Below are positions 1-64,000 of a stretch of 64,000 bases of DNA, piece after piece. Both the position numbers and the translations under genes were made by a program. Below the pieces are notes generated by a model that saw only the letters and a list, made by a program, of their open reading frames with translations, was not told the DNA's origin and did no database searches. Origin of the DNA: Bugula neritina (Eukaryota > Animalia > Bryozoa). Position 1 is the stretch's first letter. Each line of letters opens with the position of its first letter. The DNA lies in contig OZ037767.1 of the NCBI GenBank assembly GCA_964035545.1, positions 16,213,292 to 16,277,291 of the forward strand. The letters run 5' to 3'.

Positions 1-1558
1 AAATCAAATACTAATAGAGCTTATATTATAGTCATTTTTTAATGACAAAAAGTTTTTTGAAAAGCTATTTTCGTTTTCACTTTTATCACAACACTTTACT
101 TTTCGAAACTTTTCATGTATCGAATAGACAACTCCTAAAGAACATGCGCCATTTGCCCATGAAGTGAACTTCGAGTTATAATAATGATTATTTACAAGTT
201 TGATCAACCCAATACAAAGCTACGTCTTTTTATGAGTACATCTCGCAACATAAATAAACGATAAAAATAATGGATAAAACGCAATCGAAAAATATATCAA
301 ACACATATACTTAAATCAATATTAATAAATAAAATTGTATCTAATTATAAATATATATATATATATATAATATACAAAACATATAAATAATAATTATGAT
401 ACATAATTATAACATATAAAATGTATATAATTTAGTATAATATATAATATATTGCGTTGGTATATAAAAATAAAAATATATTGTTATATATAATATGATA
501 ATTATAAATAAATAACATTATATATCAACGTAATATATATTTGGGCTATTTATATCAGTGCACATAACTTCCTAGAATATAAAAATAATTTTAGGAGGTG
601 CAACATAAAATGAGAGGACAACTATTTTTGAATTGAGTTTGTAAGACTAAATTCCTACTTGCTCATTATAGTTGTAATTGTGAAAAGCTGGTGCGAAGTC
701 TACAAGGGGTGGATTGTTTTCAAATCAATGCATTTTAATTTATTATAAAAATTTTATCTAAACCAAAAGATTTTAATATTATCTTTATGATATGTAAGTA
801 TATAAACTATGTAGTTAAAAAATTGTACTTTTGAATACATATTGCTGCTAAAAATATGTGTATAGGCATCAACCCCCTTGATATCCACCACTAGTTGTTA
901 TTAGTACTTCAAGCTACTAGCAGTCTTTTAACCAATCAAATTGAATTGGTTATCACATGCAGCCAATCGAATCTGTACATATTAACTGACCAGAGTAGGT
1001 GAACATTCGTGATCACTGCCACTCACTGACTCCCGTCGAGCCGTGATAGGACTTAAAATGTCCAGTAGAGGAATAGATATACTGGTTGTGCCCCCCCCCC
1101 CCGTTACCCCTACACATAAAGCATGAATTTTATGACCATCTTTTTTAGTCTTTTTACATATTTTGGTTTCATATTTAACTATAAAACTTAAACTGTTAAT
1201 GTTTTTGTTTGCTGCAAGAAGCATCAAATAAATCAAGGGATTTTCATGTTAATTATTTGCATTGCTTTACTTCCTTTCTATCTTTCTTTAAATAGAAATA
1301 TCAGCATCTTTCATCAATAAGATGTTTTATTTTACTTTAAATAGTTACTTTACTAATGGCAGTGGGAGACAAAATTAACCAACCGGAGTTATTATATAAA
1401 TTACTAAAATACAGTTCATTATGGTTTCAACTGGAATCTTGAACTTTTTCTCTAAAATGCTTGGATAAGACTATTTGCATATTCAAAGGTTCTTCGTCAC
1501 CACTTGGAGTTTGGTTTTATAAAATATTATAAGAAGTTGGCCTAAGTTTATATATTAA

Positions 1559-1709
1559 CCAATCACATGCATTCGTTACTGCATTTGCTCAACCTGGTTA
1601 CTTCTGAGGTATAGGGCTCTTCCCAGGAGGTAGGGTTCTTCCCAGAGTAGTTGACCTGGTTTTATGTTGACCAATCAAATTCAAGCACATCCGATTGTGA
1701 CTATAAATA
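1559..1709 (+). promoter_or_regulatory. Pol II core promoter of microprotein gene copy A (CCAAT boxes + TATA)
   Basis: CCAATCA at ~1559 and ~1671, TATAAATA at 1702-1709, ~84 nt before the ATG at 1786. The same layout is kept in copy B (TATA 2508-2515) and copy C (TATA 37986-37993). Confidence 0.6.
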
Positions 1710-1785
1710 CAGCAGTGTGTTCCGTTTAGGTTCAGTCTACAACTTATCTGTGTAACACATCTGAATCTGAACTCTATTCTCCACA

Positions 1786-2364
1786 ATGAGTAGCAACAGC
1801 ACATTTGGTGAGTGACTACGCATACAGTACTTGTATTTTTATAATTTATTAAGCACTGTTAAGTAGAATATTCTATCTTAAAATCTCGGAGCTAAATTAT
1901 ATCAAAGAGTAATTAAAAACATTTTCATCATTATAGTTGGAAAAATTTTTTTAATCTTTTTCTATTTTTAAAATGTAACTATTAATAAATTTTATGTAAC
2001 TTTAGTTTAGCATGCAAAGCCTTTAAAACTTATTCAAATCTGATTCTAATCTACAAACTAGTAATACTGCAAATTGTTTGTATAATATCACAGCTAACTC
2101 TTTCAGAACAAAGTATTTATTCAGACTAAAAATACTTGCTTATAGTACTAAATTCAGTGCAATACAATAGTGTAATACATAGTGGAGTACAAAATTGCAT
2201 AACCTTATATTTTAATTTTAGACATTAAAAAGCTCTCTCCAAAGAAGAGATACACGTTAATATGGAGAAATTTTAACATTCCTCCACCTGCGCACATAGC
2301 AAGACGATATGCTGAGATAACCCAACCAGAACCATACTATGATTATAATGAGTTTATATATTAA
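1786..2364 (+). pseudogene. Truncated tandem copy A of the LPPKKRY microprotein gene (exons 1-2 only)
   Basis: Exon 1786-1807 (ATG...TTT G|gtgagt), exon from 2222 (ttttag|ACATT). The exon-2 donor is replaced by the duplication junction (GA|gtttat), and read-through gives ...YYDYNEFIY* at 2362-2364. Motif here is LSPKKRY. Confidence 0.55.
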
Positions 2365-2591
2365 CCAATCACATGCATTCGTTACTGCATTTGCTCAACC
2401 CGGTTACTTCGGAGGTATAGGGCTCTTCCCAGGAGGTAGGGTTCTTCCCAGAGTAGTTGACCTAGTTTTGCGTTGACCAATCAAATTCAAACACATTCCA
2501 TTGTGACTATAAATACAGCAGTGTGTTCTGTTAAGGTTCAGTCTACAACTTATCTGTGTAATACATCTGAATCTGAACTCTATTCTCCACA

Positions 2592-3562
2592 ATGAGCAGC
2601 AACAGCACATTTGGTGAGTGACTATGCATACAGTACTTGCATTTTAATAATTTATTGGGCAACATTAAAAAGAATATTCTATCTTGAAATTTTGGAACTG
2701 AATTATATCTGAAAGTTATTAAAAACATTCTCATAATTAGGCCTTTAGTTAAAAAATCTTTTTTAATGTTTTTCTATTTTTAAAATGTAATTGTTAAAAA
2801 ACTTTATGTAACTTTAGTTTAGCTTGCAGAGCCTTTAAAACTTATTCTAATCTGATTCTAATCTACAAACTAGTAATACTGCAAATTGTTTGTATAATAT
2901 CACAGCTAACTCTTTCAGTACAAAGCATTTATTTAAACTAGAAATACTTGCTTTGTACTAAATCGCAGTGCAATACAATAGTGTATTACATAGTTGAGTA
3001 CAAAATAGGATGTATATATAAAATTGCATAACACTATATTTTAATTTCAGACATTAAAAAACTCCCTCCAAAGAAGAGATACACGATAATATGGAGGAAT
3101 TTTAACATTCCTCCACCTGCACACATAGCAAGACAATATGTGGAGATAATCCAACCAGAACCATACTATGACTATAATGAGTAAGTACTGCTTTACTGCT
3201 CAGTCTTTCTGTTGTAACCAGAATTCTTAGTCAAACTGCTCTCTGATTACCAGATAAACTTTCTCCATATAATTATTTATAGTCTAGATCTGTCAGGTTT
3301 GTGTTTGCAAGGCTTAAATTAACAATAAAGGCATATATTTAGTTAAAGAAATATTCTATGCAATCAGTAGTTCTATTAGATGATGGTGTAATTCTAAACT
3401 TTGACTGACAGAAGAGAAACTATTATGAGTCTTCATATATTAATATCTGGATAACTATTATTTTATTATACTTTTAGAAAGATGACAAGTAACCTCCAAG
3501 ATGGTGGACTACATACATATTATGTGATAAACTCTGATACTCTGGTGAAAAGGGGGAGCTGA
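2592..3562 (+). CDS. Unannotated 78-aa microprotein, copy B (3 coding exons)
   Basis: Exons 2592-2613, 3051-3180, 3478-3562 with canonical gtgagt/gtaagt donors, tttcag/ttttag acceptors and consistent phases (1,2). Product MSSNSTFDIKKLPPKKRYTIIWRNFNIPPPAHIARQYVEIIQPEPYYDYNEKMTSNLQDGGLHTYYVINSDTLVKRGS*. TATA upstream, AATAAA at 3767-3772. Confidence 0.7.
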
Positions 3563-3779
3563 ATCTGTCACATGCTGAGGAATTGAATTACTCAGCTTCC
3601 TGTATTTTAATAACTGATCTAAACAAGTTTCCTCAAGTGTAAAGTTAGCTGAAATGTCAAACTAGCATGTCAACATGATATTTCTATTTATATAACTATA
3701 TAATTATATGATATTGTATATAAATATATAATGTACTATATTTTACTTGATTGTATTATTTAAACTAATAAAACTTTTT

Positions 3780-4760
3780 ATATTATCTTGTATATACCAG
3801 GCGGGCTGAAGTATGAATGTGATTTGAATATATGTGCTTACAAATATATTTTATTTCATCTAATAATAGATTGTACTTTTTATTTCCTGCCAAACAAGCA
3901 ACTTACAGAAAATTTGAGTGAGAAAATCAGAGCTAAAAGTCTATTTCTCACTATTTCTGTAGTAGATTACATAACATTTTAAAGACTGCTGCTTTAACCA
4001 TATATAGTAACTGCTTTGAATTCAGCAGCAATCAGTCTGTATATCTGGTGTTAGCGAAGAATATTTTTAATTTGCATTTATTATTAGTTCAACACACCAA
4101 GCTAAGACTTTCTCTACATTTAACTGTGAAATTATGATTGCAGAATCAACACATGCCAATATAGTAGTTATAACCGCTAGTTATATTTAATATTTTATAT
4201 TTTGTTTGCTTAAATGATTATAAAGCTATTCTTTATAGGCCAGTAAATTTTTATTGGATTTATTCAGCTTTAACAGTACAAAACCATATTTTGTCACTTA
4301 TGCTGCCTATTTCTCTCCTAATAAACAAAAGTTTTGATTATTTTGGCATGGGCAAGTTTCTTCAATGTTCAAAGTCTTTCAGGTAAAAGAGATTTAAGAG
4401 TTCAATAGTTCAATTTATTTACAGGCCAATGAATGAAAATTTCATAATTACGTATCTTAATTATTAAGTAATAAAATATGCTCTCAAGAGACTCACATCT
4501 TTGAAAAGCTGTATGATTGCTGGCCAATCTGTGAGGATTAAAAATTGAGAAACTCAGAAAGCTAAAAATTAAAGCCTGTAAATATAAAGTTACATAATAG
4601 AGAAGCTGGTATTAGCTGGCAATTACAGTCAGCTTGGTAAGTGCTGTGCATCTGAGCTAAGTCTATGAAATCTGCTCTACTTATACTGAATTTGGTTTGG
4701 TAAAATAGTTTTCAGAGTTTAGGTTGTTTTCAACACAAAGAATAATTCACTAACCAATCT
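3780..4760 (+). repeat. Locally amplified ~1-1.5 kb dispersed repeat (one copy)
   Basis: Shared blocks (gtagtagattacataaca; ccaatc..gaggattaaa..ttgagaaactcagaaagc; gctggtaattacagtcag) recur at ~13.7-15.7, 17.9-19.6, 29.0-31.2, 36.3-37.3, 39.2-40.2 and 51.5-53.1 kb. Family and ends not resolved. Confidence 0.6.
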
Positions 4761-5399
4761 TAAGCAGTATGATGGCTGCAGCAAAAGTCATCAGCTGAAG
4801 CCATCATATTAATAATTTAATTAATTGCTCCTTGCTTTATACATGCATAATATAATTATTATATAATCTTATATTTAATCAAATATAATAAAACAAATAT
4901 AGACTTGTATTGTATATTATATCTATGATATATATAAATTGCGTTTTTAGAAAGGGGGAATTTAATAGTAAACATCTATGGAAGGGGAGTTGATGGTATG
5001 ACAAAGGTTTGGAATCGTTTAAGTTCTTATGGAATGAGCTGCACTTTAGCGTAGGTAACTTATAACTATTGTTTACATCTCGTAACTAAGTAGCTAGCCG
5101 CCACAATTAGCGATCCCTGACTCCGGCGCCAAAGGTTTCATTTGATTTAGTCAATGGCCGTTTCCGTAGTTACCAGGTTACCAAGTGGCCGGCCAGTTTA
5201 CAGACCGATACTATAATAATAGAAATAAAAATATACTCTCGTGTAGTTTGAGTAATATCATTATTTCTCAAATTAATATGGTACTTTACCCTGTTTACTG
5301 TCTATTTACATTATATTTATACTTACTCTTAGTCTTACTCTAACAATAACAGTAACGACTAACTCTTACTCTTAGTGAATTACTATCACTCTGTAACAC

Positions 5400-5473
5400 A
5401 CTAATACTAATAGTAATAGTAATACTAATACAGTAATAGTAATACTAATACTAATACTAATACTAATAGTAAT
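5400..5473. repeat. (ACTAAT/AGTAAT)n hexanucleotide microsatellite
   Basis: Direct reading of the repeat. Confidence 0.8.
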
Positions 5474-5897
5474 GGTATTTGCTATTTAGTATTTAAGCGT
5501 GTCATTCTTTAAATTAAAATCATTATAATATTATTTAAAATTAAATAGTTGGTAATCTATAACTTCAAATGTATAACAATAAATTATTGTTATAAACTCA
5601 AAGTTGAAGATTACCATATTAATCAAATGATATAAATTATTGAATATTCTATTATATTTATTATTATATTACTTATTCAAAAAGTTATTGTTATAATAAA
5701 CTTAATGATTTTAATTGACTTCAAGTTTAGGGTCAAGTTTTAATAATGGAAAATTGATCTACTACTAGTACTAGTACAAATTTTTAGATTCATGTTACAC
5801 TTACTCAATTTGAATATCAGAATATCTTACCCATGGTACTAGTCAGTTAATAATCACAATGAATAGTAATCACTGCATGCAATCACTATTTACAATC

Positions 5898-6790
5898 TTT
5901 CACCTTGCAAAGTCTTCTCACTATATTATCATGATCTATTCAATCGCTGTATGGTTTAATCCGCTTTTGTATGTATATAGATCTTCTCATCAGTTTTGGT
6001 AAGGAAAGTATTAGCTAGCGCCAAATCACTGCTTCTTGTATAATCTAGTATTTTCTCTCCATCATCATTCCTGACTTACCTTTATGCCATCTCTCAAAGC
6101 CCTCCAGTCTAACTGTTCAGTCATGTTCATTCAAGTCTCCTGCAAATATCAGTTGTTCTGATGCCGGGGTGCGTGTAATGGTTCTTTCCAGTTGGTTCCA
6201 GAATCGCTGCTCCTCCTGCTCTTTGCAACCCTGTCAGGGCGCATATACGGTCACTATGTTGTATGCCTTCTCAGGTGTTATTAATTTCATTGCCATTATT
6301 CTTTCAGATGCTCTCTTAGTTGCTATTACTTTGTCTTGCCACTCCTCACTAAGGCATATTGCAACTCCATTTCTCGGTCTTCTACCTCCACTATAGTATA
6401 GTTTATAAACATCTCCGATGTTTCTTGTTTTTCCTTCCTCTTGTCCTTCCTCCATCACGTTTCCTTTAAGCATACTATGTGAATTTTTCTTTTATTCATC
6501 TTGTCTGTTACCTCTCTACTCTTTCTTGTTAGGGTGCCTATATTAAGGGATGTCGACCTCAACTTTGTTTGCCTCGCTTGTTTTCTTCTCACAGCGTCAA
6601 TGCATAAGTGCCATTGCGCATCGCTTCCGGGGTATGCCCTATAGTGTTAGCTGTCTATATTCTGATTGCCTCTGGCATAATTGTTTGTGGGGCATGTTTC
6701 ATTAAGGACTAGATGCTCTTCCTGATGTCCACCCTCTGTGTTCACCTGAGCTCGTGACCGGCTGTTTGCTCCTCTGGTTTGCTGAGCATT
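5898..6790 (-). mobile_element. Degenerate RTE-clade LINE 5' fragment (AP endonuclease domain)
   Basis: Frameshifted/stop-containing translation includes SLNIGTL, YKLYYSG..RNGVAI, SERIMAMKL, IVTVYAP, IFAGDLN, RNDDGEKIL, LALANTF and TYKSG, which are typical RTE APE motifs. No RT present. Absent from the equivalent position upstream of copy 3. Confidence 0.85.
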
Positions 6791-7010
6791 CAGGAAACAT
6801 TCTGACTATCATGTATACCAGTGTTATTACCTGCCTTTGTTTAACATAAATTTTCATGTCTTTATATGTAAAGTTGGTTGTTGATGGTCTGGTTGAGACC
6901 TAGAACTTAATAGGTCAGTCTTTGGTTGGGAAAGTGAAGGACAAACCTTCACCGATGTAGGTTAAATATTATGCGTATCTTTTACAGGGTTTCCTTATCA
7001 TATAACCAAG

Positions 7011-10000
7011 ATGGAAGAATCCAGAGTTGTGAAAAAAAGACTAAACAATTCGTATCGCTGTGGGTACTGCTCGCAGTACTTCAACAAACTTGAAGATCCC
7101 AGAACTCTGCCCTGTCTGCATGTGTACTGCATGAGATGTTTGAAGACTGACATCGGTGGTAGGAAGGATCATATCAGATGTGCTTATTGTAGGTGAGTTA
7201 CAGTACATAACACAATATATCATGTCATAGGCTTGCATGTGATTTTCTCACCATCATCTAGGAGTTGTCTGATCTGTGTCTATGGAAAGCTAACAATACT
7301 GTATATTCTATATTAACTCGGGTTACTAACTTGTGGATAATGAATAAATTTTTACTAATCATTTAAATTCAATTTATATGCTCCCATTTTTGTATTTTCT
7401 ACCGTCTATAGTTTTATATAATTGAGTTTTCCTAATCATTGTAATTGAAGTCAAAGTTTTGACATCTAAAAAGGTGGCTATCATAATTATTAAGTACTTT
7501 GCTTGGTAATTAACAATAAGTTCTCACTTTTATTAGCAAACAACATTTTAGCAAGCAATCTTCTTCTACTTCTTAGATCGTTCTGGCCTCTTTCCATGGA
7601 TTGATCGATCTGAGATCAATTTATGTAAAGACAGTGATTGTGTTGTATAGTCTGTCGTCTATATATTATATGAATGTGTGTTGATGAGTGATGAGTATCT
7701 TTTTGAGTATTTGTCAAGGACATATAGCTGTGTGTGTTGATGGAGTATTTCATTACTTCAGACATCATATTATATTAGACTTCCTGGTATACTAAACAGA
7801 GATAACACACTGAATAATATATTGTAGGAAAGATCACTATGACATAACAGACCCCACTACTCTACCTGTCGCAAAGCATGGAGACCCCTTGGAATATAAA
7901 TCTCCACCCAAACCTGCACCCATGCCTTGCGATGTTTGTAAAGATGGAACAGAAGCTGCCACATTCTGTGTCGACAGTCAAAAGAGGTTGTGTCAGCAGC
8001 ATCAAGAAGTGAGTCTTTCTTATATCATTTCTCAATATTGGTTACTAAACCAGTTCTGGTTTGTGTGTAGAATATTATTGAAAAGAAATGTTGAGTCTGT
8101 GTGACTTTTTATACTAAACACACAGTTTCACAGTGCAGTGAGTCAACTATGACAGACTTGTTGGTGAAAATACAACCAACTAAACTGTTGACCTTTATTA
8201 TACAGAATCACAGAGAGCTGATGGGAGATAGACATCAGTTTATTGACATTGAGGTCTACAGAGCTTCTCCCCAAAGATATACTATAACTGAATGTGAACA
8301 TCATAAACAGGAACAGCTGACAGAAGTGTGTTCCAAGTGTCACCAGATATTCTGTATGAGATGTGATATGAGGACTGGCTGTAAGGATAAGACAGGTATT
8401 TACTTGCTGTTTCTATTTTTGTAGAAAGAAACTGGGAAATATTACACGAACCTGTTATTGATTATTCTATCATTAAAATAAGTTATGTAACAGCAAAAGA
8501 GGCCGTAGGTTTTTCAGACTGAGTTGATATGAATATTGAAACTAGATCTTGTGAAAAAAATTAAAAAAGACACGCTAACGGCTGGAGGTATTTGTCAACA
8601 TATTAAGGTTTGTGTGAGACAGAAGTGCATAGTGCAGGAGTTTATATTCTAACTGTTATGTTGAATATTCAGTATATTTCATCCTTCAAGTGTCTGTTTC
8701 CTTGATAAGATGGCATAGACATAACTTTAACTCACCAGTGTCCCACCTTTTTCAAACCATTCCGCCTTTTTATAAGTGTTTTCTATGAAGTTTCCCCCTT
8801 TTAAGAAACACTATTTTATATTTATAAAGAAAATCTGGGACAGGTTCTTTTCCCTAATAATTCTTTGAGTGTAAGAAAAGTCACTTAGTTTTTGACATAG
8901 AACAGTGTCTGCAACAACTTCAGTTATTAGCTTTGAAAGCATTGATGCTGCTATTAAAAGCTGTGAGTTGATGATTATATATAACTCATTCATTTTAGAT
9001 TCAGATTTTTTAGTGGAGCAAATATATCTACTAGGTATGCAGTAACTTGTTTATAGGGATCAGTTTGACTGGCTGCAAAAAATTTCCTGTTGTTTTTTGC
9101 ATTAAAGAAACTTTTTAACCTCCATTTGTAGTAGGACAGGTAGCAGCTAGGGTAGAGTGAATATTAGACACATGGATGTAGAAGTAAACTTAGATTATAA
9201 AGTGTAGTGTGGATAAATAAGTGAACTAAATAAAACGGAGGTTTTATAGTTATACATATACATGTAACTTAGAATACAAGGGAAGCGCTTAAAGAGCTGG
9301 AACAAACTGTGTGAATTTTTTAAAAATCAAAACCCCTTTTAAGCCCAAATTCTGCACAAGGAGGAGCTCCCCTGAGGTTGGAGCTACTGCTTTAAATTTT
9401 TTAACTACATTATTCCAAGTGCAGTGAATAATGAGCTAACCATGTGACATCTTTCTAGAATGTCCTTTTGTGTAAATTAGTGCTAGAGAAAGGTCAGCTA
9501 TGATCAACTCAGATAGCAATACTTGAGACAGAGTCCAACTGTTTAGTAATTACATAGTATGTGTATAGTGATACATCATCAACCTGTAGTTACAAGTAAT
9601 ATGTGTACAATATCATATCTAAAATATATTACTTTTAGTAATAGTGTGATTTTATGTATACAGAAGAGACAGTAGCATTCCATGACTTGGCATCTTTGAG
9701 TGATTTGTCTTGTGAGTTACGAGAGAGTCTGACTGGTGGAATAGAGACTCTGTCTGAGAAAGTTGCAAAGTTGAATGACATCTCAAAGGATGCCTGGAAA
9801 GAACTGAGTAAAATAGAAGATGAAGTGAAGAAGATGGTTGCCAGAGTAAACGCTGTAGCTGATGCTCAGGTATGCTGACATATGGTGATGTCATCTAATG
9901 TATTTCTGTTTGTCTGAAATTAGGTTTTGCATTTGGTCTTTCAGTTGTAATCAGAAATGAATTTCATTTGTCATTCAAATTAACTGGCCATTAAAGCATT

Positions 10001-12807
10001 ATCATTCTGTGTGCAGGTAGCAGTAGTCATTCATCATATGTAAGCCTAGGGCCACACGGTGCGTATTTTCGCATATACGAAAATTGAAATCACAAGTAGC
10101 AAAGGTGTCCACTGTATGCGTTGAGAAAACATTCGCACTTGTCGCTCAGCATTCTCAACGCAAGTGCGAATCGTCTCTGTCGTCGTCACTTAATTGGCTG
10201 GTAGTTATTCAGCGAGCCCAATTTCTTTATTTTAGTACTACATTCCAGTAAATTGCGTTTTATTAAAAGTGAGTGCGATTTAAAAATGAAAGCTTCATTT
10301 ATCACGCATCACTGGCGCTACAGTGGACACCTTTGCTACTTGTGATTTCAATTTTCGCATGCGAAAATACGCACCGTGTGGCCCTAGGCTTACTCAGTGC
10401 AGAGGAACCTGCATGTCAATACAGATGACTCAATCATCCTTCTGCAACTGTCAATCAATCACTCAGAGAGAGGTTGGCGGTGTGAGTGATTGACAGGTGT
10501 CAGGAGGAGGAGACTAGTCACATTATGTACTAACTCTCTGCTGTGTATTATGAAGTGTCACGTGACTGAGTCATTGTATTCTTAGTGGGTGATTTGTCAC
10601 TTTCATTTCAAGTGTAGAGGTTGTGAGGTGCAGATGTGGTTATCCTGTGTTACTATTTATTAGATAGAAAAGATTAGAAAGAGGGCTACAAACCTGAGGC
10701 TAGAAATATATGGATATTTGAAAAGCTGCACACAGATAGTGGATAATTATAGAATAGATCTGGCCTTGAGTAAGACAATTGGCAGACAGTCTCTGCTGGA
10801 CACAGTACAACATGCAGTTGATAAGTTCAATGATGCAGGGATTGTGAGAGAATACAAAGAGATGAGTGAGAAGATAAAAAAGGCTACAGATATTGGTGTA
10901 ATAGAGAAGTGTGTACTTCCAGACAGCATCTTGGTACCAACATGTAGGTGGAGTCTATAAATAGTAACACTAACTGTAAGTGATTGTCTGCCTGTAATCA
11001 GTTAAATTGCTTTTATCGAATATTTTAATAGGAGAATAAAGAGAAACCTCTGATAATTCGAAAAATTGATGGAATTTATTTATTAGAGAATTGAGTTTTG
11101 TTCTACTCTCACATTATGAGACATTTCTGCTGTGTTTCAGAGTTTATGATGTATAAGTGAGCTGCTAAACTGTGTTATGCTGACTACGTGCTGTCAGTAT
11201 TAACAAAATATTCTCACTTAGACCTGTGCATCACGTAGCAACTTGTAGTAACTACAGACTGCTTGTATTTAAAACATCTTTTCATTTCAAGTTTGAAAAG
11301 CTGTTCCCCACCTCCTCAGGTGATGAGATTCTCAAGTTATAGTATTGTTGTTTTGTTGTTGCAGACAGTGAAGACAGTCTGGGGCTGAAGCTGCTGCAGC
11401 CACCAGCTTCTCTTCAATCTGATGGACTTCCTGTACGTGGACAGTGTGTCTCAGTAAATATCTCAGCTGATGGACATATGATTTGTCGGACAGGAGGAGG
11501 TGTAGAAGTAATAAATAAAGACACTCTGGATACCATCAGCTCAGTGAAGAACACCAACACTACAAAGTGGTGGGATATAATCCAACCTGAAGGGGTGATG
11601 GTTGGCTGCTGGTATAACAAGAAGGAGAAAACAGCTGAAGTCTCACTTCTTGATCCGAACTCCTTTGAAAAGTCTCGCTCTGTCTACAAGCAGTCAGTAG
11701 ATGAGCTCTTCGCTTACTATAGAATAGCTCAGCACCTCTCACTGATCTATATTGTAGACAAGAGAGAGAAACAGCTGGTAGTCTGTGACCTAGTTGACAA
11801 TAAAATACAGAAGTTTCCTCTTCCTGAGATGGAGTACCCTCTACCTGTATGCATCCTCCCAGACTCAACTCTCCTCATAGGAGACTTCACTGTAGATGGT
11901 AAAGTGAGAAGATATAAAGTGGAGAACACAACTCTCACTCTGATGTGGGAGTTTCGTCACATCTCAGACCCAACTGGTATTTCCTTTGATCCAACATCTG
12001 AACTGATTCACATCTGTACACTGAATGGACCTCTCTTCATCCTCTCACTTGAAGGTAAATACTCTGTTTATTATAGTAAGTTTAGTTATTTTATATATAA
12101 TTATGTTGCAGTAAATAATATATTTTAATAATTAACAGTAAACAAATTCTACTCTTAAGATATAATATTGTTAGTATTTATCAAGTCACTGATGTTAATT
12201 TTAGCTAAAAGTTATGTAATAAAGACTGTAACATGCTGATAGTAGATGTTACATTCTTCATCACATGACTTGTAGCTAATAATAGTATTAGTGAATAATA
12301 CTGCCTCCCTACAATAAATTTATTTCCAGCTGCAGTAACATGTAGGATGTTAGCACAGGTAAAAGTGTATATTATACTGTATAAGGTGTACTATGTGTAG
12401 TGTGCAGTGAGCTCTTAGTAAACTCTCTATGTGATAATGTTGGAGTAGCTGCAGTAGTATTAGAAATAGACATGTGGGTGTGTTCTTGCTAAAAGCCACA
12501 GGCTAAGTTTGTGGGTCAAGGTCATTACAGTAGTATAATGAGACACTATTTTCTGCTCTGTTTGAATATTTACTTCATGCATATAACCTGCTTAGTTCCA
12601 TCTTTACAGGAAGTCTGTCTGTTTCTCTTAATACATACCACCTGCTACCATATGATGCTATTATTTACAGGTCAACTGGTGCTTACAGTTCCCAGAAAAA
12701 GTCTTGGTGTGAGTGGCCGGGTGCTGGACATTGCTGTGTATAACAGAAACACTGTGTTTCTAGCATGTGGATGTGATGGTCTAAAGAGATACACAATAAA
12801 ATACTAA
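7011..12807 (+). CDS. TRIM E3 ubiquitin ligase copy 1 (RING-B1-B2-coiled coil-NHL-like beta-propeller), 621 aa
   Basis: Exons 7011-7192, 7828-8008, 8206-8395, 9664-9869, 10664-10943, 11365-12054, 12671-12807: all GT-AG, phases consistent, 1866 nt. C3HC4 RING (CGYC..PRTLPCLHVYCMRC..CAYC), B-boxes (CDVC..CVDS..CQQH; CEHH..CSKC..CMRC), blade motifs (IYIVD, YPLPVCI, LLIGD, PTGISFD). Confidence 0.9.
7430..7620 (+). mobile_element. Relic of the CAC-ended MITE family in TRIM intron (also ~22385-22570, ~45045-45225)
   Basis: Clear similarity to 20530-20700 of the intact element. Confidence 0.65.
10044..10389. mobile_element. Tourist/PIF-Harbinger-like MITE in TRIM copy 1 intron 4
   Basis: ~70-bp TIRs GCCTAGGGCCACACGGTGCGTATTTTCGCA..., flanked by TAA/TTA. 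Empty site in copy 3 (~47622 catgttactcag). Confidence 0.85.
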
Positions 12808-14475
12808 ACTTACCAGCTACAGTTTACTAATAATCAGCTCAGTGAGGTACTGAGAGATAAAATGGATATTTGTCATCAACATAATTATATTCATTACAAT
12901 TCAATACACACACTAATGATAGTGTCAGGTATATTATATTGTGTGTTTCATTTACACTGTAATTATACTTCTGTATATTATTCCATGTTCAACAGAACTT
13001 GCACTGCTTATATGCATTATTTTATGGTAATTGTCATGAATTGTAGTTATTTAAGATATTTGACTGTATAAAATATGTGTTGCTATTTTACTATCTAATA
13101 AAAGTTTATTTGTTAGTGAAAAGATATTTTGTTTTCATGCCTCATTAGCTTTAGTTCAAGTTGAGTTTGGTTACTAAAAAATAATCTTTACTGGAGCAGT
13201 AACTGTAAATGACTCCTCTGTGGGAAAATGCATTCACTGAATTGACAATCAGGTGCAAGTAACTCCAACATGACTGTAGGCAAGTTTTTCCAAACATATA
13301 TAAAATACATTTTATTGCTGTGTATACAACAGCATTGAGTAGCCAATCAAATTGTTTCTTGTTGTGCATTTAGGAATCTGATAAATAATAATATATAAGG
13401 CAATCAACTAGATATAAACACTGTTTTACTCTACACATGAGCTGTCTGTGATACAGTCGCTTTGTAAAATGTGTTTCATTTGATCAGTTTAGTTCAATTG
13501 GTTGCAATTTAATTATGATGTGTTGCCCTATTCACCTGGTAGAAATACCATGTGTACTGACAGAGGACAACTCCTAAGCATGTCTAAAGGCTTCCTTTTA
13601 GTAAACAAGATATCACAATGCTATCATCTGATTGGACAATTCTGTTCTCATGAAACTGCAATTAGTGCTCTTGTGTGAATTGAGACAAGTTGCCACGTTG
13701 GCTTTATAAAATGCAAATAGTGCAGGAAAAGCTGAATCTGCTGCATATTGAGAGAGCAAAAGTATAATACTGTAGTAGATTACATAACACTTTAATAACT
13801 GCTGTTTTTATTCATGTTAGCTGCTTCGAAATCAGCAGCTATTAGTCTGTATACATGACGCTGTCACATATTCTCATACTGCATATTATATTTATAAAGT
13901 AAATAATCTGCAACTAAAGTAGCATAAGCATGTTTACATAATATCAAATCATTTATTGCATATATTTTTCTTATATAGTGGGTTCACAAGTGTTGGGCTA
14001 TTATGTTAACAAAATTCAATTTATCTTTCTGTATTTTCATTTGTAAAATAATCATAATTATGATAGGTGTAAATGTGTAATAGATTAATTATATACATAT
14101 AAATTCTAAGTGTGCAAACTTTTCTAAACATCAAACTGCTAATTAGTTTTATGCTCTCAAGTTTTAAAATGTTTTTTGAGTTTGCAAGTTGTCTTAATTT
14201 GGTATTTTGACAGCCTAAGCTAAACTTTCTTGATTATTATTATTGTTATTATTATTCTCTCGTATACCAGACATGCTGAAGTAACTTGAATAGGTGTGCA
14301 TACAGATATCTTTTATTTTATCCAATAATAGATTGCAATCCTTATGTTGCCTACAGGTGCCTAACAGCAAAGTTGAATGAAAAGATGAGAGAGCTAAAAA
14401 TCTGATGGTGTAGTAGATTACATAACATTTTAATAACTGCTGCCTTCCTTTATAGTTACTCCAGCATATTTTAAC

Positions 14476-14630
<155 letters not shown>

Positions 14631-16198
14631 TATAAAGTACAATTGAAGTTTACAAAATATATACAATTTAAAACATTATATAGTTTTCTTGGATCAAGTT
14701 CAAACAATGTTGTGTTTGTTGACGTGATGTTAACAGAATTCAAATATCTATTGAAAATGGCTTCAACGTAGCATCATGCTTCTCTATTTTTATTTATGAA
14801 ATAGTAAATTAACTGTGTAATGGTGGAATCCCGTACAAAAGTTTAAAGTGTGCCTTTTTTCTAAAAGTTAAACTGCTAAGTTCTTATATGCTTTCAGGGT
14901 AAAAGAACTGTTTGCTAACTTTGCAAGTTCTTTTTGGTATTTTATTACCTGAGCTACTATAGTTTTTCTAAATATAAACTTGAAATTATAACAGTATGGT
15001 AACAGATCATAACATTTAATACAAAATTATGTTGATTAAAAATTGTTAAAACCATTTTTATATTTTGTTTGCTAAATAGATATAATTCTCAGACTCCGTC
15101 AGCAGTTGAAAAAATCTTTTGAGTATTTTGCCATCAGCCTTAAATAATAAAGGAGTAAACTTTTCAGCTAAACAAATTAGTTTAGTTAATCTTACAAGCC
15201 AAGAGATAAAAGGTTCAGCATTATGCTATATAGTATATACCATAATTTTTATGTAATAAGATCCACTTTCAAAGAACTGACACCAAGGGAAAAGCCATGT
15301 AATTACTGGTCAATCTGAGAGGATTAAAGATTGAGAAACTCAGAAAGCCAAGAATTAAAGCTTGTAATAAGGTAATAGCTAAAAACTAGAGATACAATGC
15401 TTACTAATATTAAGTAAAATAACCCCTATAACATAATTATTATATAATAAGAACTAATTTTATAAGACTCACTACTAAAGAAAAGCTGTATACTGACCAA
15501 TCAGAGAGGATTAAAATTGAAAATCTCAGAAAGTCAAGAATCAAAGTCTGCGATTATAAAGTTACATAACGTACTGGCACTAGCTGGTAATTACAGTCAG
15601 TTTTGGTAAGCGCTGTAAATTTGGGCTGAACCTATGGAATCTCTCCTGGCTATGAAATCCCTCCTGAGTTATTTTTACATACAACTTTAAATTATTCATT
15701 TAATTTTATAGTTGCCTTATTTTATTAGTGTGTATGGATAAATGATACTTTATTTAGTTTTATTATTTGAACTAATGAGTCTTTCATCCATCTTTTACCC
15801 GACAATTATTATGTATATTCACTTTTCTTATAATAAAGAGATTTTCATCGGAGTATTTTAAGACAGTTTATATAACATGAAATACATATCCAAGTTCATA
15901 TCTGTACTGACACTATCAAGAACAAGCATGAGAAATCTAAAGGTTTTACATAATATTTATTTACATAATGGGAAAAGAAGTTTACATTTCAGCGCATCTG
16001 ATTCAGTAACATCTCAAGTAGATATCAGTGTATTGACAGGCAAAGAAATCAAGTTGCTATTTTGACCACCAAACAAACCCCATACATAAGATAATGAGAC
16101 AACTCTCACATAGTGTCATATAATAGTATATGATATAAATAATAAGCAATGCAATAATTGAGAAGGTAAAACAATATTTACAACAAGGTACAGCCATT

Positions 16199-16887
16199 TA
16201 GACCATGTAAAACTCAGCCAATCAGCGAAGTGTACCAGGTCAATGTCTTACCATTGTAACTGATATAAAATTCTGCAAGTTCAATTGCAAAATGCATGCT
16301 TCTAAAAGCTAGTTGTGCAACTTTTTTTTATGCATTATTTAATTTCATATCTTAAATTGATGACTCTTGAAATGAATTTTTAAAATGTCTAAATTAAGTG
16401 TTTATAAATTGCAATTAAAAATTTCATGTCTAGAAAAATGACCTGGTACACTTTTGCAACTTAAGGCCAATTATTACATAACTGCCAGCTTAGTAGTTAT
16501 TTGTTGTTGCAGCTTGAATGGGTTATTGTTTAGCATTGGAAGCTTGCAATGCTAAACAATAACTCATTCAAGCTGCAACAACAAATAACTACTAAGCTGG
16601 CAGTTATGTAATAATTGGCCTTAAGTTGCAAAAGTGTACCAGGTCATTTTTCTAGACATGAAATTTTTAATTGCATTTTATAAACACTTAATTTAGACAT
16701 TTCAAAAATTCATTTCAAGAGTCATCAATTTAAGATATGAAATTAAATAATGCATGAAAAAAAAGTTGCACAACTAGCTTTTAGAAGCATGCATTTTGCA
16801 ATTGAACTTGCAGAATTTTATATCAGTTACAATGGTAAGACATTGACCTGGTACACTTCGCTGATTGGCTGAGTTTCACATGGTCTA
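16199..16887. mobile_element. Spacer-less palindromic (foldback) non-autonomous DNA transposon
   Basis: TAGACCATGT...ACATGGTCTA, arms ~344 bp and near-perfect, centre AAGCTT at 16540-16545. Absent from the paralogous site near 54200 (acagcaattggtagg). TT or ATT duplicated at the flanks. Confidence 0.85.
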
Positions 16888-17078
16888 TTGGTAGGGCGAA
16901 TTATAGATTGTGATATATTATAAAGTGTATTAGCTAAAGGCATTGATGTTAATAGATCATATTATAGATACGCTGCAATTTAATTTATTGGCTTTCTATC
17001 TTATTGATGGTTGAATGTTTCAGAAAATGTTATCTGCAGCAAATATGTTGTTGAAGAAAGAATATCTGCAGCAAAATC

Positions 17079-17885
17079 TTATTTCATGATGGAGTTTATT
17101 CGTTTATACTCCTTGTTATACTCTTTCACGTTAAACTCAGCCTCAAACTTTTCCCTCCATTCGCACACTGAAGGTATCCTGTCACATGACTCTATGTTTA
17201 GCAGCTCTGTAAACATCTCCGCCCATAATCTCGACTTGTATATTCTGGAGAGGAGAAAACTCCATATAATAATTACATTATTCTCACTACTCCATATAGT
17301 ATAACAGCAATGTGAATACATGTAATGCAGCTGTTGACAGAAAGTATCAATAAAGCTCCTCACCATCAAACTTATTATTACAACATAAACTGCTGGTAAG
17401 ACAATTCCTAATATTAGTGAGAAAACTTGTGCCAGCTACAAGCCTACCTGTGCAAATTGAACTTGGCTGGTTGCCAAAGCTGGCCGTTGTATGTGACAAG
17501 CATGTAGTTTTGGAAGAGTAGAGTGTACACTGTGCCCAGAATTCCAAACAGATCCGTCTGAAATATGCATGATACTGCTGGGAATACAGTGTCAGTAATA
17601 CAGTAATACTAGCTGAGTAATACAGTAATACAAGCTGAGTAATACAGTAATACTAGCTGAGTAATACAGTAATACTAACTGAGTAATACAGTAATACTAA
17701 CTGAGTAATACAGTAATACTAGCTGAGTAATACAGTAATACAAGCTGAGTAATACAGTAATTTTAACTGAGTAATACAGTAATATAACTAGCTGAGTAAT
17801 ACAGTAATACAAGCTGAGTAATACAGTAATACTAGCTGAATAATACAGTAATATTAGCTGAGTAATACGAGACAGTACCTGGTAA
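17079..17885 (-). pseudogene. BUB1: Orphan duplicate of the last two BUB1 coding exons
   Basis: Exons 17448-17557 and 17079-17244 match 54774-54883 and 54396-54561. Includes the 22-bp repeat intron and breaks ~6 nt into the next exon. Confidence 0.85.
17582..17870. repeat. 22-bp minisatellite (GAGTAATACAGTAATACTAGCT)
   Basis: Direct reading; paralog of the array at 54.9-55.2 kb. Confidence 0.9.
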
Positions 17886-20076
17886 ATCCAAACTAATAAA
17901 ACTATTTTATTTTCTCATAAACCAGGTGTGCTGAAATATAAATATATGACATGAATAGATGTGCATACAAATATATTTTATTTCATATAATAATATAGAT
18001 TGTAATCCTTATGTTGCCTACAAGTGCCAAACACAGAAAACTTGAGTGAAAATATAAAAAGAGCTAAATGCTGTAGTAGATTACATAACATTTGTATGAC
18101 TGCTGCTTTAACCATAGTTACTGTTTCAATTTTAGCAGCAGTTATAGTCTGTATACATATAGTGCTGTCAAATATTTTTGAACTGCTTTTATTATTTACG
18201 GAGTTGATGATTATATATAACTCATTCATTTTAGATTCAGATTTTTTAGTGGAGCAAATATATCTACTAGGTATGCAGTAAATTGTTTATAGGGATCAGT
18301 TTGACTGGCTGCAAAAAATTTCCTGTTGTTTTTTGCTTTAAAGAAACTTTTTAACCTCCATTCGTAGCAGGAGGGGTAGCAGCTAGGGTAGAGTAAATAT
18401 TAGACACATCGATGTAGAAGTAAACTTAGATTATAGAGTGTAGTGTGGATAAATAAGTGAACTACATAAAACGGAGGTTTTATAGTTATACATATATAGA
18501 AACATGTTTGCATAGTATAAAAAGTACATTGCATATTCTCGTGTGTCATGTTCAAGTGCTTTGCTATTATGTTAACAAAACTCAAACTCACCATTGCTTC
18601 ATTTTTTTATATTTAATTTTAAAATAGGGATAGTTTAAATGTGTAATATATTTAATTATATACAGCTAAGTTCAAAGTGTAAATCTTGTCTAAAAGTCAA
18701 ACTGCTGTTTTTTATATGCTTTTAAGGTAAAGACTGCCTGTTAAGTTTGCGAGTTACTTTTGGTATTTCAATACCTGAGCTACTATATATTTTCTCTATA
18801 TTTAAACTTAAAATTATAAAAATACAGAAAGAAGATATAGAAACAACATGTAACATTTAGTACTGAGTGATTTCAAGACAAATTCTTAAAAGCATGCATC
18901 ATTGTATTCTGTTTGCCTAAATAGTTATAATTCCTCGACTCCATCAGCAGTTTAAATAGTTGAAACAACATCTGTCACATGCACAGCCTACTTTCTTCCT
19001 GGGCAAAAGGTTTCTGTTATTGTGGCAGCAGCTTTTAATAATACAGTCTTTAATTTTTAAGCTAAACAAATTAGTTTAGTTACTCTTGCAAGCCAAGAGA
19101 TAAAAGGTTAAGCATTTATTATGTCCCATAATTATTATGTAACAAGATCTACTTTCAAAAGATTCACACCAAGAAATTAGCTGTAAAATTACTGATCAAT
19201 CTGTGAGGATTAAAATTTGAGAAACTCAGAAAGCCAAAAATCAAAAGCTGTAATTGTCAAGTTACATAATAGAGCAGGTGGCATTATTTGGTAGTTGCAG
19301 TCAATTTTTGAGCAATTATATACTGTGCGTGAGAACCAAACCCATGAATTCAGTCCAACTTATACTAGATTGAATCCCGTAAATTTGTTTTTAAAGTTTA
19401 GGTCGTCTTTATCACATTAAAAAAAAATACGCTAACCATTTTTAATTATAACAGATGAATTTATGCAATACTGTATTCTTTCAGCTACATTATTTCTAGC
19501 TTTTATTTGCCAAGTTGAATCTTTGAAAATATCATTGTAAAAGTTTTACACCTATTTTCAAACTTCCAAGTTTTATTTGAAAGAAAATATGGTTATAGAA
19601 TACTATTATTAAAAATATGTTACATGCCAAACAATATACATTATATAGTTGAGCTGCTCAAAGCATACATTAATTTAAAAAGCGGTTTGTTTTCTATAAT
19701 AATATACCATAATAATACATAAAGCGAAAAAGAAAAAGACTTAACATATATATAGATACACATTAACAGACAGAGTCATAATAACAGCATGCCACATACA
19801 ATTGGCCAGCTATAGAGAAGGAATACTGGCTAGTTGTAGTATTGGACAAGAGGTGGAGCTGTCGAGCTGTCAAGCATTTGCATGATAGTCTCGGGTCCCG
19901 GGTCTCGGGTTCTATCATATTTTAATCATCTTGTTGTGTGTAAATTGTAGTTTCACGGTGTAAATGGTGTGAACAGTGTGAATAAAATTAACTATCTACA
20001 CTAAAACATACACCCGTATGGAACTTTCATATCAACCTAGGAGGGCAGTTACAACTATTCAATGCTAGGTTTAAAT

Positions 20077-20718
20077 CACCAGCTTTCCATGGATCGATCT
20101 GAGAAATGTGCTCAGATCGATCGTTTTTTTTCGTGCCAATGTCAGATCGATCTCTCAGAGTTGCCTCCTCTTAAGTTAAGGGTACTTTGATAGTATAATT
20201 TGTTTGCCTATTTGAGTGATTAAAGCTACTTACTATTGTTGAAAACAAGATTGTTGTGATCTAAAATTTATTCCCAGGTATAAACTATACGCAGCAAAGG
20301 TTTTAGTGTAAAGCAATTTGGCCAATTTAAATCGATTAATTTTAATTTCTTAGCTTGACAGCTTATATAAAATTGATAGCTGTTTTGCAGATTATTAATA
20401 AACTTACAGGACTGTTAGGCTTAAAATTGCACAGCAAACGGCTAATGAAACTAAGTTTTAATATTCTTTAAAATTTAATTTAAATGCTACCATATTTGTT
20501 ACCTTCTACTGCATATAATCGAGCTTTACTAACCATTGTACTAAAAGTCAAAGTTTTGGCATCTGAAAAGGTGGCTATCATAATTATTTAATACTTTGCT
20601 TAGTAATTATCAATAAGTTATCGTTTTTATTAGCAGACAACATTGTAGCAACCAGTCTTTTTCTACTTCTCAGATAGAGCTGGCGTCTTTCCATGGATCG
20701 ACCCATGGAAAGCTGGTG
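20077..20718. mobile_element. 642-bp MITE with CAC termini and 3-bp TSD
   Basis: TIR CACCAGCTTTCCATGG(A/G)TCGA at both ends, AAT duplicated at 20074-20076 and 20719-20721. Superfamily (CMC-like?) uncertain. Confidence 0.85.
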
Positions 20719-21672
20719 AATGACAGAAATGAAATATTCCTGAGTGCACATTTAATCAAAAAGAGTGTCAATAATAGTTACTGCATGTAGACTTTGCTCC
20801 TGGTAAGTTGATTAGAATAATTTACATTACCGTTCTTTTTACTTAAGTGATGGAAAATTTTTATCTAGAGAGCAACCCTGATTGAAAACTGAATTTATCT
20901 AAAGTTTGTTACTTCAAGTACTATACAAATATTATTAGTAGGTTGGCATTTCTTATCTTACCTTATGTGTGTTTAATATAAATATAAAACTTGAGATAAA
21001 CATTCTCATGTGATATAATGTAGTCTGGAGTTATATCACATGACTGGACTATTTCTTCTAGAGTTAGGGTGGGTTACCTGACAGCCCACACATATATAAC
21101 CTACACTATAACACATGATGTAGGAACACTGGCACAGCTGAGGCTAGGCTGACTAATAATTATACTAAGTATGTTTTGTGTATAGAAAGAGAATACTGGC
21201 TACAAAATATGGAGTAATTTTATTCACTGATAGACTAACTGTTTGATATTACATAATAAGAAAGAGAATTATAGATGAAATAGAAAATATTCTTTAAACA
21301 GTATTATGTTTATTAAAATTAAATGGAAGTGTTTACATTTTATTCCATATAATAAAACAGGAGTATTGCCATTCTGCAAACATTGCTTTGTGAATTATTC
21401 AGTTGTAAATCTACAGGTATTAGAACTAAACGGTTTAGAATTGATAAATTTAAGAAAGGGCAAGAAATACCTGAAGAAACAATTCCTCTATAATACTAAT
21501 GAGTGTTACATAACTGGGAGATAGGGATACTAGAGTCTGCAATTGATTTACTACTAGAATTAAGTGGAAAGAATGATATGTAAATAAGGCTCAATATTTT
21601 ATTATATATATTCATACAGCAACTGCCATTGTAGTTCCCTAAACCAAACATGACTGGTTACTGTATATCATG

Positions 21673-21774
21673 TGACTCAGCAGATACCCGCCCATTCTGC
21701 TGTAACATTATAACATAATTATGCACAGTCATTCGTTCGTTGACTGAAAAGGGCTACACACTGATAACTCGCAG
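21673..21774 (+). promoter_or_regulatory. Putative promoter and non-coding first exon unique to TRIM copy 2
   Basis: AP-1 site TGACTCA 21673-21679, GC box CCCGCCC 21687-21693, TATA-like TTATAA ~21708, donor-like CAG|gttggt at 21774/5, acceptor tttctttag at 21930. Confidence 0.35.
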
Positions 21775-21955
21775 GTTGGTATATCATTTATACACAAGTT
21801 TGGTTTATCAATAGTTGGCAATCAGTTTGCAAGCTATAAAATATTTTAAATTATTAAAACGTTGCTTGACATAAGATTGCTTATAATAGTGATTACATAA
21901 TAATTCCAATATCAACAACTGTTTCTTTAGAGCTTTTGCAAACCATATAATCATA

Positions 21956-24900
21956 ATGGCTGGGAATGAGTCAAGAACCGTGAAAAAAAGATTAAACAAC
22001 TCGTATCGCTGTGGGTACTGCTCGCAGTACTTCAACAAACTTGAAGACCCCAGAACTCTGCCCTGTCTGCATGTGTACTGCATGAGATGTTTGAAGACTG
22101 ACATCGGTGGTAGGAAGGATCATATCAGATGTGCTTATTGTAGGTGGGTTACAGTAAATAACACAATATATCATGTCATAGGCTTGCATATGATTTTCTC
22201 ATTATCATCTAGGAGTTGTCTGATCTATTTCTATGAAAAGCTAACAATACTGTATATTCTATGTGAACTCTGGTTACTAACTTGTGGATAAGGATAGTAT
22301 TTTAACTAATTATTTAAATTCAATTTAAATGCTCCCACTTTTTGTACCTTCTATAACCCTCTATAATTTTATATAATTGAGTTTTGTTAATCATTGTACT
22401 TGAAGTTAAAGTTTTGGCATCTAAAAGGGTGGCTATCATAATTATTGAGTACTTTGCTTAGTAATTACCAATAAGTCATCACTTTTATTAGCAGACAACA
22501 TTTTACCTATGCAGTATTTTTCTACTTCTCAGATTGATCTGGCATCTTTTCATGAATCGATCGATCTGAGACGGTGATTGTGTAATAGCCTGTGGTCTAT
22601 ATATATGAATGTGTGTTGATGAGTGATGAGTATCTATTTGAGTATTTGTCAAGGACATAGCTGTGTGTGTGGATGGAGTATTTCATTACTTGAGACATCA
22701 TATTATATTAGACTTCCTGTATACTAAACAGAGATAACACACTGAATAATATATTGTAGGAAAGATCACTATGACATAACAGACCCCACTGCTCTACCTG
22801 TCGCAAAGCATGGAGACCCGCTGGAATATAAATCTCCACCCAAACCTGCACCCATGCCTTGCGATGTGTGTAAAGATGGAACAGAAGCTGCCACGTTCTG
22901 TGTCGACAGTCAAAAGAGGTTGTGTCAGCAGCATCAAGAAGTGAGTCTTTCTTATATCATTTCTCAAGATTGGTTACTAAACTAGTTCTGGTTTGTGTGT
23001 AGAATATTATTGAAAAGAAATGTTGAGTCTGTGTGACTTTTTATACTAAACACACAGTTTCACAGTGCAGTGAGTCAACTATGACAGACGTGTTGGTGAA
23101 AATACAACTAGCTAAACTGTTGACCTTTATTATACAGACTCACAGAGAGCTGATGGGAGATAGACATCAGTTTATTGACATTGAGGTCTACAGAGCTTCT
23201 CCCCAAAGATATACTATAACCGAATGTGAACATCATAAACAGGAACAGCTGACAGAAGTGTGTTCCAAGTGTCACCAGATATTCTGTACGAGATGTGATA
23301 TGAGGACTGGCTGTAAGGATAAGACAGGTATTTACTTGCTGTTTCTATTTTTGTAGAAAGAAACTGGGAAATATTACACGAACCTGTTATTGATTATTTT
23401 ATCATTAGAATAATTTATGTAACAGCAAAAGAAGATGTAGGTTTTTCAGATTGAGTTGATATGAATATTGAAACTAGATCTTGTGAAAGAAATTGAAAAA
23501 GACTTGCTAACGGCTGGAGGTATTTTTCAGCATTAAGGTTTGTGTGAGACAGAAGTGGATAGTGCAGCAGTTTATATTTTCACTGTTATGTTGAATATTC
23601 AGTATATTTCATCCTTCAAGTGTCTGTTTCCTTGATAAGATGGTATAGACATAACTTTAACTCACCGGTGTCCCACCTTTTTCAAACCAATCCGCTTTTT
23701 TATAAGTGTTTTCTATGAAGTTTCCCCCTTTTAAGAAACACTATTTTATATTTATAAAAAAAATCTGGGACAGGTTCTTTTCCCTAATAATTCTTTGAGT
23801 GTAAGAAAAGTCACTTAGTTTTTGACATGGAACAGTGTCTGCAACAACTTCAGTTATTAGCTTTGAAAGCATTGATGCTGCTATTAAAAGCTGTGAGTTG
23901 ATGATTATATTATATAACTCATTTATTTTAGATTCAGATGTTTTAGTGGAGCAAATATATCTACTAGGTATGCAGTAAATTGTTTATAGGGATCAGTTTG
24001 ACCGGCTGCAAAAAATTTCCTGTTGTTTTTTGCTTTAAAGAAACTTTTTAACCTGAATATTAGACACATGGATGTAGAAGTAAACTTAGATTATAGAGTG
24101 TAGTGTGGATAAATTAGTGAACTACATAAAACGGAGGTTTTATAGTTATACATATACATGTAACTTAGAATACAAGGGAAGCGCTTAGAGAGCTGAAAAA
24201 AACTGTGTGAGTTTTTTAAAAATCAAAACCCCTTTTAAGCCCAAATTCTACACAAGGAGGAGCTCCCCTGAGGTTGGAGCTACTGCTTTAAATTTTTTAA
24301 CTACATTATTCCAAGTGCAGTGAATAATGAGCTAACCATGTGACATCTTTCTAGAATGTCCCTTTGTGTAAATTAGTGCTAGAGAAAGGTCACCTATGAT
24401 CAACTCAGATAGCAATACTTGAGACAGAGTATAACTGTTTAGTAATTACATAGTATGTGTATAGTGATACATCATCTACCTGTAGTCGCAGATAGTAGGT
24501 GTACAATATCATATCTAAAAGTATATTACTTTTATTAATAGTGTGATTTTATTTATACAGAAGAGACAGTAGCATTCCATGACTTGGCATCTTTGAGTGA
24601 TTTGTCTTGTGAGTTACGAGAAAGTCTGACTGGTGGAATAGAGACTCTGTCTGAGAAAGTTGCAGAGTTGAATGACATCTCAAAGGATGCCTGGAAAGAA
24701 CTGAGTAAAATAGAAGATGAAGTGCAGAAGATGGTTGCCAGAGTAAACGCTGTAGCTGATGCTCAGGTATGCTGACATGGTGATGTCATCTAATGTATTT
24801 CTGTTTGTCTGAAATTAGGTTTTGCATTTGGTCTTTCAGTTGTAATCAGAAATGAATTTCATTTGTCATTAAAATTAACTGGCCATTAAAGCATTATCAT

Positions 24901-27900
24901 TCTGTGTGCAGGTAGCAGTAGTCATTCATCACATGTAAGCCTAGGGCCACACGGTGCGTATTTTCGCATGCGAAAATTGAAATCACAAGTAGCAAAGGTG
25001 TCCACTGTACGCGTTGATAAAACATTCGCACTTGTCGCTCAGCATTCTCAACGCAAGTGCGAATCGTCTCTATCGTCGTCACTTAATTGGCTGGTAGTTA
25101 TTCAGCGAGCCCAATTTCTCTATTTTAGTGCTACATTCCAGTAAATTGCGTTTTATTAAAAGCGAGTGCGATTTAAAAATGAAAGCTTCATTTATCACGC
25201 ATCACTGGCGCTAGGCTTACTCAGTGCAGAGGAACCTGCATGTCAATACAGATGACTCAATCATCCTTCTGCAACTGTCAATCAATCACTCAGAGAGAGG
25301 TTGGCGGTGTGAGTGATTGACAGGTGTCAGGAGGAGGAGACTAGTCACATTATGTACTAACTCTCTGCTGTGTATTATGAAGTGTCACGTGACTGAGTCA
25401 TTGTCTACTCAGTGTGAAAATCTGTCACTTTCATTTCAAGTGTAGATGTTGTGAGGTGCAGATGTGGTCATCCTGTGTTACTATTTATTAGATAGAAAAG
25501 ATTAGAAAGAGAGCTACAAACCTGAGGCTAGAAATATATGGATATTTGAAGAGCTGCACACAGATAGTGGATAATTATAGAATAGAGCTGGCCCTGAGTA
25601 AGACAATGGGCAGACAGTCTCTGCTGGACACAGTACAACACGCAGTTGATAAGTTCAATGATGCAAGGATTGTGAGAGACTACAAAAAGATGAGTGGGAA
25701 GATGGAAAAGGCTACAGATATTGGTGTAATAGAGAAGTGTGTACTTCCAGACAGCATCTTGGTACCAACATGTAGGTGGAGTCTATAAATAGTAACACGT
25801 ACTAACTATAAATAACTTTCTGCCTGTAATCAGTTAAATTGCTTTCATTGAATATTTGAATAGTAGAATAACGAGAAGCCTCTGATAATTTGAAAAGTAG
25901 ATAGAGTTTATTTATTAGAGGATTGAGTTTTGTTCTACTCTCACATTATGAGACATTTCTGCAGTGTTTCAAAGTTTATGATGTATAAGTGAGCTGCTAA
26001 ACTGTGTTATGCTGACTACCTGCTGTCAGTATTAACAAAATATTCTCACTTAGACCTGTGCATCACGCAGCAACTTGTAGTAAATACAGAATGCTTGTAT
26101 TTAAAACATCTTTTCATTTCAAGTTTGAAAAGCTGTTCCCCACCTCCTCAGGTGATGAGATTCTCAAGTTATAGTATTGTTATTTTGTTGTTGCAGACAG
26201 TGAAGACAGTGTGGGGCTGAAGCTGCTGCAGCCACCATCTTCTCTACAGTCTGATGGACTTCCTGTATGTGACTGGTGTCCCTCAGTAAACATCTCAGCT
26301 GATGGACATGTGTTGTGTCGGACACCAGGAGGTGTAGAAATAAGAAATAGAGACACTCTGGATACTATCAGCTCAGTGAAGAACACCAGCACTACAGAGT
26401 GGTGGGAGATAATCCAACCTGAAGGGGTGATCGTTGGCAGCTGGTATAACAAGAAGGAGAAAACAGCTGAAGTCTCACTTCTTGATCCGAACTCCTTTGA
26501 AAAGTCTCGCTCTGTCTACAAGCTGTCAGTAGATGGACTCTTTCCTTACTGTAGAATAGCTCAGCACCTCTCTCTGGTGTATATTGTAGACTGTGAAAAG
26601 AAACAGCTGGTAGTCTGTAATCTAGTTGACAATAAAATACAGAAGTTTCCTCTTCCTGAGATGAAGTACCCTGACCCTGTATGCATCCTCCCAGACTCAA
26701 CTCTCCTCATAGGAGACTTCACTGCAGATGGTACAGTGAGAAGATATAAAGTGGAGAACACAACTCTCACTCTAATGTGGGGGTTTCCTCACACCTCAGA
26801 ACCAACTGGTATTTCCTTTGATCCAACATCTGAACTGATTCACATCTGTACACTGGAAGGACCTCTCCTCATCCTCTCACTTGAAGGTAAATACTGTGTT
26901 TATTATAGTAAGTTTAGTTATTTTATATATAATTATGCTGTAATAAATAATATATTTTATTAATTAACAGTAAACAACTTCCACTCATAAGATATATTAT
27001 GATATTGTTCGTATATATCAAGTCAATGTTGTGATTTTTAGCTTAAAGTTGTGTAATAAAGACTGTAACATGTTGATAGTAGATGTTACATTCTTCATCA
27101 CATGACTTGTAGCTAATAATAATATTAGTGAATAATACTGCCTCCCTACAATAAGTTTATTTCCAGCTGTAGTAACATGCAGGATGTAAGCACAGGTAAA
27201 AGTGTATATTATATATTGTATAGGTTTAAGGTGTACTCTGTGTAGTGTGCAGTGAGCTCTTAGTAAACTTTCCATTCAGTCTTCTATTTCAAGGGTTCAC
27301 CTGGTAGTGTAGAAGATAGGGACTCCACACTGCCAAGTGCTGCAAGGGGTTCAAACCCACCCATCAGCATGTCTATAGTTAGTATACTATGGAAGTGTTT
27401 TACAGTAATTTTAGAGGTGCTCAGTCTAGCAACTGTACAGACTGCCAACTACACATGAGTTATGAGTTTTAGTTTGACTTCAGTCTAGTGCTGCAACTGT
27501 TTTGGTCATCAGATAATTTAAAGATAAATAATTTAATACTTTTTGACCCGCCATCACTGAGACTATTGTAATTTGATGATGGCTGGTAGACAGTGTTTGC
27601 TGGTGGGACTCAGGTGGCTGTAGTTGGTTCTTGTCAAGTATTTAATATACATGTGATAATGTTCGAATAGCTGCAGTAGTATGAGAAGTAGACATGCATG
27701 TGGGCGTGTTCTTGCTAAAGACCGCAGGCTAAGTTTGTGGGTCAAGGTCAATACATTAGTATAATGAGACACTATTTTCTGCTCTGTTTGAATATTTACT
27801 TCATGCATATAACCTGCTTAGTTCCATCTTTAAAGGAAGTCTGTCTGTTTTTCTCAATGCATACCACCTGCTACAAAAATGTTATTATTTACAGGTCAAC

Positions 27901-28037
27901 TGGTGCTAACAGTTCCCAGAGAAAGTCTTGGTGTGAGTAATGACTGGGTGTGGGTGAATGACATTGCTGTGTATAACAGAGACACAGTGTTTCTAGCATG
28001 TGGTGATAGTCTAAAGAGATACACAATAAAATACTAA
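21956..28037 (+). CDS. TRIM E3 ubiquitin ligase copy 2, 625 aa
   Basis: Exons 21956-22143, 22760-22940, 23138-23327, 24561-24766, 25492-25771, 26197-26886, 27895-28037. Open frame, 1878 nt, same domains as copy 1, distinct N-terminus MAGNESRT. Confidence 0.9.
24939..25216. mobile_element. Same Tourist-like MITE insertion as 10044-10389, with most of the right TIR deleted
   Basis: Same site in intron 4; the deletion joins two CTA microhomologies. Confidence 0.8.
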
Positions 28038-29692
28038 ACTTATCAGCTACAGTTTACTAATAATCAGCTCAGTGAGGTACTGAGAGATGAAATGGATAAT
28101 ATTTGTCATCAGCATAATTATATTTATTACAATTCAATACACACACTCATAATAGTGTCAGGTATATTATATTGTGTGATTCATTTACACTGTAATTATA
28201 CTTCTGTATATTATTCCATGTTCAGCAGAACTTGCACTGCTTATATGCATTATGTTATGTTAATTGTCATTAATTGTAGTGATTTGAGATATTTGACTGT
28301 ATCTAATATTTGTTGCCATTTTACTATTTAATAAAGTTTATTTGTTAATGAAAACATAGTTAGTTTTCATGCCCCATTAGCTTTAGTTCAAGTTGAGTTT
28401 GGTTACTAAAGAATAATCTTTACTGGAGCAGTTACTGTAAATGACTAGCCTGTGGGAGAATGCATTCACTGAATTGACATGCAGGTGCAAGTAACTCCAA
28501 CATGACTGTAGGCAAGTTTTTCCAATCATATATAAAATGCATTTTATTGCTGTGTATACAACAGCATTGAGGAGCCAATCAAATTGTTTCTTGTCATGCA
28601 TTCAGGAAGCTGATGAATAATTTATAAGGCAATCAACTAGATATAAACACTTTGGTACTCTACACATGAGCTGTCTATGATGCAGTTGCATTGTAAAATG
28701 TGTGTCATTTGATAAGTTTGGCTAATTGGTTGCAGTTTAATTATGACATGTTCCCCATTCACCTGGTAGAAATACTATGTCTACTGACAGAGGACAACTC
28801 CTAAGCATGTATAAAGGCATCCTTTTAGTAAACAAGATATTGCAATGCTATCATCTGATTGGACAATTCTGTTCTCATGAAACTGTAATTAGTGCTCTTG
28901 TGTGAATTGAGACAAGTTGCCACGTTGGCTTTATAAAATGCAAGTAGCAGGAAGAGCTGAATCTGCTGCATATTGAGAGAGCAAAAGTATAATACTGTAG
29001 TAGATTACATAACACTTAAATAACTGCTGTTTTTATTCATGTTAGCTGCTTTGAAACCAGCAGCTGTTAGTCTGTATACATGACGCTGTCACATATTCTC
29101 ATACTGCATATTATATTTATAAAGTAAATAATCTGCAACTAAAGTAGCATAAGCATGTTTACATAATATCAAATCATTTATTGCATATATTTTTCTTATA
29201 TAGTGGGTTCACAAGTGTTGGGCTATTATGTTAACAAAATTCAATTCATATTTCTGTATTTCCATTTATAAAATAATCATATTAATGGTGTAAATGTGTA
29301 ATAGATTAATTATATGCATATAAATTCAAAGTGTGCAAACTTTTCTAAACATCAAACTGCTAATTAGTTTTATGCTCTCAAGTTTTATAAAAATGTTTTT
29401 TGAGTTTGCAGGTTTTAACAGCCTAAGCTAAACTTTCTTGATTATTATTATTGTTATTATTCTCCCGTATACCAGACATGCTGAAGTATAAATGTAACTT
29501 GAATAGGTGTGCATACATACAGATATCTTTTATTTTATCCAATAATAGATTGCAATCCTTATGTTGCCTACAGGTGCCTAACAGCAAAGTTGAATGAAAA
29601 GATAAGAGAACTAAAAATCTGATGTTGTAGTAGATTACATAACATTTTAATAACTGCTGCCTTCCTTTATAGTTACTCCAGCATATTTTGAC

Positions 29693-30035
<343 letters not shown>

Positions 30036-32168
30036 AGTACAATTGAAGTTTACAAAATATATACAATTTAATACAATATATAGTTTTCTTGGATCAAGTT
30101 CAAACAATGTTGTGTTTGCTGACGTGATGTTAACAGAATTCAAACATCTATTGAAAATGGCTTCAACGTAGCATCATGCTTCTCTATCTTTATTTATGAA
30201 ATAAATAAATTAACTGTGTAATGGTTGAATCCCGTACAAAAGTTTAAAGTGTGCCTCTTTTCTAAAAGTTAAACTGCTAAGTTTTTATATGCTTTCAGGG
30301 TATAAAAACTGTTTGCTAAGTTTGTAAGTTCTTTTGGTATTTTATTACCTGAGCTACTATATTTTTTCTAAATATAAACTTGAAATTATAACAGTATGGT
30401 AATTATAGATCATAACATTTAATACAAAATTATGTTGATTAAAAATAGTCAAAACCATTTTTATATTTTGGTATAATTCTCAGACTCCATCAGCAGTTGA
30501 AAAAAAATCTTTTAAGTATTTTGCCATCAGTCTTTAATAATAAAGGCGTAAACTTTTCAGCTAAACAAATTAGTTTATAGTTAATTTTACAAGCCAGGAG
30601 ATAAAAGGTTCAGCATTATCCTATATAGTATATACCATAATTATTATGTAATAAGATCCACTTTCAAAGAACTGACACCAAGGGAAAAGCCATGTAATTA
30701 CTGGTCACTCTGAGAAGATTAAAGATTGAAAAACGCAGAAAGCCAAGAATTAAAGCCTGTAATAAGGTAATAGCTAAAATCTAGAGATATAATGATTACT
30801 ATTTTAAGTAAAATAACCTATATAACATAATTATTATGTATAATAAGATCTGCATTGAAAAGACTGAAACCTTTGAAAAGGTTCTGTATATAATTACTGA
30901 CCAATCTCGAAGGATTGAGAAATTGAGAAATGCTCAGGGTCAGCATTTGTCCTCTACCAAGATAATTATTATGTAATAAGATCTAATTTTATAAGACTCA
31001 CTACTAAAGAAAAGCTGTATACTGACCAATCAGAAAGGATTAGAATTAAAAATCTCAGAAAGTCAAGAATCGAAGTCTGTGATTATAAAGTTACATAACG
31101 TACTGGCACTAGCTGGTAATTACAGTCAGTTTCGGTAAGTGCTGTAAATTTGGGCTGAACCTATGGAATCTCTCCTTGCTATGAAATCCCTCCTGAGTTG
31201 TTTGTACATACAACTTTGATGTGTGATTTGTTTTTATTTATAAGGTTTGTCTTGAACATCAAAGAATTGTAGCCCAAACAGCTACATGGAAGCGGTTGAT
31301 TCTAGCTCTATTTCCGTGAATACAGATGTGCAACTGCACCTGATACTTGTTAAACAGCTCTACCAGTATTAATATCAAACTCAATTTTGTTTTAACCAAT
31401 AGATAAAACAGTAAATGAAACGTACAGGATGTGTGTTTTGACTAGTTATACTCTAAAATTGCAGCGAATTAAACTTTTCATTGATTTGCAAGTATCTCCT
31501 ATCACTTGATAAATCTATTAAACTTGTTTTAAAATATTTCAAAGTTTGATTTTATTATGTATTAACAGCGTGGATACGACTTGTTCAAATCGAGCTTCTC
31601 GAATCCAGCCTCTGTTCTTTACCACAACTCATCGCCTTTACATCGGCCTCAACACCAGGCTCCACAACCCTCACTAACTTCTAGTCTGTTAACTCCACCA
31701 CTGAGTGAACGTAGCAGCCACTGAACTGAAACTTATAGTTCAATGGTAGCAGCAGCAGTGTAGGTGAGTTATAGGGTAGACAACTCTAGTTCTTATTTGA
31801 CAACATTTGAAAATAATTGATGACTCCTATAATAAAATGATTAGCATAACATTATATATAGTTGAAAATAGTTTTTAACAACCAGGTTTTAAATTTTGAG
31901 CTTTTAGGTATAAATAATGAAGAAAGCAATCAAATAAATAGACTAAATTATTTGAATTTATAGAAGTTACTCTCTCTTTACTGGGAAAATCTTTTGGTAG
32001 AACTACAAGCTATGCTAGATGCATATTTAATACTATTACATATATCTATTTAGCCCTGAGTATAGAAAACTTTTGGACTGCTTCTGAATTTTTGTAGGCA
32101 CGATAAAATATAGGCTGTTAGTACTTGTTTTTTATGATTGCAGCTATATATATTATTTTTGATTACAG

Positions 32169-34415
32169 AGTCCTCGAATGAAGGAGTTTCTTCCCCTACA
32201 TCAACCAAATCGGCCATCTTGGATTTGAGAAAATCTACTGCTAAAGAAACATCATTAAAACGAAAAACACCAAACAAAGGTAATCCTAAACTTGAATGTC
32301 TATTTTGTTAGGTTTGCTGAGTATATGCAGCGTCATAAATAATATTATTTTGATCTAGTATCTGCAAGGTATAGTTGTTGTTTTATTTTAAATGTCTAGT
32401 CAAAATTGTGCTTTCAACATCTTTACATAACACACGTTACATTCGTAAGCATATTTAAGCATATGTAAGCATGAATACAAGCATATATAAGCAAGTATGT
32501 GTAAACATGCTTAAACATCCTTAAACATGCATAAGTGTGCGTAAGCACATGTATGCACGTTTCAGCATGATTAAGTAAAGACATCATAATTTCAGAAGTT
32601 GCTAATCCATCAAAGAAAAAGCGAGAAAACTCGAAGCAGAACTTGAAGCAAACTCGCAAGCTGAGCGTTACTGAGCAGTCACCTATATCTGGCATTCTGA
32701 TTCGAAGAGTCACTAAGTCCCATAATTCTACACCAGATGTCAAATGTAGCTCAGAACTCTGTGGGGATATTGACTCGATGTAAGTGTTGCTAATTATTTG
32801 TTTTTATTTTTTCTTTCAGAAAAAACTGTTGGAAATTCAAATTTTCCACTGATCAAAAAAGAATTATTGCTTATACAAAAGTTATCGATTTCAACTTTTC
32901 TGTACTACATTTTGACTTTCAATGTAATTTCTTTCAAGAATTAGATTGGATGCTTGCTATTATTATATTATTGAACTATTTTTGGAAAAAATAATATTTA
33001 ATTGCAAAAAATAATAAAATATTTGTTAGGGTTTTGTCTATTATAGGTTATCTACAGACATGATAATATAAATAAATGAGTAGACTACAGCAAATCAATC
33101 TACCTTTGCCGGCTAAAGTTTTGTAAGCCATACCTGCATTGGGCTGTTATTTTACCTGCATGCAGGTACCATGTAGTGGTTATCATTTCACCTGCTGCAT
33201 ATGGCTTAATGTTGGGCTATTTTTTACCAGCAGGTATAACAATGTTGGGCTATTACTTTACCTGCAAGTATAACAATGTTGGGCTATTACTTTACCTGCA
33301 AGTATAACAATGTTTAAGCTACCTATTATTTTACCTGCAGGTATAACAATGTCATAGACTATTATTCTACCTGCAGGTACAATGTGGTGGACAAATCGGA
33401 AGAATCCAAGAGGAAGCTGATGAGCATCAAGAACGTAATTGGAGACTATATCTGTAGACTGTGTGACACCAAGTATGCAAGTGTGTACGACCTGGCTGAA
33501 CACAGATGTCCGAGCATCATCTACATAGAGTACAAGTGTCCTGAGTGCTCAAAAGGTTAGAGATCATGTAATGTTAAGTTCACCCACTAGCAGTTGTAGT
33601 GCAAAGGTTAGGGCACTTGCTTGCAAGCTGGCGGTCTGCGGTTCAAATCCTAGTGGGGGCAAGAAGTTTAATAGGTAAAAGTCTGATTAAACTAAAATGA
33701 ACAAATTTTCCCATGTAACAAATAAACTTTTATATACTTTTTGTTCAATATTCAACTGAATTAAATAACGTAACACAGCTATAGACCTGGGTAAATGACA
33801 TGTAAAATGCAGTAAATAACAATAATTGGTAACAGGCAGCAAAAATGCTTATGCTGCTGCCAATGTTTAAAAACTGTTTAACTTTTAGAAGTATAACTAT
33901 AGCTAGTCATACCATGTTATGATATTAATTTAAATAAATATTTTTTTCTCTCAAATTACCAGTAAACTATAAAAATAAGAATAGATAAATTTATAAAATA
34001 CAAATTATTGAAAAAGCATATTAAAAACTTATTTACTAAAGCTTTTGGCAACCAAAACTTTAGTAAGTTAATACATATACTATATAGAGTTTTACTTTGT
34101 GGTAAATAGAGAAATTCAATTTATGTCTTTTATATGGTAATACATTTATATTATTTATATTATATTACAAATTATTATATAATCAATATCTTTGTATCAT
34201 GTTATTTGAATGTTTTATCTGTTGACTTTAATCTTTCAGTGTTCAACTGCCCAGCAAACTTGGCATCCCACAGGCGTTGGCACAAACCTAAACCTGCAGC
34301 AGACTCTCAACCCAACACTTCAAAACACAGAGAGAAAACAACTACCAAACAAATAGTTATTGCAGCTCCGCAGCGAATACCAAACCCTGGAAGGATAACT
34401 TCTCATGATGACTAA
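32169..34415 (+). CDS. INSM: INSM/IA-1/Nerfin-family zinc-finger transcription factor, 5'-incomplete (possible pseudogene)
   Basis: In-phase exons 32169-32279, 32596-32779, 33377-33555, 34240-34415. Family signatures RKL..[57 protein letters not shown]. No SNAG/start exon found, and the upstream exon-like segment 31569-31763 has stops/frameshift. Confidence 0.8.
33135..33385 (+). repeat. ~34-bp tandem repeat built from the splice acceptor region
   Basis: Units like ttgggctattactttacctgca(a/g)gtataacaatg; the last unit supplies the in-frame acceptor at 33375-33376. Confidence 0.75.
33590..33661 (+). mobile_element. tRNA-derived SINE head / tRNA pseudogene
   Basis: A-box-like TAGTGCAAAGG and B-box GGTTCAAATCC at tRNA spacing, but poor acceptor stem. 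Confidence 0.5.
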
Positions 34416-37400
34416 GTTAAAATCATGTGTAAAATTCTTGTGAGACTTCCTTTGCTGAATTCTTTCGTTCATAGTAAAATATTTTAAAGAACAAACCCCC
34501 ACTCCACCCACTTTCTTACTTTGTGGTTACTTATTTATATTATTTATTAGAGACCTTTATAGCCAAAGGCTTTGTGCAATCCTATAAATATAAACATTGT
34601 TTTAGATTTTAGTGTTTTTATAGTATAAATTATATTATATATTGTTTCCTTTTCATGGTTTAATTTAAGTTATTTATGATGTTGTCCACCATTTGAATTC
34701 CGTCCAATAAAGCTCTAACTGTCAAGTACATGTGAATACGCAATATGCTTCAAATGGAGTGGAACAAAAGTGAAAGATAAAATCTCTACAGTATATATAG
34801 TTACATAATTCTACATCTCCAGTACTAAAGCACTTATAAGACTGGGATGTAGCTAACTCAAACAAAAAATAGCTATTTTTGTGAGTTTCAGGGACTAAAG
34901 TATTAGAATTATCTTTCCAGAAAACTATAAGCCTAAAGTCTTTACTTTATAAATATGAATTTTTGGAAATTGAAAGATTATTTTTACTAAACTTTGTTTA
35001 TCGTAAGCTTCTGCTTTTACATATTTTAAGTATTTGGAATCACTTTCGAATTTTAAAATTCTTACAATATTAAAAGAATAAAAGTTTTTAATCTTCACTG
35101 TATATATGAGTATAGAGGCAGTTTGCTTATTAATGTTTAAAACACTGTCATAGTATTTCTTTCTTGTAGTTTTAAAATTTTCTACAGTTGCATTAAAAGT
35201 TACAAATTTTAATTATAAGGATAATATAAAAGCAGCATTTCCCTTTGCTTACAAAGCTTTACAACTATAGCTAACACTTGCATGCAGTGGAATCATTTTA
35301 GAGATCAAAAGCCTGAGATAGAATTTGCTGTTCATTTGCAGAAATTGAATTCATTTTTCTGTTTAATGTACCATCTGAACATATTTGCTGAAAAAAACTA
35401 TGAGTTGGAAAAAAAATTGAACCATTTGCTTACTTGAAATTTTGAAAACTACATAATATAATATAAATATATAATATATATATTTTCTTGAGGAACTGTT
35501 TTCACCTGGTTAGCCTTGTTGCTAGCAAGGAATAATTTTAACACTCTACAATATCTTTTAATTTGAAATTGTAACTGATTAACAGTTTTGGTTTACTGTT
35601 GATTATAAGATTTTATGGCAGCTCAGATTCAAACAGCTTACATGCACTATTTTATTACCTTTTTTTCTAAAAAAAACTCTGTTTGTAAAAAAAATATAAC
35701 TTATACAAATTTAAAAAAATTATGTTTTAATGGCTTTTACTAGAATTAAAATTAAAACAATATTTTTTTGGATTGAAGTATTAAAATTTGTTCAACTAAA
35801 ATAAAAGGAAAATTTATGAAATTTTGTATTAAGCATTTGACTGGTTTTGTTGTAGAGTTACAGTAAAATTCTGGAGAGAATTCAGAAAAGCCACAGAAAT
35901 TTCTTCCTTAACATCAAATATTAAAATTCTCAAAAATAAAGTTAGTATAGGAGAACCTAAAGAAGTGCCACCTTTTAGTACATCTGTGACAAGAAAGTGG
36001 GTTTGGGGTCTTCCTCCACAATAAAGTGTATTAGCTACAGGCAAAGTGATGTTTATAACAATATAAGTGCTTTACAAAAAGCATTACTGCAACTGATGTG
36101 CTCCTCTCAACTAATACTATGATTGAACAGCCCAGGTCATCTAGAGGTCAAAGAGTAGCCTCAACTCATAGTGTTCAGACTGTAAACAGCACAACTCACT
36201 AAGTGTCCATCTCTGCACAGAGCTGTGAGCTGAGTTTCTCCTGCACTGAGGTCAGGTGCTGGACAGCCTTAAGTGATGCTATACTATGCTAACAAAATTC
36301 AATTCATATTTCTGTATTTTTATGTGTGAAATTATCATATGAATGTGTGATAGTTGAATTATATACAGAAATTCAAAGTGTGCATTTTTTCTAAACATCT
36401 AACTGCCAAGCTTTATATGCTTTCAAGTTGAAATGTTTTTCAAGTTTGCAAGTTATTTTTGATACTTCAATATATCTTAGCTATTTTCTCTACATTTAAA
36501 CTTGAAATTATAACTCGTGCCAAAATAAAACAGCTCACAACATTTAGTGCAAAGTGATTTTAATTACAAATTGTTAAAAGCATTTATATATTCTTTTGCT
36601 TAAATAGTTAGAATTCTCTTACTCTAGCCGCAGTTTAAATAGTTCAAACACTTTCGCCGCCTACTTTCTTTCAGGAAAAAATTTTCCATTATTTCAGCAT
36701 CAGCTTTCACTAATATATAATTCGTGAAATTTTCAGCTAAACAAATTAGTCTAGTTAATCTTGCAAGCCAAAAAAAGAAGATTTAGCAGTTATTCTGTAC
36801 CGTTATAATTACGTAATAAGATCCACTTTTAAAAGACTCACACCTTTAAAAAGCTGTATAATTACTGACCAATCAGAGAGGATTAAAATTTGAGAAACTC
36901 GGATAGCTAAAAATCAAAAGCTGTAATGGAAGAATTACATAATAGAGTAGCTGTCATCAGCTGGTAATTACAGTCAGTTGTGGGTAATTATTGTATTTGC
37001 ATGTGAGCTGTATATCCAATGGAATCAGTCAAACTTATACTAAATTTGATCCAGTAAATTTGTTTTTAAAGTTCAGGTCGTTTTTAACATCAAAGAATAA
37101 TGCACCAACTATTCTTAATTATAGCAAATGAATTCCTGCAAGACTTTATCCTCTCAACCATCATTTTTAGCTTTGATTTGTCAGGTTTAATTTTTGGAAA
37201 TGTAATTGTACAAGTTTTACACCTATTTTCAATCTTCCAAGTTTTATTTGAGAGAAAATATGGTTATAAAATATTAATAATAAAAATATGTTATACACAC
37301 CATAAAACATACATTATACATAGTTGGACTGCTCAAAGCATACTTCAATTCAAAAACAATTTGTTTTTCAATAATATAACATATACTATATATACATATA

Positions 37401-38069
37401 AAGCATGGATTTTATGACCATCATTTTAGTCTTCTTGCATATTGTGACTTCATATATAACTATGAAACTTGAACTGTTATAAATGTGTTTGTTTGCTGCA
37501 AGAAGCATAAAATAAATCAAGTAATTTTCATGTTAATTATTTGCATTGCTTTACTTCCTGTCTACCTTTCTTTAAGTAGAAATAGCAGCATCTTTCATCA
37601 ATAGGATGTTTTATTTTACTCTAAATAGTTACTTTACTAATGGCAGTGGGAGACAAAATTAACCAACCAGAGTTATTATATAAATTACTAAAATATAGTT
37701 CATTATGGTTTTAGCTGGAATCTTTAACTTTTTCTCTAAAATGCTTGGATAAGATTATTTGCATATCCAAAGGTTCTTCATCACCACTTGGAGTTTGGTT
37801 TTATAAAATATTATTAGAAGTTGGCCTAAGTTTATATATTAACCAATCACATGCATCCGTTACTGCATTTGCTCAACCTGGTTACTTCTGAGACATAGGG
37901 CTCCTCCCAGGAGGTAGGGTTCTTCCCAGAGTAGTTGACCCAGTTTTACGTTGACCAATCAAATTCGAACACATTTGATTGTGACTATAAATACAGCAGT
38001 GTGTTCTGTTAAGGTTCAGTCTACAACTTATCTGTGTAGTACATCTGAATCTGAACTCTATTCTCCACA

Positions 38070-38992
38070 ATGAGTAGCAACAGCACATTTGGTGAGTGAC
38101 TATGCATACAATACTTGTATTTTTATAATTTAATAAGCAACATTAAAGAGAATATTCTATCTTGAAATTTTGGAACTAAATTATATCTGTGAATAATTAA
38201 AAACATTTTCATCATTATAGTTGGAAAATCTTTTTTAATGTTTTTCTATTTTTAAAATGTATATACTATTAATAAGTTTTACGTAACTTTAGTTTAGCTT
38301 GCACAGCCTTTAAAACTTATTCTAATCTGATTATAATCTACAATCTAGTAATACTGCAAATTGATTGTAATATCACAGCTAACTCTTTCGGTACAAACTA
38401 TTTGTTTAAATTAAAAATACTTGCTTAGTACTAAATTGCAGTGCAATTCAATAGTATATTACATAGTGGAGTACAAAATAGGATGCATAAAATTGCATAA
38501 CACTTGACTTTAATTTCAGACATTAAAAAACTCCCTCCAAAAAAGCGATACATTCTTCCACCCGCACACATAGCAAGACAATATGTGGAGATAATCCAAC
38601 CAGAACCATACTATGATTATAATGAGTAAGTACTGCTTTACTGCTCAGTCTTTCTGTTGTAACCAAAATTCTTAGTCGAACTGCTCTCTGATTACCAGAT
38701 GAAATTTCTCCATACTGATCTGTCAGGTTTGTGTTTGCAGGGCTTAAATTAACAATAAAGGCATATATTTAGATATAAAAACATTCTATGCAATCAGTAG
38801 TTCTATTAGATGATGGTGTAATTCTAAACTTTGACTGACAGAAGAGAAACTGTTATGAGTCTTCATATATTAATATCTGGATAATTATTATTTTGTTATA
38901 CTTTTAGAAATATGACAAGTTACCTCCAAGATGGTGGACTACATACATATTATGTAATAAACTCTGATACTCAGGTGAAAAGGGAGAGCTGA
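38070..38992 (+). CDS. Unannotated 70-aa microprotein, copy C
   Basis: Exons 38070-38091, 38520-38625, 38908-38992. In-frame 24-nt deletion relative to copy B; LPPKKRY kept with two synonymous changes; stop at the same position. Confidence 0.7.
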
Positions 38993-41048
38993 ATCTGCCA
39001 CATGCTGATGAATTGAATTACTCAGCTTCCTGTATTTTATTAACTGATCTAAACAAGTTTCTTCAAGTGTAAAGTTAGCCGAATTGTCAAACAAGCATGT
39101 CAACATGATATTGATATCTATATAACTATATAACTATAATATAATAATGTATATAAATAGATGTACTATATTCTATTTTATTGTACGATTTGAACTAATT
39201 AAACTATTTTATTATCTTGTATGCCAGGCGGGCTGAAATATAAATGTGACATTAATATATGTGCTTAAAAATGTATTTTATTTCATCTAAAAATAGATTG
39301 TAATTTTTATTTCCTGCCAAACAAGCAACTTACAGAAAATTTGAGTGAAAAAATCAGAGCTAAAAGTCTATTTCTGTAGTAGATTACATAACATTTTAAA
39401 GACTGCTGCTTTAACCATATGTAGTAACTGCTTTGAATTCAGCAGCCATCAGTCTGTATATCTATAGTGTTAGCGAAGAATATTTTTAATTTGCATGTAT
39501 TGTTATTTTAACACACCCAGCTAAGACTTTCTCTACATATAACTGTGAAATTATAATTGCAGAATCAACACATGCCAATAGTAGTTATAACCGCTAGTTA
39601 TATTCAGTATTTTATATTTTGCTTGCTTAAATAATTATAAAGCAATTCTCACGCTAGTAAATTTTTACTGGTTTTATTCAGCTTTAACAGTACAAAAACC
39701 ATATTTTGTCACTTATGCTGCCTATTTCTCTCCTAATAAACAAAAGTTTTGATTATTTTGGCATGGGCATGTTTCTTCAATGTTAAAGGTCTTTCAGGTA
39801 AAAGAAATTTAAGAGTTCAACAGTTTAATTTATTTACAGGCCAATGAATGAAAATTTCGTAATTACGTATCATAATTATTATGTAATAAAATCTACTCTC
39901 AAGAGACTCACATATTTGAAAAGCTGTATGATTGCTGGCCAATCTGTGAGGATTAAAAATTGAGAAACTCAGAAAGCTGAAAGTTAAAGCCTGTAAATAT
40001 AAAGTTACATAATAGAGTAGCTGGTATTAGCTGGTAATTACAGTCAGTTTTGGTAAGTGCTGTGCATGTGAGCTAAGTCTATGGAATATGCTCTACTTAT
40101 ACTAAATTTGGTCTCATAAACAAGTTTTCAGAGTTTAGGTTGTCTTCAACACAAAGAATAATTCACCAACCAATCTTAAGCAGTATGATGGCTGCAGCAA
40201 AAGTCATCAACTGAAGCCATCATATTAATAATTTAATTAATTGCTCCTTGCTTTATACATGCATAATATAATTATTATAACAAAACAAATATCGACTTGT
40301 ATTGTATATTATGTCTATCATATATGAGGTGCGTTTTTAGAAAGGGGGAATTTAATAGTAAGCATTATGGAAGGGGAGATGACGGTATGACAAAGGCTTG
40401 GTATCACTGGGCTAAATGAACCATAAGAACTCTACCCTAGTATCACATTTCTTTGCCATCTTGATCTCAACTTGCCAGTTGAGAAAATTCAGGACTAATC
40501 AGAGATTCAATGATGTCCCTGAAGATGCTAGTGCTAAAAAGCTCACTTTATATGTAGTAAAAAAATTACATAATAGAAGTACAAAAAAATAAAATGCAAG
40601 TGGTAGCTGACACTGAAGGTTACTAATAAGAAGCAAATTTCTTGTAAAGATTCTGCTACTAAAATGGAAATTGATGTTATCAGTATATTTGTAATCTGAA
40701 AATATACAGGATCAAAACTAAACATTTTCAAAGCGAAAACAGCTGTCAATTTATTTTTGTTCTGGGAATGCTTTGGCTTACAGAAAAGTTTGTTGTATTT
40801 AGGATGGTTAGTAATTATGATCTTACAAAATAGCGGCAAATATAAATAAAATCATTTATATTGTTATGAAATGAGCAGCGCCTTAGCGTCGGTAACGTAT
40901 AATTATTGTTTACATCTCGTAACTAAGTAGCTAGCCGCCACAATTAACGATCCTTGACTCCGTCGCTAAAAAGTTTCATTTAATTTATTCAAAATACGTT
41001 TCCGCAATTTTTCGCTGCGCGAATGAAAAATCTATTTGCATGCAAATC

Positions 41049-41488
41049 CAGTGTGGTATATTAAGAGTGTTGCCATTAACAAATCTTACGGAATCATATG
41101 GGCGCCATTATGCCGAGATTGGTACCGCGAGTTTATATAAGTTATAAGGGAAAAATTTTGCCACTTTTGTTATTTTATTTTTTTTCTAATTTATGTGTAC
41201 ATTTTTTTTAATTTTTTTTATTGGTAAAGTTTTTAAACACATTTTTAATGCACATAAAATTAAAAGAAAAATTAAAACTCAATCATGCACATAAATACAA
41301 AGCTATAAAGTTCAAGCTTCGCTGTGATTTTAATGTGAATATGAATTGAATAATGCTTGCAATAACCATTATACACAAAATACATTACAGTTGCTATAAA
41401 TGTAAGACTAGTTAATTGGATGCAAATAAGCACGGTAATACTACTTAATTTATGCTATTTTTGAATTTTGTAGTAAATATTTGGCATG

Positions 41489-41582
<94 letters not shown>

Positions 41583-42059
41583 ATATTATTATATATATAT
41601 AATATATAATATTATTATATGTATATATATATATATATATTATATATAATATCATTATATATATAATGTATATAATTTAATATATAATATAATAATATAT
41701 TATATATGATATTATTATATATATAATATAATATATAATATAATAATATATTATATATATTATATATGATATTATTATATATATAATATATATATAATAT
41801 ATTATATAATATATTAATGCACAATATATTATTATAATATATATATATATATATATCATATATAATATAATATATAATATAATAATATATTATACATGAT
41901 ATTATATATATATATAATATATATATAATATAATATATAATATAATAATATATAATATATTATTAAAAATTTATATATATTATATATAATATTATTATAC
42001 TTGTATAATATATATATAATATAATATAATATATAATATATAATAATATATAATATATT

Positions 42060-42098
<39 letters not shown>

Positions 42099-42992
42099 AT
42101 AATATAATATAATAATATATTTTATATGATATTATATATATATATAATATATATATAATATAATATAATAATATATTATATTATTATATTATATAATATA
42201 TTATTATAATATATATATTATATATAACATTATTATACTTGTATAATATATATATAATATAATATAATATATAATATATAATAATATATAATATATTATT
42301 ATAATATAATATATATATATTATAAATAATATAATATAATAATATATTTTATATGATATTATATATATATAATATATATATAATATAATATATAATATAA
42401 TAATATATTATATTATTATATTATATAATATATTATTATAATATATATATATTATATATAATATTATTATACTTATATAATATATATATAATATAACAAT
42501 ATATAACATAAAAATATATAATATATTATTATAATATATATATATATATATATAAATATATAATACATGCCGAATATTTACTACAAATTTCAAAAATAGC
42601 ATAAATTAAATAGTATCACCGTGCCTATTTGCATCCAATTTACTAGTCTTACATTTATAGCAACTGTAACATATTTTGTGTAAAATGGTTATTGCAAGCA
42701 TTTTTCAATTCATATTCACATTGTAATCACAGCGAAGCTTAAACTTTATAGCTTTGTATTTACGTGCATGATTAAGTTTTAATTTTTTTTAAAATTTTAT
42801 ATGTATTGAAAATATGTTTAAAAACTTTACCAATAAACAAAACTAAAAAAATGGACACATAATTTTAAAAATTAAAATAAAATCACAAAAGTGGCAAAAT
42901 TTTTCCTTTATAACTTATATAAACTTGCGGTACCATTAGCGACATAATGATTTTTCATGGTTTAAAGTCAACACTCTTAATATACCACACTG
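41049..42992. mobile_element. hAT-like non-autonomous foldback element
   Basis: CAGTGTGGTATATTAAGAGTGTTG...CAACACTCTTAATATACCACACTG termini, perfect 8-bp TSD TGCAAATC (41041-41048, 42993-43000), ~430-bp imperfect arms around ~1.07 kb of almost pure A/T low-complexity sequence. Confidence 0.9.
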
Positions 42993-44626
42993 TGCAAATC
43001 AAGCAACATAATATTATTATTATTGTTCTCTCCTTACTATTATAGAGCCGACTTTTGTAGTTGAGTGACGCGTAATAATCCTTCTGCGCATAGAACTTCC
43101 CCGTTATTTTTGGTTTTCTCCGTTACTAGTTGCCAAGTGTCCGACCAGTTTACTGACTGACACTATACACTATACTCTATAGACTCCCGTAGGGTGAGAA
43201 CAGTCTGAGTCATATCATCATTTCTCAAATTAATCAGGTACTTTACTACTTACTATCCATAAGCATTAGATTTAGTATTGCAATTGGTTTTATTACCATG
43301 TCCCGTGTCCGCTCTCACTCAGCTATCACATTCACTGAGTATCAGCTATGACATTGACTATCATCATCATGATCATGAGATAAGTGATCATCCTAAATTT
43401 ATTTATAGTCATGACATAAGTGATAATCATAATGATAATCTACCTCACTCAATTTGAATATTAGAATATCTTACTACTGGCACTAGTCAGTTATTAATCT
43501 CAATGCATGGTAATCCGAATCGCTACATGTTATCATAATGATAATATTTAATAATATTAATAGCAACGGCATGACAAATGGGATGAACCTGAAATGATTT
43601 TTGCTTAGAGTTTATTATAAATATAGCCAAACATTATTCAGGCTAGCTTTAAAAGTAAAAACATAGCTGCAGCTATTGTAACCATCAACCAACTAAAAGT
43701 TAACCCACAGTCAACATAATATGAATGAATAGCCATCAAAATAATATGAATATGATTATAGTTCTAAGCTCTGCATGAACAAACAAGGAAATATTATGAT
43801 TAAATCTTAATAAAATCTGGATTCTTGACACTCAAACTTCTAAATGAGAAAATTGAATGACTTGCCTCTGACACGATAAGATAAGATAATATGTCTGGAC
43901 TAAACTGTGCATCTTAACAGCTTTATGTTCTCCAAATTGTTAATACAAAAAACTGGATAGCCAGAAGCTATATTCACATTGATATTTGTAAGAACCCCTT
44001 TGGAATGAATGCAATTGACTTCGAATTGACTTCGATGGTTAGTGATGATTGAAATAAATTGCAAGACAATAATTGGCTAGATATGGGTGTAGAAGCTGCC
44101 AACTCATGAAACAACTACACCTGACCTAACCGAAGCACCAACATGTTAAATTAGTATGTTTCACATCACCATAGTTTCTATTAGATGATTAGAATAGAAA
44201 GCTAGCAGCTGATGGCAGTTTTCCTGGCTGATGGAAGGGTGGGTCTAAGTAAAATTTTTAAATAATGCATCACCAACACTGCAGAAATGTTAGAATGAGT
44301 TTTGTCATTTAGATTATTAACAAAACAAAGTATTTTCAACACCCAGCACAAAATATTTGATGAAATTATGTTTTCTCACACTACTATGTCCCCCCCCCCC
44401 CCGTTTAGTTTCTCACTCATGTTATACACTCCTTGCTATAGAATAGTTCAAAGTAGATCCTGGGAAGGAACAAAGTCTATCCTATGCTCAGGTGTGGACT
44501 CTTTCCCAGTAGTGTATCAAAATGCTCAGTTAGAAACAAATTATTATTGTGAGTTCTGGTGTAGTGTAGAATGTTATGCTAAGAGCATGTGTATCTTTTA
44601 CAGAATTTCCTTATCATATAACCAAG

Positions 44627-47600
44627 ATGGCAGAATCCAGAGTTGTGAAAAAAAGACTAAACAATTTGTATCGCTGTGGGTACTGCTCACAGTACTTCAA
44701 CAAACTTGAAGATCCCAGAACTCTGCCCTGTCTGCATGTGTACTGCATGAGATGTTTGAAGACTGACATCGGTGGTAGGAAGGATCATATCAGATGTGCT
44801 TATTGTAGGTGAGTTACAGTACATAACACAATATATCATGTCATAGGCTTGCATATGATTTTCTCACTATCATCTAGGAGTTGTCTGATCTGTGTCTATG
44901 GAAAGCTAACGATACTGTATATTCTATGTGAACTCTGGTTAAAAAATTGTGGATAATGAATGTATTTTTGCTAATTATTTAAATCCAATTTAAATGCTCT
45001 CACTTTTTGTACCTTCTACCCTCTATAATTTTATATAATAGAGTTTTGTTAATCATTGTAATTGAAGTCAAAGTTTTGGCATCTGAAAAGGTGTCTATTA
45101 TTAAGTAATTTGCTTAGTAATTAACAATAAGTTCTCACTTTTATTAGCAGACAAAGTTTTAGCTAACAGTCTTTTTCTACTTCTCAGGTATATCTGGTGT
45201 CTTCATGGATCGATTGATCTGAGACAGTGATTGTGTGATAGCCTGTGGTCTATATAATGAATGTGTGTTGATGAGTGATGAGTATCTATTTGAGTATTTG
45301 TCAAGGACATAGCTGTGTGTGTGGATGGAGTATTTCATTACTTGAGACATCATATTATATTATACTTCCTGGTATACTAAACAGAGATAACACACTGATT
45401 AATATATTGTAGGAAAGATCACTATGACATAACAGACCCCACTACTCTACCTGTCGCAAAGCATGGAGACCCGCTGGAATATAAATCTCCACCCAAACCT
45501 GCACCCATGCCTTGCGATGTTTGTAAAGATGGAACGGAAGCTGCCACATTCTGTGTCGACAGTCAAAAGAGGTTGTGTCAGCAGCATCAAGAAGTGAGTC
45601 TTTCTTGTATCATGTCTCAAGATTGGTTACTAAACCAGTTCTGGTTTGTGTGTAGAATATTATTGAAAAGAAATGTTGAGTCTGTGTGACTTTTTATACT
45701 AAACACACAGTTTCACAGTGCAGTGAGTCAACTATGACAGACTTGTTGGTGAAAATACAACCAACTAAACTGTTGACCTTTATTATACAGACTCATAGAG
45801 AGCTGATGGGAGATAGACATCAGTTTATTGACATTGAGGTCTACAGAGCTTCTCCCCAAAGATATACTATAACTGAATGTGAACATCATAAACAGGAACA
45901 GCTGACAGAAGTGTGTTCCAAGTGTCACCAGATATTCTGTATGAGATGTGATATGAGGACTGGCTGTAAGGATAAGACAGGTATTTACTTGCTGTTTCTA
46001 TTTTTGTAGAAAGAAACTGGGAAATATTACACGAACCTGTTATTGATTATTTTATCTTTAAAATAAGTTATGTAACAGCAAAAGAGGCCGTAGGTTTTTT
46101 AGACTGAGTTGATATGAATATTGAAACGAGATCTTGTGAAAAAAATTAAAAAAGACACGCTAACGGCTAGAGGTGTTTGTCAGCATATTACGGTTTGTGT
46201 GAGACAGAAGTGGATAGTGCAGGAGTTTATATTCTCACTGTTATGTTGAATATTCAGTATATTTCATCCTTCAAGTGTCTGTTTCCTTGATAAGATGGTA
46301 TAGACATAACTTTAACTCAGTGGTGTCCCACCTTTTTCAAACCATTCCGCCTTTTTATAAGTGTTTTCTATAAAGTTTCCCCCTTTTAAAAAACACTATT
46401 TTATATTTATAAAGAAAATCTGGGACAGGTTCTTTTCCCTAATAATTCTTTGAGTGTAAGAAAAGTCACTTAGTTTTTGACGACATGGAACAGTGTCTGC
46501 AACAACTTCAGTTATTAGCTTTGAAAGCATTGATGCTGCTATTAAAAGCTGTGAGTTGATGATTAAACTCATTCATTTTAGATTCAGATTTTTTAGTGGA
46601 GCAAATATATCTACTAGGTATGCAGTAAATTGTTTATAGGGATCAGTTTGACTGGCTGCAAAAAATTTCCTGTTGTTTTTTGCTTTAAAGAAACTTTTTA
46701 ACCTGCATTCGTAGCAGGAGGGGTAGCAGCTAGGGTAGAGTGAATATTAGACACATGGATGTAGAAGTAAACTTAGATTATAGAGTGTTATAGTGTGGAT
46801 AAATAAGTGAACTAAATAAAACAAAGGTTTTATAGTTATACATATACATGTAACTTAGAATACAAGGGAAGCGCTTAGAGAGCTGGAAAAAACTGTGTGA
46901 ATTTTTTAAAAATCAAAACCCCTTTTAAGCCCAAATTCTACACAAGGAGGAGCTCCCCTAAGGTTGGAGCTACTGCTTTAAATTTTCTAACTACATTATT
47001 CCAAGTGCAGTGAATAATGAGCTAACCATGTGACATCTTTCTAGAATGTCCCTTTGTGTAAATTAGTGCTAGAGAAAGGTCAGCTATGATCAACTCAGAT
47101 AGCAATACTTGAGACAGAGTCCAACTGTTTAGTAATTACATAGTATGTGTATAGTGATACATCATCTACCTGTAGTCGCAGATAGTAGGTGTACAATATC
47201 ATATCTAAAAGTATATTACTTTTATTAATAGTGTGATTTTATGTATACAGCAGAGACAGTAGCATTCCATGACTTGGCATCTTTGAGTGATTTGTCTTGT
47301 GAGTTACGAGAAAGTCTGACTGGTGGAATAGAGACGCTGTCTGAGAAAGTTGCAGTGTTGAATGACATCTCAAAGGATGCCTGGAAAGAACTGAGTAAAA
47401 TAGAAGATGAAGTGCAGAAGATGGTTGCCAGAGTAAACGCTGTAGCTGATGCTCAGGTATGCTGACATGGTGATGTCATCTAATGTATTTCTGTTTGTCT
47501 GAAATTAGATTTTGCATTTGGTCTTTCAGTTGTAATCAAAAATGAATTTCATTTGTCATTGAAATTAACTGGCCATTAAAGCATTATCATTCTGTGTACA

Positions 47601-50570
47601 AGTAGCAGTAGTCATTCATAACATGTTACTCAGTGCAGAGGAACCTGCATGTCAATACAGGTGACTCACTCATCCTTCTGCAACTGTCAATCATTCAAAC
47701 AGAGAGGTTGGCTATGTGAGTGATTGACAGGTGTCAGGAGGAGGAGACTAGTCACATTATGTACTAACTTTCTGCTGTGTATTATGAAGTGTCATTGTAT
47801 TCTTAGTGGGTGATTTGTCACTTTCATTTCAAGTGTAGAGGTTGTGAGGTTCAGAGGTGGTTATCCTGTGTTACTATTTATTAGATAGAAAAGATTAGAA
47901 AGAGAGCTACAAACCTGAGGCTAGAAATATATGGATATTTGAAGAGCTGCACACAGATAGTGGATAATTATAGAATAGAGCTGGCCTTGAGTAAGACAAT
48001 GGGCAGACAGTCTCTGCTGGACACAGTACAACATGCAGTTGATAAGTTCAATGGTGCAGGGATTGTGAGAGACTACAAAGAGATGAGTGGGAAGATGGAA
48101 AAGGCTACAGATATTGGTGTAATAGAGAAGTGTGTACTTCCAGACAGCATCTTAGTACCAACATGTAGGTCGAGTTTATAAATAGTAACACTAACTATAT
48201 AAATAACCTTCTGCTTGTAATCAGTTAAATTGCTTTTATTGAATATTTGAATAGGAGAATAAAGAGAAGCCTCTGATAATTAGAAAAGTAGATAGAGTTT
48301 ATTTATTAGAGAATTGAGTTTTGTTCTACTCTCACATTATGAGACATTTCTGCAGTGTTTCAGAGTTTATGATGTATAAGCCTCGGGCCACACGGTGCGT
48401 TTTTTCGCATGCGAAAATTGAAATCACAAGTAGCAAAGGTGTCCACTGTAGCGTCAGTGATGCGTGATAAATAAAGCTTTCATTTTTAATTTTCAATTTT
48501 CGCATGCAAAAATACGCACCGTGTGGCCCTAGGCTAAGTGAGCTGCTAAACTGTGTAATGCTGACCACCTGCTGTCAGTATTACCAAAATATTCTCACTC
48601 AGACCTGTGCATCACGTAGCAACTTGTAGTAACTACAGACCGCTTGTATTTAAAACATCTTTTCATTTCAAGTTTGAAAAGCTGTTCCCACCTCCTCGGG
48701 TGATGAGATTCTCAAGTTATAGAATTGTTATTTTGTTGTTGCAGACAGTGAAGACAGTCTGGGGCTGAAGCTGCTGCAGCCACCAGCTTCTCTACAGTTT
48801 GATGGACTTTCTGTACGTGACTGGTGTTACACAGTAAACATGTCAGCTGATGGACATCTTATGTGTTGGACACTACAAGGTGTAGAAGTAAGAAATGGAG
48901 ACACTCTGGATACCATCAGCTCAGTGAAGAACACCAGCACTACAGAGTGGTGGGAGATAATCCAACCTGAAGGGGTGATCGTTGGCAGCTGGTATAACAA
49001 GAAGGAGAAAACAGCTGAAGTCTCACTTCTTGATCCGAACTCCTTTGAGAAGACTCGCTCTGTCTACAAGCTGTCAGTAAATGAGCCCTTCGCTTACTAT
49101 AGAATAGCTCAGCACCTCTCTCTGGTGTATATTGTAGACTGGAGTGAGAAACAGCTGGTAGTCTGTAATCTAGTTGACAATAAAATACAGAAGTTCCCAC
49201 TTCCTGGGATGAAGTACCCTCTACCTGTATGCATCCTCCCAGACTCAACTCTCCTCATAGGAGACTTTGCTGAAGGTGGTACAGTAAGAAGATATAAAGT
49301 GGAGAACACAACTCTCACTCTAATGTGGGAGTTCCCTCACATCTCACAGCCAACTGGTATTTCCTTTGATCCAACATCTGAACTGATTCACATCTGTACA
49401 TGGAGAGGACCTCTCCTCATCCTCTCACTTGAAGGTAAATACTCTGTTTATTATAGTAAGTTTAGTTATTTTATATATAATTATGCTGTAATAAATAATA
49501 TATTTTATTAATTAACAGTAAACAACTTCCACTCATAAGATATATTATGATATTGTTCGTATATATCAAGTCAATGATGTGATTTTTAGCTAAAAGTTGT
49601 GTAATAAAGACTGTAACATGTTGATAGTAGATGTTACATTCTTCATCACATGACTTGTAGCTAATAATAATATTAGTGAATAATACTGCCTCCCTACAAT
49701 AAGTTTATTTCCAGCTGCAGTAACATGCAGGATGTAAGCACAGGTAAAAGTGTATATTATATTGTATAGGTTTAAGGTGTACTCTGTGTAGTGTGCAGTG
49801 AGCTCTTAGTAAACTTTCCATTCAGTCTTCTATTTCAAGGGTTCACCTGGTAGTGTAGAAGAGAGGGACTCCACACTGCCAAGTGCTGCAAGGGGTTCAA
49901 ACCCACCTATCAGCATGTCTATAGTTAGTATACTATGCAAGTGTTTTACAGTAATTTTAGAGGTGCTCAACCTAACAACTGTACAGACTGCCAGCTACAT
50001 ATGTGTTATGAGTTGTAGTTTGACTTCAGTCTAGTGCTGCTATTGTTTGGGTCATCAGATAATTTAAAGATAAATAGTTTAATACTTTTTGACCCGCCAT
50101 TACTGAGACTATTGTAATTTGATGATGGCTGGTAGAGCAGTGTTTGCTGGTGGGACTCAGGTGGCTGTGGTTGGTTCTTGTCAAGTATTTAATATGTGTT
50201 AATGTTGGAGTAGCTGCAGTAGTAGTTAGAAATAGACATGCATGTGAGTGTGTTCTTGCTAAAGACCGCAGGCTAAGTTTGTGGGTCAAGGTCAATACGT
50301 TAGTATAATGATACACTATTTTCCGCTCTGTTTGAATATTTACTTCATGCATATAACCTGCTTAGTTTCATCTTTACAGGAAGTCTGTCTGTTTCTCTCA
50401 ATGCCACCTGCTACAATATGATGTTATTATTTACAGGTCAACTGGTGCTCACAGTTCCCAGAGAAAGTCTTGGTGTGAGTGACAGGGTGTGGGAAATTGC
50501 TGTGTATAACAGAGACACAGTGTTTCTAGCATGTGGAGACGAACTGAGGAGATACACAATAAAATACTAA
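44627..50570 (+). CDS. TRIM E3 ubiquitin ligase copy 3, 620 aa
   Basis: Exons 44627-44808, 45413-45593, 45791-45980, 47251-47456, 47885-48164, 48745-49434, 50437-50570. Open frame, 1863 nt. Confidence 0.9.
48380..48534. mobile_element. Internally deleted Tourist-like MITE in TRIM copy 3 intron 5
   Basis: Same TIRs, TAA target duplication; empty site gatgtataagtgagc in copies 1 and 2. Confidence 0.85.
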
Positions 50571-51603
50571 ACTTATCAGCTACAGTTTACTAATAATTAG
50601 CTCAGTGACGTACTGAGAGATAAAATGGATAATATTTGTCATCAACATATTCATTACAATTCAATACACACGCTCATGATAGTGTCAGGTATATTATATT
50701 GTGTGTTTCATTTACACTGCAATTATACTTTTGTATATTATTCTATATTCAACAGAACTTGCACTGCTTAGCCTATATGCATTAATTTATGTTAATTGTC
50801 ATTAATTCTAGTTGATTGAGATATTTGACTGTATAAAATATGTGTTGCCATTTTACTATCTAATAAAGTTTATTTGTTAGTGAAAACATAGTCTGTTTTC
50901 ATGCCTCATTAGCTTTAGTTCAAGTTGAGTTTGGTTACTAAAAAATAATCTTTACTGGAGCAGTAACTGTAAATGACTCCTCTGTGGGAGAATGCATTCA
51001 CTGAATTGACATGCAGGTGCAAGTAACTCCAACATGACTGTAAGCAAGTTTTTCCAACCATGTTATATAATATACATTCCACTGCTGTTTATACAACATC
51101 ATTGAGGAGCCAATCAAAATGTTTCTTGTCATGCATTCAGGAAGCTGATAAATAATATATAAGGCAATCAACTAGATATAAACACTTTGGTACTTTACAC
51201 ATGAGCTGTCTGTGATGCAGCTGCTTTGTAAAATGTGTGTCATTTGATAAGTTTAGCTAATTGGTTGCAGTTTAATTATGATGTGTTCCCCATTCACCTG
51301 GTAGAAATACCATGTGTACTGACAGAGGACAACTCCTAAGCATGTATAAAGGCATCCTTTTAGTAAACAAGATATTGCAATGCTATCATCTAATTAGACA
51401 ATTCTATTCTCATGAAACTGCAATTAGTGCTCTTGTGCAAATTGAGACAAGTTGCCACGTTGGCTTTATAAAATGCAAGTAGTGGGGAGAGCTGAATCTG
51501 CGGCATATTGAGAGCCAAAAGTATAATACTGTAGTAGATTACATAACACTTTAATAACTGCTGCTTTTATCCATATTAGCTGCTTTGAAATCAGCAGCTG
51601 TTA

Positions 51604-51667
51604 GCCTAGGGCCACACGGTGCGTATTTTCGCATGCAAAAATTGAAATCACAAGTAGCAAAGGTGTC
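51604..51667. mobile_element. Single TIR of the Tourist-like MITE (truncated)
   Basis: TTA|GCCTAGGGCCACACGG...AGGTGTC followed by unrelated sequence. Confidence 0.8.
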
Positions 51668-51732
51668 TTCGTTACGTTTTACCTTGTGTTTAGCATGTTG
51701 ATTTTCTTAATGTAAAAATTTTAATTCGTCAA

Positions 51733-51783
51733 TATTGTGCCTGAGAAGTGCCGAAGAGGCATGAAACTATTAGTAGCGCAATA
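51733..51783 (+). ncRNA. Degenerate minimal type I hammerhead ribozyme in a Penelope-like terminal fragment
   Basis: Stem I TATTGTGC/GCGCAATA; core CTGAGAA (G8->A); stem II GTGCC-gaaga-GGCAT; GAAA; stem III ACT-att-AGT; GUA cleavage triplet; then AATAAA and a (TA)n tract. Confidence 0.55.
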
Positions 51784-51848
51784 AAACAACATCCATATAA
51801 TTAAATTGCTCTTTTCCTCAATAATATATATATATATCTATATATATA

Positions 51849-51931
<83 letters not shown>

Positions 51932-54395
51932 TATAAAATACAATTGAAGTTCACAAAATATATGCAATTTAATACAATATATAGTTTTCTTGGATCAAGT
52001 TCAAACAATGTTGTGTTTGCTGTGATGTTAACACAATTCAAATATCTATTGAACATGGCTTCAACGTAGCATCATGCTTCTCTATCTTTGTTTATGAAAT
52101 AAATAAATTAACTGTGTAATGGTTGAATCCCGTACAAAAGTTTAAAGTGTGCCTCTTTTCTAAAAGTTAAACCGTTAAGTTTTTATATGCTTTCAAGGTA
52201 TAAAAACTGTTTGCTAAGTTTGTACGTTCTTTTTGTTATTTTATTACCTGAGCTACTATATTTTTTCTAAATATAAACTTGAAATTATAACAGTATGGTA
52301 ACAGATCATAACATTTAATACAAAGTTATGTTGATTAAAAATTGTTAAAACCATTTTTATATTTTGTTTGCTAAATAGGTATAATTCTCAGACTCCATCA
52401 GCAGTTGAAAAAAATCTTTTGAGTATTTTGCCATCAGTCTTTAATAATAAAGGAGTAAACTTTTCAGCTAAACAAATTAGTTTATAGTTAATTTTACAAG
52501 CCAGGAGATAAAAGGTTCAGCATTATCCTATATAGTATATACCATGATTACTATGTAATAAGATCCACTTTCAAAGAACTGACACCAAGGGAAAAGCCAT
52601 GTATTTACTGGTCAATCTGAGAAGATTAAAGATTGAAAAACGCAGAAAACCAAGAATTAAAGCCTGTAATAAGGTAATAGCTAAAATCTATAGAGATATA
52701 ATGCTTACTATATTAAGTAAAATATAACATAATTATTATATATTATAAGATCTGCATTGAAAAGACTGGAACCTTTGAAAAAGTTCTGTATAATTACTGA
52801 CCAATCTCGAAGGATTGAGAAATTGAGACATGCTCAGGGTCAGCATTTGTCCTCTACCATGCATGATAATTATTATGTAATAAGATCTAATTTTATAAGA
52901 CTCACTACTAAAGAAAAGCTGTATAATTACTGACCAATCATAGAAGATTATATAAAATTGAAAATCTCAGAAAGTCAAGAATCAAAGTCTGTGATTATAA
53001 AGTTACATAACGTACTGGCACTAGCTGGTAATTACAGTCAGTTTCGGTAAGTGCTGTAAATTTGGGCTGAACCTATGGAATCTCTCCTTGCTATGAAATC
53101 CCTCCTGAGTTGTTTGTACATACAACTTTGATGTGTGATTTGTTTTTATTTATAAGGTTTGTCTTGAACATCAAAGAATTGTAGCCCAAACAGCTACATG
53201 GAAGCGGTTGATTCTAGCTCTATTTCCGTGAATACAGATGTGCAACTGCACCTGATACTTGTTAAACAGCTCTACCAGTATTAATATCAAACTCAATTTT
53301 GTTTTAACCAATAGATAAAACAGTAGATGAAATGTACAGGGTGTGTGTTTTGACTAGTCACACTCTAAAATTGCAGCGAATTAAACTTTTCATGGATTTG
53401 CATGTATCTCCTATAACCTGATAAATCTATTAAACTTGTTTTAAAATATTTGAAAATTTGCTTATATATGTTGGTGAAATTTTGAAGGGATATTGAGGAA
53501 GAGGGATGGGTTTATAATCTACTAACAGACAAAGTGCAAAATGCTTCTAGTGATCTGGTGGTAAGAGTGCTGATGATTATAGCATATAAACATATGCATG
53601 TAGAGGCAAGGTACATTTGGCTACACTAGGAATATCAGCTAACTGTTATTACTTCTAGTTCACGAAAAACTCCAAGTAATTTGTCTGAGCAGTAAATTAT
53701 TCATTTGATTTGATAGTTGCCTTATTGTATTAGTGTGTATGGATAAATGACACTTTATTTAGTTGTATTATTTGAACTAATGAGTCTTTCATCCATCTTT
53801 TACCTGACAATTATTATGTATATTCAATTTTCTTATAATAAAGAGATTTTCAGCGGAGTATTTTAAGACAGTTTATATATAACATGAAATACATATCCAA
53901 GTTCATATCTGTACTAACACTATCAAGAACAAGCATGAGAAATCTAAAGGTTTTGCATAATATTTATTTACATGGTGGGAAAAGAAGTTTACATTTCAGC
54001 GCATCTGTTTCAGTAACATCTCAAGTAGATATCAGCGTAATTGACTGGCAAAGAAATCAAGTTGCTATGTTGACCACCAAACAAACCCCATACATAAGAT
54101 AATGAGACAACTCTCAAAAAATGTCATATAATAGTATATGATATAAATAATAAGCAATGCAATATTCGAGAAGGTAAAACAATATTTACAACAAGATACA
54201 GCAATTGGTAGGATGAAATATAGATTGTGATGTATTATAAAGTGTACTAGCTACAGCCATTGATGTTAATAGGTCATATTATAGATACTCGGCAATTTAA
54301 TTCATTGGCTTTCTATCTTATTGATAGTTGAATGTTCCAAAACATGTTATCTGCAGCAAATATGTTGTTGAAGAAAGAATATCTGCAGCAAAATC

Positions 54396-57093
54396 TTATT
54401 TCATGATGGAGTTTATTCGTTTATACTCCTTGTTATACTCTTTCACGTTAAACTCAGCCTCAAACTTTTCCCTCCATTCACACACTGAAGGTATCCTGTC
54501 ACATGACTCTATGTTTAGCAGCTCTGTAAACATCTCCGCCCATAATCTCGACTTGTATATTCTGGAGAGGAGAAAACTCCATATAATGATTACATTATTC
54601 TCACTACTCCAAATAGTATAACAGCAATGTGAATACATGTAATGCAGCTCCTCGCCATTAAACTTATTATTACAACATAAACTGCTGGTAGAACAATTCC
54701 TAATACCTAAACTGCTGCATGGTAAGGCAATTCCTAATACCAGTGAGAAAACTTGTGCCAGCTACAAGCCTACCTGTGCAAATTGAACTTGGCTGGTTGC
54801 CAAAGCTGGCCGTTGTAGGTGACAAGCATGTAGTTTTGGAAGAGTAGAGTGTACACCGTGCCCAGTATTCCAAACAGATCCGTCTGAAACATGCATGATA
54901 CTGCTGTGAATACAGTGTCAGTAATACAGTAATACAAGCTGAGTAATACAGTAATACTAACTGAGTAATACAGTAATACTAGGTGAGTAATACAGTAACA
55001 CTACCTGAGTAATACAGTAATACTAACAGAGTAATACAGTAGTACTAGCTAAGTAATACAGTAATACTAGCTGAGTAATACAGTAATACTAGTTGAGTAA
55101 TACAGTAATACTAGCTGAGTAATACAATAATACTAGCTGAGTAATACAGTAATACTAGCTGAGTAATACAGTAATACTAGCTGAGTAATATAAGACAGTA
55201 CCTGGTAGGTCCAGGGTCTCTGTGTCTTCATCTCGATGCACATGAACCCTTCGGTCTCGTTGTTAGCGGTGAAGGTCGTTCCTCGAGGAAACTCAGACAT
55301 GTCAATACCTCTGCCAAAGTCTATCAGCTTTATGCTGGATGAGGAAAACGGCTTTTCGGGAAATACTTCAGGACTACACGGGGTAAAGTATACAGAGTAG
55401 AGTATACAGAGTAGAGTATACAGAGTAGAGTATACAGAGTATACAGAGTATACAGAGTATACAGAGTATACAGAGTATACAGAGTATACAGAGTATACAG
55501 AGTATACAGAGTAGAGTATACAGAGTATACAGAGTAGAGTATACAGAGTAGAGTATACAGGGTAGAGTATACAGAGTAGAGTATACAGGGTAGAGTATAC
55601 AGAGTAGAGTATACAGAGTAGAGTATACAGAGTAGAGTATACAGGGTATACAGAGTATACAGAGTATACAGAGTATACAGAGTAGAGTATACAGAGTATA
55701 CAGAGTAGAGTATACAGAGTATAACGACACTTACAACCCACAGAAGAGGATGTTGTCTGGCTTGATGTCTCCATGAATTATCTTACAGCGGTGCATGACC
55801 TCTACAGCATGCAGTAGCTCGATGGTGACGTACATGACTAACGACTCCGGGATCTGTAAACAGCAGACGTAGACATGACTAAGCAGTGAGCAGAGTAGAG
55901 CGCAACTCATAAACTGAACAGCCAATGAGAATACAGACACACGCGCCAAACAGCCAATAAGAACGCAGCTTACTTTACAAGAGTTGGCCTTCATGCCGTT
56001 GACGAGGTTGAGAAGAGAGCCGAGGGGCACCAGTTCGTTGACCATTAGGGATCCGTCGGAGAAGAAGACGGAGTGGGTGATGTCCATCAACTTGCTGCCG
56101 ATATCTCTCTCGATGTCTTCGTCCATGCAGGATACTCGCTGCCGCAACTCCTTGCAGATGTACAGTTCCCACGGGCAGCTCGGCTTCTGTGCCTTCACAC
56201 ATACATCGTCACTCTCGGAGAAAGCTGTAGAGTCAAGAGTGTTGCACATGGAGATTTTACCTGCGTAGAGAGACATACTCGTGTAATATAAACATATGCT
56301 AGTAACATAAAATTATACTAGTAATATAAACTCATACTGGTAATATAAACATATACTAGTAGGTAATATAAACATATGCTAGTAATATAAACATATACTG
56401 GTAATATAAACATATACTAGTAATATAAACATATAGTAGTAATATAAACATATACTGGTAATATAAACATATACTGGTAATATAAACGTTTAATAGTAAT
56501 ATAAACATATACTGGTAATATAAACATACTAGTAGTAATATAAACATACTAGTAAAATAAACATATAGTAGTAATATAAACATATACTGGTAATATAAAC
56601 ATATGCTAGTAATATAAACATATACTAGTAATATAAACATATACTGGTAATATAAACATATGCTGGTAATATAAACATATACTAGTAATATAAACATATA
56701 CTAGTAATATAAACATATACTAGTAATAAAAACATACCCAAGCTGGTGGATCTGTCAGCAGAAGTGACGATAGCCTTGTAGGCAACGGCGAAACCCCCAA
56801 CACCTACAAACACCGTGACAAGTAAATATCATATCCTAGTCTAGTCATGTGCATCTTTAGTCTACTCGCACAGAGAGCACCTGCACAGAGAGAGCACCTG
56901 CACAGAGAGAGACACCTGCACAGAGAGAGAGCACCTGCACACAGAGAGCACAGAGAGAGCACCTGCTGAAGAACTCACCCAGCTTAGACATCAGCTTTAC
57001 TGTGAGATTTGACACAGTCACCTGACTGCCAACTTTCAACTTGGGCATTGAATCTTTCCTGACTTCTACATTCTCATATGACGTGATGTCAAC
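54396..57093 (-). CDS. BUB1: Mitotic checkpoint Ser/Thr kinase BUB1 family, C-terminal kinase half (5' part outside window)
   Basis: Exons 57093-56979, 56803-56738, 56260-55974, 55853-55735, 55373-55202, 54883-54774, 54561-54396, phases consistent. Motifs LGVGGFA, VKAQKPSCPWELYI, IIHGDIKPDN, LIDFGRGIDM, FMCIEM...PWTYQTDLFG, W..MF..LLNI are BUB1-characteristic; catalytic residues intact. Confidence 0.92.
54908..55190. repeat. 22-bp intronic minisatellite
   Basis: GAGTAATACAGTAATACTA(G/A)CT period. Confidence 0.9.
55387..55722. repeat. 9/14-bp intronic minisatellite
   Basis: AGAGTATAC and AGAGTAGAGTATAC units. Confidence 0.9.
56283..56735. repeat. 19-bp intronic minisatellite
   Basis: (A/G)GTAATATAAACATATACT period. 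Confidence 0.9.
56868..56966. repeat. Short GC-richer intronic repeat (AGAGAGCACCTGCAC)n
   Basis: Direct reading, about 5 variable-length units. Confidence 0.8.
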
Positions 57094-57102
57094 CTATGAT
57101 AC

Positions 57103-60100
57103 GTAGAGTATAGTATCATAGTATTAGAATATATAGTACCATAGTATTAGAATATAGAGTATCATAGTATTAGAGTATATAGTATCATAGTATTAGAATA
57201 TAGAGTATCATAGTATTAGAGTATATAGTATCATAGTATTAGAATATATAGTATCATAGTATTAGAATATATAGTATCATAGTATTAGAATATAGAGTAT
57301 CATAGTATTAGAGTATAGAGTATCATAGTATTAGAGTATAGAGTATCATAGTATTAGAATATATAGTATCATAGTATTAGAATATATAGTATCATAGTAT
57401 TAGAATATATAGTATCATAGTATTAGTATATATAGTATCATAGTATTAGAATATATAGTATCATAGTATTAGAGTATATAGTATCATAGTATTAAAGTAT
57501 ATAGTATCATAGTATTAGAATATAGAATATCATAGTATTAGAATATATAGTATCATAGTATTAGTATATATAGTATCATAGTATTAGAATATATAGTATC
57601 ATAGTATTAGAGTATATAGTATCATAGTATTAAAGTATATAGTATCATAGTATTAGAATATAGAATATCATAGTATTAGAATATATAGTATCATAGTATT
57701 AGAATATATAGTATCATAGTATTAGAATATATAGTATCATAGTATTAGAGTATAGAGTATCATAGTATTAGAGTATATAGTATCATAGTATTAGAATATA
57801 TAGTATCATAGTATTAGAGTATATAGTATCATAGTATTAGAGTATATAGTATCATAGTATTAGAATATAGAGTATCATAGTATTAGAATATATAGTATCA
57901 TAGTATTAGAATATATAGTATCATAGTATTGGAATATATAGTATCATAGTATTAGAATATATAGTATCCTAGTATTAGAATATATAGTATCATAGTATTA
58001 GAATATATAGTATCATAGTATTAGAATATATAGTATCATAGTATTAGAATATATAGTATCATAGTATTAGAATATATAGTATCATAGTATTAGAGTATAT
58101 AGTATCATAGTATTAGAATATATAGTATCATAGTATTAGAATATATAGTATCCTAGTATTAGAATATATAGTATCCTAGTATTAGAATATATAGTATCAT
58201 AGTATTAGAATATATAGTATCATAGTATTATAATATATAGTATCATAGTATTAGAATATATAGTATCATAGTATTAGAATATATAGTATCATAGTATTAG
58301 AGTATATAGTATCATAGTATTAGAGTATATAGTATCATAGTATTAGAGTATAGTATCATAGTATTAGAGTATAAAGTATCATAGTATTAGAATATATAGT
58401 ATCATAGTATTAGAATATATAGTATCATAGTATTGGAATATATAGTATCATAGTATTAGAATATATAGTATCATAGTATTAGAGTATAGAGTATCATAGT
58501 ATTAGAATATATAGTATCATAGTATTAGAATATATAGTATCATAGTATTAGAGTATATAGCATCATAGTATTAGAGTATAGAGTATCATAGTATTAGAAT
58601 ATATAGTATCATAGTATTAGAATATATAGTATCATAGTATTAGAATATATAGTATCATAGTATTAGAGTATATAGTATCATAGTATTAGAGTATATAGTA
58701 CCATAGTATTAGAATATATAGTATCATAGTATTAGAGTATATAGTATCATAGTATTAGAATATATAGTATCATAGTATTAGAGTATATAGTATCATAGTA
58801 TTAGAATATATAGTATCATAGTATTAGAATATAGTATCATAGTATTAGAATATATAGTATCATAGTATTAGAGTATATAGTATCATAGTATTAGAATATA
58901 TAGTATCATAGTATTAGAATATATAGTATCATAGTATTAGAGTATATAGTATCATAGTATTAGAATATAGAGTATCATAGTATTAGAATATATAGTATCA
59001 TAGTATTAGAATATATAGTATCATAGTATTAGAATATATAGTATCATAGTATTAGAGTATATAGTATCATAGTATTAGAATATATAGTATCATAGTATTA
59101 GAATATATAGTATCATAGTATTAGAATATAGAGTATCATAGTATTAGAGTATATAGTATCATAGTATTAGAATATATAGTATCATAGTATTAGAATATAT
59201 AGTATCATAGTATTAGAGTATTTAGTATCATAGTATTAGAATATATAGTATCATAGTATTAGAATATATAGTATCATAGTATTAGAGTATATAGTATCAT
59301 AGTATTAGAGTATATAGTATCATAGTATTAGAGTATATAGTATCATAGTATTAGAATATAGAGTATCATAGTATTAGAATATAGAGTATCATAGTATTAG
59401 AGTATATAGTATCATAGTATTAGAATATATAGTATCATAGTATTAGAATATATAGTATCATAGTATTAGAATATATAGTATCATAGTATTAGAGTATATA
59501 GTATCATAATATTAGAATATAGAGTATCATAGTATTAGAGTATATAGTATCATAGTATTAGAGTATATAGTATCATAGTAGTAGAATATATAGTACCATA
59601 GTATTAGAATATAGAGTATCATAGTATTAGAGTATATAGTATCATAGTATTAGAGTATATAGTATCATAGTATTAGAATATATAGTATCATAGTATTAGA
59701 ATATATAGTATCATAGTATAAGAATATAGAGTATCATAGTATTAGAATATATAGTATCATAGTATTAGAGTATATAGTATCATAGTATTAGAGTATATAG
59801 TATCATAGTATTAGAGTATATAGTATCATAGTATTAGAATATATAGTATCATAGTATTAGAATATATAGTATCATAGTATTAGAATATAGAGTATCATAG
59901 TATTAGAATATATAGTATCATAGTATTAGAATATATAGTATCATAGTATTAGAGTATATAGTATCATAGTATTAGAATATATGGTATCATAGTATTAGAA
60001 TATAGAGTATCATAGTATTAGAATATATAGTATCAAAGTATTAGAGTATATAGTATCATAGTATTAGAATATATAGTATCATAGTATTAGAATATATAGT

Positions 60101-63100
60101 ATCATAGTATTAGAATATATAGTATCATAGTATTAGAATATATAGTATCATAGTATTAGAATATATAGTATCATAGTATTAGAGTATAGAGTATCATAGT
60201 ATTAGAATATAGAGTATCATAGTATTAGAATATATAGTATCATAGTATTAGAATATATAGTATCATAGTATTAGAGTATATAGTATCATAGTATTAGAAT
60301 ATAGAGTATCATAGTATTAGAGTATATAGTATCATAGTATTAGAATATAGAGTATCATAGTATTAGAATATATAGTATCATAGTATTAGAATATATAGAG
60401 TATCATAGTATTAGAATATATAGAGTATCATAGTATTAGAATATATAGTATCATAGTATTAGAATATATAGTATCATAGTATTAGAGTATATAGTATCAT
60501 AGTATTAGAGTATATAGTATCATAGTATTAGAGTATATATTATCATGGTATTAGAATATATAGTATCATAGTATTAGAGTATATAGTATCATAGTATTAG
60601 AGTATAGAGTATCATAGTATTAGAGTATAGAGTATCATAGTATTAGAATATATAGTATCATAGTATTAGAGTATATAGTATCATAGTATTAGAGTATATA
60701 GTATCATAGTATTAGAATATATAGTATCATAGTATTAGAGTATATAGTATCATAGTATTAGAGTATATAGTATCATAGTATTAGAATATATAGTATCATA
60801 GTATTAGAATATAGAGTATCATAGTATTAGAATATAGAGTATCATAGTATTAGAATATATAGTATCATAGTATTAGAATATATAGTATCATAGTATTAGA
60901 GTATATAGTATCATAGTATTAGAATATATAGTATCATAGTATTAGAATATATAGTATCATAGTATTAGAATATATAGTATCATAGTATTAGAATATATAG
61001 TATCATACTATTAGAATATATAGTATCATAGTATTAGAGTATATAGTATCATAGTATTAGAATATATAGTATCATAGTATTAGAATATATAGTATCATAG
61101 TATTAGAATATATAGTATCATAGTATTAGAGTATATAGTATCATAGTATTAGAATATATAGTATCATACTATTAGAATATATAGTATCATAGTATTAGAG
61201 TATATAGTATCATAGTATTAGAATATATAGTATCATAGTATTAGAATATATTGTATCATAGTATTAGAATATATAGTATCATAGTATTAGGATATATAGT
61301 ATCATACTATTAGAATATATAGTATCATAGTATTAGAGTATATAGTATCATAGTATTAGAATATATAGTATCATAGTATTAGAGTATATAGTATCATAGT
61401 ATTAGAATATATAGTATCATAGTATTAGAATATATAGTATCATAGTATTAGAGTATATAGTATCATAGTATTAGAATATATAGTATCATAGTATTAGAAT
61501 ATATAGTATCATAGTATTAGAATATATAGTATCATAGTATTAGAATATATAGTATCATGCTATTAGAATATATAGTATCATAGTATTAGAGTATATAGTA
61601 TCATAGTATTAGAATATATAGTATCATAGTATTAGAGTATATAGTATCATAGTATTAGAGTATATAGTATCATAGTATTAGAGTATATAGTATCATAGTA
61701 TTAGAATATATAGTATCATAGTATTAGAGTATATAGTATCATAGTATTAGAATATATAGTACCATAGTATTAGTATATATAGTATCATAGTATTAGAATA
61801 TATAGTATCATAGTATTAGAATATATAGTATCATAGTATTAGAATATATAGTATCATACTATTAGAATATATAGTATCATAGTATTAGAGTATATAGTAT
61901 CATAGTATTAGAATATATAGTATCATAGTATTAGAATATATAGTATCATAGTATTAGAGTATATAGTATCATAGTATTAGAATATATAGTATCAGAGTAT
62001 TAGAATATATAGTATCATAGTATTAGAATATATAGTATCATAGTATTAGAGTATATAGTATCATAGTATTAGAATATATAGTATCATAGTATTAGAATAT
62101 ATAATATCATAGTATTAGAATATATAGTATCATAGTATTAGAATATATAGTATCATACTATTAGAATATATAGTATCATAGTATTAGAGTATATAGTATC
62201 ATAGTATTAGAATATATAGTATCATAGTATTAGAGTATATAGTATCATAGTATTAGAGTATATAGTATCATAGTATTAGAGTATATAGTATCATAGTATT
62301 AGAATATATAGTATCATAGTATTAGAATATATAGAGTATCATAGTATTAGAATATATAGTATCATAGTATTAGAATATATAGTATCATAGTATTAGAATA
62401 TATAGTATCATAGTATTAGAATATATAGTATCATAGTATTAGAATATATAGTATCATAGTATTAGAATATATAGTATCATACTATTATAAAATATAGTAT
62501 CATAGTATTAGAGTATATAGTATCATAGTATTAGAATATATAGTATCATAGTATTAGAGTATATAGTATCATAGTATTAGAGTATATAGTATCATAGTAT
62601 TAGAGTATATAGTATCATAGTATTAGAATATATAGTATCATAGTATTAGAGTATATAGTATCATAGTATTAGAATATATAGTACCATAGTATTAGTATAT
62701 ATAGTATCATAGTATTAGAATATATAGTATCATAGTATTAGAATATATAGTATCATAGTATTAGAATATATAGTATCATAGTATTAGAGTATATAGTATC
62801 ATAGTATTAGAATATATAGTATCATAGTATTAGAGTATATAGTATCATAGTATTAGAATATATAGTACCATAGTATTAGAATATATAGTATCATAGTATT
62901 AGAATATAGAGTATCATAGTATTAGAATATATAGTATCATAGTATTAGAATATATAGTATCATAGTATTAGAGTATATAGTATCATAGTATTAGAATATA
63001 TAGTATCATAGTATTAGAATATATAGTATCATAGTATTAGAATATAGAGTATCATAGTATTAGGGTATATAGTATCATAGTATTAGAGTATATAGTATCA

Positions 63101-64000
63101 TAGTATTAGAATATATAGTATCATAGTATTAGAATATATAGTATCATAGTATTAGAATATATAGTATCATAGTATTAGAGTATATAGTATCATAGTATTA
63201 GAATATATAGTATCATAGTATTAGAATATATAGTATCATAGTATTAGAATATATAGTATCATAGTATTAGAATATATAGTATCATACTATTAGAATATAT
63301 AGTATCATAGTATTAGAGTATATAGTATCATAGTATTAGAATATATAGTATCATAGTATTAGAATATATAGTATCATAGTATTAGAATATATAGTATCAT
63401 AGTATTAGAATATATAGTATCATACTATTAGAATATATAGTATCATAGTATTAGAGTATATAGTATCATAGTATTAGAATATATAGTATCATAGTATTAG
63501 AGTATATAGTATCATAGTATTAGAATATATAGTATCATAGTATTAGAATATATAGTATCATAGTATTAGAATATATAGTATCATAGTATTAGAGTATAGA
63601 GTATCATAGTATTAGAGTATAGAGTATCATAGTATTAGAATATATAGTATCATAGTATTAGAGTATATAGTATCATAGTATTAGAGTATATAGTATCATA
63701 GTATTAGAATATATAGTATCATAGTATTAGAGTATATAGTATCATAGTATTAGAGTATATAGTATCATAGTATTAGAATATATAGTATCATAGTATTAGA
63801 ATATAGAGTATCATAGTATTAGAATATAGAGTATCATAGTATTAGAATATATAGTATCATAGTATTAGAATATATAGTATCATAGTATTAGAGTATATAG
63901 TATCATAGTATTAGAATATATAGTATCATAGTATTAGAATATATAGTATCATAGTATTAGAATATATAGTATCATAGTATTAGAATATATAGTATCATAC
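57103..64000. repeat. 23-bp satellite, ~300 units, inside a presumed BUB1 intron
   Basis: AGTATCATAGTATTAGA(A/G)TATA(T/G) period 23, continuing past the window end. Confidence 0.97.

Follow-up and report, generated by a model that had tools for sequence, protein, structure and literature searches.

A multi-copy orphan microprotein family with an LPPKKR motif in a duplicated block of the Bugula neritina genome

Introduction

Several described systems resemble the small gene reported here. Bearded-family proteins are small, are encoded by clustered paralogues, carry a basic N-terminal segment and have been discussed together with an E3 ligase. The N terminus of ataxin-1 carries the hexamer LPPKKR. 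A short basic cluster preceded by proline is also seen in nuclear localization signals (NLS) bound by importin-alpha. The PLKKR repressive motif, which binds Smrter/NCoR via Ebi/TBL1 (Klaus et al., PMC9890238), occurs in the fly proteins Ash1, Snail, Kr-h1, Net and Vrille, and PLKKR domains pull down Smrter, Ebi and HDAC3 in flies, consistent with Snail and MeCP2 (PMC9890238). All five sites on which the PLKKR matrix was trained have leucine at position x of L-P-x-K-K-R, where proline is the lowest-scoring residue, and human xLPPKKR matches come from a computational scan only, with q = 0.56 (PMC9890238). The NCoR-interaction domains of MeCP2 and SETD5 read PIKKRK and PLKKWK, respectively, and SETD5 binds TBLR1 via the latter (PMC13385800).

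A stretch of 64,000 nucleotides of the bryozoan Bugula neritina was analyzed (GCA_964035545.1, contig OZ037767.1, positions 16,213,292 to 16,277,291, forward strand; the window). The initial annotation had described in it a hidden three-exon microgene with an LPPKKRY motif and had proposed that its product acts on a corepressor. With the PLKKR carriers the microprotein shares L-P-x-K-K-R and an upstream lysine. However, those carriers are large DNA- or chromatin-binding proteins, whereas this is a free 78-residue protein whose binding is predicted only. With the MeCP2 and SETD5 domains (PMC13385800) it has in common a P-x-K-K-R core in a disordered basic segment, but in those proteins x is hydrophobic and lysine then follows, while in the microprotein x is proline and is followed by tyrosine and a conserved hydrophobic stretch; unlike them, it also has no chromatin-reading domain. 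Ataxin-1 has the identical hexamer near its N terminus and is otherwise not similar, and a limited literature search found no tie between that hexamer and TBL1. Compared with importin-alpha signals, the microprotein has only three basic residues. Like the Bearded proteins it is small and clustered, with a basic N-terminal segment and an E3 ligase nearby, but it has no NxxN (Neuralized-binding) motif and no Pfam match, and its gene has introns. Membership in the Bearded family was rejected on the absence of NxxN.

Results

Gene structure

Copy B is a complete three-exon gene encoding 78 amino acids, as had been claimed. Its coding exons lie on the plus strand at 2592-2613, 3051-3180 and 3478-3562 (with the stop codon), and its introns are GT..AG. 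Exon 2 comprises codons 8-51 and encodes the basic motif (LPPKKRY codons, 3062-3082), the conserved hydrophobic stretch, a polyproline segment and an acidic, tyrosine-rich part. Copy C, on the same strand, encodes 70 amino acids in exons at 38070-38091, 38520-38625 and 38908-38992 (with the stop codon). The in-frame 24-nt deletion reported in its second exon is present and removes eight residues of the deeply conserved hydrophobic stretch; the two differences from copy B inside LPPKKRY (AAG/AAA and AGA/CGA) are both synonymous, again as described.

Copy A is indeed truncated. It consists of a promoter, exon 1 (1786-1807, plus strand; ATG, seven codons plus one nucleotide, GTGAGT donor) and exon 2 (2222-2351), which runs from about 2351 into the promoter of copy B, and has no exon 3. 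Read on without splicing, the frame (2222-2364) gives 54 amino acids and ends at the stop codon at 2362-2364. The motif of copy A is L-S-P-K-K-R-Y and is thus variable even within the window. Exon 2 of copy A is nearest to that of a copy 0.55 Mb away, L007 (97% identity, as against 92% to copy B), which indicates exchange or recombination of sequence within the array.

Promoter and polyadenylation signals

The promoter and polyadenylation signals noted earlier for copy B were confirmed. Its promoter and 5' leader (2351-2591, plus strand) contain CCAAT at 2365 and 2477, TATA at 2507 and a pair of Rel/NF-kB-like GGG-N5-CCC sites 19 bp apart (2420-2449). The same elements are found on the plus strand in copy A (1545-1785; CCAAT at 1559 and 1671, the pair at 1614-1643, TATA at 1701) and copy C (37829-38069; CCAAT at 37843 and 37955, the pair at 37898-37927, TATA at 37985). 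TATA and the proximal (second) CCAAT are invariant in the ten full copies that have retained a promoter; L011 has lost its promoter and still has an intact frame. The GGG-N5-CCC sites, which resemble Rel/Dorsal sites, are concentrated in the three microgene promoters, which hold six of the seven in the window against 0.49 expected, an enrichment that counts once because the three promoters are copies of one. The second site is whole in seven of nine distinct promoters.

Intron 2 of copy B contains an AATAAA (3324-3329, plus strand) that is invariant in all ten copies, and the distal AATAAA (3767-3772, plus strand) is canonical in seven of ten and is ATTAAA in copy C. Read-through at the second donor meets an immediate stop. 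Together these features make a two-exon form of 51 amino acids possible, for which the intronic element would be the candidate poly(A) signal.

Copy number and purifying selection

The genome (216,009,554 bases in 321 pieces) was searched with DNA. There are 11 full copies, copy A and two fragments consisting of promoter plus exon 1, all within about 0.7 Mb of one contig (C3, 15.60-16.32 Mb). A single sequencing run was found to contain the locus; its reads cover the introns, and it is therefore DNA. Two of the full copies have the same sequence throughout the gene, so that ten are distinct. Eight of these encode 78 amino acids, copy C 70, and L003 83 through a one-base deletion near the stop. 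The ATG, the four splice sites (two donors, two acceptors) and an open frame are kept in all 11 full copies, and so in every distinct one; the statement that the frame survives the differences between copies was thus borne out across the genome.

Pairs of copies differ by about 5% in the exons and by more in the introns (intron 1, 10%; intron 2, 7%), and the introns carry 29 indel segments among the copies. Between pairs of copies pS was 0.128 and pN 0.034. The dN/dS ratio across family members was 0.36 by the GY method (likelihood ratio test against 1, p = 1.8e-4) and 0.26 by the MG method without kappa (p = 5e-7). When neutral evolution was simulated on the intron tree, all ten distinct copies remained intact in 0 of 5000 runs. 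Intron rates predict about eight frameshifting indels and one was seen, four codons upstream of the stop. If this were not a protein gene, the intact frames would have to be those of young duplicates that have had no time to decay. Given introns that are 7-10% diverged, the outcome of the simulations and a dN/dS significantly below 1, this explanation is highly improbable.

Selection is uneven along the gene. Codons 1-18 have the lowest pN/pS (0.08), and the C-terminal half evolves faster (0.34-0.45). For exon 3 alone, dN/dS was not significantly below 1 (p 0.14), and retention of its frame had a probability of about 0.01 in simulation. The frame of the gene model is open here in all ten copies while the next-longest frame is broken in five of ten; exon 3 is therefore coding too. 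An alternative exon 3 frame reading KLPPR was rejected, having stops in five of ten copies. Purifying selection keeps about 11 copies intact, and the microgene is almost certainly a working protein gene. In this respect the initial annotation was right: the gene is multi-copy, protein-coding and, with no relative found outside, lineage-restricted.

Properties of the microprotein

The microprotein has a mass of 9 kDa and consists of a basic N-terminal half (pI 11) and an acidic, tyrosine-rich C-terminal half (pI 4.6). No signal peptide or membrane segment was found (maximum 15-residue hydropathy, 0.33), and the protein is predicted to be soluble rather than a secreted antimicrobial or signalling peptide. 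AlphaFold placed helices at residues 6-17 and 23-33 of exon 2 with low confidence (pLDDT 61). Residues K15, K16, R17, Y18 and W22 do not vary in the copies that have them, and both prolines of the motif do: intact copy L007 reads LSPKKR and intact copy L011 reads LPSKKR. A P-x-K-K-R core with a preceding leucine is present in eight or nine of the ten intact copies, the count depending on L007, which lacks the proline, and L011, which has serine at x.

Crk-SH3 and PP1 patterns had no match in the microprotein. The more modest suggestion that the motif is simply an NLS was not sustained: six classical patterns (K-[KR]-x-[KR], Kosugi classes 1-4 and bipartite spacing) were compared with the sequence and none fitted.

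Older paralogous exons

Searched at the protein level, the genome yielded a minus-strand exon at C3:15,060,908 that has diverged (63% identity over 30 amino acids) and a second, broken old unit 270 bp beyond it. They lie about 0.55 Mb from the array, amid pieces of broken CPEB-like genes, and no exon 1 matching them was found; for these reasons the old exons may be dead. Both were compared with a modern copy for codon changes. The first unit has no IKKLP, LP being absent altogether, yet it retains KKRYTLIWRxFNIPPP, with eight synonymous changes and one replacement in the 16 codons from K15 to P30. The second keeps IKKLPP, in which five of six codons have changed synonymously, and then reads RKKYTL and a stop. 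The old paralogous exon has no counterpart of the C-terminal half.

It follows from these exons that the microgene family is much older than the present array and that selection has acted on all of I9 to P30, through YTLIWRxFNIPPP, and thus more widely than on the motif. Since the oldest conserved stretch runs beyond the motif, the deletion in copy C does not prove that the rest is dispensable or that the motif alone counts; copy C may instead be a weakened version of the gene. Derivation of exon 2 from a CPEB exon, with which it shares a 13-nt stretch, was rejected: this stretch has a different sequence in half of the copies and in the old paralogue.

Relatives outside the genome were sought with single exons as queries; the joined protein served only for translation, codon statistics and one local tblastn on a 28-kb stretch. 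Exon-by-exon searches of Pfam, PDB and the ESM Atlas gave no match. Neither did word searches with exon queries, in which a 42-residue query detects proteins of up to 73 residues and which were repeated with the 50-residue open frame and the 51-residue old exon. A hidden Markov model built from ten exon 2 sequences had one match among 1.84 billion representatives, over 12 columns. This sole match was a repeat-derived sequence without the basic motif residues and was discarded as spurious. No described protein family was matched by sequence or by profile. The microprotein is an orphan in the sense that it has no detectable relative in the databases searched, the reach of which is limited by short queries and missing bryozoan annotation.

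Comparison with PLKKR motifs

With the published PLKKR matrix, KLPPKKR scored 17.6, as compared with 18.8 for MeCP2, 18.0 for the SETD5-type PLKKW and 26.0 for Ash1. The variant LSPKKR of L007 and copy A scored 11.0 and LPPRKK of the second old unit 8.5. Six of the seven residues of KLPPKKR agree with KLPLKKR, the repressive motif tested in fly Ash1. The leucine or isoleucine present at x in every tested binder cited is absent from the microprotein, which has proline or serine, and the strict pattern finds nothing. The likeness to TBL1/NCoR-type motifs that had been drawn earlier holds for the P-x-K-K-R core and for a matrix score near that of MeCP2; it does not extend to x, where the residue is proline, or to constancy of the prolines, which are changed in two intact copies. 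The microprotein fails strict PLKKR membership, yet may work the same way. The motif falls within the codons of lowest pN/pS (1-18), and its downstream flank is equally deeply conserved in the old paralogue.

Organization of the array

The microgene belongs to a repeated block made up of the microgene (plus strand), a TRIM gene (plus strand) and the 3' part of BUB1 (minus strand). The window contains three TRIM-type RING ligase genes, all on the plus strand and with approximate ends, at 7011-12808 (RING exon 7011-7193; downstream of copy B and co-amplified), 21956-28030 and 44627-50573 (downstream of copy C). No microgene lies directly upstream of the second, so that a microgene precedes only two of the three. 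The 3' (kinase) part of BUB1, the third component of the amplified block, lies at about 54397-57100. Its kinase exon occurs in seven copies and the BUB1 N-terminal domain once, at the right end of the array. The array was mapped from the coordinates of RING, propeller and BUB1 exon matches, and microgene copies that seem to have no neighbour may reflect unscored candidates.

The 11 or so copies arose on one chromosome by tandem duplication of this three-part block. The simplest reading would be that a TRIM copy settled between the microgene and the BUB1 end and that the block then multiplied. In common with other tandem segmental duplication arrays with gene fragments, it shows repeats of a 20-50 kb block, some of them partial, along with deletions and a neighbour that is truncated. 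The mechanism is not unusual; the preservation of some BUB1 pieces exceeds expectation. Use of the BUB1 pieces as a clean neutral control was rejected: in the exon tested, four of the six additional copies are still 95-100% identical at the protein level.

Discussion

The initial annotation regarded the microgene and the TRIM gene as a two-gene cassette, and the block structure has to be weighed against that view. A functional pair that must be inherited together (a ligase with its substrate or adaptor, or a toxin with its antidote) would fit with the nine of 11 full copies that are followed, 4.5-22 kb downstream and on the same strand, by a TRIM RING exon. However, another chromosome (contig C8) carries some 75 TRIM genes whose RING exons are 92-98% identical and which lack any microgene, no TRIM comes between L007 or L010 and the next unit, the block also holds the BUB1 3' exons in seven copies against one N terminus, and the microgene family predates the block. 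The partners also evolve at very different rates, with identities of 92-97% for the microprotein and 82-85% for the propeller. A functional pair is improbable on this evidence, the cassette as first proposed is not supported, and the linkage looks like shared duplication. It was also considered that the downstream TRIM gene might use exon 1 in place of its own first exon, the unit then being in part a read-through transcript. The phase in which exon 1 ends is 1, and in the first and third TRIM genes the first coding exon has a 23-nt leader that is open in the phase-1 frame. Such a phase match has a one-in-three chance, though, and the leader of the second TRIM gene is in another phase; exons 2 and 3 are selected in their own right, and between the genes there is a distinct conserved segment (5013-5319), which contains CpG. 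Read-through is therefore very unlikely.

What the microprotein does was approached through its motif. In the mechanism put forward tentatively here, a segment of the microprotein would compete for the TBL1 WD40 surface in the nucleus. The TATA promoter would drive expression, with the two Rel-like sites suggesting an inducible pulse. The protein, small enough to diffuse, would enter the nucleus and act through its N-terminal third. There K-L-P-P-K-K-R and the adjacent hydrophobic stretch would occupy the TBL1/Ebi surface that PLKKR-type repressors use in recruiting NCoR/SMRT-HDAC3. With no DNA-binding domain, it would be a stoichiometric competitor of those repressors, and copy number would then matter. 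The TRIM neighbour would be a fellow traveller, not a partner. Certainty falls in the order of these steps, from expression through nuclear action to occupancy of TBL1 and competition.

The mechanism is favored by the matrix score near that of MeCP2, the likeness to the Ash1 motif and the low pN/pS of codons 1-18. The old exons bear on it in both directions. Retention of IKKLPP in the second old unit through synonymous changes in five of six codons favors TBL1 binding; the first old unit, which keeps KKRYTLIWRxFNIPPP without LP, argues against it, as do the low-scoring LPPRKK of the second old unit, proline at x, where all five matrix training sites have leucine, and the altered prolines of the intact copies L007 and L011. 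The main alternative, somewhat doubtful in its turn, is that the longer basic-plus-hydrophobic segment K15-P30 is a helix-forming docking site for another partner and that LPPKKR is incidental. One example would be the docking groove of a kinase, which accommodates basic residues and then two spaced hydrophobic ones. K15-P30 is what the oldest paralogous exon conserves, the first low-confidence AlphaFold helix coincides with exon 2 residues 6-17, and the fixed residues (K15, K16, R17, Y18 and W22, where present) contrast with the two variable prolines. Against a docking site, copy C is otherwise intact and has lost eight of the K15-P30 residues, the old exons among the broken CPEB pieces may be dead, and none of the defined docking consensuses tested matched. 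It is less likely that the basic patch is a generic signal for nuclear or nucleolar retention or for nucleic-acid binding, leaving the function to the acidic, tyrosine-rich half, through activation-domain-like or phosphotyrosine-type contacts. Charge is strongly segregated in the protein, and in the patch of the second old unit K and R have changed places, which would be expected if only charge counted. But the classical monopartite and bipartite NLS patterns are absent, and the acidic half is both the faster-evolving one and the one not shared with the old paralogous exon.

Of the TBL1 competitor, a more specific version can be conceived, which is speculative and on balance unlikely: a stand-alone, Rel/NF-kB-inducible microprotein that would titrate TBL1-NCoR away from PLKKR-type repressors, amplified for dosage and providing feedback in the immune or stress response of bryozoans.

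The sequence family is undescribed, and its kind, a lineage-specific microprotein in a tandem array, is known. If TBL1 binding should prove false, the family would be a species-level curiosity within a duplication hotspot. If it is true, the microprotein would be a competitor free of DNA binding at the site used by MeCP2, SETD5 and Snail, and the motif would be widened to a proline variant; if the titration reading also holds, it would act in nature as a decoy for the surface that mutations alter in Rett-like disorders. In either case, this is a well-supported orphan microprotein family that annotation based on open reading frames had missed, and the residues that matter in it are marked by ten variants and one internal deletion, all natural, and by two old exons.

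Possible alternative 3' end, exon 3 and old paralogous exons

Within intron 2 of the microgene, an AATAAA at window positions 3324-3329 is invariant, and intron 2 as a whole is more conserved than intron 1. Because of these two features, it is possible that an alternative 3' end within intron 2 gives rise to a 51-aa form. Exon 3 encodes L-x-x-Y-Y (3508-3522) with a Gln four residues ahead of the Leu, and one copy has a Y to F change. The arrangement is loosely similar to a PCNA box, although the spacing differs by one, and a PCNA-box-like motif may be taken as a weak lead only.

Two old paralogous units of exon 2 lie on the minus strand of C3, the contig that carries the window (L043:1315-1584, C3 15.0606-15.0609 Mb). 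Unit 1 has a terminal stop where the modern microgene has its second donor. Both sit at the margin of an array of CPEB duplicates, with CPEB1-like RRM exons on either side.

Promoter core and individual copies

The CCAAT-TATA core (2453-2565) has weaker matches of 76-85% at three unlinked sites that lack the microgene coding exons (C4:14156786, C2:22444042 and C3:4620455). In the copy L011 (C3:15604777), whose motif is LPSKKR, the CCAAT, the TATA and the Rel/NF-kB-like GGG-N5-CCC pair are all lost through a junction that lies about 65 nt before the ATG; despite this loss the frame is still open. The copies L005 (C3:16169384) and L006 (C3:16047268), separated by 122 kb, show no differences across the 1.4-kb gene, and the GGG-N5-CCC sites are damaged in both. 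Their identity could reflect a very recent duplication, conversion or an assembly duplication.

Interval between microgene and TRIM

The first-coding-exon leaders of TRIM 1 and TRIM 3 (6988-7010 and 44604-44626) each have an open frame that matches that of microgene exon 1 (phase 1); the leader of TRIM 2 has a different phase. A conserved CpG-containing segment is present in the microgene-TRIM interval of both units (5013-5319; 40850-41004 and 43122-43274), divided in the C unit by a 2-kb insertion. This segment is a candidate TRIM promoter or first exon. Elsewhere in the window, a long, near-perfect inverted repeat was seen at 16430-16880, with arms around 16560.

BUB1 kinase exons in the array

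The kinase exons of BUB1 are found on the minus strand at 54397-57100 and at six further sites on C3 (15.62-16.35 Mb), seven occurrences as against one of the N-terminal domain. A long satellite with a 23-bp unit occupies 57104-64000 within a BUB1 intron and continues past the window end. In the one exon tested, four of the six extra copies were 95-100% identical to the full gene at the protein level, whereas the nearby DNA was 89-93% identical; one of the six carries a stop and another a 27-nt deletion. The extra kinase-exon copies are preserved above the level of plain passengers.

Follow-up and report, generated by a model that had tools for sequence, protein, structure and literature searches.

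A tandem array of TRIM-type genes in the bryozoan Bugula neritina, with a constant RING/B-box half and a predicted propeller face under diversifying selection

Genes at the locus and their predicted proteins

The window, i.e., the whole stretch of 64,000 nt of Bugula neritina DNA that was analysed, contains three intact genes arranged in tandem on the + strand, each with seven exons and each encoding ~620 amino acids (Table 1). The exon models were built from the alignment of the three copies together with the reading frames and the GT-AG sites, and in these models 21 of the 21 exons are open and every splice site in the three copies is GT-AG. The original prediction had placed the array between positions 11365 and 50570; exon 6 of copy 1 begins at the former and the latter lies at the stop codon in exon 7 of copy 3, with exons 1–5 of copy 1 (7011–10943) falling outside that range. 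The three genes in the window are spliced and expressed. For copy 2, the joints 24766/25492, 25771/26197 and 26886/27895 are found in transcript contigs, and in four runs, one from each of four studies, the contig cover is confined to exons. Repeats and MITE-like elements are abundant in the introns and surroundings of the three genes, and no kappa-B-type site is present upstream of any of them.

Table 1. Positions in the window of the three genes, their exons, the duplicated units and the selected codons of exon 6
Feature	Position	Strand	Basis or remark
Copy 1 duplicated unit (~7.6 kb)	7029-14568		
Copy 1 coding span	7011-12807	+	7 exons, 621 codons before stop; all exons intact
Copy 1 exon 1, C3HC4 RING finger with the start codon	7011-7192	+	Pfam on copy-2 equivalent
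Copy 1 exon 2, linker and start of B-box 1	7828-8008	+	weak B-box matches; exon-1 phase compatible
Copy 1 exon 3, last part of B-box 1 and larger part of B-box 2	8206-8395	+	zf-B_box, copy-2 equivalent
Copy 1 exon 4, helical (coiled-coil) region part 1	9664-9869	+	weak coiled-coil-type Pfam matches
Copy 1 exon 5, helical region part 2 and linker	10664-10943	+	AlphaFold2 helix; donor from copy-2 transcript joint 25771/26197
Copy 1 exon 6, predicted propeller blades 1-4 and blade 5 strands a-c	11365-12054	+	AlphaFold2 model, site-model posteriors
Copy 1 selected codon starts, exon 6	11442, 11448, 11487, 11493, 11496, 11550, 11565, 11571, 11610, 11619, 11703, 11706, 11712, 11760, 11763, 11835, 11841, 11886, 11892, 11967, 12021, 12024	+	
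Copy 1 exon 7, predicted blade 5 strand d, blade 6, and stop codon	12671-12807	+	frame and acceptor
Copy 2 duplicated unit (~7.6 kb)	21980-29784		
Copy 2 coding span	21956-28037	+	transcript joints for part of exons
Copy 2 exons 1-5	21956-22143, 22760-22940, 23138-23327, 24561-24766, 25492-25771	+	
Copy 2 exon 6, predicted propeller	26197-26886	+	
Copy 2 selected codon starts, exon 6	26274, 26280, 26319, 26325, 26328, 26382, 26397, 26403, 26442, 26451, 26535, 26538, 26544, 26592, 26595, 26667, 26673, 26718, 26724, 26799, 26853, 26856	+	
Copy 2 exon 7	27895-28037	+	3-codon insertion in blade 6 d-a loop, vs copies 1 and 3
Copy 3 duplicated unit (~7.6 kb)	44645-51604		
Copy 3 coding span	44627-50570	+	
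Copy 3 exons 1-5	44627-44808, 45413-45593, 45791-45980, 47251-47456, 47885-48164	+	
Copy 3 exon 6, predicted propeller	48745-49434	+	
Copy 3 selected codon starts, exon 6	48822, 48828, 48867, 48873, 48876, 48930, 48945, 48951, 48990, 48999, 49083, 49086, 49092, 49140, 49143, 49215, 49221, 49266, 49272, 49347, 49401, 49404	+	
Copy 3 exon 7	50437-50570	+	

As in TRIM proteins, a RING finger with eight zinc ligands is followed by B-box zinc fingers. The RING in exon 1 of copy 2 is matched by the Pfam models zf-RING_UBOX (PF13445, 31.5 bits, cut-off 25.2) and zf-C3HC4 (PF00097, 22.8 bits, cut-off 21), and across the three copies all eight C3HC4 ligands are identical and the Cys/His ligands of the B-boxes are invariant. 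Exon 3 of copy 2 matches zf-B_box (PF00643) with an E-value of 1.8e-4 and 22.1 bits, just below the 24.1-bit cut-off; each exon was scanned singly and the domain is interrupted by intron 3, which accounts for the shortfall. Exon 2 gives weaker B-box matches. In TRIM proteins a coiled coil that mediates antiparallel dimerisation comes next. Exon 4 gives only weak Pfam matches of the coiled-coil type, and exon 5 is predicted by AlphaFold2, with a modest pLDDT of 69, to form a single long helix (residues 2–76) followed by an unstructured linker. This linker of ~17 residues leads straight from the helix into the N-terminal strand of the propeller; there is no room for a filamin/ABP280 domain at this place, and no Pfam match to one is found. 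No exon has a Pfam match to SPRY/PRY.

The AlphaFold2 model of exon 6, which covered this exon alone, unjoined to exon 7, has a pLDDT of 88.4 and is all-beta, with 19 strands making up four blades plus three strands; exon 7 would complete blade 5 with its strand d and add blade 6. Exons 6 and 7 together are thus predicted to encode a six-bladed NHL-like beta-propeller at the C-terminus, as in the class VII TRIM proteins, with the closed ring following from strand counting rather than from one joined model. The Pfam NHL model on exon 6 stays below every threshold. A profile made solely from the family matches the NHL-derived Pizza6 (1e-6) and PknD (8e-3), and the nearest non-family matches in phmmer are bacterial NHL-repeat proteins with PF01436, at 24–33% identity. 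Moreover, the atlas fold search with exon 6 reaches a TM of 0.77 with both NHL clusters and molluscan B-box+NHL clusters, NHL clusters are also the nearest ones in the atlas in features and in shape, and the fold matches include the NHL domains of Thin, Brat (4zlr) and Mei-P26.

Diversification of the propeller exons

The three genes belong to a lineage-specific family of predicted TRIM-type E3 ubiquitin ligases, with at least 100 members, most of them intact, in a Bugula neritina-type bryozoan. The 216-Mb assembly has 114 exon-6 matches, ~90 of which are full length and without stops; the literature searched contains no description of this family. Between copies 1 and 2, 36 of the 228 residues encoded by exon 6 differ, with 36 amino-acid-changing codons and seven silent-only ones, while the RING and B-boxes beyond the N-terminal tip differ at three residues (T to A in exon 2; N to T and M to T in exon 3). 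The recount thus reproduces the numbers of the original prediction, i.e., 36 changed against about seven silent codons in the propeller exon and about three differences over the RING and B-boxes, and the seven three-state motifs that it quoted are all found as quoted in the three copies. The contrast between the constant N-terminus and the variable propeller exceeds chance and holds family-wide: across 30 paralogs of the main clade, amino-acid identity has a median of 98% for exon 1, 97% for exon 3 and 96% for exons 4 and 5, as compared with 83% for exon 6 and 84% for exon 7.

The RING/B-box/helical half is under purifying selection, with omega of 0.06–0.6; the pooled family omega values for exons 1 to 7 are 0.06, 0.11, 0.52, 0.50, 0.58, 1.10 and 0.78, respectively. 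In exon 6, the site models place ~10% of the codons at omega ~9.8, with 2dlnL of 743 for M1a/M2a, 829 for M7/M8 and 723 for M8a/M8, and positively selected sites are also present in exon 7 (2dlnL 129). In total, 22 codons in exon 6 (posterior >0.95) and four in exon 7 are selected, with omega about 10. Exons 3–5, taken as negative controls, give 2dlnL of 4.8, 5.0 and 0.0 in the site-model test, none of which is significant. The site models were run in a custom implementation that fixed the branch lengths except for a single common scale factor, and the site posteriors are naive instead of Bayes empirical Bayes.

It is noted that recombination can inflate site-model tests, while the pairwise and intron-based tests are independent of the tree. 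With its own tree for each, the thirds of exon 6 give 2dlnL of 210, 90 and 366. In the tree-free pairwise test, where the hypervariable sites were defined with the tested pair left out, these sites have an omega of 3–4 (bootstrap interval 2.3–6.4). For the window copies, with the hypervariable sites taken from 31 other paralogs, dN at these sites is 0.41–0.57, which is 5–8 times each pair's whole-exon dS. Moreover, in nine independent, cleanly alignable pairs, exon 6 diverges 1.73 times as much as the flanking introns (p 2e-12). At the hypervariable codons dS is 1.7–2.4 times that of the other codons, and therefore local mutation may contribute in part. The reading of the propeller as subject to diversifying selection, which the original prediction had put forward, is thus supported.

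The original prediction also expected the changes to gather on one loop face of the propeller, and on the modelled fold they do so rather than being scattered. Among the 22 selected sites of exon 6, 17 are in the d-a and b-c loops, four in upper strand halves and one in mid-strand; the top loops (50 residues) hold 17 sites and the bottom a-b and c-d loops (42 residues) hold none (Fisher 7e-6). For exon 7, the selected sites would fall on blade 6, likewise in its d-a and b-c loops, and thus all the ~25 selected residues are predicted to lie toward the d-a/b-c side, i.e., one face of the propeller. The 22-residue signature is unique in 34 of 35 paralogs, and in pairwise comparison the median number of differing sites is 16 out of 22. 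Arg, Trp, Glu, Gly and Tyr are frequent at the hypervariable sites, with Arg the most enriched (15% versus 3%). Based on the model, nearly each paralog would present a different binding surface on a conserved scaffold.

Proposed role and alternatives

We propose, with a probability of about 0.6, that this is a two-part TRIM family in which a constant effector half is joined to a selected propeller face that binds fast-evolving non-self. Based on this proposal, the RING, two B-boxes and long helix would form the effector and assembly module, held near-constant, while the top-face residues are replaced ~10 times faster than neutral sites and exchange among the copies keeps the propeller module alike, even across subfamilies on different chromosomes. 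The variable face would bind fast-evolving ligands, most likely viral or other intracellular non-self proteins or RNAs, and the binding would bring the RING to the target, leading to ubiquitin-dependent disposal or signalling. This order of ligand binding and then RING action is taken from the TRIM5alpha and finTRIM families, and a sensor, immune or antiviral function is suggested by the same analogy. A constant enzyme half with a changing binding face resembles the inherited repertoires of intracellular recognition proteins.

Gene conversion acts on the propeller module and not on the N-terminus. We consider tentatively that the family could go further and be diversified in the germline in a cassette-like manner, with inter-locus exchange combined with selection that preserves and reshuffles the ~25 top-face residues. 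The >100 loci, which lie on six chromosomes or more, would then be kept to one near-uniform propeller scaffold, and this scaffold would pass even between subfamilies whose N-terminal halves are old and have diverged. If this is true, the family would give the animal cytosolic E3-coupled binders in an anticipatory repertoire, a propeller counterpart of the leucine-rich-repeat and immunoglobulin repertoires that is undescribed in any phylum.

It is also conceivable, though unlikely, that the top face binds RNA, as in Brat, LIN-41/TRIM71 and Mei-P26, and that the family serves genome defence or RNA regulation, tracking the transcripts of transposable or selfish elements and not external pathogens. 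Brat, whose structure 4zlr is among the fold matches, binds RNA through the face on which the selected residues lie; an RNA ligand would also be consistent with the Arg enrichment and with the repeat-filled introns and surroundings of the genes. However, Trp, Glu and Gly are enriched too, which is not RNA-specific, and the sequence similarity to Brat/TRIM71 becomes marginal once the bacterial NHL proteins are dropped from the profile.

Recognition within the animal's own biology, i.e., colony or gamete discrimination or control of the vertically inherited bacterial symbiont, seems to us quite improbable. The host is colonial and has a heritable symbiont, the family's transcripts occur in runs labelled 'symbiont metagenome', and allorecognition loci in other colonial animals are marked by extreme paralog diversity. 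Known allorecognition receptors, however, work at the cell surface, while here no signal peptide or membrane segment is seen in the exons searched and the predicted RING/B-box/coiled-coil architecture is cytosolic; moreover, the diversity described here is that among paralogs.

That there is no adaptive diversification, the loops being unconstrained and the N-terminal half homogenised by gene conversion, is very improbable: the whole-exon omega of exon 6 across the three window copies is only 1.0–1.4, 38% of the informative site pairs are incompatible, and exons 2–4 with introns 2–4 are ~twofold less diverged (1.5–4%) than the 3' part (5–9%), so that some homogenisation adds to the constant/variable contrast, but relaxed constraint cannot push omega above 1, and the hypervariable dN is 5–12 times dS and the intron divergence, exon 6 diverges faster than its own introns, open frames are kept in ~90 exon-6 copies, and the bottom-face loops, which are as exposed, carry no selected sites. 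The N-terminal dS is also non-zero (0.02–0.19 among the window copies; pooled over the family, 0.14 in exon 1 and 0.38 in exon 2) with omega of 0.06–0.6, and thus gene conversion alone does not explain the constant half, contradicting the explanation by conversion plus neutral drift that the original prediction had set against its own. The relaxed-constraint and conversion reading is thus contradicted by the site-model, pairwise, intron and topology tests.

Comparison with known systems

The best sequence-profile matches to the bryozoan propeller are the bacterial NHL propellers, i.e., the PknD sensor domain and the derived Pizza designs, while animal TRIM-NHL chains are not matched by the family-only profile. 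These bacterial propellers act as sensor or enzyme domains outside the cell or in the periplasm, lack RING, B-box and coiled coil and, unlike the bryozoan family, form no diversified paralog repertoire. The closest eukaryotic structural neighbours are the molluscan B-box+NHL clusters of the ESM Atlas (~555–567 aa), with TM of 0.74–0.77 over ~207 residues, which are similar to the bryozoan family in architecture and length and are likewise lophotrochozoan and multi-member, but are too dissimilar in sequence for phmmer (1.84 billion representatives).

The class VII TRIM-NHL proteins (Brat, LIN-41/TRIM71, Mei-P26, TRIM2, TRIM3, TRIM32 and Thin) have the domain order that is predicted for the bryozoan proteins, with RING, B-box and coiled coil ahead of a six-bladed propeller of NHL type. 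The filamin domain is present in TRIM2, TRIM3 and TRIM71 and absent from TRIM32, as from the bryozoan genes. The ligand-binding face of Brat and LIN-41 is the d-a/b-c loop side, where the bryozoan selected residues are placed by the model, the likeness being one of position only. The class VII proteins are single-copy, slowly evolving developmental regulators, whereas the bryozoan family is multi-copy and diversifying.

By contrast, the likeness in evolution is to TRIM5alpha and TRIM22 of primates and to the finTRIM and btr/TRIM35-like arrays of teleosts, which have a constant RING/B-box/coiled-coil effector half like the one predicted here. In TRIM5 and finTRIM, as found here, a few surface loops of the recognition domain are under strong positive selection, and the genes likewise form tandem, lineage-specific arrays. 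The bryozoan family may therefore work like the antiviral TRIM5 and finTRIM proteins but, being without SPRY, is no member of them; the recognition domain is B30.2/PRY-SPRY in those proteins and, as predicted, an NHL-like beta-propeller in the bryozoan, whose family is much larger than those of primate TRIM5alpha and TRIM22.

The duplicated TRIM genes and the other features of the window

The window DNA is eukaryotic and AT-rich and lies at 16.21-16.28 Mb of contig C3 in the 216-Mb assembly. On its forward strand there are three head-to-tail duplicated units, each of ~7.6 kb, and the seven-exon model of ~620 codons, built on an alignment of the three copies together with their reading frames and GT-AG sites, is intact in all three TRIM genes (copies 1, 2 and 3). 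Exon 1 encodes a C3HC4 RING, above the Pfam cut-offs, exons 2-3 encode two B-boxes (the second with E 1.8e-4), exon 4 gives weak matches of the coiled-coil type, exon 5 is predicted as a single long helix followed by a linker, and exons 6-7 encode the NHL-like propeller. It is noted that all searches, alignments and folds were made exon by exon, with the codons split between exons excluded from the codon counts. The exons of copy 2 are covered by contigs from four RNA-type runs of four studies while its introns 5 and 6 are nearly uncovered, and the transcript contigs contain the joints 24766/25492, 25771/26197 and 26886/27895, the second of which matches the exon 5/6 junction that had been used in the original prediction. 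From the exon-restricted cover and the spliced joints it follows that the genes are spliced and expressed.

Exon 6 has 114 matches in the assembly, of which ~90 are full length with no stop; most are in a cluster on contig C8 (0-4.7 Mb), and the others are on C3, C2, C1, C4, C5, C6 and C9. The paralog sample consists of 35 distinct members, all or most exons being available for 20 of these, so that the statistics on exon 6 come from 35 genes and those on the N-terminal exons from 16-18. Among the 30 copies of the main clade, exons 1, 3, 4 and 5 have median amino-acid identities of 96-98%, versus 83-84% for exons 6 and 7. The original prediction was that of a TRIM paralog array with a constant RING/B-box part and a hypervariable propeller face, with about 36 of 230 propeller residues differing between copies 1 and 2. 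The recount agrees with it, giving 36 of 228 residues, 36 amino-acid-changing codons and 7 silent-only codons in exon 6, and 3 residue differences over the RING and B-boxes, and the seven three-state motifs quoted in it are all found as quoted.

In the protein collections searched, the family has no full-length annotated member: the word search of proteins within a length window gave exon-sized ORF fragments only, and the exhaustive search of representatives gave fragments first and then bacterial NHL proteins, with no full-length annotated relative. In the literature we found nothing joining bryozoans with tripartite-motif gene families and nothing joining NHL, TRIM, diversifying selection and propeller, and the family is not mentioned in the B. 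neritina genome paper (PMC7576161).

Note also that a near-identical twin of copy 1 lies 139 kb upstream of it (L033, G000:C3:16078997-16087483), and that the two differ at 6 of 690 bases in exon 6, 0 of 380 in intron 5 and 2 of 550 in intron 6; this pair is a very recent segmental duplication. A similar pair, L040 and L041, is present on C8, its members being 1.4 Mb apart.

Features of the window other than the exons of the TRIM genes
Feature	Positions	Description
Short repeat with Cys-rich ORF	1598-1804, 2404-2610, 37882-38088 (minus strand)	three copies, common 68-aa ORF
Kappa-B-like decamer	9363-9372, 24259-24268, 46949-46958 (minus strand)	GGGGAGCTCC; intron 3 of copies 1, 2 and 3
Intron 4 repeat, copy 1	10027-10428	~300-400 bp
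Intron 4 repeat, copy 2	24897-25213	~300-400 bp
Inverted copy of this repeat, copy 3	48332-48568	in intron 5
Intron 6 piece, copy 2	27375-27669	~290 bp; equivalent piece in copy 3
ORFs with C2H2 zinc-finger motifs	33384-33560, 34134-34415 (+ strand)	between copies 2 and 3
Exons of BUB1-like protein kinase	55133-57093 (minus strand)	
ORF through minisatellite	55133-55774	coding-looking, 5-residue units
Satellite	56970-64000	23-bp units, ~290 tandem copies, 95-97% alike; GC 19%, GC skew +0.5; reaches window end

Several of these features deserve a comment. The best named match of the BUB1-like kinase is a hypothetical protein of Bugula neritina, the short exons being 92-97% identical, which fits a host that is B. 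neritina or one of the sibling species in its complex. The ORFs with C2H2 motifs, for which the match to Pfam zf-C2H2_4 is weak, could be exons from an unrelated gene for a zinc-finger protein, and the repeat with the Cys-rich ORF probably represents a dispersed mobile element. The repeat that copies 1 and 2 have in intron 4 is lacking from intron 4 of copy 3. In copy 2 this repeat has a very high contig depth in RNA-type runs, and is therefore a mobile element that is transcribed or very abundant. The intron 6 piece is 88-93% identical even in distant paralogs (subfamilies on other contigs) on C1, C2 and C4, and is thus conserved more strongly than the N-terminal exons; ~500 bp is absent here from copy 1, and the piece may be either a mobile element or an intronic element that is conserved. 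The strict kappa-B consensus is absent upstream of all three genes, its occurrences in the window being confined to exon 6 in copies 2 and 3; for the loose consensus, the window contains 7 matches versus 0.8 expected. The kappa-B-like decamer occupies the same intron 3 place in the three copies, which may simply reflect the 96-97% identity of intron 3.

Site-specific selection and gene conversion

The codon site models were fitted with custom code, using GY94 with F3x4, the GTR+G topology and relative branch lengths, and one free scale.

Log-likelihoods of the site models for exon 6
Model	lnL
M1a	-6474.3
M2a	-6102.6
M7	-6521.2
M8	-6106.8
M8a	-6468.3

For exon 6, where M0 gives an omega of 1.35, the values of 2dlnL are 743 (M1a/M2a), 829 (M7/M8) and 723 (M8a/M8), with 10% of codons at omega 9.8 and 22 codons having a posterior >0.95. 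With the same code, exon 7 gives 2dlnL 129 and omega 11, and the controls, exons 3, 4 and 5, give 2dlnL of 4.8, 5.0 and 0.0. When exon 6 is divided into thirds, each with its own tree, 2dlnL is 210, 90 and 366. In the tree-free test, where 16 disjoint nearest-neighbour pairs were compared and the hypervariable sites were defined from all other sequences, omega is 2.95-4.0 (bootstrap 95% 2.3-6.4) at these sites versus 0.5-0.7 elsewhere. Moreover, when the sites are chosen by their variability in 31 other paralogs, taking the 22 columns that show at least five states, dN at these columns is 0.41-0.57 between the window copies themselves. This exceeds the whole-exon dS of the respective pair by a factor of 5-8, and it is far higher than the divergence of the introns of these copies (0.035-0.07). 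The diversifying selection that had been proposed is thus borne out by dN/dS, both in the exon 6 site class and tree-free, and in exon 7.

An alternative explanation is that gene conversion keeps the N-terminal part constant while the propeller drifts neutrally. In the three window copies, the N-terminal exons have a dS of 0.02-0.19, which is non-zero, and an omega of 0.06-0.6, with exon 6 having a dS of 0.07-0.09 and an omega of 1.0-1.4; pooled over the family, omega in exons 1-7 is 0.06, 0.11, 0.52, 0.50, 0.58, 1.10 and 0.78. The intron divergence is 1.5-6% in introns 2-4 and 3.5-9% in introns 1, 5, 6 and the 3' flank, so the gene middle is about twofold more homogeneous. This adds to the contrast in amino-acid changes but cannot create a tenfold difference. 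The divergence of exon 6, 7.7-9.0%, is above that of its own introns, and over 9 independent, cleanly alignable paralog pairs that were pooled (7 of the 16 pairs being unusable globally because of inserted or deleted repeats), the divergence of exon 6 is 1.73 times that of the intron sequence on its flanks (p 2e-12).

Between subfamilies the pattern is reversed. In comparisons with five distant paralogs from other contigs, exon 1 shows saturation of dS, exons 2-5 have a dS of 1.18, 0.80, 0.58 and 0.44, and exons 6 and 7 one of only 0.19 and 0.24; the flanking intron pieces are 83-97% identical versus 70-80% for exons 1-4. From the low dS of the propeller and the intron similarity between subfamilies we infer that gene conversion or module exchange acts on the propeller module, the basis being these exon-level and intron comparisons and not within-exon mosaics; the PHI-like test inside exon 6 gives 38% incompatible site pairs with no distance effect (p 0.21). 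The hypervariable residues persist despite such exchange. Neutral drift plus conversion is thus rejected: the N-terminal dS is non-zero with a low omega, exon 6 outpaces its introns, and the conversion acts on the propeller, which is the opposite of what this alternative requires.

The propeller fold and its selected face

In the Pfam scan of exon 6 neither NHL nor any other family was matched. The AlphaFold2 model made with the paralog alignment is all-beta, with 19 strands, pLDDT 88.4 and pTM 0.85. The profile built from family members only matches the NHL-derived Pizza6 proteins (1e-6) and PknD (8e-3); in a collection of 1.84 billion representatives, the few distant phmmer matches are NHL-repeat proteins of bacteria with PF01436; and, whether features or shape are compared, the nearest ESM Atlas clusters are those of NHL propellers, the neighbours including molluscan B-box+NHL proteins of 555-567 aa. 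These several lines place exon 6 among NHL-type propellers. Foldseek against the PDB returns generic propellers (WD40, NHL, SMP30) with TM ~0.6 and cannot tell the propeller families apart, because the exon-6 model is without blade 6. The strand count assigns the first four blades and strands a-c of the fifth to exon 6, and blade 6 together with the remaining strand d of blade 5 to exon 7.

The 22 selected codons fall into ten clusters, two per blade, at every second loop of the model. The loops were assigned via the NHL blade motif (P-x-G strand a, a short turn, and strand b ending in D/T), by which the selected loops are d-a and b-c, that is, the conventional top face. The top loops (50 residues) hold 17 of the selected sites and the bottom loops (42 residues) none, the remaining ones being in the top halves of strands (4) and mid-strand (1); the Fisher probability is 7e-6 for loops and 1.4e-6 for the top side. 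In exon 7, the four positions under selection are in the d-a and b-c loop types of blade 6. In the model the sites are thus gathered on one propeller face rather than scattered, as had been predicted. Residues enriched at the selected positions are Arg (15% versus 3%), Trp (12% versus 1%), Glu, Gly and Tyr. Moreover, 34 of the 35 paralogs have a unique 22-position signature, any two paralogs differing at a median of 16 of these positions.

Possible function and comparison with known receptors

The evolutionary part of the original prediction is thus supported on all three points by which it was to be judged, namely dN/dS, the placing of the variable sites on the fold and the cause of the N-terminal constancy. 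That diversifying selection on one face is real in this large TRIM family with an NHL-like propeller is strongly supported. By analogy with TRIM5alpha, TRIM22 and the fish finTRIMs, the family may be a repertoire in the cytosol for recognising fast-evolving non-self and linking it to a RING ligase. A repertoire directed at RNA or transposons is a less probable reading, which we regard as unlikely although Brat and LIN-41 bind RNA with the face that is under selection here. Still more doubtful is recognition tied to coloniality or to a heritable symbiont.

If the family is such a cytosolic repertoire, it would offer ~25 positions that putatively determine specificity, set on a scaffold that is stable and designable and shares its fold class with the engineered Pizza proteins. 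It would also give an entry point to antiviral or anti-selfish-element defence in a lophotrochozoan phylum with a medically relevant symbiosis; to our knowledge, bryozoan immunity is almost unstudied. Moreover, the family is a tractable case for the joint action of gene conversion and diversifying selection.

Finally, we note how the family compares with known systems. Its repertoire has reached at least 100 genes, with a selection intensity (omega ~10 on one face) on par with that of classic immune receptors. The diversified intracellular TRIM receptors that we know of are those of vertebrates only, with B30.2 as the only recognition domain. By contrast, the variable domain of the bryozoan family is a beta-propeller, and, with the binder role being predicted, the design of a constant RING ligase plus a variable binder would have originated independently on another fold.
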